Origin: a virus
Virus record (IMG/VR): IMGVR_UViG_3300046543_000082
Coordinates: 16,257 to 80,256 of that record
Direction: 5' to 3' (one strand)
Length of the DNA stretch: 64,000 bases
Shown: positions 1-64,000 of the stretch, piece after piece
Numbering within the stretch: position 1 is the stretch's first letter
Layout of the letters: every line of letters starts with the position of its first letter
Program-made: the position numbers and the translations under genes
The notes under the pieces: generated by a model
Database searches by the model: none
The model's input: the letters and a program-made list of their open reading frames with translations, nothing else
Told to the model about the DNA's origin: nothing

Positions 1-267
1 CTTGTCCGCGATACCGTTGAGGCCGCTGAACATGTTGAGCGCACCGGTATTGCCCGGGTTGTTGCGATACATGTCCTGCCACGCGCCTTGCGTGAAGTTT
101 CCGGTCGGGCTGAACAACGCACCGCCGGAGCCGTTATTGAACAGACCGCCGATCAGCGGGTCGTAGCCGGGGACGCCCGCGGCCGCGCCCAATGCTTGAA
201 GCGGATGCCCGGCGATTTCCCCCAGACTGTCTTTCGCGAAATCGAAGACGTTACCGAATAAGGACAT
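1..267 (-). CDS. Putative DNA ejection protein, 5' part (runs off window)
   Basis: ATG at 267, open to base 1 (MSLFGNVFDFAKDSLGEIAG..., Gly-rich); syntenic with phage B 39337-40431 (MGVFGNSL...). Confidence 0.6.
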   Translation of the reverse strand, partial: MSLFGNVFDFAKDSLGEIAGHPLQALGAAAGVPGYDPLIGGLFNNGSGGALFSPTGNFTQGAWQDMYRNNPGNTGALNMFSGLNGIADK

Positions 268-1417
268 GAGCGCCTCCGATCGCGTCGTAGTTCACCTTGT
301 CGAAGCCGGTCGAATCCCGCTCGACTGCATGCGGCGCCACGCGGCGCACTTCGTCGGCCATGACGCCAAAGCGGCGCGTTTCCGGCGCATCCCACAGGTA
401 GCGATAGCGATAGACCGGCAAACCGTTGTCGAGGCTTTCGTCGGTGAGTTCGATGTCCATCTTCAGGCGTCGATCGGAATAGGCACCCATGAGGCCACCG
501 AGGGCCGCGCCCGCGCCGCTTCCATAGTTGGAACCGTTGCTGATCATGCTGCCGAGCGCAGCACCGCCCATCGCCCCGCCCATCGCGCCCGCTGCCGGGT
601 TCGTGTAGTACGGCGTCGTGGTGCTCGTGTTGCCGCCGTACTGACCTTGGATCAGGTTCGAGAAGTTATTCAGCATCTGCCACGGCGCATTGATATACGA
701 CTGGTTCAGCGCCTGCTGATTGCCGCCCGTGTTGTAGAGGTTCGTCGCGGCCGAGTTGATCGAATTGACCACGTTCGGCGCGTTCGCCGAGCCAGCAAGC
801 TGCTGCTGAGACGCCGTGTTGTAGTTGTTCGAAAGCCCCTGCGCGCCTTGCAGCATGTTGCCCATGTTCGTCTGGTACATGCTGTTCGCGAGCGTCGCAT
901 CGGTGTTGCCGAGCTGCGTCGCGAGGTTCTGCTGGTTCTGGCTGACCGCGTTCTGATTGGCGCCCGAGCCGTACCGACCTGAAGCTTCCATTGCGCTCGT
1001 CGTCTGCGGTGCCGTCGCGGTCTGATAGGCGCGCGTGATCGAGTCGTTCGCGGCGTCCATCGCACCCGTCTGGTACGGGTTGTTCATCATCGAACCGTTG
1101 GCGAAATTCGAGAACGACGAATTGCCGGGGTTCGAGTTCAGGTAATTGCCGTTCAGCAGGTTCTGCGTATAGCTGCCGGCCGAATTGTTGACGTTCGGCG
1201 CGAATCCGAACTGTGTCCCGTTCGCGATGTTCTGCGTATCCTGCATCGACTGCTGCTGCATCGGCGTGAAGCCTGCAACGGAAGATGACGGGTTGCCTTG
1301 GAAGCCGGCGTACGTATTGTTCGCGTTGTTGAAAACGCTGCTCAGATACGACTGCTGCCCGGTCCAGGGAGTCGATACCGAATTGCTTGTGGTGCTGCCG
1401 CTGCCACCGGAACTCAT
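251..1417 (-). CDS. DNA ejection/pilot protein with C-terminal peptidase S74-like chaperone domain
   Basis: Gly/Ser N-terminus, Q/N-rich body, YSDRRLK...VYRYRY...GVMADEV...VNY motifs. Confidence 0.7.
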   Translation of the reverse strand: MSSGGSGSTTSNSVSTPWTGQQSYLSSVFNNANNTYAGFQGNPSSSVAGFTPMQQQSMQDTQNIANGTQFGFAPNVNNSAGSYTQNLLNGNYLNSNPGNSSFSNFANGSMMNNPYQTGAMDAANDSITRAYQTATAPQTTSAMEASGRYGSGANQNAVSQNQQNLATQLGNTDATLANSMYQTNMGNMLQGAQGLSNNYNTASQQQLAGSANAPNVVNSINSAATNLYNTGGNQQALNQSYINAPWQMLNNFSNLIQGQYGGNTSTTTPYYTNPAAGAMGGAMGGAALGSMISNGSNYGSGAGAALGGLMGAYSDRRLKMDIELTDESLDNGLPVYRYRYLWDAPETRRFGVMADEVRRVAPHAVERDSTGFDKVNYDAIGGAHVLIR

Positions 1418-1818
1418 AATGCTTTCTCCAGATAGAGATGTGTCGTTTCAAATCCCCGGCCGCGCATCCGGCGCGACCATCCGGGACGTGCACAAAGCTC
1501 CATCGCGTGACATCCGTTCGCCTTGGCCCAGCGCTCGATCGTTTCCATCGCCTGTTCCTGCCACTCGGCGGCATTCGTGCCGGTGACGATGCGGATCGTG
1601 CAGACGCGCTGCTTCGGGTAGTTCGCGAGACGGGTGATTCCGATAGCGAATGCCGTCGGCGTCTTCCAAATCCACAACTGGTCTTCACCCGTCAAAAGAC
1701 CAGCCTTGATATCGTTGGCGTCGTACTTGCCGCGATTTCTCTTGCACGCCGCTTCAATCCACGGGCGCACCTCTCCCCACACCGCTTCGATTTCGGCGGG
1801 TTGAATTCCAAAGAGCAT
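1414..1818 (-). CDS. GNAT-like virion assembly protein
   Basis: 134 aa, E.WAKANGC.AMEL.ARPGW.R motif; lies between tail hub and ejection genes. Confidence 0.55.
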   Translation of the reverse strand: MLFGIQPAEIEAVWGEVRPWIEAACKRNRGKYDANDIKAGLLTGEDQLWIWKTPTAFAIGITRLANYPKQRVCTIRIVTGTNAAEWQEQAMETIERWAKANGCHAMELCARPGWSRRMRGRGFETTHLYLEKAL

Positions 1819-1821
1819 TGG

Positions 1822-2148
1822 TTAGCCGATCAGGAGAACGTTGAAGGTGCGGTCGACGCTCGCAGTACTGGCGTGCGTAAGCGTCGCGTCGCCGTTGGCT
1901 TGCGAGGAGACGTAGAGGCTGCCGAGAGCCGCCGCCGCGTCTGCCGTCAGCGGCTGGAATCCGAAATACGTATTGGCGCCGATGCGCTTGTCGGTGACGG
2001 TCGTCGTGGTCGAGCTCGCCGTGAGCGTCATCTGAAGGACCGCGTTCAGCTTGCCGGTCAGTTGCTGGTTGACCGCCTGCGCGATCTGCCGGCGATGCTC
2101 TTTCTCATCGGGCATCATCACCGGCACGGCCGGATAACCCTTGTTCAT
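1822..2148 (-). CDS. Small virion/tail protein
   Basis: 108 aa, coupled within the tail operon. Confidence 0.5.
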   Translation of the reverse strand: MNKGYPAVPVMMPDEKEHRRQIAQAVNQQLTGKLNAVLQMTLTASSTTTTVTDKRIGANTYFGFQPLTADAAAALGSLYVSSQANGDATLTHASTASVDRTFNVLLIG

Positions 2149-3659
2149 CGCGACCCCGAGACATGAACCGCGTTGTCAGGGATCTCGACGCCCTGAAGGT
2201 GCGAGAAGTTGCCGCTCGTCTGGATGCGCGCGCGCAGGTAGCGCCCGTCAGCACGCACCGGACACTCGCCGTTGTCGTTCAGCGAACTCGCCGTGGTGAA
2301 TGCCGGCGCATCGACAAGCCGATTGCGCACGCCGATCTGCACCGAAGGCGCCGCGCCGTCGATCATCGGCCGCGTGGTGCTCAGAAACGCCCGTTTTCCC
2401 GTGCTGCCGAATGGCTCAATCTCCACCGTGTCCGCCGTGGCGGGCGCCGGCGAGCCGGTGAAATAGGCCAGTTTGTGATCTGGCGTGAACGCGCCCATCA
2501 GGACTTGGCCGCCCGTCCACACTCGCGAATCGAGCGAGAACGGCAGCGAATCGAGCGTGTAGCCGGTGCTGTCCAGCGAGTCGAGCGAGTAGCCTTGCGT
2601 GATCGCGCGGAAGATGTATTCGGCGTTGACATCGGCCGAACCCCACTTATTCAGCGCCCAGTTGTAGACGAGGATCGAATCGGGAATCCCGCCAGGCGCC
2701 GATGTCGACGGATACAGCCACATCACCAGTCGGTTGATCGGATCGACCGCACCAATCACGTTCTGCAGATAGGCCGTGTTCACCGTGTTCCAGAACGTCT
2801 TGTCGACGCGATCTACACCGATCGGCATCGAGGTCGAGCCATCGAACGCATAGAACCCGTCTTCACCGAGGTAATAGACCAGCGCGCCCAATTGCGTGAT
2901 GCTCTTGGGTGCGGGCGTGCCGCGCGCGCCTTCAGCCGGGTAGAAGCCGAAGATCGTCGGCGAACCCTGAAACACCACCCGGAAGATGCCGCGCTCGAAG
3001 AAGATCGCGCCGTCAGACGTGCCGAGGTTGCCGACGCCACCCATGATCCAGCCCTGATCGCCGGGGATGATCTGAGAACCCGCGAGCAGTTGCGCCTCGG
3101 TCGTGCTGCCGGCCGTCGGCCAATTGGTCGGATCGTCGAGAGCACACCACTGCACGCGCTGCGGCTGCTGTCCGTTCGTGCCATCGAACGTATTGCCGAC
3201 CATCACGAAATCCTTGATGGTCCAGATGTAGCGCGCCTGCGGTGCCGCCGCGGCGAGATCGGCAAACGCGGTGCTCGAATTGAGAACGAACGATTGCAGG
3301 TTCTGCCCCTGCGCGGCCGCGATGACGCGCTGCCCGTATTGCGTGAAGTTCCAGCGCTCGCCGGCCGGGACCGTGTAGCCGCCGCCCTTGCTGACGTTCG
3401 TGAAGGTCGTATTGCCCGGGATCAGTTCGTACAGCTTCGCCGCGTCACCCGCAAACGTGTAGTTGTCGCCGCCCGAGTCGATCGCAACCGTGGCGCCAAG
3501 GCACTGCGTGTCGAGTCCGTTGCCGCTGAACTTCGACAGCGTGCCGACCGGTCCCCACGATTCTTTCGTCTTCGGGAACAGGTTGACGAGGTTCGCGGAG
3601 GCGCCCTGCTGATTGTTGACCGGAAGGTCCGGCGCGAAATCGGCAATCGACAGGATCAT
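2145..3659 (-). CDS. Tail hub/nozzle (DNA stabilisation) protein
   Basis: 504 aa beta-rich protein directly after the adaptor; counterpart of 42580-44160. Confidence 0.6.
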   Translation of the reverse strand: MILSIADFAPDLPVNNQQGASANLVNLFPKTKESWGPVGTLSKFSGNGLDTQCLGATVAIDSGGDNYTFAGDAAKLYELIPGNTTFTNVSKGGGYTVPAGERWNFTQYGQRVIAAAQGQNLQSFVLNSSTAFADLAAAAPQARYIWTIKDFVMVGNTFDGTNGQQPQRVQWCALDDPTNWPTAGSTTEAQLLAGSQIIPGDQGWIMGGVGNLGTSDGAIFFERGIFRVVFQGSPTIFGFYPAEGARGTPAPKSITQLGALVYYLGEDGFYAFDGSTSMPIGVDRVDKTFWNTVNTAYLQNVIGAVDPINRLVMWLYPSTSAPGGIPDSILVYNWALNKWGSADVNAEYIFRAITQGYSLDSLDSTGYTLDSLPFSLDSRVWTGGQVLMGAFTPDHKLAYFTGSPAPATADTVEIEPFGSTGKRAFLSTTRPMIDGAAPSVQIGVRNRLVDAPAFTTASSLNDNGECPVRADGRYLRARIQTSGNFSHLQGVEIPDNAVHVSGSR

Positions 3660-4339
3660 GCCGCCACCATCGCCAGCGACGAGCCGGATAGTTCTTCGGC
3701 CTTGTCGCCAAGGATGAAGCTATTCAACTGCATCTGGTAGACGCCATCCCACATCGACAGCGATTCCTGGTCCTTGTTGAACCGGGATGCCGCGCGCGCA
3801 CACGCCGCGAGCAGGATGGTCGGGATGATATTGGTCATCCACGTGGTCGTGTTCGATGCCGTCAACTGGCTCGACTTCTGCCAGTACGTGCCCGAGAGCG
3901 AATAGTTCGCATCCGGGTACGGGCCGAACACGAACGTCTGCCCGAGGCGCGCGTAATACTGAGGCACGCCCGATGCGGTCTGATCGGGATACTGCGTGTA
4001 GATGAATTCTGGCGTGACGCGCTGCAATTCGAACGTTTGGCCATTCGACGAGATCAGCAGAATCTTGATGCCGAGGTAGCCAGTCGGCAGTGCCGCCGAC
4101 CCGCCGTTGATCGTCTCGCTGATCGCCGCTTCGAATGCTTGAACGCCCTTGCCCTGATTGTTCGTGAAGATGTCGCGATAGATGTCCGCTTCCGCGATCT
4201 GGATAAAATAGTCGATCCAGTTGCCGAGATCGGAGCGCGCGAACCAGTCTTGAATGGCCTGCTTCAGCGAGAAGTAGTCGTACACGCCCGCGACGCCGGC
4301 CGGGGTGCCCGAGCCTACCGGTTGGATGAAGATCGTCAT
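3656..4339 (-). CDS. Head-tail adaptor protein
   Basis: Start trimmed to MTIFIQP; Y..LKQAIQDWFAR.DL...FIQIAEA and G.PQYY...F.FGPYPD..Y motifs. Confidence 0.65.
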   Translation of the reverse strand: MTIFIQPVGSGTPAGVAGVYDYFSLKQAIQDWFARSDLGNWIDYFIQIAEADIYRDIFTNNQGKGVQAFEAAISETINGGSAALPTGYLGIKILLISSNGQTFELQRVTPEFIYTQYPDQTASGVPQYYARLGQTFVFGPYPDANYSLSGTYWQKSSQLTASNTTTWMTNIIPTILLAACARAASRFNKDQESLSMWDGVYQMQLNSFILGDKAEELSGSSLAMVAA

Positions 4340-4347
4340 GGATGCCC

Positions 4348-6105
4348 CTATCGGATGCGGCGCGCGCGGATGAAACCGTTGATGGTCTGTGTGCTGCCAC
4401 CGAAGCCCGAATTGGCGACGCAATAGACGTTGGAGGCTGTTGAGAGCAGCACGCGCGTGACTGGTGATGCGAGGGTTGGGCCGACACCTGCTGGCGTCGT
4501 CGGGTTGCTGATGACATACGCGCCCAATGCGCCCTGAGTCGCCGATGTCGTGCTGACGCCGAGCGCCGCGCTCGTAACGGTCGTGCCGCCAGCAGGGACG
4601 AATGAAGCGACACACCCCACATCCCAATCGCCCGCGCTTAACGACGTGATGCTCGTCGCGTTCATCGGCGTGGCGGTCGTCATGCTCGTGCCGCTCGTCG
4701 AGTTGGTGATGTACTCACCGACCGATCCCGCGTTCGCGTTGTTGTTGGTCGTGGTGCCAACGATGCCGTTAGTCTGAGACGGCGTGAGCGCACCCGTCAC
4801 CAGCAAGGCGCCGCCGATCGACGCGCTATTCGTGACGCCGAGGCCCGTACCGGCCGCCGTGATCGAAACCGGGACGGATGCCCCTATCCCGGTCGACTTG
4901 ACCGTAAAGGCAGTCGTGCTGTTCTGGACGAACTGCCATCCGTTCGTCGCGTTGTCAACGATCTCGTCGTTGCCGGGGTTCAGCGTGTTCGGGAACGTGC
5001 CGCTATTCGTGGCGTTGCCGTAGATGCCGACCCCCACCGGCAGAGCGATTCCGATGCCGCCGCCCGTCATGCCGCCAAGGTCAAGACCGATCGTCGCCGG
5101 ACCTTTTCCCGAGAAGAATGCGTCGACCTGCTTCGAGCCGAGCGATTGAACCCGCTGCCCGATCCACGTCTCACCGAGCGCGGCCGTGTTGACGGTGCGA
5201 TCGAGGTTATAGACGCCACCGATACAGGCCGAATCGAACCCGCCATCCACGCAGTCAAAGTCGCCGTTCGGCTCCATGAAGACGTGAGCCGCGCCGGCGG
5301 TGATCTGCCCGGAGATGATGTTCGCTGAGGGAGAAGCGAGGAAGTTGGTCGCGCCCGCCTGCGTCCCGCTCAGGAAGATGTTGCCGACCCATCCCGAAAA
5401 GTCACCTTGCCCCGCTTGCGTGCCGTAGAAGTAGTTCCCGCCCGCCATCGTGCGGCATTGCACGGAACCATTCAGTGAGCACTCGTAGCCGCTCGAATTG
5501 AACAGATACTCGGCCATGATCGCCGTTTCGGGGATCTCTGATTCACCGCTGACCGGTTGCCCGAGCGTCGTCGACCCGGTGATGTAGTGCGCCGCGGCGA
5601 ACGGCACATGCGACAGGTTGCCGTCGAATGCCGAGAGGATCGAATTCCAGTTCCCTTGCGTCGGCGTGCTCGAAACGACGTCGTGAATCGGCGCCGAGAG
5701 ATGGGCATCGGCCGACTTGACCTGGCCCGGGCCGCGCAGTGGCCCTGTGACGGCCGCGTTGGTCGCGAGCGTCGTCAGACAGGGATTGCCCGTGTACGGC
5801 AGGTAGCCCGGTCCGCCAAGCCCTTCGAGCGCCGTGATCGCGCTCGTGTCGTTCGTCGAGCCATTGCACGCCGCGCCCTGACTCTGCGGCGTTGGCTGGA
5901 ACGACTGCCACTTCGACAGGGAAATGGCTGTGGTGCCGCCGGTCGCCGTGACAGTGCCAGCGCCAAGACTCGCCGCGCCCGTGCCGCCGCTACCAGAAGG
6001 CAGCGGAGTATCGAGCGTGATCGCGTGGAATCGGGGCGACGGATAGGTTTGGGCGAGCGCCAGCAGCGGCACGAAGAGCGCCGCGATCAGGATTTTTTTT
6101 ATCAT
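4348..6105 (-). CDS. Tail spike/fibre-like protein with N-terminal signal-peptide-like segment
   Basis: MIKKILIAALFVPLLALA/QT N-terminus; GAACNGSTNDTSAI spike-type motif; C-terminal AGSVGEY...LSAGDWDV...ARRIR domain. Confidence 0.55.
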   Translation of the reverse strand: MIKKILIAALFVPLLALAQTYPSPRFHAITLDTPLPSGSGGTGAASLGAGTVTATGGTTAISLSKWQSFQPTPQSQGAACNGSTNDTSAITALEGLGGPGYLPYTGNPCLTTLATNAAVTGPLRGPGQVKSADAHLSAPIHDVVSSTPTQGNWNSILSAFDGNLSHVPFAAAHYITGSTTLGQPVSGESEIPETAIMAEYLFNSSGYECSLNGSVQCRTMAGGNYFYGTQAGQGDFSGWVGNIFLSGTQAGATNFLASPSANIISGQITAGAAHVFMEPNGDFDCVDGGFDSACIGGVYNLDRTVNTAALGETWIGQRVQSLGSKQVDAFFSGKGPATIGLDLGGMTGGGIGIALPVGVGIYGNATNSGTFPNTLNPGNDEIVDNATNGWQFVQNSTTAFTVKSTGIGASVPVSITAAGTGLGVTNSASIGGALLVTGALTPSQTNGIVGTTTNNNANAGSVGEYITNSTSGTSMTTATPMNATSITSLSAGDWDVGCVASFVPAGGTTVTSAALGVSTTSATQGALGAYVISNPTTPAGVGPTLASPVTRVLLSTASNVYCVANSGFGGSTQTINGFIRARRIR

Positions 6106-6107
6106 GG

Positions 6108-6446
6108 TCAGGTAATCGAGACGACGCCGCCGTTGTCCCAGATGACACCGGTCGACGCTGGCAAAGAAGTCGCAAGCGCCGTCAGGTCCGTCAACAGCAC
6201 GTCGTTTAGCGTGGTCGTCTGGATGTTCAAGCCCGAGATGACGAGCTGGTAGTGACCATTGGCCGCGTAGAAGGAGAACGCGCCATTGACGTCGGTCGTG
6301 ACCGGATTCGGCGCGGCAGTGATCCCGTTGTCGGAGAAGATCGACGCGGGCGTGCCGCCTGGGAAGTTGTTGACCTGCACCAGCGCGCCAAGCACCGGCA
6401 GCCCGTTTGACCCCGCGATCGCGTTGACGTAGCGCTGCATGATCAA
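6108..6446 (-). CDS. Small virion protein resembling a tail-spike attachment domain
   Basis: G.PV.GA.V.V...A.IFSDNG...NPVTTD.NGAFSFYAANGHY motif. Confidence 0.55.
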   Translation of the reverse strand: MIMQRYVNAIAGSNGLPVLGALVQVNNFPGGTPASIFSDNGITAAPNPVTTDVNGAFSFYAANGHYQLVISGLNIQTTTLNDVLLTDLTALATSLPASTGVIWDNGGVVSIT

Positions 6447-6748
6447 ATCTGCCCGTCGTAGGTGCGGAACGCGGCGTATTCCGGGCGCTTCAGGATCTCA
6501 AGGATTTGCTTCGCATCCTCGGGATTGAAGAAGTCGAGGCCGGTCTGCTGCCCGATCTGCATCAGGACGACCGTCGGGACGCGCATGACGTGGTGCATGT
6601 CGCCCTTGCGCGCGAGCCGCGACGACATGGCGCGCTGCTCGTGATTGACCTTCAGAACCGCCTCGATGTCCTGCTCATACGAGACGATCATCTTTCCTTC
6701 TTCTTCGTGATACGCCGTGCGCATCCCGTCGGGGCTGTTCGTGCTCAT
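6443..6748 (-). CDS. Hypothetical phage protein
   Basis: Start trimmed to MSTNSPDG; coupled to neighbours. Confidence 0.5.
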   Translation of the reverse strand: MSTNSPDGMRTAYHEEEGKMIVSYEQDIEAVLKVNHEQRAMSSRLARKGDMHHVMRVPTVVLMQIGQQTGLDFFNPEDAKQILEILKRPEYAAFRTYDGQI

Positions 6749-7050
6749 CAGTGCGTCATGGGAATGAGGTTGAGCGTGCCAGTCGACGACTGGTCCTGAA
6801 TCGCCGCGATCTTTTCGCCCGGCGAGATCCGAATCAGAAACGGTGGATCGCTCGCCTTCACGAGCATGTCTGTACCCACGGCAACCGGAGCGGTCCCTAC
6901 TGCGACATGGCAATTGCCGCCGATGGCAGACACGAGAACCGCCTGAACGGTCGAATCAAACGTCGTTGACGCGACCGACGCAGAGCCAATCGTGAGGTTC
7001 TGACCCGTGCCGGATACTGGCCGCCACGGTGAAATTGGTGCCCATGTCAT
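6748..7050 (-). CDS. Small beta-rich virion protein
   Basis: 100 aa, GAGG SD upstream, head-tail region. Confidence 0.5.
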   Translation of the reverse strand: MTWAPISPWRPVSGTGQNLTIGSASVASTTFDSTVQAVLVSAIGGNCHVAVGTAPVAVGTDMLVKASDPPFLIRISPGEKIAAIQDQSSTGTLNLIPMTH

Positions 7051-7061
7051 TTCGTGACCTC

Positions 7062-7090
7062 AAATAAAAAGGGCGCCCCGAAGGACGCCC
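7062..7090 (-). terminator. Intrinsic terminator
   Basis: GGGCGTCC-TTCG-GGGCGCCC followed by T-run on minus strand. Confidence 0.75.
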
Positions 7091-7111
7091 GAATCGCTGC
7101 TGGATGGTTGC

Positions 7112-9457
7112 TTAGCTGAACGTGCCGACGGCGACGTTCTGCAGGGTGATAGCCGACGCGCTGGTGACAGTCACTACGAACTCGCGCCATGTTGCCGTCG
7201 CGATAGTCATCGTGCCGGTGAGCGTCCAACCGGTCGCCGTCGTCACCGTGATCGTCTGCCCCGTGTTCGTGTTCGTGATGCGCAGACGATAGGTGGTGCC
7301 AACCGCAGGACCATAGAGCGACTGCAACAGATTGGCAGCCGTCGGCAGGTTTGCGGTGATCGCGCCACCCTGCGCGCCGGTGATCGCCAGATCAACCGAG
7401 GCTTCGCCGCCCGAAATCTGTGCGGCGTTGAGGTTTAGTGTCGCCGCGCTGGCAACGGTGTTGAACGCTGCGGTCTGCGGAGCATCCAGCAGACACGTCC
7501 ACGAACCCGGATTCGCCTCGATGAAGGTTGCCGACGAGTTCGGCGGCATGGCGACGCCCGTCGCGCCCGCAATGCCATTGATCGTGTCGGCCGTGCCGGA
7601 CGAAACGTTGTAGCTGTAGACCTGAACCGGATTGGCCGTGTTGTTGATCAGGAACACCTTGTCGGTGCCCGAGCCGATCTGCGGCAGTGCTACGCCGTCG
7701 CCGAAGTTGGTGCCCGCCGTAGCGGCCGTGGAAGTGTTGACGGTCGTTACGTCCGCCGTGATCTGCGTTGCACCCGCTTGCGTGCGCGTGGTGCCCGCCG
7801 TAATTACGCTGCCTGCCATGACTGCTCCTTTGAATGTGACGACGGGGAACCCCACCGCCAGGGTTGTTTTGCCCCAGGGGGCGTTCTGTTGGCCGATCTG
7901 GATGTTCAGTCCGAGAGCCGGGCCGCTGACATTCGCGCCGCTATGGAACAGACGCAGCGTTCCGTCACCTGCATCGACAATGAATGAATCGAAGTTCTGA
8001 GTGCTTTCCCACGAATACGCACCGGGCTGCCCAGCGCCAATTCGCCATGCCCATGTCACGCCGCCGTCGAGCGAAATGCCCTGCCCGATCCAGCGCGCAA
8101 CAGCCGGATTGCCGGATTGAGTCTGCGGCACATAATCGAACGAGATGAGGTACTGCTTGCCTTCCTGCCCAGGCGGGACATAGATAGAAGGCTCGCCAGC
8201 AGAGTCATTGCGGAACAGGCCCACGGGCGGAAGTGCAGCCGGAATGACCGCACTTTGATCGACCCACGTCACGCCAAGGTCGCTCGACGCGAGCAACCCG
8301 AAGCGTCTGATGGAGTCGAGGCCGACGCCGCAGCACCACATCTCAATGACGTTGCTGCCCTGCCGGACGCGCAACATCGGATCGAATACACCTTGCGCCC
8401 GCCATGCACTGTTCGCCGCCGGAACGGTATTGCTGCATATCAAGCCGACTCTAGTCCACGTATGCAAGTCGGGGCTTGTCGCCCACCGTATATCCGTGCC
8501 GTTATCAGACACGTAGGCTTGGTAATACGTGCTGCCGATCAGAATGGCGCCGCCGTTGAACGAATAGAAGCCATCCGTTCCATTCGCGAGCATCACCGGA
8601 TTCGAAACGTCTGCGGTCCACGGCCCATCGATGGTCGTCGATGTCCACAGCCCGAGGTTCAGAATGTTCGAATTGGCCGCGTTCCCGTTCGTCGAATGCG
8701 CGGCAGCGGTGTAACCCGACACAAGCATCGCCCAGCGAGAATTTAGGCTGTCGTAGAACGGTTCCGGATTGGCGATGTCCGTTGCGTCCCAAGTGCCCGC
8801 TGAACCCTTGGGAATAACCGGAGCGCCGCCATTCGCCGAGATCGGCGTAAAGGCCGGCCAGTTGTAATTCAGCCCGAGCAAGGTCTGGACTTCTATAGGC
8901 CCCCAAGTGGCGTTTCCGCCTGATGGCCCGTTGACGCCCATGTAGATTCCGCACTTGGTCGCCGTCTGATAGAGCGTGGACACAAGCGATGAAACCTGCA
9001 CACCGTTAACAAAGACTGTGATGTTCTGGCCCACGCAGTCGATGCGGACAGCGGTGACGGCGTTGTTAATCACCGTCGCATCGGCTATGTACATCTGATC
9101 GAACTGCGAGCCGCTCTGCTTGTTGTAGAGCGTGACGCGGTTATACCGAGGGTCTACCTGAATTCCCCAGTGATTGTTCGCGTCCACATAACGGAACAGA
9201 AGGACGGCGATAACGCACAGGTTGTTATCCGGCGAATACGACGACATGGCGCATGAGACGGTGAAGTCTGATACGCCAGCGTCGAAAGTATTGGCGTTCG
9301 CATTAACCTGAATCGCCGCCTGCGCCTTCCCACTACCATTCAGCGTGAAGGCGCCGGCCGCGTTCGTGCTCCATGCTTTGTTGCCGATATTCGTCGGGCG
9401 GGATTCAACGAACGTTCCACTGGTCCCAAAGAAGTCGTCTTCCGCAAAAACGGTCAT
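7112..9457 (-). CDS. Fusion: ConA/LamG-like sandwich + five-bladed beta-propeller glycosidase-like module + putative capsid decoration domains
   Basis: Immediately after MCP; PVIPKG..G.WD..DIANP, NPVM, WATSPDL.TW, GVFDP, GEPS motifs; internal AAAGGAG-N5-ATG at 7819 gives a 235-aa short form. Confidence 0.65.
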   Translation of the reverse strand: MTVFAEDDFFGTSGTFVESRPTNIGNKAWSTNAAGAFTLNGSGKAQAAIQVNANANTFDAGVSDFTVSCAMSSYSPDNNLCVIAVLLFRYVDANNHWGIQVDPRYNRVTLYNKQSGSQFDQMYIADATVINNAVTAVRIDCVGQNITVFVNGVQVSSLVSTLYQTATKCGIYMGVNGPSGGNATWGPIEVQTLLGLNYNWPAFTPISANGGAPVIPKGSAGTWDATDIANPEPFYDSLNSRWAMLVSGYTAAAHSTNGNAANSNILNLGLWTSTTIDGPWTADVSNPVMLANGTDGFYSFNGGAILIGSTYYQAYVSDNGTDIRWATSPDLHTWTRVGLICSNTVPAANSAWRAQGVFDPMLRVRQGSNVIEMWCCGVGLDSIRRFGLLASSDLGVTWVDQSAVIPAALPPVGLFRNDSAGEPSIYVPPGQEGKQYLISFDYVPQTQSGNPAVARWIGQGISLDGGVTWAWRIGAGQPGAYSWESTQNFDSFIVDAGDGTLRLFHSGANVSGPALGLNIQIGQQNAPWGKTTLAVGFPVVTFKGAVMAGSVITAGTTRTQAGATQITADVTTVNTSTAATAGTNFGDGVALPQIGSGTDKVFLINNTANPVQVYSYNVSSGTADTINGIAGATGVAMPPNSSATFIEANPGSWTCLLDAPQTAAFNTVASAATLNLNAAQISGGEASVDLAITGAQGGAITANLPTAANLLQSLYGPAVGTTYRLRITNTNTGQTITVTTATGWTLTGTMTIATATWREFVVTVTSASAITLQNVAVGTFS

Positions 9458-9490
9458 TACTGCCCCTTATGCGCTATCGCCAGACAGCGA

Positions 9491-10471
9491 TCAGCCGTTC
9501 GTGTCGAAAATCGCGCCTTGGGCGTGCTCGTTGCCCAGTTCCAGCGTGTATTCGACGAGCAGTTCCTTCTTGTCCGAGTCACCCGTCTTTGCGAGCGGGA
9601 TCGTCTGGAACGGGCGCAGGTACGCGACGCGCACGTAGTTCGGGTTGATGCCGAACACGTCGCCCGAGTGCGCCAAGAAGATGTCCGGGATGATCTTCAC
9701 GTCGCCGAAGTCCGACTGGTAGATATCGACGGCGGTCTTCAGCGTCTTGTCTTCCACTTCGATGAAGCGCGTTCCCGGACCGGCGAAGGCCGAGATGTTC
9801 TGCTTGTTCGTCGGCGAGACCAGCATGTACTCGGGGCAGTCGCCGGACGACGAGAACACCTTCTGGATCATCGACTTGACCATTGCTTCGGTGATGGCCA
9901 CGGTCGTGCCGTTGTAGGTGCGCGTGTTCGTGCCGTCGGTCCAGCCGTTCGAAGCCAGCGCCGGGTTCGCGCCCGACGGCGAGCCGCCCGTCTGGAACAC
10001 GACGTTGGTCGTCAGGAAGGCCGGCAAGCCAGCGGAATTGCGCGCGACCGACGACGAACCGGCGCTCTTCGCCTGGTTGTAGGTCAGAATGCCTTCCATG
10101 TCGCGCTTCATTTCCTTCGACTTCTTGAGCAACTGGTAGCCCATCTTGTTCGAGCCACCGGCAGCGACGACAGCCTGCGACGTGCCCGAGATCTGGACGA
10201 CCTTCGTCGAGATCTGCGTGTTGTTGCCGATACGAGCCGTCGGCGTGAGCGTCTGAGCGGTCGGATCATCGCCTTCGATGGCCGCATTGCTCAGGTTCTG
10301 CGCGTCGAGCTTGTCGGTGTTCCACTCGTGATTCGTCTGCTTCGCTTCCGTCTTCTTGCACATGTTCAGGAAGGGCGTTTTAAACGGATCAACGTTGTAG
10401 ATTGCGTTGATCAGGTCTTCGCGGATGTTCTTCTGCGTGTAGACCTGGAAGGTATTTGCAGGTACGGACAT
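9491..10471 (-). CDS. Major capsid protein (SU10/DUF5309-like)
   Basis: REDL...IYN.DP..TPF, HEW.TD.L, N.TQI, YLRPF...LAKTGDS motifs; follows scaffold. Confidence 0.85.
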   Translation of the reverse strand: MSVPANTFQVYTQKNIREDLINAIYNVDPFKTPFLNMCKKTEAKQTNHEWNTDKLDAQNLSNAAIEGDDPTAQTLTPTARIGNNTQISTKVVQISGTSQAVVAAGGSNKMGYQLLKKSKEMKRDMEGILTYNQAKSAGSSSVARNSAGLPAFLTTNVVFQTGGSPSGANPALASNGWTDGTNTRTYNGTTVAITEAMVKSMIQKVFSSSGDCPEYMLVSPTNKQNISAFAGPGTRFIEVEDKTLKTAVDIYQSDFGDVKIIPDIFLAHSGDVFGINPNYVRVAYLRPFQTIPLAKTGDSDKKELLVEYTLELGNEHAQGAIFDTNG

Positions 10472-10489
10472 TTTTAACTCCGGTATGGT

Positions 10490-11554
10490 TTAACCAAGCA
10501 AATCGAAGACAGCCGCTTGTGCGTCCATGTCTCTCGGGTTGCGGTTGAATCGTTCAAGAGCGGCCTGACGGCGCGTCTCGTTGGGGTTCGAATCCACCCG
10601 TGATCCCGGTTTCGCCACCACGGGCGCTTGCCGGACCTGCTTCAGTGCTTGGGGCTTCGATGCTTGGAGCGCCTGATAACGCGCCGCGTCGTGCAGAATT
10701 CGCATGTAGCGGTGGTCGTAGATCTGGTTCAACTCGGCATCCTGGAAGCCCAGACTGCGGGCGTACTGCGACATTGCATTTCGGTCTTGCGTGAAAACTT
10801 CGGTGTTGCGCCATTCGGGAATGACGCTGACGAGCTTCTCGCGCTCGCTGGCAATGGCTTGCTGCAATCCCTGCTGGTGCCGCTCGGCTTCCTGATGGGC
10901 TTGCTGCTGCACTGCCGACAGATAGTTCTGGATCTGGCCTTGGCGCTGCTGGAACTCGGTGTTCAGCGCGGCGAACTCAGCCGGGTTCTGCGCGCGGAGA
11001 GCGTTCCAATCGATCGTCTGGTATTCGTGCGTCAGCATCTGCATCGCGAGATTGCCGAGCGCGCTGTTCTGCTGGATTTGCTGCTGGAAAAGCGTGCGCG
11101 CGGCCGTGCGCTCTTGATCGAACTGCGTGCGCTGGTTCGAAAGGTCGATCGACTTGTTGTTGACGTGACCTTCGAGCTGGTACGACTTGAGCACGTCCTG
11201 CAGCGGAACCTGCGTTTCAACGCCGTCGATCTTGGTCGTGACGTGCAAGTTCATGACCGATTCGGGATCGACCTTCATCGAGGTTAGAAGCTCGTCGAGG
11301 CTTTTGTATGCCGGCGCTTCTTCCTGCGCCGCTTCCTTGGCTTCGGGTGCTTCGGTGTTCTCTTGGGCTTGGCGTTGCTCGCCGTCGTCTACAGCGCGGT
11401 TCTCGTCCGTGGACGACGCATGATCCTGTCCGCCTTCCTCGCGCGGAGGAATGCCCTTCGGATCGAATGCGCCCGAATCCCACAAGCCTTGGAACTGGTC
11501 TTCACCGCTCGACTCAACGCCCATGGATTGGGTGGTTGCAACGACATCGCTCAT
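10490..11554 (-). CDS. Capsid scaffolding protein
   Basis: Acidic N-terminus, TKIDGVE..V.L..V..SYQ, IDW.AL...P, IPEW; between portal and MCP. Confidence 0.8.
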   Translation of the reverse strand: MSDVVATTQSMGVESSGEDQFQGLWDSGAFDPKGIPPREEGGQDHASSTDENRAVDDGEQRQAQENTEAPEAKEAAQEEAPAYKSLDELLTSMKVDPESVMNLHVTTKIDGVETQVPLQDVLKSYQLEGHVNNKSIDLSNQRTQFDQERTAARTLFQQQIQQNSALGNLAMQMLTHEYQTIDWNALRAQNPAEFAALNTEFQQRQGQIQNYLSAVQQQAHQEAERHQQGLQQAIASEREKLVSVIPEWRNTEVFTQDRNAMSQYARSLGFQDAELNQIYDHRYMRILHDAARYQALQASKPQALKQVRQAPVVAKPGSRVDSNPNETRRQAALERFNRNPRDMDAQAAVFDLLG

Positions 11555-11569
11555 TTGCTGGCCTCAATG

Positions 11570-11593
11570 AAAAAGGCCACCCGAAGGTGGCCT
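11570..11593 (-). terminator. Intrinsic terminator
   Basis: AGGCCACC-TTCG-GGTGGCCT + T-run on minus strand. Confidence 0.7.
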
Positions 11594-11612
11594 GTGTGGA
11601 AAGTGGTGTTGG

Positions 11613-11894
11613 TTATCCGAAAATCTTGAACCGCTTCTTCGCTTCTTCCTGCTGCGTCACCTGAAACTGTGCGATCTCGCCCGTCTGCTTGATCTGCTCG
11701 AAATACGATTCGAGCGTGTTCCACAGTTGCAGGACCGTGATCAGCCGCGTATGCATGATCTGGTCGGAGAGCGGGACCGCTTCCATCTGGCGCTGAATTC
11801 CTTCGAGCACGGCTTTCTTTGCCTCGACGAAGATCGGCGCATCGAGAACCTGTGCGGCATGACCGCCACGGACGATTTCTTCGTCATTGCCCAC
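11613..11894 (-). CDS. Hypothetical head-region protein
   Basis: 93 aa helical protein overlapping the portal stop. Confidence 0.55.
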   Translation of the reverse strand: MGNDEEIVRGGHAAQVLDAPIFVEAKKAVLEGIQRQMEAVPLSDQIMHTRLITVLQLWNTLESYFEQIKQTGEIAQFQVTQQEEAKKRFKIFG

Positions 11895-14100
11895 GCTGCA
11901 CCTCGCTCACGTCGTGATTGACCATCTGGCCGGCGTCGGCCGCCGCGTTCTGCTTCAACTGCGACGCGACGATCTGGCCGATGATCTTCACGACCGTCTG
12001 CCATTCCTGCGACTGGATCTGTGCGACCTGAATGTCGCGGTCTGCGCCGCCCTGCTGCGCCGCGTGCATCAGTTCGGCCTGCGCCTTCAGTTGCGCCGAG
12101 CGCTCGCCAGCCTGCGCCTGGATCAGATCGCCCAGGAGGCGGTTGTTCTCCGTCGCCTGCTTGCTCTGAGTTTGCATCTGCACCGTCTGCGCGCGCTGCC
12201 CTTCCGACTGGGCCTTGATCTGCGCGACCTGAACGTGCGGATCGGGCGGCGCATGCTGCTTCTGCTGCATCGCCTGCTGGTATTCCTGCGAGTCCGGGTC
12301 CATCGCGAATTCAGACGGGTTCTCGAAGCCGAGCAGGTGCGACACCTTGCGGAACGTGTTGTAGGCTTGCTTCGGGCCAACCAGACCGAACACGGCCAGT
12401 TCCTTCTGCGCCTGACCCAGCAGCATCACGTTCGCGCGCGCTTCCTCGCGGTTGCCCGAGCCGAGGCCGACGTTGATCACCAGTTCGGACCGCTCGCGCC
12501 ACTCAGCCGGATTCGTCGACAGCCATTGCTTGTTGGTCAGCATGACCGTCATCTCTTCGTCCTGATGCCGGCGCAAGAGATTGTGGATCTTCTGGAACAC
12601 GTCTTTGACGCCCTCAGCGAGCAGCCGCGCGACCAGTTCGACCTTGGCTGCCGCCGCCGACATCGAAGCCAACTGGCCGCCCTTGGTGACGTCCTGCAAC
12701 GCATCTGCGTCGACGCCCATCGTGTCCTTGCCGATGCCTGTTCGCATCTCGCGCTGCAAGTCGCAGTACTCCATCGCCGGCAGGATCTGCGCCATCAGGT
12801 TCGACGGCTGCACAAACGGCATGATGTTGTCACCGATCGGCCCGTCGACGCGGATAATCCCGCCCGGACGCGACACAAGCAAGTCCTGCACGTTCACGTT
12901 GCGCCAGTTCACCGCGGTGCGCTGGTTGTTCGAAATGTAGATGTTGTCGAGCGCCTGGCGAAACAGCGTCGTCTTGCTGACCTGCAGATCGTTCAACAGG
13001 TCGTAGTAGCTGATGCCCACGTGCCTATGCGGCATGCGGATCGGCGAGCAGTACGAGAACGAGCCTTCCTCGATCTCCTCGTTTTCGAGGATCTTGTCGC
13101 CGCCCACCACCACGCGCCGAAACTCGGCGATGCCGTCGCCGTCGAAGTCGACGCGGATGTAGTTCGTCCGCACGTCGATCATCTGGCTGGCCGGATCGCT
13201 CGGATTCTCTTCCGAAAGTTGGTCGGTGACTTCGTTCCGCGCCAGCGAGATCAGGTCGAGCCATTCCGGCCGCGCCACGGTGATGGCGTCGATCATGTCC
13301 TTGTCGAAGCCCAGTTCCTTCGCCTCGGTGCGCGACATCGTGCGCATGTGCTGCGTGAATGGAGATTCGTCCAGACCGTGCCGAGCCTGCGGAGACACGC
13401 GCATTTCCTCGGGCGGAACACACTCGACCTTGACGCATCCTTTCTTCGACGTGCGCCGGATCTTGATGTCGAACGATGTCGACTGCTGGGGCGGCCCGCC
13501 CATCGGGTTCGTGATGATGTCGATCGTCTCTTTCTGCTCGAGAACCTCGATCTCATCCTTCGTCTGAAGCAGCATAGCTACTTCGTTCTCGTTCAGGCCG
13601 GTGTACGACTCGACGCTCGTCTTGGTCTTCTTCACCCAATACGAGTTGACGTAGCCGTTGCGCAGCAGCAGCGCGTCCTTGAACATGTCGTGCAGGATGA
13701 AGAAGCCGGGGTTCTGCTTCATGAACACCCAGTTGACGACTTCCGTTTCCTGCTCGGCCTGTTCCTCGTCGCCCGGCGCTTCCGGATCGAACTGCACCGG
13801 CTTGCCCGAGCCGACGAACATGCGCATCAGCGTCGGCATGATCCACTCGACCGTATCGCGCAACTCAGGCAGCACGATCTGCGAGCGATCCTCGACCTCG
13901 TTGCCCATCGGGCGGCCGAAATAGGCGTTCAGCGCGTTGTAGCGGTCGATCTCAAGCGTGGTCATCGTCTGACCGGCCGGCTTGATGTTGCCGCCGACAG
14001 ACGGGCCGGCAGCGACGGACGAGCCGAGGGACGAGCGTTCGTACTGCCCGATCAGCCCGAGCAATTCGTCGTCCGACATGCCCTTCTTCGTCTCAGCCAT
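11884..14100 (-). CDS. Portal protein (podovirus type, long C-terminal coiled coil)
   Basis: Start trimmed to MAETKK; after terL; DTVEWIMP.L.R.F, KDALL..NG, Q-rich helical tail. Confidence 0.85.
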   Translation of the reverse strand: MAETKKGMSDDELLGLIGQYERSSLGSSVAAGPSVGGNIKPAGQTMTTLEIDRYNALNAYFGRPMGNEVEDRSQIVLPELRDTVEWIMPTLMRMFVGSGKPVQFDPEAPGDEEQAEQETEVVNWVFMKQNPGFFILHDMFKDALLLRNGYVNSYWVKKTKTSVESYTGLNENEVAMLLQTKDEIEVLEQKETIDIITNPMGGPPQQSTSFDIKIRRTSKKGCVKVECVPPEEMRVSPQARHGLDESPFTQHMRTMSRTEAKELGFDKDMIDAITVARPEWLDLISLARNEVTDQLSEENPSDPASQMIDVRTNYIRVDFDGDGIAEFRRVVVGGDKILENEEIEEGSFSYCSPIRMPHRHVGISYYDLLNDLQVSKTTLFRQALDNIYISNNQRTAVNWRNVNVQDLLVSRPGGIIRVDGPIGDNIMPFVQPSNLMAQILPAMEYCDLQREMRTGIGKDTMGVDADALQDVTKGGQLASMSAAAAKVELVARLLAEGVKDVFQKIHNLLRRHQDEEMTVMLTNKQWLSTNPAEWRERSELVINVGLGSGNREEARANVMLLGQAQKELAVFGLVGPKQAYNTFRKVSHLLGFENPSEFAMDPDSQEYQQAMQQKQHAPPDPHVQVAQIKAQSEGQRAQTVQMQTQSKQATENNRLLGDLIQAQAGERSAQLKAQAELMHAAQQGGADRDIQVAQIQSQEWQTVVKIIGQIVASQLKQNAAADAGQMVNHDVSEVQRGQ

Positions 14101-14272
14101 TTGCGTCCTTGGGTTTCGGGCCGGGTTTGCGGGCCTCAATGCGTTCGATGCGGAGTTCAAGCTGTGCGATGTACGCGAGCAGTTCGACGCGCGTCATGCC
14201 GCCGAGACCTTGCTCAAGCGTATTGATGCGATGTTCGAGAACCGCGACTTTCGCGTTCAGCGCAATGCTCAT
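14093..14272 (-). CDS. Small coiled-coil protein (59 aa)
   Basis: Read from sequence: MSIALNAKVAVLEHRI...RKPGPKPKDANG; overlaps portal start. Confidence 0.45.
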   Translation of the reverse strand: MSIALNAKVAVLEHRINTLEQGLGGMTRVELLAYIAQLELRIERIEARKPGPKPKDANG

Positions 14273-14337
14273 TTCGTTTTTCGCCTCATTTTGGGCAGTT
14301 CATTTCTTCCAGACCCGCGGGCGTCGCGCGGAATCTG

Positions 14338-15651
14338 CTACGCGATCGACAATTTCGGGTAATTGATGGGCTTCATCTCGACCGGTTCCTGCCACGCGAT
14401 GCACATCAGGCCGAAGCCGTCTGCGCTGTGGCTTGACCAGTCGTGATCAGGACCGAGGCCGATGCCGCGCTCAAGGTCACGCTTCTCGTGATACCAACCG
14501 AGCGCCGAGCGTCCTGCCTCAGTCGTCACGTCGTTGAACCGGATCTGCGGGAACAGCACGCGCGCGCGCTCGATACGAGCCATCGCAGCGCCCTTGCCCT
14601 GATTCGGCACGACCGTGACGCTGTAGCCAGCCTTCCTCAGCGCCGACTCATACGACACGTCGTACACCTTGTCCTGCGTCGAGCCGTCGTGCGGCAGCCA
14701 TATCTGCGCCCTGGACGGCTCGTAACCCTGCGACCGTGCCCAGGCAAGGTGAGCGTCGACGGGCTGCCCTACGGCCTCGTAGTGGTTCACAACGCGCACT
14801 TCGCGCCCGATGAACTGCGCCGCCCAAATGGCGAACGCGTCAGCCTTGGCGCCTGTCCCGCCGATGTCGCAGAACAGCCGAATCGTCATCAGCGGATCAG
14901 CCGGGAAGAATCCGATGCGTCCTTCTTCCTTCGCCTTCTGAAGATGCTTGGCGAAGTACGCGCCCTCAAGCGCTGTGACGAAGCCGCCTTCCCAGATGTG
15001 GTCGTACTGCTCAGGCCGCTCTTCGAGATCGCGCTGCCTGTCGCGCTCAAGCTTGGCCGGGAACTTCGGATTGTCGCGCCAGTTCAGCACAACAATCTTG
15101 ATGCGCGGATCGTTGCTGTTGACCGTGAAACGCTTCTCGACCGGCGCCGTCTTGCGCTTCGGGTTCCATGTGATCCACAACTCTGCGTTCCAGCCCTCGC
15201 CTTCCTCACGCAGCGTCGGAATCAGCGTCGTCCAGGCTTCGTCTGTGACCGGCTCGGCCTCGTCCACCCAGCAGACCAGAATCCGGCCTTTCGACTTGAT
15301 GCTGGCGATGTTCCGATCCAAGCCCGCGAACACGAACGAGATTCGCCCGTCGCGGCTCCTGATGTACCGATCGCCGATCTCGTAATACGACTTCAGGAAC
15401 GGCTCGTCCTCGATCGCGCGCTTGCATTCCTCAAGCGACGAGTCTTCGAGCGAGTTCATGTACTGCCGACCGCACAGCAGAATGCCGCTGATGCCGGACA
15501 TACCGAAGATGTAGCCCTTCACGGCCACCATCTTGGCGAAACTGCGCGTCTTGGCCGAGCCGCGACCACCCTTGGCGCCGCGCACGTCGGCCTCGCCCTC
15601 GAAGACTGGAATTAGCTTCTCGGGGAGCGCGATATGCGCCGTTGCGCTCAC
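14338..15651 (-). CDS. terL: Terminase large subunit (PBSX-like)
   Basis: GGRGSAKT Walker A, WVDEAE Walker B, TWNP, HDWSSHSAD nuclease motif. Confidence 0.92.
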   Translation of the reverse strand: MSATAHIALPEKLIPVFEGEADVRGAKGGRGSAKTRSFAKMVAVKGYIFGMSGISGILLCGRQYMNSLEDSSLEECKRAIEDEPFLKSYYEIGDRYIRSRDGRISFVFAGLDRNIASIKSKGRILVCWVDEAEPVTDEAWTTLIPTLREEGEGWNAELWITWNPKRKTAPVEKRFTVNSNDPRIKIVVLNWRDNPKFPAKLERDRQRDLEERPEQYDHIWEGGFVTALEGAYFAKHLQKAKEEGRIGFFPADPLMTIRLFCDIGGTGAKADAFAIWAAQFIGREVRVVNHYEAVGQPVDAHLAWARSQGYEPSRAQIWLPHDGSTQDKVYDVSYESALRKAGYSVTVVPNQGKGAAMARIERARVLFPQIRFNDVTTEAGRSALGWYHEKRDLERGIGLGPDHDWSSHSADGFGLMCIAWQEPVEMKPINYPKLSIA

Positions 15652-15989
15652 TGTTCGCCCTTCAGCGCGACCAGCGTTACCTGAGTGACTGTCTCGATCG
15701 GGCCACCGTTCGGGCCGCTTGCCTCGACCGGCTGCACCGGCTTGCCGTATCCGCGCTCAATGATCGCCATCGCTGCGGAGAGCTTGTTCCGCTCGTTCTC
15801 GCCTTCCATCATGATGGACTCGATCACCGCGAGCGCTGCGGGCGTTCTGCCCTTACAGGCTGCGATCAGATCAAGCTCTTCTGCGGTGCGCTTCGGCCGG
15901 CCGCCCGGATTGCCTGATACGCCCTTTTTGAACGCAGTTTTCGGTGCGGCTCGCTTTGGCTTGTCTGTTACCTTTCTGTTTTGAGGCAT
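15648..15989 (-). CDS. terS: Terminase small subunit (DUF5681-like N-terminus)
   Basis: FKKGVSGNPGGRPK, RGYGKP.Q.VE.SG..GGPI; overlaps terL. Confidence 0.75.
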   Translation of the reverse strand: MPQNRKVTDKPKRAAPKTAFKKGVSGNPGGRPKRTAEELDLIAACKGRTPAALAVIESIMMEGENERNKLSAAMAIIERGYGKPVQPVEASGPNGGPIETVTQVTLVALKGEQ

Positions 15990-16120
15990 ATCGAGCCGCG
16001 TCCTTTCGGGTAGCGCTCCAGTTTCAACAGGTGCTTAATTTCGTTCTGAGGTATCCCATCGCGACGATCAGCCCGCACAGAACGAGCGCGGCTATCAGTC
16101 GGATGAGGGCTTTCCACATT

Positions 16121-16306
16121 TCAATCGCTGCCCATCTTTTCCCAAGCGTCGTGACTTGCCGGGTGCCGTGCGTCGCTCGTGCGCTTGTTCGTTGCGGTGC
16201 GCTCGCCGCGCTCGGGCATCTTCTTCCCAGTGGGTGCTTTGGCGGCAGGCATAGCCTCGGCCTTCGGTGCGGCCATCATGGGCTTGCGGGTGCTGAACTT
16301 GGCCAT
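16121..16306 (-). CDS. Small basic hypothetical protein
   Basis: 61 aa in late operon leader region. Confidence 0.45.
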   Translation of the reverse strand: MAKFSTRKPMMAAPKAEAMPAAKAPTGKKMPERGERTATNKRTSDARHPASHDAWEKMGSD

Positions 16307-16322
16307 TGCGGTTCCAGTAGGG

Positions 16323-16400
16323 TTAGAAGTGCTTCTCGTGCGGATTGCAGCAGGTCGTCCCGAGCGGGATCAGCCTTGAGCACCAGAAACAGCGATACAT
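16323..16400 (-). CDS. Cys-rich micropeptide (25 aa, MYRCFWCSRLIPLGTTCCNPHEKHF)
   Basis: GGAG SD; homologue at the same position in phage B (56371-56451). Confidence 0.55.
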   Translation of the reverse strand: MYRCFWCSRLIPLGTTCCNPHEKHF

Positions 16401-16410
16401 TTCTGGCTCC

Positions 16411-16437
16411 AAATAAAAACGCCCGCGCGTGGCGGGC
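16411..16437 (-). terminator. tR'-like late leader terminator
   Basis: GCCCGC-loop-GCGGGC + T-run; equivalent at 56463-56490. Confidence 0.7.
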
Positions 16438-16480
16438 AAACCCTGCGGAGGAGAATCGCAGGGGGAGGAGGCAAAAACTC

Positions 16481-16549
16481 AATCTAGCAAAATTGTACGT
16501 TTTAAGAGGGTATGTGTGAACTAGCGAGACGTGAACGTTAGATGTTCAC
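16481..16549 (-). promoter_or_regulatory. pR'-like late promoter with pause-like element and upstream palindrome
   Basis: TTCACA-17-TACAAT, then -10-like TAGATT; GTGAAC-N7-GTTCAC; core identical in phage B. Confidence 0.65.
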
Positions 16550-16752
16550 ACTGACTCTTTGATATCCCATAGGTAGTTCGACATATCTTGAACGCTGTCA
16601 AGTTCGCTTTCTAGCGCGCCTTTGAGTTCTGCTGCGGATTCGGAAAACTCGCTACCGAGAGTCGCCTTCTCGATTTCCGACCTCAGCAGCATCGAATATC
16701 GAATCAGCTTCCCAGCAATCTCACGCGTGTTGTAGCTCATTTTCTTCCTCAC
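16546..16752 (-). CDS. Hypothetical protein unique to phage A
   Basis: Present between late regulator and late promoter only in phage A. Confidence 0.45.
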   Translation of the reverse strand: MRKKMSYNTREIAGKLIRYSMLLRSEIEKATLGSEFSESAAELKGALESELDSVQDMSNYLWDIKESV

Positions 16753-17128
16753 GCTCTGCCACAGGTTGGCCTTCCATCATAGCCCGATATGCGCGGTGCG
16801 CCTCAGCGCGGAACGTGCGGAGCAGCCGATAGAAGTATGAGGTCGAGAATCCCATCTCGTGCGCGATCGCCTTGATGTTCTTGGCGCGGTGCAGGTAGAA
16901 GAGATAGAAGATGAACTTCGACTGGCTTTCCTTCTGAGCGAGAACTGACAAGTTGAAGTAGCTCAGGTTCGCGCTCAGCAGCGCGTCAGGCACTTCGCCG
17001 CCTCCAGATGGTCCGCGCATACGTGCGAGGATGTTGGCAGGCACAGGAGGCGCGAATAGGCGCCGGGAACGATGCCATTCGGCCCAGCGGAGGCAGAACA
17101 GGTGCAATTCTTGGTTTTCTTCGGTCAT
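16721..17128 (-). CDS. Late-gene regulator (Q-like antiterminator/activator)
   Basis: End of nin region, L.RWAEW N-terminus, C-terminal HTH (IKAIAHEMGFSTSYFYRLL). Confidence 0.65.
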   Translation of the reverse strand: MTEENQELHLFCLRWAEWHRSRRLFAPPVPANILARMRGPSGGGEVPDALLSANLSYFNLSVLAQKESQSKFIFYLFYLHRAKNIKAIAHEMGFSTSYFYRLLRTFRAEAHRAYRAMMEGQPVAEREEENELQHA

Positions 17129-17403
17129 TTTCTACCCCCGTAAAGTCGTTCGATCGTCGCCGCTAGGCAATCTAGTTCGCTTACTTTCACCACTTCCCAC
17201 ATGCGGCGCTGGCCGTGGATTCCGTTGAAGCTTCCCTGATGACAGTCTTTGCAGAGAGGAATCACGCAGAATCCTGGGCTTTTCCTTCCTGGCGTGCGGC
17301 CGGCGAGGATGTGATGCGCATCGCTCGGGCCATGCGTGCCGCATACTGCGCAGTCGAGTTCCTTCACGCGCGCAATGTGAAGTCGTTCGGCTGCGGCGGT
17401 CAT
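17125..17403 (-). CDS. Ref-like/HNH-type zinc-binding nuclease
   Basis: CAVC...HH...IPLC..CH motifs; near-identical copy at 57041-57319. Confidence 0.7.
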   Translation of the reverse strand: MTAAAERLHIARVKELDCAVCGTHGPSDAHHILAGRTPGRKSPGFCVIPLCKDCHQGSFNGIHGQRRMWEVVKVSELDCLAATIERLYGGRK

Positions 17404-17801
17404 CCCTCGCTCCCGGAAAACCTCACCTCGTTGTCCGCTGCCCATGCCGTCACATATTCAATCAGGCTGTTCAGCCGCTTCACGCCCATCTGCGCCGACG
17501 ATTCCCGAATATTCACGAACTCGCCTTCCAAGCCTGGGACGATATCGGCGCCCAGCCCAGTCGCCACGGCGTGACCAGAGATAAAGATCACCTTCCATTC
17601 TGCGGGGGTACGCCTCTTGCCGTGAAAACCTATTTGCCTAGCGATGTCGGTGAACATGGCGTGAAGCTTGGCGTTTTGATCCAGCGTGCGCGTCTTGGGC
17701 TTCACTTCCACCACATAACCGGCCGGCGCTCGCGTAACCGCTCTGACAGCCATCTGACGAGCGGTATCGTGCACGAGCGAGAAGAACTGGCGGTCGCTCA
17801 T
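17400..17801 (-). CDS. ninB: NinB-family recombination protein
   Basis: RTLDQNAKLHAMFTDIARQ, EWK..F, PGLEGEFV..RESSAQM motifs. Confidence 0.8.
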   Translation of the reverse strand: MSDRQFFSLVHDTARQMAVRAVTRAPAGYVVEVKPKTRTLDQNAKLHAMFTDIARQIGFHGKRRTPAEWKVIFISGHAVATGLGADIVPGLEGEFVNIRESSAQMGVKRLNSLIEYVTAWAADNEVRFSGSEG

Positions 17802-18010
17802 GTCGGCTCCTGCATCGCCATCCGAGTAGGCCATTTCGCCTGAAGGAAACGCTGGCCTTCTTCCTTCCCGTATCCGTAGGCGGTTCGAAGCCTGTCCTTT
17901 TCCTCGTATGGCAGTCCATTCCAGTTCATGAAATTGAGGAAGTGCTCGAACAGGCAATCTGTCGTGTGCGAATATTTCCCCGGTTCAGCGCAGCCAGCGC
18001 AATCAGTCAT
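17798..18010 (-). CDS. Hypothetical nin-region protein
   Basis: 70 aa, ATGA-coupled. Confidence 0.45.
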   Translation of the reverse strand: MTDCAGCAEPGKYSHTTDCLFEHFLNFMNWNGLPYEEKDRLRTAYGYGKEEGQRFLQAKWPTRMAMQEPT

Positions 18011-18183
18011 TCCGCCTTCTCCTCAAGCACGCGAATCTCAACTGCCGGCCCGTGCGCCTCAAGCAGCGCGACCTGCGCCGCCAGCCATGTCTGCCAGTGC
18101 TTTTCCTTCACCGACGCCAGAAGGCAGCCGCCGGCTTCACGATAAAACTTCTCGAATTGCTCTCTTCCATTTAACGCGCTCAT
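18007..18183 (-). CDS. Hypothetical nin-region protein
   Basis: Start trimmed to MSALNGREQ; homologue at 57657-57848. Confidence 0.55.
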   Translation of the reverse strand: MSALNGREQFEKFYREAGGCLLASVKEKHWQTWLAAQVALLEAHGPAVEIRVLEEKAE

Positions 18184-18392
18184 TTCTGCTCCTCTGTAAG
18201 ACCACGCCAACGGTCCATTTCGTAGATGATCGGCGCACGAAGCATGTCGCGGTCGCTCAGCCGAAAGTCGCCAAGTTTCCAGTAGTAGCGGCGGTTCTTT
18301 TCGTCCGCTCCGTTCTGGTAAATAATCTCCACGTCGTACCAACCCTCTCGGATTGGCGGTGTAGCGCATGGAATCCATTCGGTAAGGTTCAT
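18180..18392 (-). CDS. Hypothetical nin-region protein
   Basis: Same protein sequence as 57982-58194. Confidence 0.65.
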   Translation of the reverse strand: MNLTEWIPCATPPIREGWYDVEIIYQNGADEKNRRYYWKLGDFRLSDRDMLRAPIIYEMDRWRGLTEEQK

Positions 18393-18471
18393 TTCTGCTC
18401 CGGTGCGGGCTTGGTCCAGTCACGGCGTTTCACGCCCATGACGGCGAAGTACGGATCGAAAGTGTCGGGAA

Positions 18472-19077
18472 TCATGCTGCCTCCTCGAAATCGCGCAAAG
18501 ACATGGACTGCTGGTACACGCGGCTTTCGTAGCGCCCTTTGATTGGTTTTGGCGGTTCCGCATCCAGAATCTGCGCCATCGCGACGGCAAAAACGTTGCT
18601 AACCAATTTCCCTTCCTTCATCCGTTGCTTGATCCAGCGGCGACGGTTGTATTCCTTACTCGTCTTGGCTGCGGGGCGCACGGCATCAGGTTTGTTGCCC
18701 CATGCGTAGACAGCCAAATAGGGGCCCGCCGTCCGGGTTCGGATCCATTCCGCGACGTGAATCTCTGCACGGTTACGCGATGCCTTCAGGAGTTCGCCTG
18801 CATGCTTGACATGGCATGAGTACTTGGCTACCACGTCGAGAGACGACATGGACGCGCCGGATTTCATCTCGCGATGCACGAGCGAAAGGATCGTCGAACG
18901 AGCATGCTCGTCTATCTTTCTGTTTCCAGAGATGCCGAGCGCCTGGGCGTGAAGCACAATCGCCCGCTCACCGCGATTCGGCAGGCGATGAAATCCTTCC
19001 TTGACCGGGCGCGAGCTCGCCCAAATTTCACGAAGGATCGCGTTTTCTTCTTCGCTCCAAAGCTTATGCTTGCTCAT
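18472..19077 (-). CDS. Putative DNA-binding protein (Myb/SANT-like start + winged HTH)
   Basis: WSEEE..IL...LPNR...AI; IHVAEW..; related to 58621-59121. Confidence 0.5.
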   Translation of the reverse strand: MSKHKLWSEEENAILREIWASSRPVKEGFHRLPNRGERAIVLHAQALGISGNRKIDEHARSTILSLVHREMKSGASMSSLDVVAKYSCHVKHAGELLKASRNRAEIHVAEWIRTRTAGPYLAVYAWGNKPDAVRPAAKTSKEYNRRRWIKQRMKEGKLVSNVFAVAMAQILDAEPPKPIKGRYESRVYQQSMSLRDFEEAA

Positions 19078-19586
19078 GCTGCGCTCCTGAATTCGTACCG
19101 TGCCGTTTTCTTCATCGGCGCCACGCCGACCACCTGGCCATCCCGCATCCGCTTCTCGATCTGATCCGACGCCCAAACGTATTTTCGCTTGCTCACCGTC
19201 TCCACCAGTTCCTCGAAGACGTGAATCCCGCCATTGACGGCCGTCAGCTCGTCGCCGGTACTTACCCTGCGACCCATCGCGAAGAACCGCTCCTGCACCG
19301 AAATAAGCGCGTTGCTGGCGTCATATACGGCTTGCAGACCGATGTGCTTATTTTTGGCTTGCTCGCACAACACGAGGCACACGTTGCAGGCGGTCACGAG
19401 CGCGCCCCAGTCGTCTTGTGTCGCTTCGCCCTTGGAGAGCGCCAGCGCGGCCATGTGCGTCGTCAGCAGTACTTTGTCCTTCAGTTCGCCCTTCAGCGGT
19501 TCGTCGCCTTCGAATAGCGTCGTGACCGTATCCTTAACTCCGGTTTTCGGCACATACTTACGTCTCGGTTTCCGATTTCCTGCCAT
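19074..19586 (-). CDS. Hypothetical phage protein
   Basis: 170 aa, KPRRKYVPK N-terminus; strong SD. Confidence 0.55.
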   Translation of the reverse strand: MAGNRKPRRKYVPKTGVKDTVTTLFEGDEPLKGELKDKVLLTTHMAALALSKGEATQDDWGALVTACNVCLVLCEQAKNKHIGLQAVYDASNALISVQERFFAMGRRVSTGDELTAVNGGIHVFEELVETVSKRKYVWASDQIEKRMRDGQVVGVAPMKKTARYEFRSAA

Positions 19587-19601
19587 TTCTCCCTCCCCCG
19601 T

Positions 19602-19830
19602 TTAGTCTTCAAGCCCTGCCAGATAATCGATTGAGCATTCCAACACTTGAGCCATTTCCACCACGATCAAGAATTTCGGCATCGTGCCGCGGTTCTCGAC
19701 TGCAGTGATCGTGGAAACGTGAACTCCAACCTGAGCCGCGAAAATCGCGCAACGCGAACCCGCGTCGGACCCTTTCGGCTTTGAGCCGCTTTCCAAACTC
19801 GCCGAATCCAGGCTTGCGTGCGAATGCCAT
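19602..19830 (-). pseudogene. XRE HTH regulator with +1 frameshift (or sequencing error)
   Basis: 229 bp versus 228-bp intact homologue at 59134-59361; extra T in GATTTTCGCG near 19741-19744. Confidence 0.7.
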
Positions 19831-19839
19831 GACTGATCC

Positions 19840-20166
19840 TTATGACATGTCCGTAATGCGATGAATCCAGTTCTTAGTCTTGGGGCACCATTTCCAGCCT
19901 ATGACCCAAACTCCCCATCCGATCTTTCGAACCAGCGGCAGATTCGGTGATTCCGTGATCTTCGCTACCCGCGCTGCTACGTTCGTCCAACTCGTCGCCT
20001 GAACCGCCAACACTTCGCCATCTTTGAAACAGAGCTGGTCTATAAACCCGAGCAAGTCTTTTCGAATGTTGGCGCCCGGAATCCATCTCTCAGTCGTTTC
20101 GACCAGCCAGCCTTGCTCCTTCAGCAGTTCGGCAGTTAAAGCGGAAGGACTACGTTTCATCCTCAT
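19840..20166 (-). CDS. PD-(D/E)xK-type nuclease (resolvase-like)
   Basis: L...GW.VE..E...DLLGFID...LAVQ; homologue at 59372-59704. Confidence 0.55.
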   Translation of the reverse strand: MRMKRSPSALTAELLKEQGWLVETTERWIPGANIRKDLLGFIDQLCFKDGEVLAVQATSWTNVAARVAKITESPNLPLVRKIGWGVWVIGWKWCPKTKNWIHRITDMS

Positions 20167-20295
20167 CCTCCGGGTCGGGCTGCTCCTCCCATTTCTCGAA
20201 GGCCCGTCGATCTCGCTCGCGCTGATTTTCCAATGGCTTACCAGCTTCGAAGGCGCCCAATATTTCGGCCATGTAGTCCTGGACGGGAATCAAAC

Positions 20296-22074
20296 TCATG
20301 CGGCCTCCGCTTTTGAGAAATGAAAAGCCGGACGCGGGTGCCAATCTGCACTCTGCGTGAACGTCAGCGAATCCTTATGGAACCAGAGCTTTAGCGCGCC
20401 TTCATAACCCGTCGCGCGCTGTTTATGGCAGTACAGGCGCGCATCTTCGGTATCTGGGCTAGGCTCACGCTCGATTTCCTTCTTCTTGTTCCGCCACACC
20501 GTGAAGACGTTATCGGCAAGGTCGGAAATTGCCCCGGTCCCCTTGATGTCGAGCTTGCCGGGTGCCTTCTCTTCCGATTCGCCTTTCCGTGCGTGTGCGA
20601 TCAGGTGGACGTGCACGTTGAAATCGTTCTTGAAGTCGCACAGAGCGTCGACGAACTGTTTCTGTCCCTTGTAATCGTCTTCTGCGATGCCGCATTTCAT
20701 CAACGAGTCGACAACGAAATGCGTAACGCGGTAACGCTTGGCGGCATAACGGAACGCCTCCATAAGCTTCTCTTGGCTGACGCTCCCCACATGGTCATAA
20801 AGCCACAGCGAGCCCGTCATCCACTCCGTAGCAGCCTTGACGAACGGAATCGGAGCTTTAAGCGTGGCGCAAGCCTGCGCGGTCAGTCTAAAGAGCAGCA
20901 TCTTCGGCTTGATTTCGCCCGAGAAAATGCAAATCCGCTCGCCGTTATTCATCAGGTTCACGAGAACGTTCCCTAGCAGGTCGCTCTTTCCGTGCCCGTT
21001 TATCCCGGTCCAGATCGACAATTCAGCCGGGCGCAGACGCACCCGATCCTGCCAAGTCGGCCACGGCATCGGCGAGCCAGTCATTCCGAGCGGCTGGCCG
21101 CTGAACATCTCTATCACGTCATCCAGGTACGCTTCGGGCGTCTTCAGGTCGGACGGCTCGATTCGCTTTGCCGCTGCAATCGCTTGGATGATCTCGTCAC
21201 GGTCGACGCCGGCCTGTAATGCCTCGTTTGCATCCTTCAGGCGGAAATCGACGATTCGGCAGCGCTCAATACCGAGGCGCGCGGCAACCTCACGCACACC
21301 CTTCTGCCCTGCCTCGTCGGCATCGAACCACAAGAAAATCTCTTGGAAGCGTTCCAGACGCTCGAAGTCCTGGTCGATCCACTGGTGATTGCCAGCGCCC
21401 TGATTAATCGACAGCGCGTCGAATCCCCACTGGTACAGGCTCATCGCATCGATCTCGCCTTCGACGATCAGAACCGCCTTCACGTCGTCCGTGATCAGGT
21501 CCCAACCGAACAAGCACGGCTCTGCGTTCGCAGCCTGCCACGTCTTTTTCTTGCCGTTCTCGTCACGCTTCAGCGCGAGGTGCTTGACGTTCACTAGTTC
21601 GTCGTCACGCAGGAACGGGAACACAATCGCGTCGTCTTCCTTCGAAGCGCCAACCTTGAACGCCTGGATCGTCTCCAGCGTCAGCTTTCGATCTTCGGTC
21701 AGGTAGGAAAGCACCCGACCTACGGGTTTCGTGACGGGCGGCTTAGACGGCTTCGCATAGACGCGCTTCGGGCCGGCAAAAGCCGGTTCGGAGATGCCGA
21801 GGTAGTTGCGGCACGCTTCGAACGCGTCACGCTTCGTAGACCCGTTCACCGCTGCCCAAAGGTCGATCAGATCGCCACCTTCACCAGTCGCGAAATCCTT
21901 CCAGACGCCAGCCTTGTTCCCGTTGATTCGTACCTTGAGCGAATCTCCTGCTTCGCCCTGCACGCTGCCAACGCACCACTCTGCCCCTGCGCGCTTTCCG
22001 TTCGGAAGCAACATGCCGGCAATAGCTTCAGCCTCTTGTGCGAGTCGATACGATGTTTCTGTCCAGTTGCTCAT
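20296..22074 (-). CDS. T7 gp4/Twinkle-like primase-helicase
   Basis: TOPRIM IVEGEIDAMSL and WFDADEAG; SF4 helicase TGINGHGKS, VVDSLM, HLIAH, KGTGAISD. Confidence 0.88.
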   Translation of the reverse strand: MSNWTETSYRLAQEAEAIAGMLLPNGKRAGAEWCVGSVQGEAGDSLKVRINGNKAGVWKDFATGEGGDLIDLWAAVNGSTKRDAFEACRNYLGISEPAFAGPKRVYAKPSKPPVTKPVGRVLSYLTEDRKLTLETIQAFKVGASKEDDAIVFPFLRDDELVNVKHLALKRDENGKKKTWQAANAEPCLFGWDLITDDVKAVLIVEGEIDAMSLYQWGFDALSINQGAGNHQWIDQDFERLERFQEIFLWFDADEAGQKGVREVAARLGIERCRIVDFRLKDANEALQAGVDRDEIIQAIAAAKRIEPSDLKTPEAYLDDVIEMFSGQPLGMTGSPMPWPTWQDRVRLRPAELSIWTGINGHGKSDLLGNVLVNLMNNGERICIFSGEIKPKMLLFRLTAQACATLKAPIPFVKAATEWMTGSLWLYDHVGSVSQEKLMEAFRYAAKRYRVTHFVVDSLMKCGIAEDDYKGQKQFVDALCDFKNDFNVHVHLIAHARKGESEEKAPGKLDIKGTGAISDLADNVFTVWRNKKKEIEREPSPDTEDARLYCHKQRATGYEGALKLWFHKDSLTFTQSADWHPRPAFHFSKAEAA

Positions 22075-22076
22075 GA

Positions 22077-22793
22077 TCAGTTGTCGAACCGAATTCCGTT
22101 TTCGTCACGATCGCGTGCATATTCGCGATGCCCGTTCATCTGCCCTGCGTACTGCGCGAACTTTCTTGCTCCGAACAGCGTTTCCGGTCTCAGGAATTCG
22201 GCCATCTTCGGATCGTTCCCCCAGGCCCTTACCTTTCCGTCGATTACTGCCTTGATCTCGTCGACCGTGGCGCCTTCCCTGATTCGTGCCATCACAAGCT
22301 CTGTGTTCGCCTTCACATTCCTGAAAGATCGCCCTGACTTCTCATTCAGGTAATCGATGATTTCGGATGCAGGGTCCGGCTTGCCGGGCAATGTCTTTTC
22401 TGTCTCTGTCTCTGTCTCTGTCTCTGTCTCTTGTGCGGAAGCGCTACGCTTTGCTAGCGGCTTGCTAGCATCAGCTTGAGACTTGCTTGCATCAGACGCA
22501 AAGTCTTGATCCGTAAGCACTTCTAAAAAGCCGACTTCAATAAGAGGACCGAAATCAGGAGGGCCGCTCAGATATGCAACTCGCTGGATATAGCGAGGGT
22601 TATCCGGAATCTGATTGTCCGTAGCAGCTGCTAGCAACATGCAAGCAATTGCTAGCACCCTGCTAGCATCGTCTACAGAAACCCACGTTTCGCTAGCAAG
22701 AAGGTCGCGATGGAGTTTGATCCAAGGAGGATTTCTGTCCTTGTAGTGCTGGAAGCGCTCCCAGTTCTTGATGCGGTAGTACGTACCCATCAT
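22077..22793 (-). CDS. Replication initiator with conserved phage C-terminal domain
   Basis: IKNWERFQHYKDR.PPWIKL; ETETETETE linker; IIDYLNEK.GR.F...FLRPETLF..KF..Y. Confidence 0.75.
   Translation of the reverse strand: MMGTYYRIKNWERFQHYKDRNPPWIKLHRDLLASETWVSVDDASRVLAIACMLLAAATDNQIPDNPRYIQRVAYLSGPPDFGPLIEVGFLEVLTDQDFASDASKSQADASKPLAKRSASAQETETETETETEKTLPGKPDPASEIIDYLNEKSGRSFRNVKANTELVMARIREGATVDEIKAVIDGKVRAWGNDPKMAEFLRPETLFGARKFAQYAGQMNGHREYARDRDENGIRFDN
22399..22700. repeat. Candidate origin: (TCTCTG)n tract and clustered GCTAGC(A) palindromes within the initiator gene
   Basis: About five hexamer copies at 22399-22430; TGCTAGC/GCTAGCA near 22452, 22463, 22629, 22650, 22662, 22691. Confidence 0.45.
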
Positions 22794-22946
22794 TCCCCCT
22801 TCAGGTCAAACAGACTGAATGCCTTTACGACCGTGGTTGAGGAAATCCACCCCAGGCAGTACGCGCGCATCACGACTCGCTTCAAAACACTTTTCATGGC
22901 TACCCCAAGCTTTTTCTATGTGACGATCCGACTTTAGAGGGGTCCT

Positions 22947-23210
22947 TCAATCGCCCTCTTCAGGACCCATTCCAGCGACCATGAACATGCGGGTTTTATA
23001 TAACCTAGCTACATGTTCACGCCCATACACCCGAATCATCATCAATTCACGAATGAACTCGGAGGTTCCCATGCCTGCTTCGTAAGCCAGTCGGTCAAGT
23101 TCGTCTTTGGTCTCTTCGTCGACCCGAACCTTGACTTCAGCCGTCAATTTCCCGAGCGTGGTGGTGCGCCGTCCTAGTGCCATGCCTTCCCCTATTTGGT
23201 TGTCGTCCAT
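22947..23210 (-). CDS. CII-position ribbon-helix-helix regulator
   Basis: EVKVRVDEETKDELDRLA...SEFIRE; follows cro. Confidence 0.6.
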   Translation of the reverse strand: MDDNQIGEGMALGRRTTTLGKLTAEVKVRVDEETKDELDRLAYEAGMGTSEFIRELMMIRVYGREHVARLYKTRMFMVAGMGPEEGD

Positions 23211-23285
23211 GTGACCTCGTAGTACTAAGGGCCGCTGTACGGCTCTGGCTATTGCTGTTGCGTGTGGGTGCTACGAGGCTGCGGG

Positions 23286-23486
23286 TTATGCCGCTGCTTG
23301 TTCTGTTGCGTGTTCTTCCAGGTCGGCGAAAAGCTCGGGCCTGACGAGTCGGAGCCATTGCAGACGCAGTTTCGGGATGCCCTTCTTGCGCCATCCGGAG
23401 ATCGACGCGGGTTCGATCTCGAAGTAATTAGCGGCCGCAGTCGTGCCGCCCATGCGGTCAATCACGGTGTTGGCTAAGGAAATCAT
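23286..23486 (-). CDS. cro: Cro-like regulator (phage A)
   Basis: VID.MGGT.AAA..FEI...SISGWRK.GIP; divergent from cI. Confidence 0.8.
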   Translation of the reverse strand: MISLANTVIDRMGGTTAAANYFEIEPASISGWRKKGIPKLRLQWLRLVRPELFADLEEHATEQAAA

Positions 23487-23517
23487 GGGGTGCCTCGCTG
23501 TTTAACTAGCCCCTATG

Positions 23518-23625
23518 TTAGCCAAACCTAATCCAGAAAGCAAGTCATACCTAACTATAAAGTTGCCCACGCCTAATTATTCGGACGCGAGCATACCTAA
23601 GATGCCACCTGATAGGCTTGCCTAA
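23518..23625. promoter_or_regulatory. Phage A OR-type operators, consensus TTAGG-N4-CCTAA
   Basis: Five 14-bp sites ending in CCTAA at 23518, 23541, 23563, 23587, 23612 (22-25 bp spacing). Confidence 0.7.
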
Positions 23626-24092
23626 TGAACTGGAACCGAAGAATTACTGAAGCCAGAGAAGCCCGCTCGATGTCCAAGGCGGAGTTGGCGCGCGCCTGTA
23701 ATGTGTCGGCGCCGACCGTGACCGACTGGGAAAGCGGGAAAATAAAAAACCTCGACGCGGCCAATATGCTGACGATCTGCGAGGTTTTGGGAGTCGAACC
23801 CCGGTGGCTAGTGTGGGGATTTGAGAGCGGCAAATCGCCGAACAGAGGGGACTTCGTGCCTATTACCGGCGAAGCAAAAAAGCTAATTCAGTGCGTCATG
23901 CGTCTGGACAAGGGGGGGCCAAAAGTACGACAAACGTTTGCTTACACTCTCGGCATCCTTGAAATTGTCGAAAGATTGGGATTGGTACATGATGCCGATG
24001 TGGTGGCCGAGCTTGCAGAACAGGAGCAGCTCTTGGCACTCCACGCCGAGCCATCTAGGGTTTTAAAACATGCCCCCCGCAAGCACAAATGA
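23625..24092 (+). CDS. cI: CI-like repressor (phage A): XRE HTH, no S24 peptidase domain
   Basis: SKAELARACNVSAPTVTDWESG...WLVWG; short helical C-terminus shared with cI-B. Confidence 0.8.
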   Translation: MNWNRRITEAREARSMSKAELARACNVSAPTVTDWESGKIKNLDAANMLTICEVLGVEPRWLVWGFESGKSPNRGDFVPITGEAKKLIQCVMRLDKGGPKVRQTFAYTLGILEIVERLGLVHDADVVAELAEQEQLLALHAEPSRVLKHAPRKHK

Positions 24093-24141
24093 AAAAACCA
24101 TCGTCAGCATGGACCTTTACCGGCAGCGTCGAACTGTCGAA
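23882..24141 (+). repeat. Direct repeat copy 1 (cI 3' half + small ORF start)
   Basis: Matches 63741-64000 with five synonymous mismatches by eye; may extend beyond the window. Confidence 0.92.
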
Positions 24142-24243
24142 TCCAAGCAGAAGGAGTCAACCGATCCGGCCGAAGAAGCGTTAAACGAAATCGCCCGATA
24201 CCTTCTGATGGCCGTTCGCGTCATCACGGCTAGGCGTCACTGA
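24070..24243 (+). CDS. 57-aa protein co-transcribed with cI
   Basis: MPPASTNEKTIVSMDLYRQRR...ARRH; overlaps cI end, followed by terminator; repeated at 63929. Confidence 0.6.
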   Translation: MPPASTNEKTIVSMDLYRQRRTVESKQKESTDPAEEALNEIARYLLMAVRVITARRH

Positions 24244-24250
24244 ATTCCCC

Positions 24251-24274
24251 TCCCGCTTCGGCGGGATTTTTTTT
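24251..24274 (+). terminator. Intrinsic terminator of cI transcript
   Basis: TCCCGC-TTCG-GCGGGA + T8. Confidence 0.85.
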
Positions 24275-24283
24275 GTCTTTTCG

Positions 24284-24323
24284 GTATAGAACGCTTGACT
24301 CTACCGGTGTAGCGTCCTACACT
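24284..24323 (+). promoter_or_regulatory. pL-like early promoter with two phage-B-type operators
   Basis: TTGACT-17-TACACT overlapped by GTATAG-AACG-CTTGAC and GTGTAG-CGTC-CTACAC, 23 bp apart. Confidence 0.75.
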
Positions 24324-24749
24324 ACATCCATGCACTGAAGAACAAGCAGCGCATCGGATAGCCCGGCAACGTGAGTTGGGAATGTCTAGCCCGAACTGCA
24401 ATCGGGCCGACCGGATGACCTGGCGAAATCGGAGCCAGCGACGCGACAGAGCCGATGAAGTTTTATCAAGGCGTCTTGCTAAGGGCGCCGTGACAAAACC
24501 ACAAAGGGGATAGATATGACGATCAAATTCCGCACGTTTAACGTTGTTCGTGGCACACACAACCTTCGCGTGAAGGTCTGGCTTAAACAACTGCGCTCGG
24601 AGGCTATGTGAGCGACCTCGCACTTGACTTAATCGAACTGAAGCGCCTCGCTGCTGGCGGCATGGGCGCTTTGACCGAAAAACTGTTGCACGAAGTAGCG
24701 GCTCGGATCATCGCTTCGGGGCTGCGTGACTTTCGGGAGGGATGCTGAC

Positions 24750-25088
24750 ATGGAAGCGAAAGAAAGGCTTACCGCACGCATGGAACGCGTCTACACCGCA
24801 GACGGCAAACACATCGTCACTGTATGGGCCGAGTCCGTCGACTGCAAGGCGCAGACGGGCGAATCTTATCTCGGCATGCGCGATCGCACGGAACCGATGC
24901 GGATTTCGGCTCAGCAGCAGACGTTTGACCGTGCTCGTCTGTTCGCCGCCGCTCCTGACCTTCTCGAAGCGCTGATCTTGCTTGAAGCGGAAATGGTTCT
25001 TTCCGGCAATGCCGGGGCGACTGATTACGGATGGAAGCCTGCGATCGAAAAGACGCGCGCCGCTATCGCCAAAGCCACCGGAGACTGA
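24750..25088 (+). CDS. Hypothetical early protein (RLFAAAPDLLEAL family)
   Basis: GGAGG SD; common phage motif A.L.AAAPDLLEAL...AAIAKATG. Confidence 0.6.
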   Translation: MEAKERLTARMERVYTADGKHIVTVWAESVDCKAQTGESYLGMRDRTEPMRISAQQQTFDRARLFAAAPDLLEALILLEAEMVLSGNAGATDYGWKPAIEKTRAAIAKATGD

Positions 25089-25419
25089 CATGGAACTCGC
25101 AATCATATTCGCGGTACTCGGGTTTGGTGATTGGTTTCTTTTCGGGTGGACGCGATGAGATACGGATGCACTGTGATCAACGCGACCCGGCTCGGCGAGT
25201 TTCTCTACGACAAAGAGCTTGCCGAGTACGACGACGAAGGATACGACGGTTGGATCGACGACGGCGATAGAAGCGACGAGCAATTCGACCGGATGGACAG
25301 ACAAAACGAACTGAGGTGAGCGATGAAACATCCGTTATTGGCTTGGGTGGCTGCGGTTAGTGTCGGTCTTCTCTCGGGAAGCGTGATTGTGATGTCGGCG
25401 ACGGGCTTGGGGTTCTGAG

Positions 25420-25626
25420 ATGAAGACATACCACTACGCCGACAAGCGGCCAAGCATCTACCCGCAATTCATGATGGATGATTTCGGCGACGAGATCATG
25501 ACGGTTCATGAAGTGACGCCGGACATCGATAGCTTCCAGATCAAGATGCATCCGGATACGTATTGGCACATTTTCGACTTGTCCGGAAAAGTGCTTGAGT
25601 GGGCAGACGGCCACGATGAGGAATAG
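25420..25626 (+). CDS. Hypothetical early protein
   Basis: 68 aa within run of small coupled early ORFs. Confidence 0.45.
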   Translation: MKTYHYADKRPSIYPQFMMDDFGDEIMTVHEVTPDIDSFQIKMHPDTYWHIFDLSGKVLEWADGHDEE

Positions 25627-25999
25627 ATCATGTGGATGCTAATTGGCTACTTCGCCATCGGATCGACACTGGCGATTGCGTTTATTCGGGGTGCGCGATG
25701 AAACTTGTAACGGAGCAAGAATTGAATAAATGCGTAACGCTGAGCGATTTGGCGGTCGGCATTGCAGTAGGCGCGATCATGGGCCTCGTGTTCTACGGTG
25801 CGCTTCTCGTCGGGATCGGATGAGATGCTCAAACTCGCGAAGATATGGGCCGCAACCATGCTTCTCGCGCTGCTCTACCTGATGGCAGGCGGCTTGATGG
25901 ATAGCTTGGAGCAGCGTGCAGAACAGTGCCGCACCGTTCATTGCACGTAGGCGCGTAGTACAACTAATGTCGGAATCACGGTCAACTTGGATAACCGTA

Positions 26000-26506
26000 A
26001 TGGACGAAAAATTAACGCATTGGAAGAGATTGGTTAACCCGGATTACATAGGCGCCTACGCGCTTGATCCGGATCAGGACCTGACCGTGACTATCGACTA
26101 TGTGACACGGGAAGCAGTTAAGGGGACTGGGGGGAAGTCGGAAGAGTGCACTGTGGCGCACCTAGTCGGTCAGAAGCCGTTGATTCTCAACGCGACGAAT
26201 TCGAAGTCGATCCATCGCTTGTATGGACCCTACATAGAACAATGGAGCGGAAAGCAGATTACTTTGTTCGCCAGCACCACGCGCATGGGCGGTGAGACTG
26301 TTGAGTGTCTTCGCATCCGCGCCACGGTAGCCAAGCCAGCTAAGAAGCGAATCGATGACGCTCGGTTGAACAAGGCGATTGAATCAATCAAGGGTGGCCA
26401 GTATACGACTGGAAAGCTCCGCGCTCAGTTCGATCTGACACAAGAGCAAGAAACGAAGGTTGACGAAGAGATAAAAGCGCATATGGAGTCCAGCCATGAA
26501 GAATGA
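26000..26506 (+). CDS. Putative ssDNA-binding/recombination protein
   Basis: THWK...NPDYIGAY.L, KPLILNATN...I..LYG..IE.W.GK.ITL; directly upstream of exonuclease. Confidence 0.5.
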   Translation: MDEKLTHWKRLVNPDYIGAYALDPDQDLTVTIDYVTREAVKGTGGKSEECTVAHLVGQKPLILNATNSKSIHRLYGPYIEQWSGKQITLFASTTRMGGETVECLRIRATVAKPAKKRIDDARLNKAIESIKGGQYTTGKLRAQFDLTQEQETKVDEEIKAHMESSHEE

Positions 26507-26542
26507 CAGAACAAGCCGAAAGAAGAAAACTTGGAGGCATGT

Positions 26543-27172
26543 ATGACGTTCCGAATCCGCGCAAGCTCACTTGGGAAAATAATGGCCGAGCCGAAGAACA
26601 AGGGCGAAATACTTTCCGTGGGAGCGAAAACCTACGTTGAGGAACTGGCTAAAGAGTTTGTTTATGGGTTTCAGCGCGTCATCACATCAAAGGAAATGGA
26701 CAAAGGAATCATCGTTGAAAACGCCTCCATTGCGTTGCTCAACGATGTGATGTTCGCCAGCTATGTGAAGAACGCCGAGCGGAAGAACAATGATTGGCTG
26801 ACCGGTGAGTGCGACATCTTCACAGGCTCGAAGATCATCGATATCAAGTCGTCGTGGTCGCTCCAGACATTCCCCGCTACGGTGTTTGCCGGACGTGATA
26901 CGGGCTACGAATGGCAACTTCGTTCGTACATGATGCTATGGGATGTTGATGAGGCAGAGATCGCCTACTGTCTCGTCACGACGCCCGATGAACTGATCCG
27001 GTTCGAACCAACCGAGATTCATTACGTCGATCACATCGATCCGGCTCTGCGCGTTACTCGCGTCCCGTACCAGCGCGACAAGGCGCTCGAAGAGAAGATC
27101 AAGGCGAAAGTCGAAGCGGCTCGTGCGTACTTCGATGAGGTAGTCGAACTGATCGCAATCGAGCACGCGTAA
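26543..27172 (+). CDS. YqaJ/lambda-exonuclease-like protein
   Basis: RASSLG.IM, M.KG...E, TGECD...IIDIKSSW, YEWQL..YM.L. Confidence 0.75.
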   Translation: MTFRIRASSLGKIMAEPKNKGEILSVGAKTYVEELAKEFVYGFQRVITSKEMDKGIIVENASIALLNDVMFASYVKNAERKNNDWLTGECDIFTGSKIIDIKSSWSLQTFPATVFAGRDTGYEWQLRSYMMLWDVDEAEIAYCLVTTPDELIRFEPTEIHYVDHIDPALRVTRVPYQRDKALEEKIKAKVEAARAYFDEVVELIAIEHA

Positions 27173-27247
27173 TGACCGGAAGCGACATCGTGCTTGCTGT
27201 AATCGCTGCGATGTATGTCTTGCATTTTTTAATCGAAAGGATATGAG

Positions 27248-28048
27248 ATGACGAAGATTGATCTTGAGTCGGTAGTTCTGAAGAGTGGCGCACATGAGTC
27301 GCCGGAAGACGGTATGTGTCTGCTCGAAGTCGTGAGCATGTTTGCCGATGAGGATTTCGGAGACTCGCCGGCGTGCGTTGATTCGATCCTCGCTCAGTTT
27401 GGGCGGTCATGGAATGACGGAATGCGCTCCGACGCTGAGCGCGCCCAATTGAAGCAATACATCGCACGGCTACCCGGCACGAACAAGGGTTCGGCGCTCT
27501 CGCAAAAGCGAGGATGGATGGCGCTTGACTGGCTTATTCGTGTGCACACGGCAGCGTGGCTCGCTTTGAATCCCGGCCTCGTGCATCACGCCGAAACGCT
27601 CAAAATGCTACCGCCGATTACCTGCTCGGCCGATCTCGTTGCGGCACAACCGAAGCTCGATGCAGCAAAGAAAGATGCGGCCGCCGCATGGGCCGCCGCA
27701 GGGGCCGCCGCACGGGACGCCGCATGGGACGCCGCATGGGCCGCCGCACGGGCCGCCGCACGGGACGCCGCATGGGCCGCCGCATGGGCCGCCGCACGGG
27801 ACGCCGCAGGGGACGCCGCACGGGCCGCCGCACGGGACGCCGCATGGGACGCCGCATGGGCCGCCGCAGGGGCCGCCGCACGGGCCGCCGCACGGGACGC
27901 CGCATGGGCCGCCGCATGGGACGCCGCAGGGGCCGCCGCACGGGACGCCGCAGGGGACGCCGCAGGGGCGAAACTTGAACCCACCGTTATTGAATTGCAG
28001 GCGAGCGCCCACGAACTATTTTCGCGGATGATCGAAGCAACCGAATAA
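27248..28048 (+). CDS. Ala-rich tetrapeptide-repeat protein
   Basis: L..GAH...DGMCLLE...F.DSPACV N-domain + 24 x AA[W/R/G][A/D]. Confidence 0.7.
   Translation: MTKIDLESVVLKSGAHESPEDGMCLLEVVSMFADEDFGDSPACVDSILAQFGRSWNDGMRSDAERAQLKQYIARLPGTNKGSALSQKRGWMALDWLIRVHTAAWLALNPGLVHHAETLKMLPPITCSADLVAAQPKLDAAKKDAAAAWAAAGAAARDAAWDAAWAAARAAARDAAWAAAWAAARDAAGDAARAAARDAAWDAAWAAAGAAARAAARDAAWAAAWDAAGAAARDAAGDAAGAKLEPTVIELQASAHELFSRMIEATE
27683..27970 (+). repeat. 24 x 12-bp tandem repeat GCCGCA[T/C/G]GGG[A/C]C
   Basis: Counted directly; only positions 7 and 11 vary (last unit ends GCG). Confidence 0.92.
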
Positions 28049-28213
28049 CCAAAGCGCATCGCGCCGGACACGATAGAAGGATGGTTCGCACGATACGCGC
28101 CGATGGCTCGCTGGGCGCCCTGAAGGAACTACCTTGGTGGCGCAAACCTTCGGTTGTCGTCTAACTCACCCCACAAAGACCGCCGCTCTCACGCACCTAC
28201 GAGGATTGAAGAC

Positions 28214-29122
28214 ATGACCAACGGAAATAGCGCGGAGCGGGAACGCTTCGAAGAATGGGCTTTCGATATGGGCTACCGTAACTTCACGTATAGCGAGGAG
28301 TTCCACGGATATACGGAGGAAAGCATTCAACGCGTCTGGTTTGGCTGGAAAGGTGCGCTGTCGGTTTTCGCCGATGGCGGCAAAGAGCAGGTGACTGCGA
28401 CTATGGGTGAGGTGGTGTATCAGGTTCAGACAGGCGATTGCTGGCTCGACATGACGCAGGAGCAATACGAGCAGCACTCAAAAACGCGGCCGACACGAGT
28501 CTTGTACACCGCCCCGCAAGCCGAGTGCGCACCGCGTGGGGCGGTTGGTTACGCAGAGGTGTGTGATGGAAGTGGTGGCGATTTCACTATGGCGGTATTC
28601 AATTCCTCAGACGTTCCCGAGGGTGCCGCACTATTCACCGCCCCGCAAGCCGAGTGCGCACCGCGTGAGAAACAGAACGTGATGAACATTCCGCTTGACG
28701 CTGCCGCTACGATGGCTGATTACGCCCCGCAAGCCGAGTGCGCACCGCTGCCGAAGCAGGAACCGCTTGGCGAACCGTTTCAAACGGTGCTGGACGAGAA
28801 CCGATGGAATCTCTATGCCGAGTGCACACCGCGTGAGGCGCATCCGGTGGCGTATTTGGTCGATCCGGGCGCAGGTTCCGCCGTAGATAAGTTCCAGACC
28901 AACAAGCCGGATTATTTGCAGTTGGTGGACATCAAGCGGCGCGGGGGAAGCGTTACGCCGCTATACGCAGCCCCTACGCCTGAGCGTGCGCAGGAATCGG
29001 AAGGCGTGTTGACGGACGGAGAATTAATTGCGATTAGCAACGCATTGCAAGGAACCGGATACGCACATATCGCGGATAAATTGCGCGCCATTCTCGCCGC
29101 CAACAAGGAGCCGCAACCGTGA
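28214..29122 (+). CDS. Mosaic ea-region protein with repeated TAPQAECAPR linkers
   Basis: Start trimmed to MTNGN; ERERFE.W start, PVAY...PLYAAP segment. Confidence 0.65.
   Translation: MTNGNSAERERFEEWAFDMGYRNFTYSEEFHGYTEESIQRVWFGWKGALSVFADGGKEQVTATMGEVVYQVQTGDCWLDMTQEQYEQHSKTRPTRVLYTAPQAECAPRGAVGYAEVCDGSGGDFTMAVFNSSDVPEGAALFTAPQAECAPREKQNVMNIPLDAAATMADYAPQAECAPLPKQEPLGEPFQTVLDENRWNLYAECTPREAHPVAYLVDPGAGSAVDKFQTNKPDYLQLVDIKRRGGSVTPLYAAPTPERAQESEGVLTDGELIAISNALQGTGYAHIADKLRAILAANKEPQP
28507..28837 (+). repeat. Four dispersed in-frame direct repeats (CACCGCCCCGCAAGCCGAGTGCGCACCGCGTG)
   Basis: 28507-28538 and 28636-28667 identical; partial copies 28723-28748 and 28817-28837; periods 129, 84, 84 bp. 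Confidence 0.88.
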
Positions 29123-29424
29123 CCAAAGCATTTACCGCAGTCTTTCTGAATGTCACGCCGGAAGAAGCCGGAGAAATTACGAACCACCCAAAATGGTCGG
29201 CAGGCTCATGGAGCCACGCGCTTGACGACAGAAATGCGGCGCAGATCGACGCCGAGCGAGCGCGTGAAGAACGGAACCGCGAGCATGTCCGCCTCAATGC
29301 TGAGTGGATGGCGAAGTGCGAGGAGTTGCGGAAGTTCGTCGAAGAGATCGCCTTGGGGAATATCGACCCGGACAAGATCGCTGGTAAAGCCCGGAGTCTG
29401 GTGGCGAAGAAGGAGGGAGCGTAG
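29119..29424 (+). CDS. Hypothetical coiled-coil protein
   Basis: 101 aa, GTGA-coupled. Confidence 0.5.
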   Translation: MTKAFTAVFLNVTPEEAGEITNHPKWSAGSWSHALDDRNAAQIDAERAREERNREHVRLNAEWMAKCEELRKFVEEIALGNIDPDKIAGKARSLVAKKEGA

Positions 29425-29610
29425 ATGAGCGAGCTTCTCACACCTGACGAAGTGGCTTCGAAATTGAAGATCGAACGCCGCTCTTTCTTGCGTACAGTAG
29501 CCAAGCAGCCGGACTTCCCGGCGCCGATTCGGATCGGTCCAAGAATCCTACGCTGGCATGCAGAGCATGTTGCTCAGTGGATCGAGCGAAGCACGCGCCG
29601 TGCGGCCTAG
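29425..29610 (+). CDS. xis: Excisionase (AlpA-like HTH)
   Basis: LLTPDEVA..L.I...DFPAPIRIG...RW; adjacent to integrase. Confidence 0.75.
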   Translation: MSELLTPDEVASKLKIERRSFLRTVAKQPDFPAPIRIGPRILRWHAEHVAQWIERSTRRAA

Positions 29611-30602
29611 TCCAGTTTGGCCGCCAACTCTTCGGGCGTCGGGTTGTAGTAGATCAGCAATGATTTCAAATCCCGATGCCCGATCACGCGCGCAAGCTCC
29701 AAGACGGTCAACTTATTGGAAAGCCGAGTACAAGCCTCGTGGCGGCTGTCGTGAAAATGCAGAGTTGTGATACTTGGCATTTCCTTTGCGGCCTTCTGGC
29801 GCGCCTTTCTGAAAAGCGTACCGAGCGATTGGCCGTGGAACGTGAAAACATTCGTTTCGTGGCGACCCCGGAGTTTTGCGATTAGATCGACAGCTCGCTT
29901 TGATAGCGGAACATGGCGCTCATCATAGTTCTTCGTCTTGCTCAGGTGGACGCTTCTTGGGCTGACTTCCGGCCAATGTAGAGAGCATAGTTCACCGACG
30001 CGCATCCCTGTTTCGATTGCCAGCATGAAAGCGACAGCCATTTCCTGCTGTTTTGTCGTAACCGGTTGATCTTCCGAATAACCCAATGCCGAGCACATGA
30101 TTTTTATTTCCGACTCGGAAACACGTCTGTTGCGTGGCTTCGGATCGCGCGGACGCTTCACGTCTTCAAATGGGATCGAATCGAGCCATCGCCATTCTTT
30201 CCTCGCTATCTGGAAGACGGACATAAGCAGGTTCCATTCTCGATTCACGCTGGCTGCTGATACCTCTTTCAATCGAGCGTCGCGCCAAATGGCAATGTCA
30301 GTCTGCGTGACCTCGCTGATTATCTTGTTCCTGAATGGAAGTTCTCGACCGAGCTTGGCGAGGCGGACACGTTCCCATCGCTCGCCTTTCTTGGTCGGCG
30401 CCACTTCCTCTGCGTACTTGACGAGCGCTTCTGAGACGAAACGCTTTGGCAAATCACCTCTGACGCCTGCTAGTATTTCCGCCTCGCGAGCAGTCGCCCA
30501 TGCGACAGCCTGGGCCTTGGTCGGGAACGTGTCAGAATCCCGCACACCGGCCTTCTCGATCTCTGCCCGCCATCCCTTGGAACGCTTCCTGTAGTACGCC
30601 AT
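29607..30602 (-). CDS. int: Tyrosine integrase
   Basis: TGMRVGEL, HDSRH, GHRD...Y catalytic motifs. Confidence 0.93.
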   Translation of the reverse strand: MAYYRKRSKGWRAEIEKAGVRDSDTFPTKAQAVAWATAREAEILAGVRGDLPKRFVSEALVKYAEEVAPTKKGERWERVRLAKLGRELPFRNKIISEVTQTDIAIWRDARLKEVSAASVNREWNLLMSVFQIARKEWRWLDSIPFEDVKRPRDPKPRNRRVSESEIKIMCSALGYSEDQPVTTKQQEMAVAFMLAIETGMRVGELCSLHWPEVSPRSVHLSKTKNYDERHVPLSKRAVDLIAKLRGRHETNVFTFHGQSLGTLFRKARQKAAKEMPSITTLHFHDSRHEACTRLSNKLTVLELARVIGHRDLKSLLIYYNPTPEELAAKLD

Positions 30603-30612
30603 AGCCGCTCCT

Positions 30613-30631
30613 TGGCGGGAAAATGGCGGGA
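30613..30631 (+). promoter_or_regulatory. Integrase arm-type site pair (left of core)
   Basis: TGGCGGGA x2, 11-bp period. Confidence 0.65.
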
Positions 30632-30764
30632 TTCTATCGTAAACAGATTCGGATATTGGCCTGTAGCGGATCGATTAGGCTTTTGTGATCACGCCGCAAC
30701 TCGTTGAAAACGTTATCTAAACGCTCGTATTGGCGCGAGATGTGTTTTGATGTACCATTCAATC

Positions 30765-30786
30765 TCAAGTCCGGTCCCCGGCACCA
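30765..30786 (+). other. att core = tRNA 3'-end fragment (tRNA-Leu-like)
   Basis: TCAAGTCCGGTCCCCGGCACCA: T-loop/acceptor 3' end with CCA; no 5' half upstream. Confidence 0.75.
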
Positions 30787-30821
30787 CGACATCTATAGTT
30801 CATAAGGGATTCCGTCATGCT

Positions 30822-30840
30822 TGGCGGGATGGTGGCGGGA
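30822..30840 (+). promoter_or_regulatory. Integrase arm-type site pair (right of core)
   Basis: TGGCGGGA x2, 11-bp period. Confidence 0.65.
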
Positions 30841-30854
30841 TCGACTCTCTAACC

Positions 30855-32132
30855 CTACGCCGTGCCCTGCCGCAAACCATTCATGAAATAGCGCTGCTTG
30901 GCGGCCGGCGCTGCGGTGCCCGCGACCATCAGATTGATCCCCGATGAATCGATGTCGCCATGGAATCGGATATCGAAAAATGGGATCGTCGAGCCAGAAA
31001 CGGCATTGAAATATGCGACGTTCGGCGTTGACGCGCTGTCGAACAGAAACTCGCAATTTCGGAACTGTTGCATCGTCGGCGCTGTGCCTTTGGTGGCGTA
31101 AAGATACGTCCCAGCGGCGTAGACCGTTCCGGGCGTAATGACGTTGAAGTTCGAATTCTTGACCGTCGAGCCGTTGAAAAATGCGATTGCAGGCTGGCCG
31201 TTCGACGGCGGGTTGGCGCCCGGAAAGCAGATACCGGAAATGTCCAGCCGTTCGTTGGCTCCGTTCAGATAGAGCAGATATGGGAAATAATCGTTCTCTA
31301 CCTTGATGCGAAGGTCAACGCAGTTGTCGATCTGGATCGCATACCCGCAACCGGAATATGACGGCTGCCCGACTCCTACGTAGACCGTGTAAAGCTGCAC
31401 GAAATCATTGTCGTTTGCATACTCCAGCCACAGGGCCGGGTTCGTCCCGTAATTCAAAAGGCAGCAACCTATGAACGTGTTGCCGTCACTCTGCACCACC
31501 GGACCGAAGGTAGCAAATGGGCTGGCAAGATTCAGAACATTGTTAGAGCATAGGACGACGCCATACTTCCCCGCCGTCGTGACGTTATTGAAGCGCGAGA
31601 TGTTGACGTTATTAAGATAGATCGGGATCGATGCGCCAGCATTCTGCATGCACACAGCGACGTTTTCCATGATTATGTTCGAACCGCCAGGCGCACCGAG
31701 GCGCTGATCTGTGGAAGTACCGCCGATGATCCCGACCGACGAAGGATTGGACGAAACGCCGAGCGCGGAAATGTTGAAATTCCGCAGCGTAATGTTGTTT
31801 GAGCCGGTAATGTCGAGCAGGACGCCTCCCGTCCCTGCGAGAAGCGTGCTGCCCGACGGAGGCAGAATGTAGACCAAGCCCCAGTCAGGCGCAATCATGC
31901 CGGCGCCTTCGATGGTCAACTGATCGAGATTCGTCGCATTCAGCGGATGGCGGATCATGTAGCCCGCTGACGTTTTTGGAATACGGACGAAACCGCTGTT
32001 GATCGCAGCCTGAAACGCGGCGCTATCGTCCGTTATGCCGTCGCCCTTGGCTCCATAGTCGATTACGGTCGGCAGACGGTCGGTCGGCTTGTAACAGAAG
32101 CCCTCGAAAGGATCGATCCATCTTGCTAACAT
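30855..32132 (-). CDS. Pectate-lyase-3-like beta-helix protein (putative depolymerase)
   Basis: VIDYGAKGDGITDDSAAFQAAIN motif near N-terminus; Asn-rich beta-helix pattern. Confidence 0.7.
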   Translation of the reverse strand: MLARWIDPFEGFCYKPTDRLPTVIDYGAKGDGITDDSAAFQAAINSGFVRIPKTSAGYMIRHPLNATNLDQLTIEGAGMIAPDWGLVYILPPSGSTLLAGTGGVLLDITGSNNITLRNFNISALGVSSNPSSVGIIGGTSTDQRLGAPGGSNIIMENVAVCMQNAGASIPIYLNNVNISRFNNVTTAGKYGVVLCSNNVLNLASPFATFGPVVQSDGNTFIGCCLLNYGTNPALWLEYANDNDFVQLYTVYVGVGQPSYSGCGYAIQIDNCVDLRIKVENDYFPYLLYLNGANERLDISGICFPGANPPSNGQPAIAFFNGSTVKNSNFNVITPGTVYAAGTYLYATKGTAPTMQQFRNCEFLFDSASTPNVAYFNAVSGSTIPFFDIRFHGDIDSSGINLMVAGTAAPAAKQRYFMNGLRQGTA

Positions 32133-32654
32133 TTAAAAAGTTGGCGTAAAGCAGATCGGTAGACGGTTATCAGGTCCGCGCGATGTCGGAAGCTTGTCGA
32201 TCAACTTCCAGTTCTCATCGAGCGCCCACCAGAGCTTGTACCCGAGTTTGAGGCCCGCGCTGGTCGTATGGCAGAAATGCTTGCCGTCGGCTGTGTGCGC
32301 CTTGAACTCCGTCAGCGTCGTGCCGTCATGCGTCAGTAGATCGACAACCCATGTGGCCGGATCGTAGGGCAAGCCGAGCGGCCAATAACAGAAGCCGTAT
32401 GCCGGGTTTCGCCATAGCCAGCGCGTACGAAGCCACCACTTCTCCCACCCGATCGGAGCGGGAGCGCCTGCTGGCTGGAAATAGCCGTCGATCCAACCCG
32501 AATCGAGCGGAGCATCGAACGTCTGAAACCAGCACAGCCAGTTCGGCAGGTAGCCGTCATCCTTGCAGAAAAGCGCGATGAGCGGTGCGAGCGGTACCGC
32601 AAGCAGGTACGTGAAAAGCACCTGAGCGATCGTAGCCAATACATAGCGAATCAT
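32133..32654 (-). CDS. Trp-rich membrane-anchored phage protein
   Basis: Start trimmed to MIRYV; N-terminal TM; LP.WL.WFQT.D..LD and WLWRNPAYGF motifs. Confidence 0.6.
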   Translation of the reverse strand: MIRYVLATIAQVLFTYLLAVPLAPLIALFCKDDGYLPNWLCWFQTFDAPLDSGWIDGYFQPAGAPAPIGWEKWWLRTRWLWRNPAYGFCYWPLGLPYDPATWVVDLLTHDGTTLTEFKAHTADGKHFCHTTSAGLKLGYKLWWALDENWKLIDKLPTSRGPDNRLPICFTPTF

Positions 32655-32655
32655 C

Positions 32656-33264
32656 TCAGTGCCCCTTGAACAAGCTTGTTTCAGGGAGCGACGCCGGCGC
32701 GATAGGATCGGCGGCTGCCTGCGTATGAATGTTGATAGGAGCATTCGCCGCTGCGTACCCGACATCAGCGATCATCTTCGTCTGACCAGCGCTTTCCTTG
32801 CTAGAGCCGAAATAATAGGAAATGATGGCTACCCACGCGGTTTGCAGGGTTCCCGTCATAACCAGCATCAGATTCTGCGCTGCGCCTTCCAGATGAGCGA
32901 ACATCACCAATCCGAGCGTCCCGAAGAAGCCCAATGTGACGCCAACCGCGAGGAACTGAAGCGTGTAGTCTTTTGGGTTCGCCGTTTGACGCGCTCGAGC
33001 GTTCTGGACATCTGCGAGACGATTGGCCTCTGCGGTAATCACGAGGCTCTGCATCTGCACTTTGTTCGCCATCTCCGCCTCTTTTAGCTTCTCGAGTGCG
33101 GTAGGATCGGCGGCAATAGCTGTGTTGACTGAATCGGCATCGTTGGACGTTCCGAGCACGCTCGAGATCAGTGCGCCGGCTACTCCGCCGAGCGGACCGC
33201 CGAGGGCCGTCCCGAGGAGAGGAGCAGCCTTTCCGACTACACTTGCGATATCAGACCATTGCAT
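32656..33264 (-). CDS. Holin-like membrane protein (3TM-holin type)
   Basis: AP.LGTALGGP.G, coiled coil, D...AR, two TM helices, YYFGSS. Confidence 0.6.
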   Translation of the reverse strand: MQWSDIASVVGKAAPLLGTALGGPLGGVAGALISSVLGTSNDADSVNTAIAADPTALEKLKEAEMANKVQMQSLVITAEANRLADVQNARARQTANPKDYTLQFLAVGVTLGFFGTLGLVMFAHLEGAAQNLMLVMTGTLQTAWVAIISYYFGSSKESAGQTKMIADVGYAAANAPINIHTQAAADPIAPASLPETSLFKGH

Positions 33265-33265
33265 A

Positions 33266-33685
33266 TCAGGCTCCGTTTCTCATCATGTCGGCGAGACGCG
33301 TAGCGCGAGCGCCAACTTGCGTCGCCCATTTACTGGCGAGCATCCCGTTAGCTGCGGCCGCATAGTCGCCCCGCTGCACCGCCGCAAGCGTGTTCGCGAA
33401 CGACAGCAGACCGCCCCCCATGTTGAACGCCATGTTGACCAGCACGCGCTGACGAACCGGATCGAGTGTCGACCACCACGGCAGGTTTCGATCAAGCCAT
33501 GCCGTCGTCCTACCGATGTCGTTCTCAAGCAGCGCGTTGCATTCATCCTGCGAGATTCCGACATCGGTCAAGTTTCTGCCAACGCCGATGGTCGTCTTAC
33601 CTACCGTGTCTACATACGGTTTGAGTCTCACGCCTTCGTCCCGGCATAGTTCCGAGACAAGCGTTGGCATGTCGAAATTGCTCAT
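33266..33685 (-). CDS. Endolysin (T4-like lysozyme, GH24)
   Basis: Start trimmed to MSNFD; DEG.RLKPY.DT.GK.TIG.GRNL (E-x8-D-x5-T), NMAFNMG, S.WA.QVG.RA.RL. Confidence 0.9.
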   Translation of the reverse strand: MSNFDMPTLVSELCRDEGVRLKPYVDTVGKTTIGVGRNLTDVGISQDECNALLENDIGRTTAWLDRNLPWWSTLDPVRQRVLVNMAFNMGGGLLSFANTLAAVQRGDYAAAANGMLASKWATQVGARATRLADMMRNGA

Positions 33686-34005
33686 GTGTTCACCTTGGCT
33701 CGGAAGTAGTACCAAACGGCCGTAGCAAGCCCGACAATAAGCGCCCACAGCCCTTTCTGCGCGAGATCCACGCGAAGTTCTTCATAGAACCTCGCCTTTG
33801 CCTCATGCCGCGCGATCATCGCCTCATGTGCTCTGCGATGCCCGTCCCAATCGCCGTTGGGGAATGCGTTGTGTAAGTCATCCACTCTGCGTATAACCTC
33901 GTCAACTTTGAGATCAGTTACACGCTGTTGTGTAACGTTCTCGGAGTGCCGCTGGTCCATGTCGGCTGAAAGGGCGTGAATCGCCGCGACTATGTCTTCG
34001 TGCAT
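33682..34005 (-). CDS. Putative holin/lysis membrane protein
   Basis: AFP.GD.DGHRRAHEA.I, C-terminal TM; coupled to endolysin. Confidence 0.55.
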   Translation of the reverse strand: MHEDIVAAIHALSADMDQRHSENVTQQRVTDLKVDEVIRRVDDLHNAFPNGDWDGHRRAHEAMIARHEAKARFYEELRVDLAQKGLWALIVGLATAVWYYFRAKVNT

Positions 34006-34017
34006 TCGAAGCCCCGT

Positions 34018-34049
34018 AAAAAAGCCGCTCTAGGCGGCTATTGTTTTTT
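34018..34049. terminator. Bidirectional intrinsic terminator
   Basis: A-run, AGCCGC/GCGGCT stem, T-rich tail. Confidence 0.6.
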
Positions 34050-34054
34050 GTGCG

Positions 34055-35608
34055 TCACACTCGCGCGTCCGCAATCAACAAGGCGCTTGTGCTGAGTCTC
34101 AAAATTCCGGCTTGACCCGTAGTCGCGCCAGCCACCGTGCAGTTCACGAGCAGCCCTGTCGTCGACGATGAGGCAGTCACTAACGACATAGCGGAGATCG
34201 CGAAGCTTGATCCTGCTACGGCAACAAATGCCGCTGCGGTGCCGGAAACGAATGTCAAGACAGGCTGCAGCCGCATAGGTGCGGCGAGAGGAATCAGCGC
34301 CTGGAAGTTTGTCGCAGACGTGAAGACGCCCGTTCCGATCACTTCCTGAGTGAATGCGACGGGATCGGTAAGGTTCTGGACATTCCGATTCACGCGCCCC
34401 AATTCGGCATCCGCTCCCCTATATTCGAACGGCGTCGGGAGACCTGCGGCCGGAGCATTGGGCGGGCTTTCTTCAAGTTGCCATTGGGCCGTATTGACAG
34501 CGAACGTGACGTTCACAGGCAAATTAATTCTGATAGACAGATTGTCCGAAAAATCCGTACCTATAGTTTTTCCCGAAATAGAGGGGATAGCCAACGAGAC
34601 AGAGAAGAATGTTGGAACCGTCGTGATATTCCAATTTACTGTGTTGGTCGTTGTTACTGAAGAACTCCCCCCGGCGCCGAAGTTTTGAGTAGTAGCCACG
34701 GTAGGAATGGTGATCGTTCCGGAGTCAGTCCATAGCCACATGCCCAGGGTTGCAGTATGGTTCTCAAGCGTGCGAACACTTGGGATATGTTGACTAATTG
34801 CGCTTCCGGTAACGCTTGCTGCGACCGTCTGAGATAACTTCATGAAAGAAGAAGCGGGCGTTGTCATCCCTACAGGCGTACCGCCCGCTGTAAATGCCGT
34901 CTTCGATACCGTGATAGAAGATGACCCGGCGCCAGAAACACAAATCCACATATCGGCGGTGAACGGGAAAAGGCCCGAGGCGATCGTGAACGAAGTACCG
35001 GAGCGCCAGAAATCGAAATTGCCATCCGCAATATAGTTGCGATGGCTCGTGCGGCTCTGATAGTACGGAATTCCCTGCGCGAGTTGCCCCGTCTGAACGC
35101 GGAAATTCGTGCCGTCGTAATATAGTTGATACGGCGTTCCTACCGCTAGTGCGCCTGACCACAGACCAAGGCCGTTCGATTGTGTAATCGTCTTGGCGCC
35201 TACCGACGAAATGTTGATAGTCGGATTGGTCAGCGTGTTAGTCGATGTCGGCGTGTAGGTGAACTCTTGACCAACCGTGTAGGCAGTAATCGCAGGAGCC
35301 GAGCCGGCAATGATCGCATCGCCTGTTCCGCTGATCGAACTGAGTACGGTAGAAGTGCTGTTCTGGATTTGGCTAAGATTCGCAGCGTCTGTGAGCGCCG
35401 TACCGTTGCCGAGGTTGGTGATCCGGAAGCCACCAAGCGGGATGTTCGCGATCGGAGTCTGCTGGCCGTCCTTCGTCAAACAATTCGTGAGGCCATTGTT
35501 TGCGATGTCAGAAAGCGTATTATTGGCCCAGGTCGAGCTAATGGTAGTTCCTGTAACTACAGGATTACCCGAAATTAACGAGAACACGCCGGAGCCGTTG
35601 TAGGCCAT
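34055..35608 (-). CDS. Tail fibre protein
   Basis: MAYNGSG.F...GTTISS.W.N..L.D.A..LT..L.KDGQ attachment domain; RNYI.DGNFD.W and PTPFEYR...EL motifs. Confidence 0.75.
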   Translation of the reverse strand: MAYNGSGVFSLISGNPVVTGTTISSTWANNTLSDIANNGLTNCLTKDGQQTPIANIPLGGFRITNLGNGTALTDAANLSQIQNSTSTVLSSISGTGDAIIAGSAPAITAYTVGQEFTYTPTSTNTLTNPTINISSVGAKTITQSNGLGLWSGALAVGTPYQLYYDGTNFRVQTGQLAQGIPYYQSRTSHRNYIADGNFDFWRSGTSFTIASGLFPFTADMWICVSGAGSSSITVSKTAFTAGGTPVGMTTPASSFMKLSQTVAASVTGSAISQHIPSVRTLENHTATLGMWLWTDSGTITIPTVATTQNFGAGGSSSVTTTNTVNWNITTVPTFFSVSLAIPSISGKTIGTDFSDNLSIRINLPVNVTFAVNTAQWQLEESPPNAPAAGLPTPFEYRGADAELGRVNRNVQNLTDPVAFTQEVIGTGVFTSATNFQALIPLAAPMRLQPVLTFVSGTAAAFVAVAGSSFAISAMSLVTASSSTTGLLVNCTVAGATTGQAGILRLSTSALLIADARV

Positions 35609-35624
35609 CTTGTCACCTAAAATG

Positions 35625-35649
35625 AAAAAGGCCGCGCTTGGCGGCCCTT
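35625..35649 (-). terminator. Intrinsic terminator after ejection operon
   Basis: GGCCGC/GCGGCC stem with T-run on minus strand. Confidence 0.55.
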
Positions 35650-35661
35650 AAAGGGAGAAAT

Positions 35662-35883
35662 ATGAACAACAGTCAGTTCTGGCAGATCGCGATTTCGTCT
35701 GCCGTTGTCGGTGCCATACCGGCTATCAAATCAGTGGTTAGCGAGTGCCGCGCCAAGCGCCGCCGCGAAGGGAGACGCCCCTTTCTGTACGAATTGGCCT
35801 ACCGGTTGGGCAAACGCTGGTCGAGCCATAAGAGCCGCCTGCGTAGCTCGTTGCCCGATGCCGGTATAGGGAAGCGCGGATAG
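35662..35883 (+). CDS. Antisense small membrane protein (moron, candidate superinfection exclusion)
   Basis: AAGGGAG SD; hydrophobic N-terminus + basic tail; opposite strand to late operon. Confidence 0.55.
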   Translation: MNNSQFWQIAISSAVVGAIPAIKSVVSECRAKRRREGRRPFLYELAYRLGKRWSSHKSRLRSSLPDAGIGKRG

Positions 35884-37455
35884 CCCTGCTGCCGCGGCTG
35901 CCGCAAGGGTAGGAACACCAAATCCCGCTGCCGTCGCTCCGCCGCCACCTAATGCGCCGATAATTCCCATCAGCGCCGCGCGACCCGGCGTCCCGCTATC
36001 AGGATATTTCGAGCCGAGCACTTTTTGGCCAGCGCTCGACAAATCCTGCATGAGCGCATTCCCCGTTGCTGTCGCGCCCTTTCCGACCGACTTATCGGAG
36101 CTGCGCACGGCGTTCTGGAGTTGCCCGGCGGTGAAAATGCCGTCATTATTCATTGCACCTTGCGATCCGGCTGCAGCTCGAAGGCGCACGAATTTCGCAT
36201 ACGCCGCGTTGGCGTTCGAAAGATTCTGCACATCGGCAGGCGCGTTATAGCGCGTTAGCGATGTATCGATGGCGTTCTTAATTTCGCCGACAGCCTGGCC
36301 GAGTTGGCGATTATCGAACGACGCATCTCCGGTGTAGCCGCTTGCTATGCGCGACAATTCGCTCTGAGCACCCTTGAGCGTCGGTCCATCCATTTGTCCC
36401 TGCGGCCCAAGCTTACCCATCACCTGAGTTTTAAGGATATTCATGAACGTCTGCTGCTGCGGAGCGGGAAGGTTCTGAACCATTCCCGTAAGATTCGAGA
36501 TGTCCGATTGGAAGTGTGGATCGGTCGCCTTGAACGTCATGTTAGAAAGCGCGCCATCATAGGCATTGCTGATCTGAGACTTTACGGCTTGCACCGCGTC
36601 CTGCCCTACAGGCCCATCATAAGTCTTGCCAATCGGCGCTAGAACGTCGTTGTAGACAGCTTTATTGAAGCTTTGAACTGATCGCTGCTGAGCGTTCTTT
36701 ATCATGTCGCCGAGGATCGGGACGCTCGTGAGTTTGTCCTCGGTACGTGCGAATCCGCCGCCGAGCGTTTGGCCGGGCGTCATCGTCACGCCAGCATCTG
36801 CCAACGTCCTTTGCGCGGTTCCATTGGCGCCAGAAATGACCTTCCCCAGTGCATTTGCCAGCGTTGCGCCGACCGCGCCGAAAGCTGCGCCGGTGCCTGC
36901 TTGAGTGCCTTTCTGTTGCCAATAGCCTTCCTGGCTATTCGGATCAGAAGGCGTCATCGCCCCGCTTGCAGCACCTACAGCCGCGCCGGTTCCAATTCGA
37001 CCGAGTGCAGTTGCCGTAGCGGCGGCCGGCGCTAGAGTCGCCAACGGAGCAGTCGCAACGATATTGCCGCCGATCTTGCCCGCGGTATTCGTGAGCGGGT
37101 TCGCTGCCGCATAAGGCTGATTCTGAGTGTCTAAGTTCTTGACGCCCTGCTGCGCATCGTTGACGAGCCACGGACCAACATTGTCCGATCCCACCGCGCT
37201 CAGCCCTTTTCCAAGCAATTCTTGAGCGCCGAGAACGGTGTTTCCGAACCCATGTCCCAAGCCTGCGCCGAGCGATGCCAGATATCCAGGCGCTCCTTGT
37301 TGCGGAGGCTGCGGCGGTTGAGGCGGCTGAGCCGGAGGAGCAGATGCAGGTTGAGCACCAGATGCGGCTTGCGCATTGTTCGCAATCAGCGCATCCAGCG
37401 GAGACGCCTGCTGAGGCGCGGCATTACTCGCAATAAGATCATCCAAGGCGCTCAT
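35731..37455 (-). CDS. DNA ejection protein
   Basis: Start trimmed to MSALDD; Ala/Gly-rich, GV..TPGQ..G motif; third ejection gene position. Confidence 0.7.
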   Translation of the reverse strand: MSALDDLIASNAAPQQASPLDALIANNAQAASGAQPASAPPAQPPQPPQPPQQGAPGYLASLGAGLGHGFGNTVLGAQELLGKGLSAVGSDNVGPWLVNDAQQGVKNLDTQNQPYAAANPLTNTAGKIGGNIVATAPLATLAPAAATATALGRIGTGAAVGAASGAMTPSDPNSQEGYWQQKGTQAGTGAAFGAVGATLANALGKVISGANGTAQRTLADAGVTMTPGQTLGGGFARTEDKLTSVPILGDMIKNAQQRSVQSFNKAVYNDVLAPIGKTYDGPVGQDAVQAVKSQISNAYDGALSNMTFKATDPHFQSDISNLTGMVQNLPAPQQQTFMNILKTQVMGKLGPQGQMDGPTLKGAQSELSRIASGYTGDASFDNRQLGQAVGEIKNAIDTSLTRYNAPADVQNLSNANAAYAKFVRLRAAAGSQGAMNNDGIFTAGQLQNAVRSSDKSVGKGATATGNALMQDLSSAGQKVLGSKYPDSGTPGRAALMGIIGALGGGGATAAGFGVPTLAAAAAAGLSALPYTGIGQRATQAALMARPAFAQPVGQFVQKGASPFAAALGAALANH

Positions 37456-39344
37456 TTCAGAATCCCGTTCGAGACAGCCCATTCAAGCCGCTGACGCAAT
37501 TGCGGATTAGATGCCGCAGCTTTCAAAGCCTGCGCTTTTGCTGGACCGGTTGGCATGGAATTGAAGCTCGACACCTGATTGGCGACCGCGGGCGTCATGT
37601 TCTGATCGAACTGGTTTTCCTTCTGGTTGTATGCCTTGGCATCACCAGAGGTATAGGCGCCGGACAAGTAATCGGACTTCAGCAGACGCGTTTGAATCTG
37701 TCCGCGCAGTGTGTCAAGACCATTTTGAACCGCTTGTTTCGGTGCACCATACGAAGGAATCGAGCCGTAGACGAGATCGCGCGCTGCGTCTGAATTGATG
37801 CCGAGCTGAGAGCCGAGATTCGTCACAAGGTTGTCGCGCGACTTCTCATATTCGGCTGCGTTGGCGCTGAACAGGCCGGCGAACTTTGCTCCCGCAGGGC
37901 CGATTGTAGCCATCGAAGCACCCTGCGCAAGCTTCGACATGTTGTCCACGTCTTGAAGGGCTGCTGGCGCGCCAGAGCGAACTGTTTGCAGGTTCTGATA
38001 CGACTTCTGCATCGTATCCACTTGTCCTTTGACGGTTGCCTCGGCGTTGGCTTGGGCGCCCATCGGAGCACTTGCCGCAGGCCGGCCGGACGGCGCACTA
38101 CCTTGTCCGCTCCCGAAAACTCCGCTCGGGCCATTCTCGTGCAGCGCGATCGCCGTCGACAGAGCCTGGCGCTGAAGCGGGTTGGTCAGGTCGATTTTCT
38201 GGTTCGGCGGGATGCCAAGACGTTGCGAAACGTCTTTGATATACGCCTGCGTGTCGTTCTCGTTCGGAGGAGCCCATTTCGAGATAACATCGGAAATCGT
38301 GTTGACGCCCTGCTTACCGTAGCTCGCGAGATTGCCATCGAGAGCAGCCAAGCCCGTTTGCATGTCCGGGTATTGCGCCAGTTTCCCACCGGGCATCATC
38401 GCGCCGGGGTTGTTGTTGCGCACCGGAGCAGGAGCGCTCGGATTCGTTACCTGCGCCTCATTCGAATACTCCATTTGCTGCGTTTGCGGGTTATACACTT
38501 GAACCGGCTTGAACTGAGCGCCACCAGCCGCATTCGCTGAGGCGTTGCCCTGCATGACCCCCTGAGCGCCTTGAATCGGCTGCACCTTGGCGACGTTGCC
38601 AGATGCGTCGAAAAGAGGCGTCGAGCCGTCCGGGATCGCGGGATTGAATGCGACCGGTTGCTGAGTGAACGGATTACGCATGATGCCGGGGCCGGTAGTC
38701 GGCGCGACATAGCTGTCTTTTTGGAACTGAGCTTGATTTGCCTTCACCGGGTCGAAGCCGCCCTGTCGGGCCTGCATTGTAGCTGCGGTCGGCGCATATG
38801 CCGCAACAGTCGACTTGAACAGTTCCTTTTGCCCTTCCGGCGTCATATACATCATTGCTGCTGCGGTCGTCGGGATGCCGTTCGGATTCAGCGGACCACC
38901 GGGCGAAAGCAATCCTCCGCTCTGTTGCGGGGCAGCAGTTTGTGCCGGCGCCGTTGATCCGCTGCTGCCAAGTGCGCTTGCCAGCGCTTGCGGATTCGCG
39001 CTCGACGAGTCACTTGACCCATCCGAAGTGCCGCCAGTGCCAGACGATGCAGGAGGTGAACCAGTAAGAGCAGCCCATTGATTCTGTCCAAGCTGGTTGT
39101 ACCCCTGCGCGACGTTTTGCTGCATCTTCGCTGCCATCAGCGCTTGGCCCAATTGAGCCAACCCACCGACCGCACTGTACTTCGGCACGATCGAATATTG
39201 GCCCGATCCGACAGCCTGGGTGTTCTGCGGCTGGAAGGATTGCTGCATCAGAGCCTGCGCTAACGCCTGCTGCTGCTGAAGCTGATATGCGTTCCCCTGA
39301 AACTGCGGAAGAACCGTCATTCCCGGCATTGCTGCGCTAGCCAT
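37452..39344 (-). CDS. DNA ejection protein with lysozyme-like domain
   Basis: RNNNPG...G..AL..NL..Y...G.NTI..VISKWAPP.ENDT.AYI..V...HENG. Confidence 0.72.
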   Translation of the reverse strand: MASAAMPGMTVLPQFQGNAYQLQQQQALAQALMQQSFQPQNTQAVGSGQYSIVPKYSAVGGLAQLGQALMAAKMQQNVAQGYNQLGQNQWAALTGSPPASSGTGGTSDGSSDSSSANPQALASALGSSGSTAPAQTAAPQQSGGLLSPGGPLNPNGIPTTAAAMMYMTPEGQKELFKSTVAAYAPTAATMQARQGGFDPVKANQAQFQKDSYVAPTTGPGIMRNPFTQQPVAFNPAIPDGSTPLFDASGNVAKVQPIQGAQGVMQGNASANAAGGAQFKPVQVYNPQTQQMEYSNEAQVTNPSAPAPVRNNNPGAMMPGGKLAQYPDMQTGLAALDGNLASYGKQGVNTISDVISKWAPPNENDTQAYIKDVSQRLGIPPNQKIDLTNPLQRQALSTAIALHENGPSGVFGSGQGSAPSGRPAASAPMGAQANAEATVKGQVDTMQKSYQNLQTVRSGAPAALQDVDNMSKLAQGASMATIGPAGAKFAGLFSANAAEYEKSRDNLVTNLGSQLGINSDAARDLVYGSIPSYGAPKQAVQNGLDTLRGQIQTRLLKSDYLSGAYTSGDAKAYNQKENQFDQNMTPAVANQVSSFNSMPTGPAKAQALKAAASNPQLRQRLEWAVSNGILK

Positions 39345-40431
39345 AGATGTTCCCCTGATTCAATGCGTATGCAAGTGCTTGCCTGCGCTGCTGATCGCGC
39401 GCGAGGTTTTGCTGAAGCGATTGCGTATTCGCCACGTTTTGCTGATTCATCGCGTAGTTCATCAGCGCAGCGTTACTCGGGCTGAAGTTATTTTGGTTCG
39501 CCGCCTGCTGATTCTGTTGCGATTGCTGCTGATTGTTCTTGCTCTGCTGGCTTAGCATCTGCTGCGCCATGTTCATGAAGGTGCTGTTATTCAGCAATCC
39601 GCCCATCGACGCGCCACCGATCGACGAGCCGCCTGCGGACGCACCAGACAGGCCGCCTCCGAGCGCACCGCTGGCCGTGCCGCTCATGCCGCCACCAGGA
39701 AGCAAGCCGCTAAATAGACCGGTAGGTGACGACCCGAGAGCGCCCCCCATATCGCCGGCCATTGCCCCGCCAAGCCCTGAGCCGCCCGCCGAGACAGTGC
39801 CGGTCAAGCCAGCGTCGCCGAATGCAGCCGGGCCGCTGAACAAGCCTGTCAATCCGCCAGCACCGCCCGTAATCCCACCGGTCGCGGCGGCATCTGTTCC
39901 TAGACCAGTCCCTAATGCAGTCCCAGCAGTCGTGCTGCCACCCAAGCCACCAGCGCCGAATAGACCAGATAAGCCGCCGCCTCCGAACAGTCCGCCGCCC
40001 CCAGCCGCCGCAGCGCCTCCGATACCTGCATCAGCGGCGCCCGCAGCACCTGCGCCGGCTGCTGCACCCGCTCCGCTTCCTCCTGCTGCGCCCAATGCAC
40101 CACCCAATGCGCCGCCAGTGAACGCCGAGCCGATCCCGATCCCGATCGCATCGCCGGGCTTCGCATATGCCGTGTTTGCTAGGTTGTTGACGATTCCAAT
40201 TTTGCGCAACGGATTGACAGCAGAATCCATCTTGTTAATCGGCTGCGCGATCGGCTGGAGCACCTGATTCGTCATCTTCGGAATCTGATGCGACGTGAGG
40301 TTCACCCACTTATCGCCGATCCCGCCGGGAATCCATGCGATAGGATCAGTCCACTTTTGGATTTTCCCGCCGATAGCGCCAATCGGCGAATCTTGGTTGC
40401 CAGCGCTGAGCGAATTTCCGAAGACGCCCAT
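39337..40431 (-). CDS. Gly/Ala-rich ejection protein
   Basis: Low-complexity G/A middle, Q/N-rich C-terminus; synteny. Confidence 0.6.
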   Translation of the reverse strand: MGVFGNSLSAGNQDSPIGAIGGKIQKWTDPIAWIPGGIGDKWVNLTSHQIPKMTNQVLQPIAQPINKMDSAVNPLRKIGIVNNLANTAYAKPGDAIGIGIGSAFTGGALGGALGAAGGSGAGAAAGAGAAGAADAGIGGAAAAGGGGLFGGGGLSGLFGAGGLGGSTTAGTALGTGLGTDAAATGGITGGAGGLTGLFSGPAAFGDAGLTGTVSAGGSGLGGAMAGDMGGALGSSPTGLFSGLLPGGGMSGTASGALGGGLSGASAGGSSIGGASMGGLLNNSTFMNMAQQMLSQQSKNNQQQSQQNQQAANQNNFSPSNAALMNYAMNQQNVANTQSLQQNLARDQQRRQALAYALNQGNIYG

Positions 40432-42162
40432 TTAAGCCGCCATTTGGTAGTTGACGCGATCGAAGCCGTCGGCGCCGCGGCGCACAGCCTGCGGAGCAAT
40501 CTTGCGCACCTCGTCTGCCATGAACCCAAGATGCCGGACGTTCTTCGGTTCCCACATGTACCGGTAGGTATAGACGCCCAACCCATTCGCCCATGTCCCA
40601 ACGCGCCTGATGGAGCGCTTTGCGCGACGATCGGACATCATCATGCCCATGATGCCGGCAGAGCCAAGACCGAATAGACCGCTCATCATGTTGTTGGAAC
40701 TAGCTTGTCCTGCGTTGTAACCAGCGAGTTGACCTTGATACTGGTTGTTGTAGAGGCCGGCCATGTCCGCTGGAGCCGCACTGCTCTGTCCGGTGCCCGA
40801 ATACCCTGGGATCAGGCTCGCGATACTGCCGAGTTGCGAGTATGGGAGGTTCGCATTCGAGGAAAGCTGGCCCATTAACCCGGATTGCGCGCCATATGTG
40901 TTGCCTTGCTGACCGTACAAAGCGCCAGCGTTGGAAATGTTGCTACCCTGAAGGCCGTACAATCCGGCCTGCTGCCCGGTGAGTCCTGCCTGCTGCCCGT
41001 AGAGTCCTGCCTGCTGGCCCGTGATCCCCGTCTGTTGGCCGACAAGACCTGCCTGTTGACCGGTAAGCCCGCTTTGCTGGCCGATAAGACCGGCCTGAGC
41101 GCCAAGCATGTTTCCTTGCTGACCATACAGATTCGCCGAGTTCATCAGGTTCGAACCCTGCTGGCCGAGCAATCCGGCTTGGGTATTGATGCCGGAAATC
41201 TGATTTTGCAAATTCTGGGCGCCGAGTTGCGATCCGGTCATGATCGCTTGGTTCTGCGCGTTGCTATATGCCTGCTGCTTCGTGTTATTGAAGTTCGTCT
41301 GAGCGTTGTTGTACGCCTCTGAACCTGGGGTCAGTCCTTGATTGGCAAGCTGCGCGCTCAGCGATTCGCCCTGCTGGGAGAATTGTGGATTCAGATATTG
41401 CGTCTGCGCCGCATAGGCCGCGTTTTGCCCCTGCTGCTGCGCGGCCTTGGCTGCTCCCTGATCGAGTTGCGACCCGAGGCCGCCAAGCTGACCATTGATG
41501 CCGCCTAATTGAGACTGAAGCGAATTCAGCCCCCCGCCGAGCGATGCATATTGAGAGCCTAGATTCCCCAACCCTTGGGACTGTCCAGCGTAGGCTCCGT
41601 TGAGTCCATAAAGCGATTGCGTTTGATCGCCGTAGTTATTGTTCAGCCCGTTAAGACCGTGGCTGATGTCGCCGTACTGGTTATTTAGATTGCTAATACC
41701 TTGGTTAAGCCCAAGCTGCTGCTGCGCCAAGCCGGAGAACTGGTAACCGAGGCCGTTGTAATTGTTGTTAAGCGAATAAAGACCGGTGAGAGCATCCTGA
41801 TTCACCTGTCCACTATTCGATGCCTGCCCGAGAAGACCATTAAGGGCGCCGGTGAGTTGCGGGTTAGCGCTTACCTGAGTGTTGTAGATCGGTGCGCCGG
41901 TCTTCGGATCGGTGCCGGTCTGCGTGGTCTGTTGAGAACCAAACGGATTGTTATAGTTGTTGAGATTCAGCGCTTTGTTGTAGGCGGCAGTATCCGTATT
42001 CGTCTGTGTTGTGGCTGCTGCGACCTTCGCAGGATCAGGCGGCGGTGGCGCGCTTCCACCGCCGCCGCCGCTCTTGCCTTCCAATGTTTCCGGGCGATTC
42101 TTGAACAGCGCTCGGCGAAATGCGAGCGCCGGCAAATCAGGCTGATCGAAGTAATGCCGCAT
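40432..42162 (-). CDS. DNA ejection/pilot protein with heptad repeats and C-terminal peptidase S74-like domain
   Basis: Leader ending TLEGKSGGGGGS; GQQAGLx repeats; MSDRRAK...GFMADEV...VNY. Confidence 0.72.
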   Translation of the reverse strand: MRHYFDQPDLPALAFRRALFKNRPETLEGKSGGGGGSAPPPPDPAKVAAATTQTNTDTAAYNKALNLNNYNNPFGSQQTTQTGTDPKTGAPIYNTQVSANPQLTGALNGLLGQASNSGQVNQDALTGLYSLNNNYNGLGYQFSGLAQQQLGLNQGISNLNNQYGDISHGLNGLNNNYGDQTQSLYGLNGAYAGQSQGLGNLGSQYASLGGGLNSLQSQLGGINGQLGGLGSQLDQGAAKAAQQQGQNAAYAAQTQYLNPQFSQQGESLSAQLANQGLTPGSEAYNNAQTNFNNTKQQAYSNAQNQAIMTGSQLGAQNLQNQISGINTQAGLLGQQGSNLMNSANLYGQQGNMLGAQAGLIGQQSGLTGQQAGLVGQQTGITGQQAGLYGQQAGLTGQQAGLYGLQGSNISNAGALYGQQGNTYGAQSGLMGQLSSNANLPYSQLGSIASLIPGYSGTGQSSAAPADMAGLYNNQYQGQLAGYNAGQASSNNMMSGLFGLGSAGIMGMMMSDRRAKRSIRRVGTWANGLGVYTYRYMWEPKNVRHLGFMADEVRKIAPQAVRRGADGFDRVNYQMAA

Positions 42163-42583
42163 GATGTTTCCCTTCTAGGAAGCGGCACTCTCGTTTGAGC
42201 ATGCCATAAATTATAAGATCAGAACCGTCAGCGCATCCTTCCCGCATGATGCCTTCCTGCATAAAACCAAGATGCTGTACGAAGCGGCGCGAATCACAAT
42301 TATCGGCACGCACGTTTGCAGTAATGCGAGAGCATCGGATTTGTAGAAATGGATACCGGAAGATGGAAGACAGGTATGCCGGCGTTAGCCAATGGCGCGA
42401 CCCGTCAGAAGCGATATGCGTATGAACGGAGATGCCGGTATAGCATTCGTATAAAACCCCAGCGACGAGTTCGCCGTCTTTCTCAAGTCCTATCGCCGTG
42501 TAGTTGAATAGCTCTTTCTCGCCGACGCGCTCAGCCACGAAGCGCATGACGCGCTCCGGTTGATCCCACACAATTCGCTTCAT
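42137..42583 (-). CDS. GNAT acetyltransferase-like protein
   Basis: IF.YPF.Q..C.RITA.V..DN..S.RF..HLGF..EG..R..D...YGML..ECR. Confidence 0.75.
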   Translation of the reverse strand: MKRIVWDQPERVMRFVAERVGEKELFNYTAIGLEKDGELVAGVLYECYTGISVHTHIASDGSRHWLTPAYLSSIFRYPFLQIRCSRITANVRADNCDSRRFVQHLGFMQEGIMREGCADGSDLIIYGMLKRECRFLEGKHHAALLRSA

Positions 42584-44160
42584 ACGGTCCAGCCGGTCTC
42601 AAACACGATGTCAGAGGCCGCCCAGTGCGTCTCTGTACCGTTGATGGCTGCCTTGAGGGTTGGCGATCCAGTCATGCCGACGCCAACGACGCCCTGCCAT
42701 GCCTTGGCGATCTGAAGCGAGCCGCCCCAGATGCCAGAATCCCAAATGGCGCTATCCCATATGCCGAAGTTGGTCGGGAGGTAATTTAGCGTTGAATTCG
42801 GGATGTTCTGGTCATAGTCGACGTTGATTCCGGCCGCTAGGGCTGGCGCACCGTTCGTCCACAGGATCGGTCGCATCATCGTGAAGCGCTTCTGAAGCGG
42901 CGTCCCGAACTCGTTGAATGCCTGCTGCGCTATGGTGTTGATGTTCGTGCTGTTGTCAGATAAGCCATTCCATGCAAGGCCGACATATCCAGTGCTCGCG
43001 AAGTAAATCTGATCTTTGTAGCGTTCCCAATGATTCGCGTTCCAACCCGTGAAGTTGCACCACGCGCCGGTGATCGTGTTCATGACGTATTGCTGCTGCT
43101 GCCCTGACCCAATAGGGATATTCAGAATCAGCATGTTCTCCAGAGGAAAGAGAACGAGACACCACCCGTAATTGTTCGGGTAAAGGCTAGTCGCTTGGGA
43201 AATCGCGCCCTGAATCTTCCCGGTCAGGTTCAAGTTGCTGTTGACGCGGGTCGAACCAAGCAATGCAGAGATCGGGCCAAGGCCGTCTTTGCCGATGTAG
43301 AGCAGATCGCCGCCGTACTTCATGAACGATCGGAAGCCCATCGGCGTACCGACCTGATATGTGCCTTTCTTCGCGAATGTGGATGCCTGGGAAGGGTCTG
43401 TGCCGCCATAGACGGCAATCTCGCCTTCGCTGGTCGCGAGCACGAGATAATCCTGCATTCCTTCGCCACCGTCGACAGTCCAGATACCCATCGCGACAAG
43501 GAAGCCGCCTCGCTTGAAGATCGGCGAAAAGTCGAATTGTGACGCCGCACCGCCAACCTGGCCGACCGGGAGATACCATGCGTGGAGGGTATTCTTTTCG
43601 ATAAACCAGACGCGCGAGGCGAAGACTTCGACAAATGACAGATTGTTCGGATTGACGCCGGTGATCGAAATAGGCGTCGAACTCGAAGTGACGTTCTGCC
43701 AAGTCGTGCCGTTATAGACGTAATATCCATCCTGCCCATTCACAAGACACATGAACGGGCCGGCGCTCGTCGCAAAGTTGGTGTATGACCATTTGTCGTT
43801 AGTGAATCCGGTAACGGAAGGCGCGCCGATTGCGCCGCCGCCGCTGATGTCGTAGATGGACGCACCAGACGCCGCGAATAGCTTGCTGGTGCCTGTTGCC
43901 GGGTTGAACGGCATGACCGTGTTGACGTCGCCCGCAAACCCAGTCGCCCACTTCGTGAAGCCTGCGCGACCCATCACATCGGAAGTCGTAGGAAACCAGT
44001 TCGTGAGCGTTACGGCATCTTCGGGCGGCATCTGTGCGAGCGAATCACGCGCATTCCAGCCACCAATAGGCGCCGGGAGATTGACCGTGGTCGAGCGCTG
44101 CCCTTGGGCCTGCCTGCGCGCGCGCTGGGCCGCTGCTGCAATACCCGTGATATTGGTCAT
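42580..44160 (-). CDS. Tail hub/nozzle (DNA stabilisation) protein
   Basis: LPAPIGGWNARD.L..M...DA..L.NWFP motif; beta-rich. Confidence 0.65.
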   Translation of the reverse strand: MTNITGIAAAAQRARRQAQGQRSTTVNLPAPIGGWNARDSLAQMPPEDAVTLTNWFPTTSDVMGRAGFTKWATGFAGDVNTVMPFNPATGTSKLFAASGASIYDISGGGAIGAPSVTGFTNDKWSYTNFATSAGPFMCLVNGQDGYYVYNGTTWQNVTSSSTPISITGVNPNNLSFVEVFASRVWFIEKNTLHAWYLPVGQVGGAASQFDFSPIFKRGGFLVAMGIWTVDGGEGMQDYLVLATSEGEIAVYGGTDPSQASTFAKKGTYQVGTPMGFRSFMKYGGDLLYIGKDGLGPISALLGSTRVNSNLNLTGKIQGAISQATSLYPNNYGWCLVLFPLENMLILNIPIGSGQQQQYVMNTITGAWCNFTGWNANHWERYKDQIYFASTGYVGLAWNGLSDNSTNINTIAQQAFNEFGTPLQKRFTMMRPILWTNGAPALAAGINVDYDQNIPNSTLNYLPTNFGIWDSAIWDSGIWGGSLQIAKAWQGVVGVGMTGSPTLKAAINGTETHWAASDIVFETGWTV

Positions 44161-45077
44161 TGAGTCATGCCGTAGTTCGAGTCCGGGATGTTCTCCGGCC
44201 CAAGCAGGACTTGGCTAAGCCGCGGCGCGAACGAAAGCATCGGCGCGCCTTGTTCTTCGCCCTTGATCGACGAAAGGATGGCGTCGTATTCCGCCTGCAA
44301 AATCTGCGTCTCGAAGCCCTTGATGCCGAAGTACTTCAGCTTCAGACCGGCGACCATCAGCCTGTCATCGAACTGGCACGTATCGGTGTCGCTCGTGAAC
44401 GAGCCTTTCGGCGTCCCGCTGACATCCGTCACCCAGTATTTCGAGACATACTCGAAGCCGAGGTATTCAGACGTGCTAACGCCCGGCCAAATCTGAAAGG
44501 TGTTGCCGAGGATTCGCCAACGGATGCGCGGGCCGGTCGCGATATAGCCGGATTTCAGCCATTGCCACTGTTGCGGGCTTTCCGGCCCGAGCATTTCCCA
44601 GTGCTTCGACTTATCCCATTGCGTACGGTCGATGATGCGCTGGTAGTCCGCCGGGAACGCGTACTTGGTCTGCGCGAACGTCAGCGTTACGCCAGTTCCA
44701 CTCGCCGCGGCCGCCTGGCTCATCGTCACCTGCGTCGACGAATCAACCGATTGGACGTACGTGTCCTGATTGATGCCGCTTCCGGTCACCATGTACGTGC
44801 CGGCGACAATCCCGGCTGTCGATGGAATGCCCGTGATGACGGCCGAGCCGCCCGTCACGTTGCCGGTCTGGATCGCCCATTGACTGGTGAAACGGTATTC
44901 GGTCGTCAGAGCCTGCCAATTGAATGCAGGCTCGCGAATCAAGTCGTAGCCGACCGCGTTGAGCAACGCAAGCTGCTGCGTCGTGTCTTGGGCTGTATTG
45001 CCCGCAACTGAAAACGGCACAGCAAGCCCCAATTCTCCGGTAGCCTGCTGCACAAGCTGCAACATGGTCGACGACAT
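44157..45077 (-). CDS. Head-tail adaptor protein
   Basis: TMLQLVQQA..ELGL...QLLALLN..G..L; GP.SPQQWQ.LK. Confidence 0.65.
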   Translation of the reverse strand: MSSTMLQLVQQATGELGLAVPFSVAGNTAQDTTQQLALLNAVGYDLIREPAFNWQALTTEYRFTSQWAIQTGNVTGGSAVITGIPSTAGIVAGTYMVTGSGINQDTYVQSVDSSTQVTMSQAAAASGTGVTLTFAQTKYAFPADYQRIIDRTQWDKSKHWEMLGPESPQQWQWLKSGYIATGPRIRWRILGNTFQIWPGVSTSEYLGFEYVSKYWVTDVSGTPKGSFTSDTDTCQFDDRLMVAGLKLKYFGIKGFETQILQAEYDAILSSIKGEEQGAPMLSFAPRLSQVLLGPENIPDSNYGMTQ

Positions 45078-45080
45078 GGA

Positions 45081-45677
45081 TTACGCCTCTTTCCGGGGAC
45101 GGCCGGGACCGCGCTTTTCGGGGTCCATCGCTTGCATTGCTTCGAGTTGCGAGCCGAGCCGCAGCACAGTCGCCTTCAGGTCTTCGATTTCCTGATTGCG
45201 GAGCATGAGGTCTTCGGCCTGCTTCTGAGCGAGGGACGAGTCTTTCGCCGAAGCGATGTAGGCTGCCGCCTTCGTGCGCATCTCGTAGCAGCCCATGCCG
45301 ATGCGCTGGCATTGCTGGTCGGAGCATTCGGCCAATTGCTCGACCGTATGGAATTCGAGCGCCTTCAGCTTCGCCACCGTCGCAACATCCAGGCGCGGCC
45401 AATCTTCAATCGGCGTGCCGGATTCAGGGCGATAGGTCGTGCGGCGCTCGTATGCCGCCCACTGATGCGGCCATTCGTCCTTGTCCTCGTCGCGCATCGG
45501 CCGCTCGATGACGTTCGTTGGATCGCCCGGATTGCACTTCTTGATCATGGGAATCAGATCGAATTCGGGCTTTCCGCTCTCTTTGCTGCGGAATTCGTTG
45601 AAGCGCTTGCCAGGGTAAAACTCGACCCACAGACCAGCCTTCGGGTTCTGCGAATCACTTTCCAGTGCTTGGTACAT
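45081..45677 (-). CDS. Conserved phage protein with AT-hook-like C-terminus
   Basis: GTP.E.WP, TVEQLA..SD, KRGPGRPRK. Confidence 0.6.
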   Translation of the reverse strand: MYQALESDSQNPKAGLWVEFYPGKRFNEFRSKESGKPEFDLIPMIKKCNPGDPTNVIERPMRDEDKDEWPHQWAAYERRTTYRPESGTPIEDWPRLDVATVAKLKALEFHTVEQLAECSDQQCQRIGMGCYEMRTKAAAYIASAKDSSLAQKQAEDLMLRNQEIEDLKATVLRLGSQLEAMQAMDPEKRGPGRPRKEA

Positions 45678-45701
45678 GCTTTTCTCCGTGGGTATGTCTT
45701 G

Positions 45702-45899
45702 TTATGCGGCCGGCGTTTCAACCGATGCGACTACAGCCTCGACTTCTGTCTTCACCGCTTCGACAGGCTTGGCTGCTTCTGCGACGGCATGTTCTAGAAC
45801 CGTGTCGGCAAACGGGATCGGATTCAAAGAACCATTCACCTTCGCCAGTGCGCGCGCCATCAGATGCACGAAATCCTTCATCTCTTGGGTCAGATTCAT
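45702..45899 (-). CDS. Small hypothetical protein
   Basis: Start trimmed to MNLTQEM after GGAG SD. Confidence 0.5.
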   Translation of the reverse strand: MNLTQEMKDFVHLMARALAKVNGSLNPIPFADTVLEHAVAEAAKPVEAVKTEVEAVVASVETPAA

Positions 45900-45909
45900 T
45901 TCAAGCTCC

Positions 45910-45937
45910 AAAAAAAGGGGCGCCATATAGACGCCCC
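45910..45937 (-). terminator. Intrinsic terminator after head genes
   Basis: GGGGCG/CGCCCC stem + T7 on minus strand. Confidence 0.7.
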
Positions 45938-45959
45938 AAAGGTGCCACGGGAGAAACTG

Positions 45960-46256
45960 TTAGACCGATGCCTTCGAGAACCAGCCGTAATCGCCGGTCG
46001 ACATGTTGGTTGCCGGCGACGTGTATGCGCCCGCCGATGCCGTCACGAGGAAGGTCACCGGGTCGACCGTGCAAGCGGTCGTGGATGCAGTGATCGAAGC
46101 ATTGGCCTTGCCAAAGACGTAGCGCAAGCCGTTGCTGCCGAAGACTTGCTCGCCGAGGTTGACGGGCACAGTCCGAGCGCCCGATGCAATGTCGGTTGCA
46201 AGGATCGTGTTAATCAGATCGAAGCCGATCTGGGGAGTGACTGAGAAAGCTGGCAT
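45960..46256 (-). CDS. Capsid decoration-like protein
   Basis: LGEQVFGSNG..YVF.KA...GDYGWF; downstream of MCP. Confidence 0.55.
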   Translation of the reverse strand: MPAFSVTPQIGFDLINTILATDIASGARTVPVNLGEQVFGSNGLRYVFGKANASITASTTACTVDPVTFLVTASAGAYTSPATNMSTGDYGWFSKASV

Positions 46257-46257
46257 T

Positions 46258-46719
46258 TCACTGCTCCTTGAATTTGGTTGTCTTGCCGAGATCGATTCTG
46301 CTGATAGTCGTCTGATGAACGCCGAACTTATCCGCTACCTCTTGTTGACTAGCGCCGGCTTCCAACAAATCCAAGATTTCCGCGACTTGTGCCCGCGTAA
46401 ACCGGCTTTTGGTGCCTCGCCTGCCCTTCGCATCCATATCTGCAACGTTGTCGGCCAAGCTACCCAAAGCAAGATGCTCGGGGTTGACGCACAGCCGGTT
46501 GTCGCATCTATGCATGACGACCATCCCATTAGGAATGGTTCCCTTGAAAAACGCGTAAGAGGCGCGATGGGCGGTAAGTGTCCTGTGATTTTCATCCATG
46601 AACTTACCGTAGCCACCGCGAGCCAAACCCGCTTGCCACTCATGACAACCAGATTCGACTTGCTTCACTTTGTCCAGAAATCGCTTAACAGGATCGACAG
46701 GGGGTCTACCGCCGGGCAT
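46258..46719 (-). CDS. Free-standing HNH homing endonuclease
   Basis: C.EW...GYG.F...AHR.SY, V.HRCDN..CVNP.HL..G....N..DM..KGR, C-terminal HTH. Confidence 0.88.
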   Translation of the reverse strand: MPGGRPPVDPVKRFLDKVKQVESGCHEWQAGLARGGYGKFMDENHRTLTAHRASYAFFKGTIPNGMVVMHRCDNRLCVNPEHLALGSLADNVADMDAKGRRGTKSRFTRAQVAEILDLLEAGASQQEVADKFGVHQTTISRIDLGKTTKFKEQ

Positions 46720-46779
46720 GGAAAACTCCTAAGGGTTAGTTAGGATATTTTACCATTTATGCGAGTAAACCCCGCATAA

Positions 46780-47784
46780 TCACGCGATCAAAACTCCGCT
46801 GAACTGCGGACCACGGGACGTCAAGTTGCCGGCCCACCCGATCAATTTGGTGACCGCATCCTGGTTGACTGCCTGACGCTCGCCACCGATCGGCACGAAG
46901 TTGCGGTCACGGTGCGGCCGGAACGAGATGTACTTCGTGTTGAGACCCCACATGTGATTCGCCGTCGCGTTGGCGCCGATACCGCCATCAAGCACGACAT
47001 CCGAAGCCATGCCGCCGCCGTAGAACTTGACAGCCGGGAAGCCAGCGCCTGCGAGCTTCGTGTTGCCGTCGCTCATGACGCGCTGCTGAGCAACCATCGA
47101 TGCGATGTACATCGAGTAGTAGTTGTTATCAGCAACAAACAGGTCCATACGGTCACGACCGCGAACCGCCTTGAGAGCGAGCTGCGTCATGTAGTTCTGG
47201 ATGTTCGCAGCAGAGACAGCAGCACCGCCGTTGGTCGTACCCGAGAACACCTGCGATTGCCAGAAGGCGAACGATGCGCGATTGATACCGCCATACGTGC
47301 CCGAGGTCGGCGCATCCGGAATAGCCGCAGCCAGACCGGTGATGTTCTTGCCGCTATTGCCCGTGCCATCGAGATAGATGTCGGCCGCAATACGGTTGAT
47401 CAGTTGCGATTCGGCGATGTCCATACGCGAATCGAGCAGGTCGATGATTGCCTCTTTCGACGAGTTCTGAAGCATTTCCAGACCCGAGATGGTCACAGCC
47501 GCCGCGTACTGCTGGATCGAGAACTGAGCCGCCGAAATCGGGCTGTTCGGCGCGATGTTCAGAACTTCGTAGCCCGAGTACGAGTTGACGTTGGTCGTCG
47601 TCGCGTCGGTGTACATGATTTCTTCCAAAATCACGTTACCGCCGCCGAACGGACGGACATTCCCACGCTCACGCAGAACCATGAGCAGGGCGTTGTTGTT
47701 TGTTACGTTGTCAGCGAGTTCGCCGCTACGAGATTGGATGGTCGTGGCGATGATGTCGCTGATTGCTCCATTGGCGAATGCCAT
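46780..47784 (-). CDS. Major capsid protein (phage B)
   Basis: ATTIQSRSG.LADNV..NNALL, GG..I.E.I, YSGYE.L; after scaffold. Confidence 0.85.
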   Translation of the reverse strand: MAFANGAISDIIATTIQSRSGELADNVTNNNALLMVLRERGNVRPFGGGNVILEEIMYTDATTTNVNSYSGYEVLNIAPNSPISAAQFSIQQYAAAVTISGLEMLQNSSKEAIIDLLDSRMDIAESQLINRIAADIYLDGTGNSGKNITGLAAAIPDAPTSGTYGGINRASFAFWQSQVFSGTTNGGAAVSAANIQNYMTQLALKAVRGRDRMDLFVADNNYYSMYIASMVAQQRVMSDGNTKLAGAGFPAVKFYGGGMASDVVLDGGIGANATANHMWGLNTKYISFRPHRDRNFVPIGGERQAVNQDAVTKLIGWAGNLTSRGPQFSGVLIA

Positions 47785-47805
47785 GTGTCGCTCCTATCAG
47801 TGAAA

Positions 47806-48864
47806 TCAAATACGGCTTGCGGTCGCTTGGTCGAAGGATTCTTCCAGTGCCGCTCGCCGTCCTTTCGGTGCCCCGCCTGTCGTTGCCGCGACTGCGCCGG
47901 GTGTGGCCGTCCGCGTGCTGACTGCGTTCGCTTTGGCTGCTTTCGCTGCCTTATCCGCCTCGATCCGACGTTGCTTCTCCGCTGCATCGCGTTGTGTCGC
48001 CTGATGCTTCGTGAAAAGTTCGTCGTTCAAGCGGAGCGCCTTCGAATAGGCGCTATCAAGATCCGTAGCCATGCCCGCTTGTAGCAGGCGCTGCATCTCC
48101 GGTCCCAATTGATCTACATACGGATGCGATGACCTGAAGTTTTCGACTTCGGCCACCGCAGCCGCCTGAATCTGTGCGTGTTGCTGGTTCTGGTACTGCG
48201 ACATCTGGTTTTCCAGATCGCGTGCGCGCTGTTGCGCTGCCATCACGTTCGGATCGATGTGATGTTGCATGTGCTGCGGCAATGCCGCGCTTTGCTGCAA
48301 CATCTGCTGGAGCGGGATGCCGACTGCATGAGCCACATTCACCAGCGTTTGAATCTTCGTCGCCTCGTCGCCGGTCGCAAGCAACTTGCGGGTGTAGAGC
48401 AGATCGCGGACAACCACTTCCGGTTGGACGCCCTGATGGCGAAGTTCGTCGAGATGCGGCTGGATTGATTGAACGATCGGCTCGACCTTCGCGCGGTAGT
48501 CATCGAATCCGCGCTGGCTTTCCTGCTCGCGCTGGTGGATGTACTTCGCGACTTCGGGATCAAGCTTGTCCCAATGGGCGCGCTGATCGGCCTTCCATGA
48601 CTTCGGCGGCTCGGGGCGCTCTGTTGCTACCGGCTGCGCCTCGACGCCTGCTACAGCATCCGCAGACGGCGCGACAGGTGCTTTCGGAGCGAAGCGGCCC
48701 GATTCATCACGCGACCGGCCTTCGTTCTCTACCGGCTCGGCGCTGATGTTCTCGACGCTCGGCGCATCGACTACAACCTCATGCACCGGATCGGCCGGCG
48801 CGTCGGTTACCGATTGGTCGATCGCTTCCAGCGCTTCTGCTAAATCTTCTCTGCGGGTTCCCAT
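47806..48864 (-). CDS. Capsid scaffolding protein
   Basis: RDESGRFA, PP.SW.....W.KL....YI.QRE, L..AY.KA. Confidence 0.75.
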   Translation of the reverse strand: MGTRREDLAEALEAIDQSVTDAPADPVHEVVVDAPSVENISAEPVENEGRSRDESGRFAPKAPVAPSADAVAGVEAQPVATERPEPPKSWKADQRAHWDKLDPEVAKYIHQREQESQRGFDDYRAKVEPIVQSIQPHLDELRHQGVQPEVVVRDLLYTRKLLATGDEATKIQTLVNVAHAVGIPLQQMLQQSAALPQHMQHHIDPNVMAAQQRARDLENQMSQYQNQQHAQIQAAAVAEVENFRSSHPYVDQLGPEMQRLLQAGMATDLDSAYSKALRLNDELFTKHQATQRDAAEKQRRIEADKAAKAAKANAVSTRTATPGAVAATTGGAPKGRRAALEESFDQATASRI

Positions 48865-48878
48865 GGTTTCTCCGTGGC

Positions 48879-49229
48879 TTATTTAAGCGCGTTGACTTGG
48901 TCGATGATCTTTTGCTTACGCGCTTTCTTCGACTCGGGCGTAAGGTCGATCTTTTCTTTTGGCTTCAGGTACTTCGTTTCATTGCCAATCTCGATGCAGT
49001 TGTGCGCCTTCAGGTGTGCGCGATGATGCGATCGGGAAGAGATCATTTCACCGGTAATCATCGAGCGATATGGCGACATGTCGGCCGCCACGAAGGGAGC
49101 GCTGACGACGCGCTGCACCTCCCCGCCGCATTCGTTGCACTCGGGAATATCCTTGTCGCGCTCGGCAACAGAGCGATACACGGCATCGTCCCTGCCGCAG
49201 GACTGGCATTTCGTTGCGTAGAGAGGCAT
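48879..49229 (-). CDS. FmdB-like zinc-ribbon protein
   Basis: MPLY...C..CG...C..CGG...RV.S; PY.S.ITG..ISSRS.HR.HLK.HNC.E.GNE. Confidence 0.7.
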   Translation of the reverse strand: MPLYATKCQSCGRDDAVYRSVAERDKDIPECNECGGEVQRVVSAPFVAADMSPYRSMITGEMISSRSHHRAHLKAHNCIEIGNETKYLKPKEKIDLTPESKKARKQKIIDQVNALK

Positions 49230-49232
49230 GGG

Positions 49233-51446
49233 TTATTCGCCGGATTCGGCTGTACGCGCCGCGCTGATCTGCGCTGCGTCGAGAGTGGTTTCAGCGGAGA
49301 TTTCCGCGACTTCGATGGCGCGGGCGTTGTTCAGGTGAGCAATCAGCACTTGCATCTGCGCCTGCATCTCGGATTTCTGCGCGTCCATCATCATGCGCAT
49401 CTGCTCCAAACGCTGCTCTTGCTCGGCCTTCATCTGGTCCCGATGCATTTCAAGCACTTGCTCTTGCGTCGCCTGGCGCGCTTGGGCTTCCTGCTCGGCA
49501 TTGGCCGTCTGTTGCGCGAGATGCGCTTTCAGCATTTCAAGTTGGCCTTGCTGCTGCATCTTGGCCTGCTCAATCTGATTGCGCCCCTGCTCCATCTGCA
49601 TGTCGATCTGCGCACCGGCCTGCTTCTCTTGGATGCGCGCTTGCGACTCAGCCTGAACCTTCTGGATTTCGATCGGAGGCGGCTTGGGCTGTCCGGCCTG
49701 CGCCTGAAGCTGCTTCGTCAGCGTCTCCGCGGCGTTGTCGATCATCCCTTCCAGCGTCTTGCCGGCCTTGAACGCTGACACGCCGAACTTGAGGATTTCG
49801 ACCAGCACGGGTGCCAATTCAGGCGTCGCCTGCGCGGCCGGGACGGCTTGCTGAAGGAACTTGCTGACCATCTCGACGAACTCGATACGGTCCTGCTTCT
49901 GCGCGTCCTCGTCGATCTGCACCAGAGAGTCAGCGTCGACCTCGATCCGGAACGAGCGCAGCACCTTGTTGCGCAGCATCTGGAGCGCTTGCGGCACGAG
50001 TTGCTGATCTTCGGGCAGCAACTGTCCGGCGGACGCCATCTGAAGGATCGTCTGATCGCTGAACTTGCCGCAAATGACCTGTGCTTTGAGGCGCAACAGT
50101 TCAGTCGCGTAGATCGCAACGTCTTCCTGAGTCGTGCGCAGCCGTACCGCGCCGAAACGTGCCTTGATACCCTGAGCCGTCGCCGTCTCTGCCGCGTCAG
50201 TCTCGCCGCGCATGATGTCGGCAATACCGGTCAGCGCGTAAATCTGTTGGACGACGTTCTCGCGCGCCTCGAATGCGATCTGCAATGCCTGTGCGATCGG
50301 CCCAAGGTCAATGATGTCGACAGCGCCTTTCAATCCGCCCTTCTCAGCGAACGCTGCAAAGCTCTTGACCGGGATTAGGTCGTTGTTTCCCGTTTCCGTG
50401 AACAGCCGCTGCAATTCCTTGAACTCGGCGTTGTACACGCCGCGCACCTTGAGCGCCTTAATCAGCCCGTCGATGCGATCGCTGATGACATCGAGCTCGT
50501 TCGCCTGGTCCTGATACTGGATGAAGTCAGGGACCGGAACGAGCGTATCGCTGGTCGTCGTGCCGAGCAGCGGCTTCGGGCATGGGAAGAAGCCTTCGAG
50601 GCCGAGCGGATCGTCCTTCTCGTCAAGCAACTGCCCCACGGACTTCGACAGCCAGACGGCCTTCTGCGTCTCTATGTCCCAAATCTCATAGACGCATGCC
50701 TGCTTGTTCATCTGCTCTTGGCCGGTCGCCATCTTCGACTCGCCATAGCCCTCTGCGCCCGGCGTCGCATCGAGAGGCACACGCATGGCCGTTTCTTCGC
50801 CGAAGCGCTCGCAGAGCTTCGAATAGGAAAGGTAGACGCGACGCCATACGCATGTAACCTCTTCCCATGTCCGTGCGACCGAATGGCCGAAATCCTTCCA
50901 ATGCACATAGTCGACCGGCGATGTCTCGTCGTCAATCTGCTCAAGTGGCTGATCGTCTGTGATCTGTTCCGCGCCGGCGCCCTCGATCACCGCATCGTCA
51001 TCGCCGTATTCGTCCTCGGACAGCGGCTCCTGCACGCTCGTGACCGGCGCATATCTCACCCATGCCACGCCACGCCCGCACAGGAATCGATCCTGGACGC
51101 TGTTCTTCATCGCCTCCCGGTAATCCGGGTAATGGCGCACTTCAAATTCCAGCGCTCTTTCAAGTAAGAGTGAAGCTACACGCCCGACAGGGTCGCTATC
51201 TCTGAAACGACGGGATACGTCGGGCTGCGGTAGGCGACTGAAGGTTGCTGGAACCAGTGTCTGTACATTGGCCCATAGGATGTTGAAGCGTGCGGACTCG
51301 CTGCCACAGGTGTATTCCTTCGCGTCGTCGCGGTAGCGCTTCGTGATCTTTGTCGAGCGGTCCGTCCACTTGTTGAACGTCTTATCGTAGGCCGTGATAT
51401 AGCCTAGGTAGCGCTCTACTTCGGGCGAACGCGTTGGTTGTGCCAT
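49233..51446 (-). CDS. Portal protein (phage B)
   Basis: FNILWANV..L.P, GRGVAWVRY, FFPCPKP, AETATAQ.IK; long Q-rich coiled-coil tail. Confidence 0.85.
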   Translation of the reverse strand: MAQPTRSPEVERYLGYITAYDKTFNKWTDRSTKITKRYRDDAKEYTCGSESARFNILWANVQTLVPATFSRLPQPDVSRRFRDSDPVGRVASLLLERALEFEVRHYPDYREAMKNSVQDRFLCGRGVAWVRYAPVTSVQEPLSEDEYGDDDAVIEGAGAEQITDDQPLEQIDDETSPVDYVHWKDFGHSVARTWEEVTCVWRRVYLSYSKLCERFGEETAMRVPLDATPGAEGYGESKMATGQEQMNKQACVYEIWDIETQKAVWLSKSVGQLLDEKDDPLGLEGFFPCPKPLLGTTTSDTLVPVPDFIQYQDQANELDVISDRIDGLIKALKVRGVYNAEFKELQRLFTETGNNDLIPVKSFAAFAEKGGLKGAVDIIDLGPIAQALQIAFEARENVVQQIYALTGIADIMRGETDAAETATAQGIKARFGAVRLRTTQEDVAIYATELLRLKAQVICGKFSDQTILQMASAGQLLPEDQQLVPQALQMLRNKVLRSFRIEVDADSLVQIDEDAQKQDRIEFVEMVSKFLQQAVPAAQATPELAPVLVEILKFGVSAFKAGKTLEGMIDNAAETLTKQLQAQAGQPKPPPIEIQKVQAESQARIQEKQAGAQIDMQMEQGRNQIEQAKMQQQGQLEMLKAHLAQQTANAEQEAQARQATQEQVLEMHRDQMKAEQEQRLEQMRMMMDAQKSEMQAQMQVLIAHLNNARAIEVAEISAETTLDAAQISAARTAESGE

Positions 51447-53437
51447 TATTTCACCAGGCTAGAGCTTGACCACGGGGCATTCTGTTGGCCAATCTGGATA
51501 TTCAATCCGAGAGACGGGCCGTAGACATTCGCGCCGCTGTGGAATAGGCGAAGCGTTCCGTCGCCTACATCGACCACGAATGAATCGAAGACCTGCAAGT
51601 TTTCCCACGCATAGGCGCCCGGCACTCCAGCAGCAATGCGGAACGCCCACGTCAGGCCGCCATCCAGTGAAATCCCCTGTCCGATGAACCGGCCAATAGG
51701 CGGATTGCCTGTCTGCGTTTGCGGAACGTAGTCGAATGAGATCAGGTATTGCTGGCCTTCTTTCCCGGGCGGCACGTAGACCGATGGTTCACCAGCCGAG
51801 TCATTGCGGAACAGCCCGACAGGCGGCAGAACAGCAGGGATGGTCCCTGTCTGATCGACCCACGTCGCGCCCAAGTCGCTTGACGTGAGCAAGCCGAACC
51901 GTTTCACGCCATCGCCGCCGAGGCCAGCGCACCACATTTCAATGACCGTGCTCCCCTGACGAACACGCAGCATCGGATCGAAAACGCCCTGATTGCGCCA
52001 GAAGTTATTCGAAGCCGGCACAGTCGCGCTGCAGATCAGACCGACTCGCGTCCACGTGTGCAAGTCTGTGCTCGTCGCCCACCGGATTGTCGTGCCGTTA
52101 TCAGAGACGTACGCCTGATATGTCGTGCCGGCGATCTGAACCGCGCCACCATTGAATGAGAAGAATCCGTCTGTCCCGTTCGCAAGCATTACCGGATTCG
52201 AAACGTCAGCTGTCCAGGGCCCATCAATGGTCGTCGATGTCCACAACCCGAGGTTCAGGATGTTTGAATTTGCTGCATTCCCATTCGTCACATGCGCGGC
52301 CGCCGTATAACCAGACAGCAGCATGGCCCATCGATTGTTCACGGCATCGAAGAACGGCTCGGGATTGGCGATGTCCGTTGCGTCCCATGTGCCGGCCGAA
52401 CCCTTGGCAATAACCGGAGCGCCAGCATTTGCCGCGAGCGCCGTAAAGACGGGCCAGTTGTAATTGAGTCCTACCAGCGACTGAACCTTTATCGGGCCCC
52501 ACGTTGCGTTGCCGCCAGATGGTCCATTGACGCCCATGTAAATACCGCACTTGGTCGCTGTCTGGAATAGCGTCGACACGATCGACGAAATCTGGACGCC
52601 ATTTACCCAAATCGTGATGTTTTGGCCAACGCAATCCACGCGAACAGCCGTGATGGCGTTATTAATTACAGTTGCGTCCGCGATGTACGCCTGATCGAAC
52701 TGCGTGCCGCCCTGCTTGTTGTAGAGCGTGACGCGGTTATAGCGCGGATCAACCTGGATACCCCAGTTATTGCCCGCGTCCACGTAACGGAACATCATGA
52801 CTGCGATCACGCACAGATTGCCATCCGGCGTGAACGATGACATCGGACACGTGATGGTGAAATCCGACACGCCAGCATCGAAGACGTTGGCATTGGCGTT
52901 CACTTGAATAGCCGCCTGAGCCTTTCCGCTGCCGTTCAGCGTGAAAGCGCCAGCCGCGTTCGTGGTCCATGTCTTGTTGCCGATGTTCGTCGGTCGTGAT
53001 TCGACAAACGTGCCGGCCGTCCCAATGAAATCGTCTTCGGCAAAGATTGACGCACCGCCGCCGAGACTAGGCGCCCACGCATTGTTTCCGAGACAGTAGA
53101 AGTCGCCCGTCTGTCCGCCTGCAAGCGATGCAGATGCAGCCGCATTGAGGAAACTACCGCCAATCGGCGGATATACCAGCATCGGCGTCGACGAAGCATT
53201 GACGATGACGTATATGTCGCCGGCGACTGCGGTCATGCTGACCATGTTTTGCGCCGGCAGCCGAACACCAGACGACGCAGGCACGTTCGAGAACACGCTG
53301 AAGTCGTTGCTGATCAGGGTTGCGTTAGCTTGGGTCGTGCCGGCAGCCGTGAGGTTGAGCGCGGGAAGGCCTGCGGTCGTGTTCTGTGCCTGAGCGCCGG
53401 GTACGCCCGACCCCATCAGCTTCGCAAGGGTAGTCAT
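51446..53437 (-). CDS. Fusion: small virion domain + ConA/LamG-like sandwich + beta-propeller glycosidase-like module
   Basis: N-terminal ~127 aa paralogous to 55474-55857; remainder closely similar to 7874-9457. Confidence 0.7.
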   Translation of the reverse strand: MTTLAKLMGSGVPGAQAQNTTAGLPALNLTAAGTTQANATLISNDFSVFSNVPASSGVRLPAQNMVSMTAVAGDIYVIVNASSTPMLVYPPIGGSFLNAAASASLAGGQTGDFYCLGNNAWAPSLGGGASIFAEDDFIGTAGTFVESRPTNIGNKTWTTNAAGAFTLNGSGKAQAAIQVNANANVFDAGVSDFTITCPMSSFTPDGNLCVIAVMMFRYVDAGNNWGIQVDPRYNRVTLYNKQGGTQFDQAYIADATVINNAITAVRVDCVGQNITIWVNGVQISSIVSTLFQTATKCGIYMGVNGPSGGNATWGPIKVQSLVGLNYNWPVFTALAANAGAPVIAKGSAGTWDATDIANPEPFFDAVNNRWAMLLSGYTAAAHVTNGNAANSNILNLGLWTSTTIDGPWTADVSNPVMLANGTDGFFSFNGGAVQIAGTTYQAYVSDNGTTIRWATSTDLHTWTRVGLICSATVPASNNFWRNQGVFDPMLRVRQGSTVIEMWCAGLGGDGVKRFGLLTSSDLGATWVDQTGTIPAVLPPVGLFRNDSAGEPSVYVPPGKEGQQYLISFDYVPQTQTGNPPIGRFIGQGISLDGGLTWAFRIAAGVPGAYAWENLQVFDSFVVDVGDGTLRLFHSGANVYGPSLGLNIQIGQQNAPWSSSSLVK

Positions 53438-53706
53438 CAGCCGACGATCGCTGTTGCGCTGATCGTGCCGCCGACCACGATGTAATGGCCTTGGCCTGCG
53501 GCGAGGTGCATCGGCGTGAAGCCAACCGGCAATAGCACTGTGTCAATCAGCTTCGTGGCCGTCGACGTGGCATTGCTGTCGTAGACAGCCACCGTGCCGG
53601 ATGTCGTGCTCGAGACGAAGATGCCAATCAACGTCTGACCGGGGATTGCGTTGACATTCTTACTCGCGCTGAACAGAACGCCGCCGCCGCTAATGCTCGA
53701 TGCCAT
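53437..53706 (-). CDS. Small beta-rich virion protein
   Basis: Start trimmed to MASSISG; L.GIFVSSTTSGT...YD motif; TAATG-coupled to terL. Confidence 0.55.
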   Translation of the reverse strand: MASSISGGGVLFSASKNVNAIPGQTLIGIFVSSTTSGTVAVYDSNATSTATKLIDTVLLPVGFTPMHLAAGQGHYIVVGGTISATAIVG

Positions 53707-55070
53707 TACAGCCTCCGATGATTCGATACTTGCCGCATGTGATCTTCCCAAACGTCGTTTAGCGTCTCGCTGGCGTCGAAATTGGCCCAGTCAGGCTCAT
53801 GCTTGGGTGCGATGTATTCCGCCTCGCTCATCACCTGCGCGCCATATGCGAACGCGTCAGATGGATGCGAGGCCCAGTTGTGCAGCGGTTCTTTCGAAAA
53901 CACGCCCGTGTCGTCATTCCACTCGTATTCCCACGCGCCAAGGCCATCTAGCCCGGCTTCACATGCGGTACGGTTGAATGCACATTTCGGGATGACCGCG
54001 CGAGCTGCGCTGATCTGGTCAAGTTTCTTGGTCTGCGGCACGACATCGACCTTGCCGCCGCCAAACGCCGCTAGAAACCGCTCCATGCTCGTGTGCTTGC
54101 TTTGGAACGTCTTGGCCCGCGCATCGTGCGGCAGCCATATCTTTCCGAGCTTGGCGCCCATGTCGGTGATGCTCTGCTGAATGCGTGGAATCCAGTCCTC
54201 AGCATCCAGCCCTGAATCACCTTCGTATTTGACGAGGTTGAATCCACCCGGCAGGCGCTGCCAGTACCACCATGAGGCCGTATCGCGGAACCCCAAGTCG
54301 CTGCTGATCTCAATCGGCGCGCCCAATGGGTCGTATTCAATCTCTTCGCTGATCCGGCCTTCGCGCTCTGCGGCGCTGACCCACTTACCAAGGATCGACC
54401 CGGCGATGTTGCCGTATGCGCCTTCCCAGATATGGTCGTACTCTTCTTCCGGCAGGTTCGCTAAGTCACGCTGACGAGCACGCTGCAACACGGAAGGAAA
54501 GCGCGGATTGTCACGCCAGTTCAGTTCGATGATCTTGAACAGCGGGTCTTTCACGCGCCTGAAGCGCAGATCGGTCGGACTACCCTTGCGCCTTGGGTTC
54601 CACGTCACCCACAGTTCGCTAACCTCTTCGCGCAGGGTCGGGATCAGCGTCGACCATGCCATGTTGGTGACTGGCTCGGCCTCGTCCACCCAACACAACA
54701 GAATGCGCGCCTTCGACTTCACACTGTCGATGCTGCGATCTAGCCCGGCGAACTTGTATGAGATGCGCCCGTCTTTCGTGCGGATGTACTTCTCGCCGAT
54801 CTCGAAGAACGCTTCTAGCCACGGCTCAGACCGAATCGCCGCCTTCACTTCCTCTAGCGACGAGTCATCTAGCGAGTTCATGAACTGCCGAGCGCAGAGG
54901 ATGATCCCCTCGCGGCCTTCCATCGCCCACATATAGGCGCGAACGGCGCTCATCTTGGCGAAGGATCGCGTCTTACCTGATCCCCGGCCGCCGTATGCCC
55001 CGCGTATGTCCGCCCTGCCACTGAAGACAGGGATTAGCTTAGGAGGAAGCTGAATCCTGGCTGTTGTCAC
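53706..55070 (-). CDS. terL: Terminase large subunit (PBSX-like)
   Basis: GGRGSGKT, WVDEAE, TWNP, HNWASHPSDAF; homologous to phage A terL. Confidence 0.92.
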   Translation of the reverse strand: MTTARIQLPPKLIPVFSGRADIRGAYGGRGSGKTRSFAKMSAVRAYMWAMEGREGIILCARQFMNSLDDSSLEEVKAAIRSEPWLEAFFEIGEKYIRTKDGRISYKFAGLDRSIDSVKSKARILLCWVDEAEPVTNMAWSTLIPTLREEVSELWVTWNPRRKGSPTDLRFRRVKDPLFKIIELNWRDNPRFPSVLQRARQRDLANLPEEEYDHIWEGAYGNIAGSILGKWVSAAEREGRISEEIEYDPLGAPIEISSDLGFRDTASWWYWQRLPGGFNLVKYEGDSGLDAEDWIPRIQQSITDMGAKLGKIWLPHDARAKTFQSKHTSMERFLAAFGGGKVDVVPQTKKLDQISAARAVIPKCAFNRTACEAGLDGLGAWEYEWNDDTGVFSKEPLHNWASHPSDAFAYGAQVMSEAEYIAPKHEPDWANFDASETLNDVWEDHMRQVSNHRRL

Positions 55071-55347
55071 TCAGCGGCTCCAGGATGATCCGTTGCACGA
55101 CTGTGAGTGGATTTTGCTCATCGCCCGCGACCTGGAGAGGAAGCATCTTCCCCCAAAGCTGGTAGAAAGCGGTCGGATTCTCTCCAGCCCATACTTTCAG
55201 GCTCTCGACACCGCCGATTCCATCGAATGCCTCTGCGAGCGCTTCCTTTACAGCCACGGTCGACTTGTTCAGCGAGCCTTTAGGCCGTCCCTTGCCTGCG
55301 TTGGGCGGCTTCCGGCCTGTAACTTTTCCTTCTTTACTGGTTTCCAT
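55039..55347 (-). CDS. terS: Terminase small subunit
   Basis: GKGRPKGS.NK.T..VKEAL..A...GGVE.L..W..ENP.AF..L.GK.LP.QV.G. Confidence 0.75.
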   Translation of the reverse strand: METSKEGKVTGRKPPNAGKGRPKGSLNKSTVAVKEALAEAFDGIGGVESLKVWAGENPTAFYQLWGKMLPLQVAGDEQNPLTVVQRIILEPLSDNSQDSASS

Positions 55348-55473
55348 CGCTTTTCACATACTTCTGCGCCAGCGTCTCAGCCTGTTGGAGCAGATCGTCG
55401 AGCGACGAGTATTCCCCGTGCGCTTTGATCTGCTCGATAGCCCATTCGCGGGCTTCTGCTGAGATGGTCATGA

Positions 55474-55857
55474 TCAGCCGCCGACGCTCGGCGCCCAGAC
55501 GTTGCCGCCCAGGCAATAGAAGTCGCCTGTCTTGCCGCCAGCGAGAGAAGCTGAGGCTGCGGCGTTGACAAAGCTGCCACCGGTCGGGGGATAAACGAGC
55601 ATTGCTGTTGCGGAAGCGTTGACGACGACATAGATGTCACCGGCAAGCCCGCACATCGACGATGCATTCGCCACGGGAAGGCGCGCGCCAGACGAAGCGG
55701 GGACGGTCGAGAAGACACTGAAGTCGCTGGTAATCGCTGTTGCGTTCGCCTGCGTGGTGCCTGCGGCGGTCAATCCCGATGCGGGAACGCCGGCGGTAGT
55801 TGCCTGTGCTTGGGCTGCCGGCACTCCGGAACCCATGAGCTTCGCGATGGTTGTCAA
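55474..55857 (-). CDS. Stand-alone small virion (decoration-like) domain protein
   Basis: TTG start with AGGAG SD; paralogue of the N-terminus of 51446-53437. Confidence 0.65.
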   Translation of the reverse strand: MTTIAKLMGSGVPAAQAQATTAGVPASGLTAAGTTQANATAITSDFSVFSTVPASSGARLPVANASSMCGLAGDIYVVVNASATAMLVYPPTGGSFVNAAASASLAGGKTGDFYCLGGNVWAPSVGG

Positions 55858-55866
55858 TTTATTCTC

Positions 55867-56181
55867 CTAAGCTGCGCGCACGGCGCTTTCAACTACATAA
55901 GGTCTGAATAGCTCGCCGTCGTGCTCCGCGAGGATTTCTTCGATCGTCAAATCGTCCAGCAGAATCCAGCCGGTCATTTCGTCACCAGCGCCAAGTCCAT
56001 CGCTCCATTGTCCGAAGCGCACGAACTGTCCTTCAGGCGACAGACGAGCCGGGTCGAGCGTCACTTGGTAGGTCACGACACGCGGCGCTGGGTGGCCAAG
56101 ATCGTCCAGCAGCTTTGCGTTCTTCAGCTCGCGATCAAATGACACGATGGCGACTTGCTTCTTGGTGATGGCTTCGATCAT
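55867..56181 (-). CDS. Hypothetical protein
   Basis: Start trimmed to MIEAIT with GAGG SD. Confidence 0.5.
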   Translation of the reverse strand: MIEAITKKQVAIVSFDRELKNAKLLDDLGHPAPRVVTYQVTLDPARLSPEGQFVRFGQWSDGLGAGDEMTGWILLDDLTIEEILAEHDGELFRPYVVESAVRAA

Positions 56182-56185
56182 TGGC

Positions 56186-56371
56186 TCAGTACGCCTCTTT
56201 TTGCGCAATTGACCTGAAATATTCGGCCGCTTTCCGAAAGTCTGTAGCCGAGATGGCGATTCGCGGATAAAGACGGCCGCCGTCCATTCCAACCCATCTG
56301 TCCATTTCCCATCGGCCGCACTTGTATCGAATGCGCGGCTTTAGGCGTGGGCGGGTGAAGTCATTGTCCAT
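56186..56371 (-). CDS. Hypothetical protein
   Basis: 61 aa, KPRIR...GRW; TAATG-coupled to upstream micropeptide. Confidence 0.45.
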   Translation of the reverse strand: MDNDFTRPRLKPRIRYKCGRWEMDRWVGMDGGRLYPRIAISATDFRKAAEYFRSIAQKEAY

Positions 56372-56451
56372 TACAGGTTCGCCTTATCGCTCGGTTCGCA
56401 GCAGCGCTCATCGGGTGTCCGCAACTTGCGAGCACACCACCAGCAGCGCAT
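56371..56451 (-). CDS. Cys-rich micropeptide (26 aa, MRCWWCARKLRTPDERCCEPSDKANL)
   Basis: GGAG SD; homologue of 16323-16400. Confidence 0.55.
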   Translation of the reverse strand: MRCWWCARKLRTPDERCCEPSDKANL

Positions 56452-56462
56452 TTCCGGCTCCG

Positions 56463-56490
56463 AATAGAAAAAGCCCGCGCAGGGCGGGCT
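56463..56490 (-). terminator. tR'-like late leader terminator
   Basis: AGCCCGC/GCGGGCT stem + T-run on minus strand. Confidence 0.7.
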
Positions 56491-56583
56491 AAACCTGCGG
56501 GGGATTCGCAGGAGAGGAGATGGGATGTCTTTCCATCAGTCAGCTACGGGGATAGCGGTGGCACAGCGTGAAGGCAAAAACTC

Positions 56584-56652
56584 AATCTAGCAAAATTGTA
56601 CGTTTTAAGAGGGTATGTGTGAACTAGCGTGATGTGAACACAAACGGTTCAC
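56584..56652 (-). promoter_or_regulatory. pR'-like late promoter (phage B)
   Basis: Same TTCACA-17-TACAAT, TAGATT and GTGAAC-N7-GTTCAC as 16481-16549. Confidence 0.65.
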
Positions 56653-57044
56653 GCCATTTCCTCTTCTTGCTCCATCACCGGCTGACCATTCAGCATAGCG
56701 CGATAAGCTCGGTGCGCCTCGGCTCTGAACGTCCGAAGCTGCCGGTAGAAATACGATGTCGAGAATCCCATCTCATGCGCGATTGCCTTGATGTTCTTGG
56801 CGCGGTGCAGGTAAAAGAGATAGAAGATGAATTTCGCTTGGCTTTCCTTCTGTGCGAGAACGGATAGATTGAAATAGCTCAGGTTCGCGCTCAGCAGAGC
56901 GTCAGGCACTTCGCCGCCTCCGGCTGGTCCGCGCATGCGTGCAAGGATGTTGGCTGGCACAGGAGGCGCGAATAGGCGCCTGGAACGGTGCCACTCGGCC
57001 CAGCGGAGGCAGAACAAATGCAATTCTTGGTTTTCTTCGGTCAT
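56649..57044 (-). CDS. Late-gene regulator (Q-like)
   Basis: Near-identical to 16721-17128. Confidence 0.65.
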   Translation of the reverse strand: MTEENQELHLFCLRWAEWHRSRRLFAPPVPANILARMRGPAGGGEVPDALLSANLSYFNLSVLAQKESQAKFIFYLFYLHRAKNIKAIAHEMGFSTSYFYRQLRTFRAEAHRAYRAMLNGQPVMEQEEEMA

Positions 57045-57319
57045 TTTCTTCCACCGTAAAGTCGTTCGATCGTTGCCGCGAGGCAATCTAGTTCGCTTAC
57101 CTTCACCACTTCCCACATGCGCCGCTGACCGTGGATTCCGTTGAAACTTCCCTGGTGGCAGTCTTTGCACAACGGAATCACGCAGAATCCTGGGCTTTTC
57201 CTTCCTGGCGTGCGGCCGGCGAGAATGTGATGCGCATCGCTCGGGCCATGCGTGCCACATACGGCGCAGTCGAGTTCCTTCACGCGCGCAATGTGAAGTC
57301 GTTCGGCTGCGGCTGTCAT
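57041..57319 (-). CDS. Ref-like/HNH-type zinc-binding nuclease
   Basis: Same protein as 17125-17403. Confidence 0.7.
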   Translation of the reverse strand: MTAAAERLHIARVKELDCAVCGTHGPSDAHHILAGRTPGRKSPGFCVIPLCKDCHQGSFNGIHGQRRMWEVVKVSELDCLAATIERLYGGRK

Positions 57320-57660
57320 AGCGCCCTCGCTTCTGCCCGTTGGTTTGCTCCGATGGAGCGCCATACCTCTACCCGAGCCTGAGCAGCCACCATCAGCCAG
57401 CGGAGCCGCTCCTCCGTCTCTACGGCCGTCTGAAGCGATTCCAGCAGCGCGCAATACTCGTCGCTGGCATATGCTTCACGCTCCTGCGCTGCGGTCGTCT
57501 TGTGGCCTCCCGTCTCAGCCTGCTGCATCATCAGCGCTTTCTGGCTCTTCCTAAACTCTTCGAGGTAGACACGTTCGGCCTTGGCCTTTGCGAGAGCCGT
57601 CGCGTTATCCCTCATGAAGTCGAGCGCACGGAAGATGTTGATCTCGCTTTCGTCGCTCAT
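57316..57660 (-). CDS. Conserved coiled-coil phage protein (replaces ninB)
   Basis: AKAKAERVYLEEFRKS.KA.LM...AQEREAYA...WRS..AN.R.E. Confidence 0.6.
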   Translation of the reverse strand: MSDESEINIFRALDFMRDNATALAKAKAERVYLEEFRKSQKALMMQQAETGGHKTTAAQEREAYASDEYCALLESLQTAVETEERLRWLMVAAQARVEVWRSIGANQRAEARAL

Positions 57661-57848
57661 TCCGGCTCCTGCATCGCCATCCGACTAGGCAGCACACGCA
57701 TTTCAACGGCCGGACCATGCGCCTCAAGCAGCGCGACCTGCGCCGCGAGCCACGTTCTCCAATGCGCTTCCTTCACCGACGCCAGAAGGCATCCGCCGGC
57801 CTCTCGATAAAACTTTTCGAACTGTTCCCGACCATTGAGTACGCTCAC
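57657..57848 (-). CDS. Hypothetical nin-region protein
   Basis: GTG start; homologue of 18007-18183. Confidence 0.55.
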   Translation of the reverse strand: MSVLNGREQFEKFYREAGGCLLASVKEAHWRTWLAAQVALLEAHGPAVEMRVLPSRMAMQEPE

Positions 57849-57981
57849 GACATCACCCCCATCCAATACGAGCACGCTATGAGCGCGTAAATTGCCGAAA
57901 ATTGCCAGTCCCGAGCGCCGATTCGCCTTGTCCCTAGCACGCATGCCGTCGTAAACGCTATTGCAGTGAGAACGCCGATGG

Positions 57982-58194
57982 TCATTTCTGCTCCTCCGTC
58001 AGACCGCGCCAACGGTCCATTTCGTAGATGATCGGCGCACGAAGCATGTCGCGATCGCTCAACCGAAAGTCGCCGAGCTTCCAGTAATAGCGACGGTTCT
58101 TTTCGTCCGCTCCGTTCTGGTAAATAATCTCCACGTCATACCAGCCCTCTCGGATTGGCGGTGTCGCGCATGGAATCCATTCGGTGAGATTCAT
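57982..58194 (-). CDS. Hypothetical nin-region protein
   Basis: Same protein as 18180-18392. Confidence 0.65.
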   Translation of the reverse strand: MNLTEWIPCATPPIREGWYDVEIIYQNGADEKNRRYYWKLGDFRLSDRDMLRAPIIYEMDRWRGLTEEQK

Positions 58195-58276
58195 TTCTGC
58201 TCCTGCTGAACTGGCTTGGTCCAGTCTCGGCGCTTGATGCCGAGCGCGATCCAAAGGGCGTCGAAGTCGGCGGGGA

Positions 58277-58624
58277 TCATGCTGCCGCCCCGAAGAATGC
58301 AGCTATGAACGGATCACGCAGGGGAACGAACTTGCTCACCTGAGCAGTCTTTCGCGCGATCATTTCAAGTTCGCATTTCGTGATGCGCTGCGCGTCCTGC
58401 CCCGATCCCGGGCCGAATACTTTCGTAGGCTGATTCGTTCGAAGTTCGCTGATGCGGTATTCAGCGATATGGACTAGCCCTTCGTCCTTCAGACGCGCCA
58501 GCCGCTTGCGGACAGTCTCAGGGTTAGCTCCGAACCGTTCGGCCAGTTCTGCGTTCGTCTGCGGCCTCTCAAGCAAGCCATTGAGAATCTGAGCCGTCAG
58601 ATAGACGTTGCGCTTGGATTTCAT
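58277..58624 (-). CDS. Winged-HTH protein
   Basis: P.T..ELAE..G...ETVRK.L..L...GLVHI. Confidence 0.6.
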   Translation of the reverse strand: MKSKRNVYLTAQILNGLLERPQTNAELAERFGANPETVRKRLARLKDEGLVHIAEYRISELRTNQPTKVFGPGSGQDAQRITKCELEMIARKTAQVSKFVPLRDPFIAAFFGAAA

Positions 58625-59121
58625 GCTGGCCTCCCGAACAGAGCTGCCGTGATTGGATCAATCTGGATGGCGTTCTTCTTTACCGGCTTGCTGGCAACAA
58701 TCGCCGTAGGAATGCCGGCACGCTGCGATTTCGGCGGATATGGCATGTCAGGCTCATTACCCATCGCGAACCGGCGTGAAAGCTTGCCGTTGCGTGTCTC
58801 GATATAGCTGGCGATGTAGATTCGCTTCTTTGCGCGCAACTTGCGTAGGTGCTGATCGACCAGACGCCGATCGCATAGCAGCATTTCGCCCATTTCGAAT
58901 GAACTCAGCGGAGCATGGTTCTTCAGCAACTTGATCACGCATTTTTCGACCTGCGGCTTTGGACCGGGCTTGCGATGTCCAGCCCCGATCCATTGACCGC
59001 GCATCCGGATTGCTGCCTCAGTGCGCCCCGGCAGGAGCCGCATCGCATCAGAGAACGGCTCATTCGTTTTCCAGAACGCCCGCAAGATATCGTCTTCCCG
59101 CTCAGTCCATCTTTTACTCAT
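58621..59121 (-). CDS. Putative DNA-binding protein (Myb/SANT-like start + winged HTH)
   Basis: WTEREDDIL...LPGRT..AI. Confidence 0.55.
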   Translation of the reverse strand: MSKRWTEREDDILRAFWKTNEPFSDAMRLLPGRTEAAIRMRGQWIGAGHRKPGPKPQVEKCVIKLLKNHAPLSSFEMGEMLLCDRRLVDQHLRKLRAKKRIYIASYIETRNGKLSRRFAMGNEPDMPYPPKSQRAGIPTAIVASKPVKKNAIQIDPITAALFGRPA

Positions 59122-59133
59122 CCCTTCCCCCGT

Positions 59134-59361
59134 TTAGTCTTCAAGACCTGCCAAATAATCGATTGAGCATTCCAACACTTGAGCCATTTCCACCACGATT
59201 AAGAATTTCGGCATTGCACCGCGGTTCTCAATGGCCGATATCGTGCTAGGGAAAACTCCCACCTGCGCCGCAAAATCGCGAAGCCCGAATCCACGGCGAA
59301 CGCGCTCGGCTTTGAGCCTCGTCCCGAAATCTCCAGTACCCGGCTTGCGTGCGAATGCCAT
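59134..59361 (-). CDS. XRE HTH regulator
   Basis: FG.RLK.ER.RRG...FAAQVG...TIS.IE...P...MAQVLECSIDYL.G. Confidence 0.75.
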   Translation of the reverse strand: MAFARKPGTGDFGTRLKAERVRRGFGLRDFAAQVGVFPSTISAIENRGAMPKFLIVVEMAQVLECSIDYLAGLED

Positions 59362-59371
59362 GACTGATCCT

Positions 59372-59704
59372 TTAGCTCACGTCGACAATGCGATGACGCC
59401 ATTCCTTTGCCTTCGCGTCCCACTTCCAGCCAATCACCTGCAGCGTCCAACCCAATTTCCTGACTTCGGCAATATGGTCCGACTCGGCTATCTTCTTCAC
59501 CCGCGCCGGAACGTTGCTCCAACTGGTCGGCTGTAATCCGAGTACTTCGCCGTCCTTGATCGCTATCTGGTCCAGAATCCCGAATAGATCGACTCGGATG
59601 TTTGCGCCAGGTATGAACCTCTCGACAGTCCACACGATCCACCCGTCTTTCTTGAGCAGCTCGGCGGTGAGTGCGCTCGGCGACCTAGTCATTTTTGTTC
59701 CCAT
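59372..59704 (-). CDS. PD-(D/E)xK-type nuclease (resolvase-like)
   Basis: Homologue of 19840-20166. Confidence 0.55.
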   Translation of the reverse strand: MGTKMTRSPSALTAELLKKDGWIVWTVERFIPGANIRVDLFGILDQIAIKDGEVLGLQPTSWSNVPARVKKIAESDHIAEVRKLGWTLQVIGWKWDAKAKEWRHRIVDVS

Positions 59705-59798
59705 CGTTCACAGCTTCCGTTCCCATTCACGAAATGCCACTCCGCCAGCCAAACGCAATTCCTATATCCCAACCGGTACATCGGCTTGTGCCCGGGCT

Positions 59799-60737
59799 TC
59801 ACACTGGTATGGCGGCATGATCTGCAGTTCTTAGGTCCGCCCAATCCATCCCCGGTTGAGGCGGAATCCGTACCGACGCCTCGATTCCCTTCAACATCAG
59901 CCGCTTCGCCAGAGAGAACGCCGCCGCCTGCCCCGTGTAACTCAGATCGTTGTCTGCACATACCACCACCTCTCGAATGCCTTGCGGCGGTTCCCACTTT
60001 TCCATTACAGAAGCGTTCGACGCTGACCAGACAGGGAGCCCAAACATCACCGAGGCCGCTAGCGCCGTCTCGATCCCTTCCGCTATTCCAATCACCGGGG
60101 CTATTCCGCTCAACCTCACGCATGAGCCATTTATCGGCAGGCCCTGCATCAACTTCTTCGCCTTCTCGATCGGCGCCTTATTGCCGTCTGGCGTCAGGTA
60201 CGTTCGATGTACCGATGCGCCGTCACCGTTCGCGTATCGCATGACTGCCAACATCGCCGGGAACTTCTGCTTCTCGTCCGAGTGCCACAATGCCGGGTGA
60301 TACCAGAGGTCGCGCGGCGCACGCTCTATCCCTGTCCGCCGGTTCAAGTAGGTCCATACCGGATCACCCTTTTCGACGTGCCTGGCGCTTTCCAGCGTTC
60401 GCCGGATTCGCACCTTTACTTCTCCTTCGTTCTCTTTGTCCTGGACCGGGCGAAGCCTTGCCGTTCCAATCACCCGGTCTATCTCGCACATGGTTCGCTT
60501 CCAGTCCCAGCCGTATGTCTTCTGAAGCAAATCCACCCCGTCACCACTACCGCACTGGTTACAAATCCAGCCTCCCTTCCCTTCCCAGTCGGTGAATCTG
60601 TACCGGTCCTTACCCCCATTGCAGATCGGGCATGACGTGTGTCCCTTCTGCAAAAACTTCGCTTCAACCCCGAGTGACAGCAGGATGTCGCGCCACCGGC
60701 CCTGAGCCTCATCGACCGTCCGGCGTTTAGGATTCAC
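59799..60737 (-). CDS. DNA primase (zinc finger + TOPRIM)
   Basis: CPIC.GGKDRYRF...C.QCG.GDG; IAEGIETALA; CADND. Confidence 0.85.
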   Translation of the reverse strand: MNPKRRTVDEAQGRWRDILLSLGVEAKFLQKGHTSCPICNGGKDRYRFTDWEGKGGWICNQCGSGDGVDLLQKTYGWDWKRTMCEIDRVIGTARLRPVQDKENEGEVKVRIRRTLESARHVEKGDPVWTYLNRRTGIERAPRDLWYHPALWHSDEKQKFPAMLAVMRYANGDGASVHRTYLTPDGNKAPIEKAKKLMQGLPINGSCVRLSGIAPVIGIAEGIETALAASVMFGLPVWSASNASVMEKWEPPQGIREVVVCADNDLSYTGQAAAFSLAKRLMLKGIEASVRIPPQPGMDWADLRTADHAAIPV

Positions 60738-62250
60738 GCTTGAACCCCTTGTTCTTGAAATGTCTGAGATTGCAGTAAGTCACGAAATCTTTCGTCTCTT
60801 GGCTTGGCTCAACAGCGAACCGATCCAGACCGCGCGGCCAAACGCCAAACTTATCGCGATATAGATGTGCGACGCGGCCATCCGAGTATCCCCGAATCGC
60901 TGAAAGACCAAGCAATTCCGAATAGAAGCTTTGCTTGTCCAAAGCCGTTGCTTTCTTGGTCTTCTTCATCAGCGCCAGTTCGCCGTCTAGCACTTCGACA
61001 TCAGACTGGCGCTCCGGCTCGAATCCGCACGACGGGCACTTATGAACCTTTACCGGCTTCATGAACGAACACGACTGGCATGCCTTCGGAAGCGGGACTT
61101 CCTTTTCTTGCGACTGATTCTTCGACGTGCGCGGCTTACCGTCGTCGAGTGAGAGCGGAAGATCGTCTGTCGGGAACCCGAGCCGCTTCACAGTGCCGGA
61201 ATGGTCCAGAACCAGCGCTTTCTCTTTCCCTTCGTGCGGCCGAAGAACGCGGCCGACCATCTGGATATAGCGAATCAGGCTCTTGGTCGGACGGGCAAGA
61301 ATCAGCGTTTCGCAGAAGGGAGCGTCCCAGCCTTCCGCCAGAAGCGCGGAATTGCTGATGATCTTTGTCTCACCCGTTTCGAATCGCTTCAGAACTGCGC
61401 GCCGCTCGTCCGAGTCGTCGTAGCAGTCGATGTGCTCCGCCTTCACCCCAGCGGCGCAGAATTGCTCAACGATGTGCTTGCTATGAGCAATGTTCGAGGC
61501 GAAGACGACCGTTGACGTGTTCCGTGCCAACTTGAACCAGTGCGAAACGATGTCGCCAATCAGCTCCGGTTTGTCCGCCGCACGGCCAACGTCTGTATCG
61601 GAATAATCAACCTCACCGAACCTGTTACGGCTCTGCTTTATGCCGGCCATATCCGGCTCGGACGGTGCGTAGATATCGCAGTCCACCAGATAATCCTGAG
61701 CGATCAGGCTGCTGATGTCCGATGCAACGATCATGTCCTCGAATAGCGGGCCACCAAGCTCGTCATGGTGCTGACCCAGCCCCTTCGAAAACGGCGTGGC
61801 ACTCAGGCCAATAACGGGCTTCCCTGCGAAATTCCGAATGATTTCCTTGTAATCCTTGGACCCGGGGACGCAATGCGCCTCATCGATGATGATGAAATCA
61901 AGATTTTCCGGAATCCCGCGTGATGCGACAGTCTGAATCGAGCAGATCATCACATGCTCATAGGTCCGGCAAGTGTTCGTCGACTGCAATATGCCGTGCT
62001 GAATCCCGTATCGACGGAACACGCTGGATGTCTGATTAACAAGGTGCTCGCGGTTCACGAAGAACCCGACTCGCTTGTTTTTGAGGCGAGCGAACTGGAC
62101 CAGCCCTACGCTCATGATCGTCTTCCCGCTTCCCGTTGGCGAATAGACCATCAGCCGCTCCACCTTCGCCTTCAGGGCTTTGCGGAGATTGGCGATAGCG
62201 GTTCTCTGATACGGCCTGAGCATTCCGTCGATGGTGCTAAAATCTGTCAT
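60727..62250 (-). CDS. Superfamily II (DEAH) helicase with C-terminal zinc finger
   Basis: LRPYQ, SPTGSGKT, IIDEAH, GLSATP, EGWD.P, QMVGRVLR, C..C...C..CG. Confidence 0.9.
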   Translation of the reverse strand: MTDFSTIDGMLRPYQRTAIANLRKALKAKVERLMVYSPTGSGKTIMSVGLVQFARLKNKRVGFFVNREHLVNQTSSVFRRYGIQHGILQSTNTCRTYEHVMICSIQTVASRGIPENLDFIIIDEAHCVPGSKDYKEIIRNFAGKPVIGLSATPFSKGLGQHHDELGGPLFEDMIVASDISSLIAQDYLVDCDIYAPSEPDMAGIKQSRNRFGEVDYSDTDVGRAADKPELIGDIVSHWFKLARNTSTVVFASNIAHSKHIVEQFCAAGVKAEHIDCYDDSDERRAVLKRFETGETKIISNSALLAEGWDAPFCETLILARPTKSLIRYIQMVGRVLRPHEGKEKALVLDHSGTVKRLGFPTDDLPLSLDDGKPRTSKNQSQEKEVPLPKACQSCSFMKPVKVHKCPSCGFEPERQSDVEVLDGELALMKKTKKATALDKQSFYSELLGLSAIRGYSDGRVAHLYRDKFGVWPRGLDRFAVEPSQETKDFVTYCNLRHFKNKGFKRES

Positions 62251-62685
62251 CTGCTTCGACTCCTTGTCAGTCGTTGTGGATTCGGGGTCTGTCGCGTTCG
62301 CAGCGCTTCAGGCCCCTTTCTCTTTGCCGGCGCGCCTCGCGCACACGGAATACCTACCTACTAACTACTCTCCTGACGGCGGGGTTTTAGGGAACCGGGC
62401 AGAGTTCCCCCTACCCACGGAGAAAACTCCGATTCCAAAACGTGCCGGTCAGTAACCAGGCCTCGTGGCGGATAGCAGCCCCACAAGTTGTCCAGACTGT
62501 CGGTCGCCTGCTAGCAACCCCTACCCCGCTCTAGACGTTCGTTCCCACGGTTGGCATTTGGTACGCGCTATGCCTTTCAATCGAGTCGCGCCGTTTCTAG
62601 CCGTCTCCCCTCGATCGATCCTGCTACCGCCCGGGTGTTCGGAGAACCCGGTTACGCCTCTCTGACTTCGGCGCGGTAAGTACTA

Positions 62686-62886
62686 CTATTTTTCATCTAG
62701 AAGCATCCCTCGGTGAGACGCTTCAAAACTTGCAACTATCGGGTGAGATACGCCGTAAGCGCTTCGCAGCACGTGATACCCGATCAAAACCTGTATATCC
62801 AAACCCCTGCGTATTGCATCGAAGAGTAATTTTTCCGCTTCTGGGACCGGAATCTCGGCCGCCAGGAGCGTATTACCGTCTTTCAT
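62686..62886 (-). CDS. Hypothetical early-right protein
   Basis: 66 aa, ATGA-coupled with GGAGG SD. Confidence 0.5.
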   Translation of the reverse strand: MKDGNTLLAAEIPVPEAEKLLFDAIRRGLDIQVLIGYHVLRSAYGVSHPIVASFEASHRGMLLDEK

Positions 62887-63107
62887 GCGTCCTCCACCGT
62901 CTCCATCTGAGACACCTCAGCGCTGACGGCTATGAGATTCGCCGGCAAACTGCCAACAGTCCCAAACAAAAACAAGTCCACGATTCGATTGAGAGCTTCC
63001 GAGTCACTAGCTAGACGGTTGAGCGTCTTATAGGCCTGGATTCCTTCGTAAAGCCGGTCGTCAAGTCGAGTCCTGATTTCCGTTCGAAACTGAGCACGTC
63101 TAGCCAT
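62883..63107 (-). CDS. CII-position ribbon-helix-helix-like regulator
   Basis: EIRTRLDD.LYE.I...SDSEAL.RI; follows cro. Confidence 0.55.
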   Translation of the reverse strand: MARRAQFRTEIRTRLDDRLYEGIQAYKTLNRLASDSEALNRIVDLFLFGTVGSLPANLIAVSAEVSQMETVEDA

Positions 63108-63158
63108 AGCTACCTCATGAAAATGAATCCTCGTAACCGTGTTGGCCGTAACCGCGAT

Positions 63159-63365
63159 CTACGCCGCAGCTTGTTCGGGTTCAGCGATAAAGCTCGCCGG
63201 CACTGTCTTACCCATCTGAACCGCAGCGCCAATCACCATCGCCGTTCGTTTCTGGTCAAGGTCGGCCTTCCATTGCCAAACCGCTCCCCGCGAAATTCCC
63301 AGTGCGCGAGCGAGAGCGGCACCATTACCGAAAATCTCGATCGCCTGCTGCTTGGTCATGTTCAT
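63159..63365 (-). CDS. cro: Cro-like regulator (phage B)
   Basis: MTKQQAIEIFG..AALARALGISRGAVWQW; AAGGAG SD. Confidence 0.8.
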   Translation of the reverse strand: MNMTKQQAIEIFGNGAALARALGISRGAVWQWKADLDQKRTAMVIGAAVQMGKTVPASFIAEPEQAAA

Positions 63366-63390
63366 GCTCACTCCTTTAGGTCTGGACTCA

Positions 63391-63453
63391 GTATAGGGCA
63401 CTGTACCGCAGAAGGCAAGCGCTCTATACCGATTTGCGTATAGATTTCTGCAC
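63391..63453. promoter_or_regulatory. Phage B OR operators, consensus GTATAG-N4-CTATAC
   Basis: GTATAGGGCACTGTAC (63391), GGCAAGCGCTCTATAC (63414), GTATAGATTTCTGCAC (63438). Confidence 0.75.
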
Positions 63454-63951
63454 ATGAACTTATCAACCAGAATCCAGACCGTGCTCACCGAGGTCGGCAT
63501 CGATCAGGTCGAGCTGGCGCGCGTTATGGGCGTGACAAAGGGAACGGTCAACCAGCTTCTGAACGGCTCCATCCAGTCGCTGAAGCTCGAATACGCCGTG
63601 GGCGTGCAGGATGCGTTTGGCTATAACGCCGTCTGGCTGGTGCTCGGAAAGGGGCCAAAGAAGGGAAATTCGTCCGCAGACGAGGCTGTCGATTCATCGA
63701 ACAGATGCCAAAACCCCGTTCTTTCCTCCGAAGCGGACCGGCTAATTCAGTGCGTCATGCGACTAGACAAGGGGGGACCAAAAGTACGACAAACGTTTGC
63801 TTACACTCTCGGCATTCTTGAAATTGTCGAAAGATTGGGATTGGTACATGATGCCGATGTGGTGGCCGAGCTCGCAGAACAGGAGCAGCTCTTGGCACTC
63901 CACGCCGAGCCATCTAGGGTTTTAAAACATGCCCCCCGCAAGCACAAATGA
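63454..63951 (+). CDS. cI: CI-like repressor (phage B): XRE HTH, no S24 peptidase domain
   Basis: Q.ELAR.MGVTKGTVNQLL.G...WLVLGKG; last ~69 aa identical to cI-A. Confidence 0.8.
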   Translation: MNLSTRIQTVLTEVGIDQVELARVMGVTKGTVNQLLNGSIQSLKLEYAVGVQDAFGYNAVWLVLGKGPKKGNSSADEAVDSSNRCQNPVLSSEADRLIQCVMRLDKGGPKVRQTFAYTLGILEIVERLGLVHDADVVAELAEQEQLLALHAEPSRVLKHAPRKHK

Positions 63952-64000
63952 AAAAACCATCGTCAGCATGGACCTTTACCGGCAGCGTCGAACTGTCGAA
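63741..64000 (+). repeat. Direct repeat copy 2 (runs off window), including 5' part of the 57-aa ORF from 63929
   Basis: Matches 23882-24141. Confidence 0.92.

Follow-up and report, generated by a model that had tools for sequence, protein, structure and literature searches.

Mismatched operators downstream of a phage repressor gene probably mark the in-silico joining of two heteroimmune temperate podophages

The early-left promoter (pL) that follows the repressor gene cI-A in a rhizosphere-metagenome contig carries operators of a second repressor, cI-B, which is encoded further along the same contig; the question raised by this locus is whether two phages have exchanged their control regions or whether the sequence was put together in this order during assembly. 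The window analysed here comprises the final 64 kb of one contig of 80,256 bp (contig bases 16257-80256), so that window and contig end together. Phage A and phage B, two complete temperate podophage genomes of ~40 kb, stand in series in the contig, and the hallmark genes are doubled (two each of TerL, portal, major head, integrase, replication module and cI/cro); the unit genomes of relatives measure 38.5-42.3 kb, about half the length of the contig. A sequence-only reading had proposed that phage B is nested in phage A, or that the two have swapped early-left arms, and had added the caveat that the same picture would result from an assembly swap between the repeats. The evidence favours the caveat; probably, two distinct heteroimmune temperate podophages of ~40 kb, with a mosaic relationship to each other, were joined head to tail in silico to give the contig.

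Immunity region A begins with cro-A (23286-23486, minus strand), which encodes a 66-aa protein matching the P22_Cro-like family. The repressor gene cI-A (23625-24092, plus strand) encodes an HTH_3 N-domain, detected by Pfam, and a non-peptidase C-domain that is in common with cI-B. OR-A (23487-23625) has sites of the TTAGG-N4-CCTAA type at 23518, 23541 and 23563, 22-23 bp apart, with a further site at 23612; the same type and layout occur in relatives L019 and L026. These sites had been described as flanking cI-A; they exist, but only 5' of the gene, all of them in the cro-A/cI-A intergenic region. The cI stop codon is overlapped by a conserved 57-aa ORF (24070-24243, plus strand), for which a family search gave no match, and an intrinsic terminator (24251-24276, plus strand), conserved in relatives, follows the repressor gene and the small ORF. 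Immunity region B comprises cro-B (63159-63362, minus strand), also P22_Cro-like by family match, OR-B (63390-63453), in which a pattern scan finds three GTATAG-N4-CT.. sites at 63391, 63414 (minus strand) and 63438, and cI-B (63454-63951, plus strand), identified by family match; pR-B reads TTGCCT-17-TATACT from 63418 to 63390 on the minus strand. The S24 autocleavage domain of the lambda CI/LexA type is absent from these repressors, for which Pfam gives HTH domains only and the C-domain has no family match. Two relatives, L011 and L022, have long repressor forms that resemble the S24 type when judged by eye.

The promoter downstream of cI-A (24295-24323, plus strand) has the form TTGACT-17-TACACT; with its operators it occupies 24284-24323, the sole variable block between two conserved segments. 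The operator sites GTATAGAACGCTTGAC (24284-24299) and GTGTAGCGTCCTACAC (24307-24322) overlap the -35 and -10 hexamers. A pattern scan confirms that these two 16-bp sites are of the cI-B type and that an A-type site is missing from this pL; as had been claimed, the first site and the reverse-complemented 63414 site differ at two positions. Five distinct sites matching GTRTAG-N4-CT-N2-MC are present in the window, where about 0.13 are expected by chance: the two at pL, and those at 63391, 63414 (minus strand) and 63438 in OR-B. The 16 kb upstream of the window contains none, so the whole 80-kb contig holds only those five. When set in register the 40-bp promoter is identical to pR-B at 29 of 40 positions, while its best match to OR-A reaches 17 of 40, which is chance level. 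The early-left promoter and arm after cI-A are thus correctly described as carrying phage-B-type operators, with the shared 3' half of cI as the joint. Binding of CI-A to this pL through cryptic sites was also considered; it is rejected, as 24243-24335 contains no TTAGG/CCTAA pair.

In each of the six further immunity types that were compared, OR and pL carry operators of one type. These types are GTTTAG (relatives L001, L002 and L004), TGCAAG (L009 and L010), TTAGG-N4-CCTAA (L019 and L026), TACCC-N2-GGGTA (L022), ATTAG-N4-CTAAT (the cultured Burkholderia phage KL4) and TTAAAC/GTTTAA (a Burkholderia turbans LMG 29316 prophage). Matching across six types, as read from the sequences, points to what would be strong selection against mismatch. 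An A-like pL does exist in L019 and L026, immediately upstream of the same leader that follows pL in the window; if 24142-64000 is closed on itself, it forms a 39,859-bp phage B with OR and pL of one operator type. The same leader connects different immunity types to different first genes in relatives, and exchange at the leader border therefore happens in nature.

The leader (24331-24455, plus strand) is a structured RNA with covariation; three helices have 92.8% of cells paired and eight pairs with compensatory changes, compared with 21-48% in slid controls. As is the case for put/nut-type antitermination leaders, a conserved and apparently structured RNA stands at the start of the early operon; a comparison with Rfam gave no match to a described family even at E ≤ 1. 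Both this leader and the conserved C-domain of cI are real modules, common among Burkholderiales phages.

Both ends of the contig lie in these two modules. The contig ends in an exact 127-bp repeat of the cI 3' end (63874-64000), the internal copy of which is at 24015-24141, and starts with an exact 125-bp repeat of the pL leader, the internal copy of which is the leader at 24331-24455; these are the longest exact repeats in the contig, every other being 69 bp or shorter. The 127-bp repeat is part of a longer repeat, R1, comprising the 3' half of cI and the start of the small ORF (23863-24141 internally, 63722-64000 at the terminus). The direct repeat of at least 260 bp that had been reported at a distance of 39,859 bp is upheld, with 98% identity over 260 bp between 23882-24141 and 63741-64000, and is cut by the contig end. 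The internal copies of both exact repeats flank the promoter at 24295-24323; a promoter bracketed in this way by internal copies of the contig-end repeats is a de Bruijn-graph signature, although the start repeat of 125 bp and the end repeat of 127 bp make a reading with k=127 not perfectly symmetric. A related IMG/VR contig closes into a circle of 38,481 bp through a 97-bp terminal overlap within the same leader, and the contigs of several other relatives also end inside or beside the leader.

The repeat interval contains one complete phage gene set, as had been proposed. The early-left arm (arm Y, 24456-29610, plus strand), assigned to phage B, has small ORFs, an exonuclease gene (26531-27172), a repeat-containing ORF (27248-28048) and a Xis-like gene (29425-29610); the arm at the contig start (arm X) encodes Bet/Exo. 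A 331-aa tyrosine integrase (29607-30602, minus strand) and an attP-like non-coding region (30603-30854) with two 22-nt direct repeats, at 30611 and 30820, and phage DNA on both sides come next; tail fibre, ejection/virion, major head, portal, TerL, lysis and replication (helicase) genes are annotated in 30855-63107 on the minus strand. The integrase of unit B and that of unit A (404 aa) are unrelated: a single pairwise comparison gave short aligned segments only, at E = 8e-4, with nothing significant beyond family level. Both int/late-gene junctions are of the attP type and lead from phage DNA to phage DNA. Host DNA, attL and attR are absent across the 80 kb, the larger ORFs flanking both int genes all being phage genes; neither a tRNA nor a host gene turns up in the window or in the gene set inspected over the 80 kb. 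GC content and tetranucleotide profiles do not discriminate between arms X and Y and bodies A and B.

Depth in the likely source run was taken from k=31 contigs that are broken inside the repeats and bridge neither, so that the values are contig depths and not copy numbers. Summed contig depth is ~400-640 over R1 and the leader; zero-mismatch records unique to A have a depth of 38-48, and those unique to arm Y 69-83. The repeats are thus at 8-14 times the depth of their unique flanks and show several alleles at their borders, from which many phages in the sample are considered to share them. The unique contigs on the two sides of the junction differ ~1.7-fold in depth, and this counts as no more than a weak hint. 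Run X5 has cover over the A-specific region and none over 26014-26681; the missing cover carries no evidential weight.

An assembly join would arise as follows. Two phages of the Burkholderiales type, each with a KL4-like regulatory region, would co-occur in the rhizosphere metagenome as physically separate molecules and have two exact repeats in common: the cI 3' end with the small-ORF start (127 bp) and the pL RNA leader (125 bp). The block of ~190 bp between these repeats would hold the terminator and pL, with a promoter/operator part of ~45 bp specific to the immunity type. Two such circular genomes would form a figure-eight in a k=127 de Bruijn graph, through which the assembler may have taken the path leader, arm X, the body of phage A, cI-A, R1, pL(B), leader, arm Y, the body of phage B, cI-B and R1 before halting at the repeat. 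The promoter and early-left arm after cI-A would then be phage B's own, and the pL of phage A, predicted to have TTAGG-N4-CCTAA sites, would fall in the ~189-bp gap between the end and the start of the contig. In a sub-variant, the assembler would have treated the difference between the two pL forms as a 'bulge' and kept the commoner form. Genuine support from paired reads may lie behind the assembler's choice of the path from A through pL(B) to arm Y.

Searches for a further copy of either immunity region were negative. Exact-pattern scans of viral contigs gave no second contig with a B-type pL, OR-A or OR-B, and searches of viral, genome and metagenome contigs found no independent contig with cI-A or cI-B plus its own downstream pL; the predicted pL of phage A is unseen because no such contig carries it after cI-A. 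A repressor-alignment scan of genome contigs gave no match, and a scan of metagenome contigs with the cI-A protein gave, among the matches listed, three distant HTH proteins. No close relative of either immunity region is present in the phage collection, where the KL4 leader is the only match.

The two forms of exchange in the original proposal draw on the B-type operators and on the joint in the cI 3' half, both of which stand; the contig ends in hub repeats, the lack of host DNA and the unrelated integrases speak against them. It had further been predicted that a second early-left arm, an integrase and attR would lie beyond 64000. The arm and the integrase are indeed present, at the opposite contig end, where they lead directly into the lysis and tail genes of phage A; in place of attR the topology is that of a figure-eight or circle. 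This same topology is exactly what is expected if a circular phage B recombined with phage A in the cI 3' half or the leader to give a physical 80-kb heterodimer. Such a cointegrate is unlikely, even though phage recombinases could act on repeats of this length, recombination genes are present in both units (Bet/Exo in arm X, an exonuclease in arm Y) and exchange at the leader border is seen in relatives: it gives the same de Bruijn graph as two separate circles sharing a repeat, which short reads cannot separate, and the depth difference across the junction weakly hints against it. At twice the unit genome size of relatives it would not be packageable as such, and it would not be a resident prophage since there are no host junctions. 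In a cointegrate each pL would stand beside its own arm and both repressors would be made, leaving no functional operator mismatch.

A genuine arm-swapped recombinant, with cI-A and OR-A joined to a pL controlled by CI-B and maintained only together with phage B, is very improbable; recombination inside the conserved cI C-domain would give exactly the assembled sequence, but a mismatch between OR and pL is seen in none of the six other immunity types, pL would be unrepressed in a single lysogen, and linkage is unreliable given the contig breaks and the hub depth. Taken more broadly, there is only a slim chance that the junction is physically real, as a cointegrate or an arm-swapped hybrid made through the repressor C-domain, with the pL adjacent to cI-A under the other repressor; if true, two heteroimmune phages would be mutually dependent for stable lysogeny, a rare case of cross-wired repression circuits. 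If two prophages sat in tandem in a single bacterial attachment site and the contig broke off at the repeats, this would account for two related units in direct orientation and for an int/att region between them; however, a common attB is not expected because the integrases are unrelated, the DNA upstream of the phage A late genes is a phage early arm with int and not host DNA, and neither a tRNA in the window nor a host gene among those examined is found, so that this reading is largely refuted already and is extremely unlikely.

If the contig is indeed an assembly join, the practical consequence is that its two ~40-kb genomes need to be separated ahead of any downstream use. Such joins can be exposed at little cost, from the sequence itself, by operator typing with the OR = pL rule; the hazard is a routine one, as a metagenome contig of about twice unit length may consist of two related phages that were linked through conserved regulatory modules. 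Chimeras nevertheless make up <5% of large contigs overall in benchmarks (PMC5610896).

Among known systems, lambda dilysogens and tandem polylysogens likewise have two phage units in direct repeat; they have attL/attR and host DNA at their borders and one Int/att specificity, whereas here outer host DNA with attL/attR is absent and the two unrelated integrases do not share a specificity. The lambdoid immunity region of lambda and P22 has the same divergent cI-cro pair of HTH repressor and Cro, three OR operators spaced by ~23 bp, and the order cI, terminator, pL, early-left operon and xis/int; two operators of the OR type over the -35 and -10 of pL are also found, in the six relatives and in phage B if 24142-64000 is self-closed. 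The present regions differ in that the repressor C-domain is not an S24 peptidase, a 57-aa ORF and a conserved C-domain lie between OR and OL, and the int gene and the early-left operon are transcribed towards each other. Burkholderia phage vB_BmuP_KL4 (MH128984.1, Kelquatrovirus), a cultured phage with a complete genome of 42,250 bp, has the same layout of cro, repressor, small ORF, terminator, pL with two operators, homologous structured leader and early-left genes with an exonuclease; it differs in its ATTAG-N4-CTAAT operators and larger repressor and has ~80% identity over the leader core, the comparison being one of the regulatory region. The chimeric contigs of co-occurring related viruses (Roux et al. 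2017, PMC5610896) also consist of two genomes joined via a near-identical region, and the present contig has their length of about twice the unit genome, their duplication of single-copy hallmark genes, and a junction and ends in exact repeats of about the assembler k-mer length; it differs in that the joint is inside the immunity region, where it mimics an operator mismatch and not an obvious break in gene order.

The immunity region of the first phage unit (A) comprises two divergent HTH genes, cro-A (23286-23486, minus strand) and cI-A (23625-24092, plus strand), with OR-A sites of the TTAGG-N4-CCTAA type at 23518, 23541, 23563 and 23612 between them (positions are those of the window unless marked contig). 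Downstream of cI-A lie a conserved 57-aa ORF, an intrinsic terminator (24251-24276) and pL, a sigma-70-type promoter (TTGACT-17-TACACT, 24295-24323) whose -35 and -10 hexamers are covered by two 16-bp sites, GTATAGAACGCTTGAC and GTGTAGCGTCCTACAC. The pattern GTRTAG-N4-CT-N2-MC is found at five distinct places in the window, the two pL sites and three sites between cro-B and cI-B of the second unit (B), against a chance expectation of ~0.13; the 16 kb upstream of the window contain zero matches. Aligned in register, the 40-bp pL is identical to pR-B (reverse complement of 63390-63429) at 29/40 positions; its best match to OR-A, 17/40, is at chance level. The sequence-only reading had described these genes, sites and promoter accurately, and the direct repeat that it reported at an offset of 39,859 was confirmed (98% over 260 bp, cut short by the sequence end); it proposed that phage B is nested in, or arm-swapped with, phage A. 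The contig is instead quite probably two separate, ~40-kb heteroimmune phages joined in silico, in which case the "mismatched" promoter and the early-left arm after cI-A would be phage B's own.

The window covers bases 16257-80256 of a single 80,256-bp contig, and position 64000 is therefore the contig end. This end is identical to 24015-24141, and the start of the contig to 24331-24455, the transcribed leader that directly follows pL. A search for all exact repeats found these 127- and 125-bp copies to be the longest in the contig, the rest being at most 69 bp; therefore 24142-24330 (189 bp), which bears the terminator, promoter and operators, is the sole part of the regulatory module without a second copy. 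This geometry is that of de Bruijn graph output, with k ~127, for two circular genomes in which a pair of short shared repeats encloses a variable block. Two unique paths are robust, one from the leader through arm X and int to cro-A and cI-A (about 40.3 kb), the other from the leader through arm Y and int to cro-B and cI-B (about 39.5 kb); whether each path joins the other or closes on itself depends wholly on the assembler's repeat resolution. A related 38,481-bp IMG/VR circle (L020/L027, IMGVR_UViG_3300047444_000215) has its 97-bp terminal overlap inside the leader, and several other relatives' IMG/VR contigs also break there; it is the common leader that determines where contigs of this phage group break. 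In benchmarks, chimeric contigs are documented where co-existing viruses have highly similar regions, with more chimeras among large contigs from metaSPAdes than from MEGAHIT (PMC5610896).

Among the IMG/VR relatives the cI C-domain, small ORF, terminator and leader are common at 83-88% identity, and the ~45-bp promoter/operator block between these conserved segments is variable. In every case examined the operators in this block are of the type found in that phage's own OR (six types): GTTTAG (L001/2/4), TGCAAG/CTTGCA (L009/10), TTAGG-N4-CCTAA (L019/26), TACCC-N2-GGGTA (L022), ATTAG-N4-CTAAT (cultured Burkholderia phage KL4, MH128984.1) and TTAAAC/GTTTAA (Burkholderia turbans LMG 29316 prophage). 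The most important comparison for phage A is L019/26: the N-domain of their repressor is a homologue of the cI-A one (31% identity), and their OR has its three sites laid out as in OR-A. Two TTAGG-N4-CCTAA sites lie directly upstream of the same leader at their pL, and phage A would therefore be expected to bear an A-type pL. Such a pL is absent from the entire contig. If 24284-24323 is assigned to phage B, OR and pL agree again in B, as they would in A with the missing 189 bp.

Read depth was taken from k=31 contigs of the runs of a rhizosphere metagenome that is probably the contig's source; these contigs break inside the repeats, so none bridges the junction. The leader and R1 (the repeated cI 3' half and small ORF start) have a summed depth of about 400-640 and the unique flanks one of about 40-80, and several alleles occur at the repeat borders 24014, 24246 and 24456. 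Both modules are therefore common to many related phages of the sample, the worst situation in which to resolve repeats. On the A side (20104-23911) the unique records without mismatches have depths of 38-48, and those from arm Y (24701-26992) have 69-83. Contig depths do not equal copy numbers, and other phages may carry arm Y too, so this step hints only weakly that the two sides do not belong to a single molecule at 1:1.

A physical cointegrate, with phage B nested by homologous recombination, would give the same graph as two phages, but host junctions are absent, the size is twice the unit genome and depth steps across the junction; it is an unlikely account, and if true would leave no functional operator mismatch either. 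Less likely still are a true arm-swapped hybrid, in which pL would answer to the other phage's repressor and which is very improbable, and a tandem lysogen at the same site, which is scarcely credible. Host genes are absent from both int-to-late-gene junctions, a tRNA search of the window found none, and the 404-aa and 331-aa integrases resemble each other at family level only; together these results give no support to a tandem lysogen at one attB. The predicted second early-left arm and int are both present, but at the contig's other end rather than past the second repeat copy, and they lead back into phage A late genes; the attL to attR layout gives way to a figure-eight topology.

Units A and B are each a complete phage in a non-integrated state. 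Unit A (contig 1-40397) encodes the leader, Bet/Exo, a methyltransferase and the 404-aa integrase, followed by an O-acetyltransferase, endolysin, tail fibre, ejection proteins, major head protein, scaffold, portal, TerL, primase-helicase, replication initiator, cro-A and cI-A. Its O-antigen acetyltransferase-like gene (L031 7436-8587, contig coordinates), between int and the lysis/tail genes, is likely a lysogenic-conversion moron. Unit B (24331-64000) encodes the leader, small early genes, an exonuclease, a Xis-like gene, the 331-aa integrase with an attP-like region, tail fibres, virion proteins, major head protein, portal, TerL, amidase, helicase, cro-B and cI-B. Two 22-nt direct repeats (30611-30632 and 30820-30841), each with an internal GGCGGGA duplication, flank ~190 bp of non-coding DNA beside the integrase start and are plausible Int arm-type sites of attP. 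The early-left ORF at 27248-28048 contains ~30 tandem 12-bp units (27619-28026) encoding a tetrapeptide repeat; contigs of three other samples skip 27222-28054, with 35 different bases in its place, and the ORF is therefore a replaceable cassette.

As modules, R1 and the leader are both conserved and functional. Between OR and OL lie the repressor C-domain and the 57-aa ORF paired with it; the C-terminal domains of cI-A and cI-B are identical (23863-24243; 63722-64000), overlap the 57-aa ORF and match neither peptidase S24 nor another family, and the module is kept across at least four immunity types. The leader (24340-24455, and at the contig start) is a structured RNA of three helices, with 92.8% of cells paired (21-48% in slid controls) and eight pairs with compensatory changes. 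Among relatives it links different immunity types with different first genes, and is therefore a natural mosaic boundary, at which early-left arms reassort, as well as an assembly trap; at three loci (L029 202-421, L022 11666-11885 and L030 1707-1926) this leader stands between other pL/immunity types and first genes that resemble those of arm Y or arm X. In KL4 the strand opposite the pL promoter and leader carries an annotated "hypothetical protein" CDS (L032 3393-3788; MH128984.1 7942-8337), which is probably a mis-call. The leader, a candidate put/nut-like element, has no match in Rfam; it recurs at L032 3471-3593 and in L033, L034 and L035, and is present in rhizosphere phages that are heteroimmune, in Burkholderia phage KL4 and in prophages of B. 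turbans, B. cenocepacia and Orrella.

Follow-up and report, generated by a model that had tools for sequence, protein, structure and literature searches.

Among the closest described systems for the genes studied here are the anchor-branch proteins of Klebsiella KP32/KP34-type phages and, from G7C and CBA120, branched tailspikes that carry T4 gp10-like domains (PMC6872550, PMC8825819). We analyzed a 64,000-nucleotide viral stretch (hereafter the window; IMG/VR record IMGVR_UViG_3300046543_000082, positions 16,257 to 80,256) in which two unrelated phages, A and B, each carry a copy of one carbohydrate-active module. As in modular tailspike systems, a phage-specific attachment module is combined with a flexible linker and a horizontally exchanged carbohydrate-active domain, one enzyme module is found on different anchors in different phages, and the attachment region is a T4 gp9/gp10-type (XD1) beta-sandwich. 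Unlike those tailspikes, the proteins described here carry a lectin and a five-bladed propeller instead of a beta-helix, their genes lie in the packaging/head region, a free anchor-only paralogue is present as a core gene, and the phage A enzyme lies on the N-terminal side of its fibre domains. We conclude that the case represents the ordinary modular evolution of receptor-binding proteins, set in an unusual part of the genome. With moderate confidence, we favor the reading that a 663-aa protein of phage B is a short accessory fibre or spike that bears an enzyme and is made from standard receptor-binding-protein parts, with a predicted activity and a predicted site on the virion.

The 663-aa gene (51446-53437, minus strand) encodes a protein of three parts: a 127-aa N-terminal domain, a flexible linker, and a module of ~530 residues that joins a lectin-type domain to a five-bladed beta-propeller. 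The N-terminal domain (residues 1-127; 53057..53437, minus strand) is modeled by AlphaFold as a beta-sandwich with a pLDDT of 81–92 at residues 31-60 and 71-120 and lower values in the loop at 61-70. The edge of the module is marked by the peptide IFAEDDF. A low-confidence lead (residues 131-153) is followed in the model by a ConA/LamG-like lectin-type jelly roll (~155-320), together spanning 52478..53047 on the minus strand, a region with a weak Pfam match to 3keto-disac_hyd; the propeller (residues ~323-663; 51449..52471, minus strand) has a glycoside-hydrolase fold by VIA and Foldseek. The domain order and edges agree with the earlier note, which had placed the module at about 51470-53047, C-terminal to a ~127-aa domain and between the large terminase and portal genes. 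The gene itself is a clean insert between the gene for a small protein, p104, and the portal gene, and is translationally coupled at both ends: the TGA stop of p104 overlaps its ATG, and the portal ATG overlaps its TAA stop (TAATG). The terminase-portal slot is variable, and in relatives, whose gene contexts were taken from IMG/VR loci, it is empty or holds other fibre-like genes, including collagen-like fibre genes.

An unfused paralogue of the N-terminal domain, p127, lies upstream of the small terminase gene (55474..55857, minus strand; 51 homologue clusters), as had been noted from the sequence. This 127-aa protein consists of a conserved N-terminal peptide of ~25 residues and an XD1-type beta-sandwich, and it is 78% identical to residues 1-127 of the 663-aa protein over all 127 residues (E 1.6e-54); the peptide is strongly conserved between free and fused copies. 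Wherever the stretch fetched for a phage B relative extends that far, p127 follows the same conserved gene, up141; within this family it is an old core late gene. All fused copies fall into a single clade (support 99/93) that is nested within the free ones, and therefore descend from a duplication of the free gene. Synonymous sites between p127 and the fused domain are saturated, and on these sequence grounds the fused domain is an ancient, diverged duplicate. The earlier note was thus right to invoke a duplication, but its description of free p127 as a short form supplied by duplication has the direction reversed, since the free gene is the ancestral one and keeps its conserved position.

The carrier domains of the two phages are homologous. 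Profile-profile comparison of the p127 family with the family of the phage A domain d1 gave an hhalign probability of 99.3% (E 2.4e-20, 93 columns). The p127 profile found phage A residues ~549-657 as its best non-self open reading frame in the window (E 1.7e-4), and the phage A family profile recovered p127 at 1.8e-13 and the N-terminus of the 663-aa protein at 2.5e-9, while pairwise BLASTP between p127 and the phage A protein was marginal (E 0.006). The alignment that had been made by eye therefore reflects true homology, although it holds only for the first ~110 residues of the 235-aa phage A short form, namely d1; the last ~125 residues form a different domain, d2, unrelated to d1 by sequence (hhalign probability 1%). 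The d1 model (pLDDT 90) is closest in structure to the beta-sandwich at the C-terminus of gp83, the tailspike depolymerase of Acinetobacter phage Solidus (PDB 24qj; VIA Z 11.6, rmsd 1.9 over 87 residues, 22% identity), a domain that, as in phage A, is C-terminal to an enzyme. It also superposes on the XD1 domain of CBA120 TSP4 (residues 80-212; VIA Z 9.7) and on T4 gp9, and so has an XD1-type fold. Its Foldseek matches include T4 gp9, gp10, CpaA and StcE, and the XD1 set in Table 2 of PMC8825819 comprises the same proteins as its structural matches; those in BFVD include tail fibres and depolymerases.

The carrier domain occurs as a bead, repeated in tandem one to four times, in hundreds of fibre-like proteins; the family of such beads comprises 782 clusters at 50% identity and bears no Pfam or PHROG name. 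A possible link between the Solidus gp83 domain and the Pfam family PF25692 (Phage_depo_C) is suggested only by the name of that family and by a protein-language-model search, which ties p127 to a cluster with PF25692 in 33% of its members. The Pfam profile itself (25-bit cut-off) had no match in the record, the window included, at E ≤ 10, and reached only E 0.059 in one of 24 members of the d1-d2 family. PHROGs had no match for p127, p104, the 663-aa protein or the 781-aa phage A protein; Pfam had none for p127 and only weak, sub-threshold ones for the other three. PDB sequence searches returned nothing meaningful, and a tblastn search of 50,697 deposited phage genomes with p127 and the 781-aa protein gave no match.

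The two module copies share 82.7% protein identity over 532 residues, with the phage A match at 9454-7859 (tblastn). Aligning the DNA of the two copies mapped their edges to a single ungapped match of 1575 nt at 78.7% identity, in which 9448-7874 in phage A equals 53044-51470 in phage B (blastn); because of this match, the limits of 51470-53047 given for phage B are exact. The five-bladed propeller is most similar to BT_0996 (VIA Z 28.4, 292 residues aligned, rmsd 3.4) and to GH43, GH130, GH32 and GH62 entries (Z 22–26). Like the enzymes of this clan, it has the propeller fold over ~270-290 residues (Z 22-28), and like many of them it is preceded by an N-terminal lectin-like domain. Unlike them, its sequence scores below the Pfam cut-offs, with 17.7 bits for GH43 against a cut-off of 32.2, and membership of any glycoside hydrolase family was not reached at the sequence level. 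Three Asp-box-like motifs are present, and seven acidic residues (D355, D364, D487, E500, D569, D592 and D618) are invariant among 13 homologues. We also considered a sialidase, as NanB and NanC rank high in Foldseek, but at a TM score of ~0.25 and an rmsd of ~19 Å; this reading was rejected because the domain-level search favors five-bladed GH43-type propellers.

The module is found in four phage backgrounds. At 78–86% identity it occurs alone, as genes of 527-542 aa, or with five different partners. Besides p127, these partner domains are N-terminal ones of 74, 141 and 142 aa and the C-terminal d1-d2 pair, and in a distant homologue (P0214, 30% identity) the N-terminal region matches He_PIG. 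In one locus (L059) it lies between head-tail connector genes. It is thus not bound to one carrier, since there are also stand-alone copies and at least four N-terminal partners that are unrelated to p127. Where p127 or d1 is fused to other cargo, Pfam searches of that cargo yielded no usable result. Nor does the carrier qualify as a scaffold dedicated to display: its XD1 fold is shared with tail and tailspike proteins, and it recurs as a bead in fibres. Because the module is not tied to its carrier and the carrier is not a dedicated scaffold, the proposal of an undescribed virion-display system overstates the case: attachment domains specific to each phage are combined with a carbohydrate-active domain that can be exchanged, an anchor-plus-enzyme modularity already known from phage receptor-binding proteins.

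In the 781-aa protein of phage A the order is reversed, with the module N-terminal and followed by a linker, d1 and d2. The module starts at an ATG of its own, at 9457, immediately behind the capsid gene (7874..9457, minus strand; tblastn and blastn). Other module genes end in GKTSLIS and a stop codon. The phage A linker (7820..7873, minus strand) consists of the module's own diverged C-terminal tail (GKTTLAV) and former intergenic DNA that is now translated. Next come d1 (7478..7819, minus strand) and the C-terminal jelly-roll knob d2 (7112..7477, minus strand). At the boundary with d1, the fused frame retains an old ribosome-binding site (AAAGGAG-N5-ATG, with the ATG at 7819). This site and its ATG align with the region in which the unfused gene of relatives starts, and stand-alone d1 homologues start at the residue encoded by this ATG. 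A ribosome-binding site and start codon therefore stand in frame at a domain boundary, and this internal start may be used. A short product made from it would fit the suggestion that each phage keeps plain and loaded versions by a different route; in phage B the free copy is simply the ancestral gene.

The two fusions arose separately, as had been proposed, because relatives of both phages lack the module: in nine phage A relatives the d1 gene directly follows the capsid gene, and 23 of the 27 phage B relatives that span the terminase-portal interval are without the fused gene. The phages also differ in their heads and portals, which belong to different PHROG families, in agreement with the capsids and portals having been called dissimilar. 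Genes of the 663-aa type were found in four further contigs, five in all. Both of their parts evolve under constraint (dN/dS 0.08–0.14 for the fused N-terminal domain and 0.10 for the module), and both module copies are under purifying selection. These results argue against the fusions being neutral accidents, in which phage A would show a read-through and phage B a recombinant formed by chance, with no function for either joined form. Although the phage A fusion is seen in this lineage only and its linker is untidy former intergenic sequence, its junction is identical in contigs from other samples, and the phage B fusion has been kept in five contigs with dN/dS of ~0.1 in both parts. We regard this reading, already disfavored, as very improbable.

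In the favored model, the N-terminal module of the 663-aa protein (the ~25-residue peptide and one XD1-type sandwich), as an old p127 duplicate, probably directs the protein to the virion site or partner of p127, on the head or the tail. The flexible linker would then hold the lectin-like domain and propeller, which would bind or cut host surface polysaccharide. Phage A acquired a related module copy separately, between its capsid gene and its d1-d2 fibre gene, where the module now reads through the old ribosome-binding site into the latter. Attachment to the virion, oligomeric state and enzymatic activity are predictions of this model. Known phage depolymerases are mostly beta-helices and not propellers, which counts against it, as do the lack of the p127 N-terminal peptide in the phage A d1-d2 protein, the position of p127 and the 663-aa gene among packaging and head genes instead of tail genes, and sequence scores that reach neither a glycoside hydrolase family nor PF25692. 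Furthermore, XD1 in CBA120 and T4 is described as a spacer and not as a docking surface (PMC8825819), so the XD1 domain itself may not be the anchor.

A less likely alternative is that p127 and d1-d2 are capsid decoration proteins whose plain and enzyme-loaded chains co-assemble on the head as mixed oligomers in a dedicated display system. Gene position is no more than suggestive of this: distant p127 homologues, and every d1 gene of the phage A type, immediately follow the capsid gene, and one locus (L037) has plain and extended copies side by side there. A virion-borne hydrolase of phiM5 occupies the same slot, though it is non-homologous; neither d1 nor d2 is present in phiM5 or BUCT555. 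In addition, d2 is similar in structure to the knob at the distal end of the capsid spike gp52 of Pseudomonas phage Pa223 (VIA Z 9.1), a short trimeric fibre with a jelly-roll knob for which a role in host adsorption has been proposed (bioRxiv 10.1101/2025.06.11.659172). However, the resemblance is to this C-terminal knob only, with no similarity to the beta-helix shaft or to the N-terminal arm by which the spike anchors to the capsid, and phage B has no d2. For d1, the best fold matches come from tail and tailspike proteins; both d1 and d2 can recur as beads in fibres, the module is joined to many other partners, and the phage B genes do not adjoin the capsid gene.

Somewhat less probable still, the 663-aa protein could be a lectin-glycosidase outside the virion, a soluble late product set free at lysis that might, for instance, release progeny from exopolysaccharide, with its p127-type domain serving only in oligomerization or glycan binding. 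The genes do lie outside the tail module, stand-alone module genes exist, and in CpaA and StcE, both secreted proteases, the XD1 fold likewise occurs as repeats that bind glycans (PMC8825819). Against this, fusion of the module to N-terminal domains specific to phages has recurred, and such fusion usually signals anchoring in the virion; the module is flanked by head-tail connector genes in L059, and the N-terminal peptide has been conserved in free and fused copies alike. We give a similarly low probability to a broader idea, that small XD1-type proteins such as p127 and d1-d2 are widespread, unannotated trimeric studs bound to the head or neck and loaded with enzyme through an extended subunit, by duplication or internal start. 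If so, plain and loaded chains would share one site at a set ratio, a natural phage-display scaffold.

As matters stand, these results refine what is known without overturning it. At this locus, the re-use of one carbohydrate-active module on different attachment parts can be followed cleanly and dated: it was captured twice, independently, each time on another side of homologous domains, and the edges of insertion are exact. The analysis further exposes the large unannotated bead family and reveals the variable terminase-portal slot in a group of rhizosphere phages. If the proteins are virion-borne, p127 and its loaded paralogue would offer a simple model for adding an accessory enzyme to the particle, and possibly an engineering scaffold.

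Finally, the surrounding genes of phage B are all on the minus strand, in the order p127, small terminase, large terminase, p104, 663-aa gene and portal, so that p127 and the 663-aa gene sit in the packaging/head region outside the tail genes. Upstream is a leader (56572..56639) that matches the leader of phage A, at 16469-16536, with 97% identity (blastn). Since up141 (55867..56292; unassigned, no PHROG match, always preceding p127 in 50 loci by tblastn) and p127 lie downstream of this shared leader, their position suggests that they belong to the late transcription unit. The small terminase subunit (55039..55347) was assigned by position and phrog_11043, the large subunit (53706..55070) by Pfam Terminase_3 (E 3.4e-18) and phrog_3717, and the portal (49233..51446) by phrog_12082 (E 1.8e-175). 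The small, beta-rich p104 (53437..53751) may truly start at the ATG at 53706. It directly precedes the portal gene in relatives, and other relatives have an alternative small protein, p107, in its place; the two show no clear relation to each other or to d1 (probability 0.2–15%), and p104 is not related to the 100-aa neighbor in phage A. A scan of reference genomes for a host returned one MAG fragment only. One NCBI homologue of p127 comes from a Caballeronia genome, from which a Burkholderiaceae host is only a guess.

The 663-residue protein of phage B (gene at 51446-53437, minus strand, between p104 and the portal gene) and the 781-residue protein of phage A (7112-9457, minus strand, next after the capsid gene) carry the same module in opposite domain order, as the earlier note had claimed. 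Residues 130-661 of the former correspond to the first 532 residues of the latter at 82.7% identity, and the DNA gives a single ungapped match of 1575 nt at 78.7% (A 9448-7874, B 53044-51470). Across homologues the module edges are constant, with [IV]FAEDDF at the start and QQNAPW at the end. In phage B the module follows a domain (residues 1-127) that is 78% identical to p127, a free 127-residue protein, which confirms the proposed paralogue. In phage A it precedes two distinct domains, d1 and d2, the latter being the last ~125 residues. The proposed homology of the two carriers also stands: the p127-type domain matches phage A weakly in pairwise comparison (E 0.006), but profiles make the match clear (hhalign of the p127 and d1 families, 99.3%, E 2.4e-20, 93 columns), and HMMER supports it from either direction.

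An AlphaFold model of the 663-residue protein (pLDDT 80) places two short helices before a beta-sandwich at 26-125, followed by disorder at 127-153, a jelly roll at ~155-320 and a propeller at ~323-663. The predicted propeller matches five-bladed glycoside hydrolases (BT_0996, Z 28.4; GH43, GH130, GH32 and GH62, Z 22-26; likewise by Foldseek). Thirteen module homologues have invariant Asp and Glu residues in common, and there are three Asp-box-like motifs. Because no Pfam score for the module lies above cut-off, 'glycosidase' is a putative assignment at the level of fold only.

In the predicted model of d1-d2 (pLDDT 90), d1 matches the C-terminal sandwich of Solidus tailspike gp83 (Z 11.6), CBA120 TSP4 residues 80-212 (Z 9.7), T4 gp9, CpaA and StcE. 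This is exactly the fold set that PMC8825819 gives for XD1, a T4 gp9/gp10-type beta-sandwich described there as a spacer within branched tailspike complexes. For d2 the similarity is to the knob at the distal end of the Pa223 capsid spike (Z 9.1; bioRxiv 10.1101/2025.06.11.659172). Matches in a viral structure library included many unnamed phage proteins of ~120-140 residues, tail fibres and depolymerases. PF25692 (Phage_depo_C), raised by a language-model search, gave no HMM match.

Unit B reads, on the minus strand, late leader, up141, p127 (55474-55857), terS, terL, p104, the 663-residue gene, portal, scaffold and capsid gene; up141 is a conserved gene and p104 encodes a small beta-rich protein. 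We compared 50 IMG/VR loci, 27 of which span the terL-portal interval. Among close relatives, p127 lies between up141 and terS wherever the stretch retrieved covers the position, and it is therefore a core late gene. The terL-portal slot holds p104 only in 12 of the 27 loci, p104 and the fused gene in four (L001, L002, L006 and L007), and the gene of a different small protein, p107, with Gly-rich, collagen-like fibre genes of ~600-690 codons and small partners in the other 11. Such large proteins follow p107 in L011, L013, L018, L025-L028 and L049, and most of these loci also encode ~150-residue and/or ~120-residue proteins with C-terminal motifs reminiscent of the large protein, in what looks to be another set of fibre genes.

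In relatives, p104 and portal meet at TGA-T-ATG; the 663-residue gene is an exact insert, with an ATGA overlap at its start and TAATG at its end. The five fused N-domains group in a single clade (99/93) of the maximum-likelihood tree, nested within free copies from the closest relatives. The free copies of L006 and L007 belong to another clade, and the fused gene thus moves as one piece. Between free and fused copies the synonymous sites have reached saturation (dS at least 1.5), and dN/dS inside the fused clade is 0.08-0.14; the p127 duplication is old and the duplicate under constraint.

The module is not bound to this carrier. It occurs alone in genes of 527-542 codons, and is joined to three unrelated N-terminal domains (74, 141 and 142 residues), to p127 or to C-terminal d1-d2, at 78-86% identity, in at least four phage backgrounds (between connector genes in L059, after the portal gene in L062). 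The N-terminal region of a distant homologue, P0214 (30% identity), matches He_PIG. Between A and B the module copies differ by a dS of ~1.1, with dN/dS 0.10. The phage B module is closer to that of phage A (82% amino-acid identity, dS 1.1) than to that of L001 (78%, dS 1.8; 51449-53047 against L001:4479-6077), whose fused gene is otherwise similar. The module is therefore exchanged often, though not recently between A and B, and the comparison suggests that inside the fused gene it is swapped separately from the N-domain.

The d1-d2 family comprises 782 clusters at 50% identity, and no Pfam or PHROG model covers either domain. Its top 150 members (P0054-P0203) mostly string one to four d1 beads before one to three d2 beads, so d1 is a general fibre building block; that the module landed twice on a d1-type domain is less striking than at first sight. 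Other p127-like domains are fused, on either side, to unknown partners (L037, L041, L042/L045 and L048); these lie in distant phages, downstream of the capsid or the portal gene. After the capsid gene of L037 (5570-7679) a free p127-like copy precedes a 554-residue copy with an unknown C-terminal part, and in L047 (3269-4538) a small gene located between portal and scaffold has a p127-like copy on each side.

Unit A, also on the minus strand, reads terS, terL, portal, scaffold, capsid gene (9491-10471) and 781-residue gene. In nine relatives (L063-L071), which lack the module, a hairpin comes next after the capsid gene, then GAAGGAG and the start codon (ATG) of a d1 gene; d1 is constant and the C-terminal domain varies, being d2, a second d1-like domain or some other domain. 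The phage A module stands where these relatives have the hairpin and has its own start, AAGGGGCAGTA-ATG. Its C-terminus reads GKTTLAV, in contrast to the usual GKTSLIS-stop of other module genes, and the frame runs on via GFPVVTFKGAV to reach the former start at 7819 (AAAGGAG-N5-ATG). Stand-alone homologues start at this same residue, and the ATG at 7819 is a candidate second start. The junction is unchanged in contigs of other rhizosphere samples and is thus not an assembly error.

The likeliest account, which we hold to be somewhat better than an even bet, is that the 663-residue protein would be an accessory enzyme-bearing fibre, brought to the head or the tail of the particle by its p127-type module, perhaps to the site of p127 itself. 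Display on the capsid, one form of the virion display proposed in the earlier note, seems doubtful, and a soluble late enzyme improbable. That the fusion is a neutral accident is unlikely because the selection data oppose it. Tailspikes and depolymerases are well-described examples of the principle of an attachment part joined to an exchangeable carbohydrate-active one (PMC6872550, PMC8825819). New here are the propeller-type enzyme (a fold-level call), a gene position among packaging and head functions, a free paralogue that is a core gene, and domain orders that mirror each other.

An enzyme gene adjoins the capsid gene, by analogy, in Sinorhizobium phage phiM5 (L051); the capsid proteins of phiM5 and phage A are 42% identical. 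The phiM5 slot after the capsid gene (7449-9038) codes for a GDSL/SGNH hydrolase and a small protein, and the annotation lists both as found in the particle proteome; neither has homology to d1, d2 or the module. The same slot holds an HNH homing-endonuclease gene in phage B (46258-46719, minus strand; phrog_1872, E 5e-32) and a distant p127-like gene in its relative L049.

The capsid genes (phrog_1328 in A, phrog_9953 in B) and portal genes of the two phage-like units belong to separate PHROG families, and their terL genes are ~46% identical. The IMG/VR record containing the window, 80,256 bp in all, could represent prophages in tandem or a pair of mosaic phages that assembly joined. Near-identical segments coexist with the unrelated structural genes: the late leader of B (56572-56639, minus strand) is 97% identical to 16469-16536 in A, 16760-17403 matches 56676-57319 at 91%, and 23882-24141 matches 63741-64000 at 98%.
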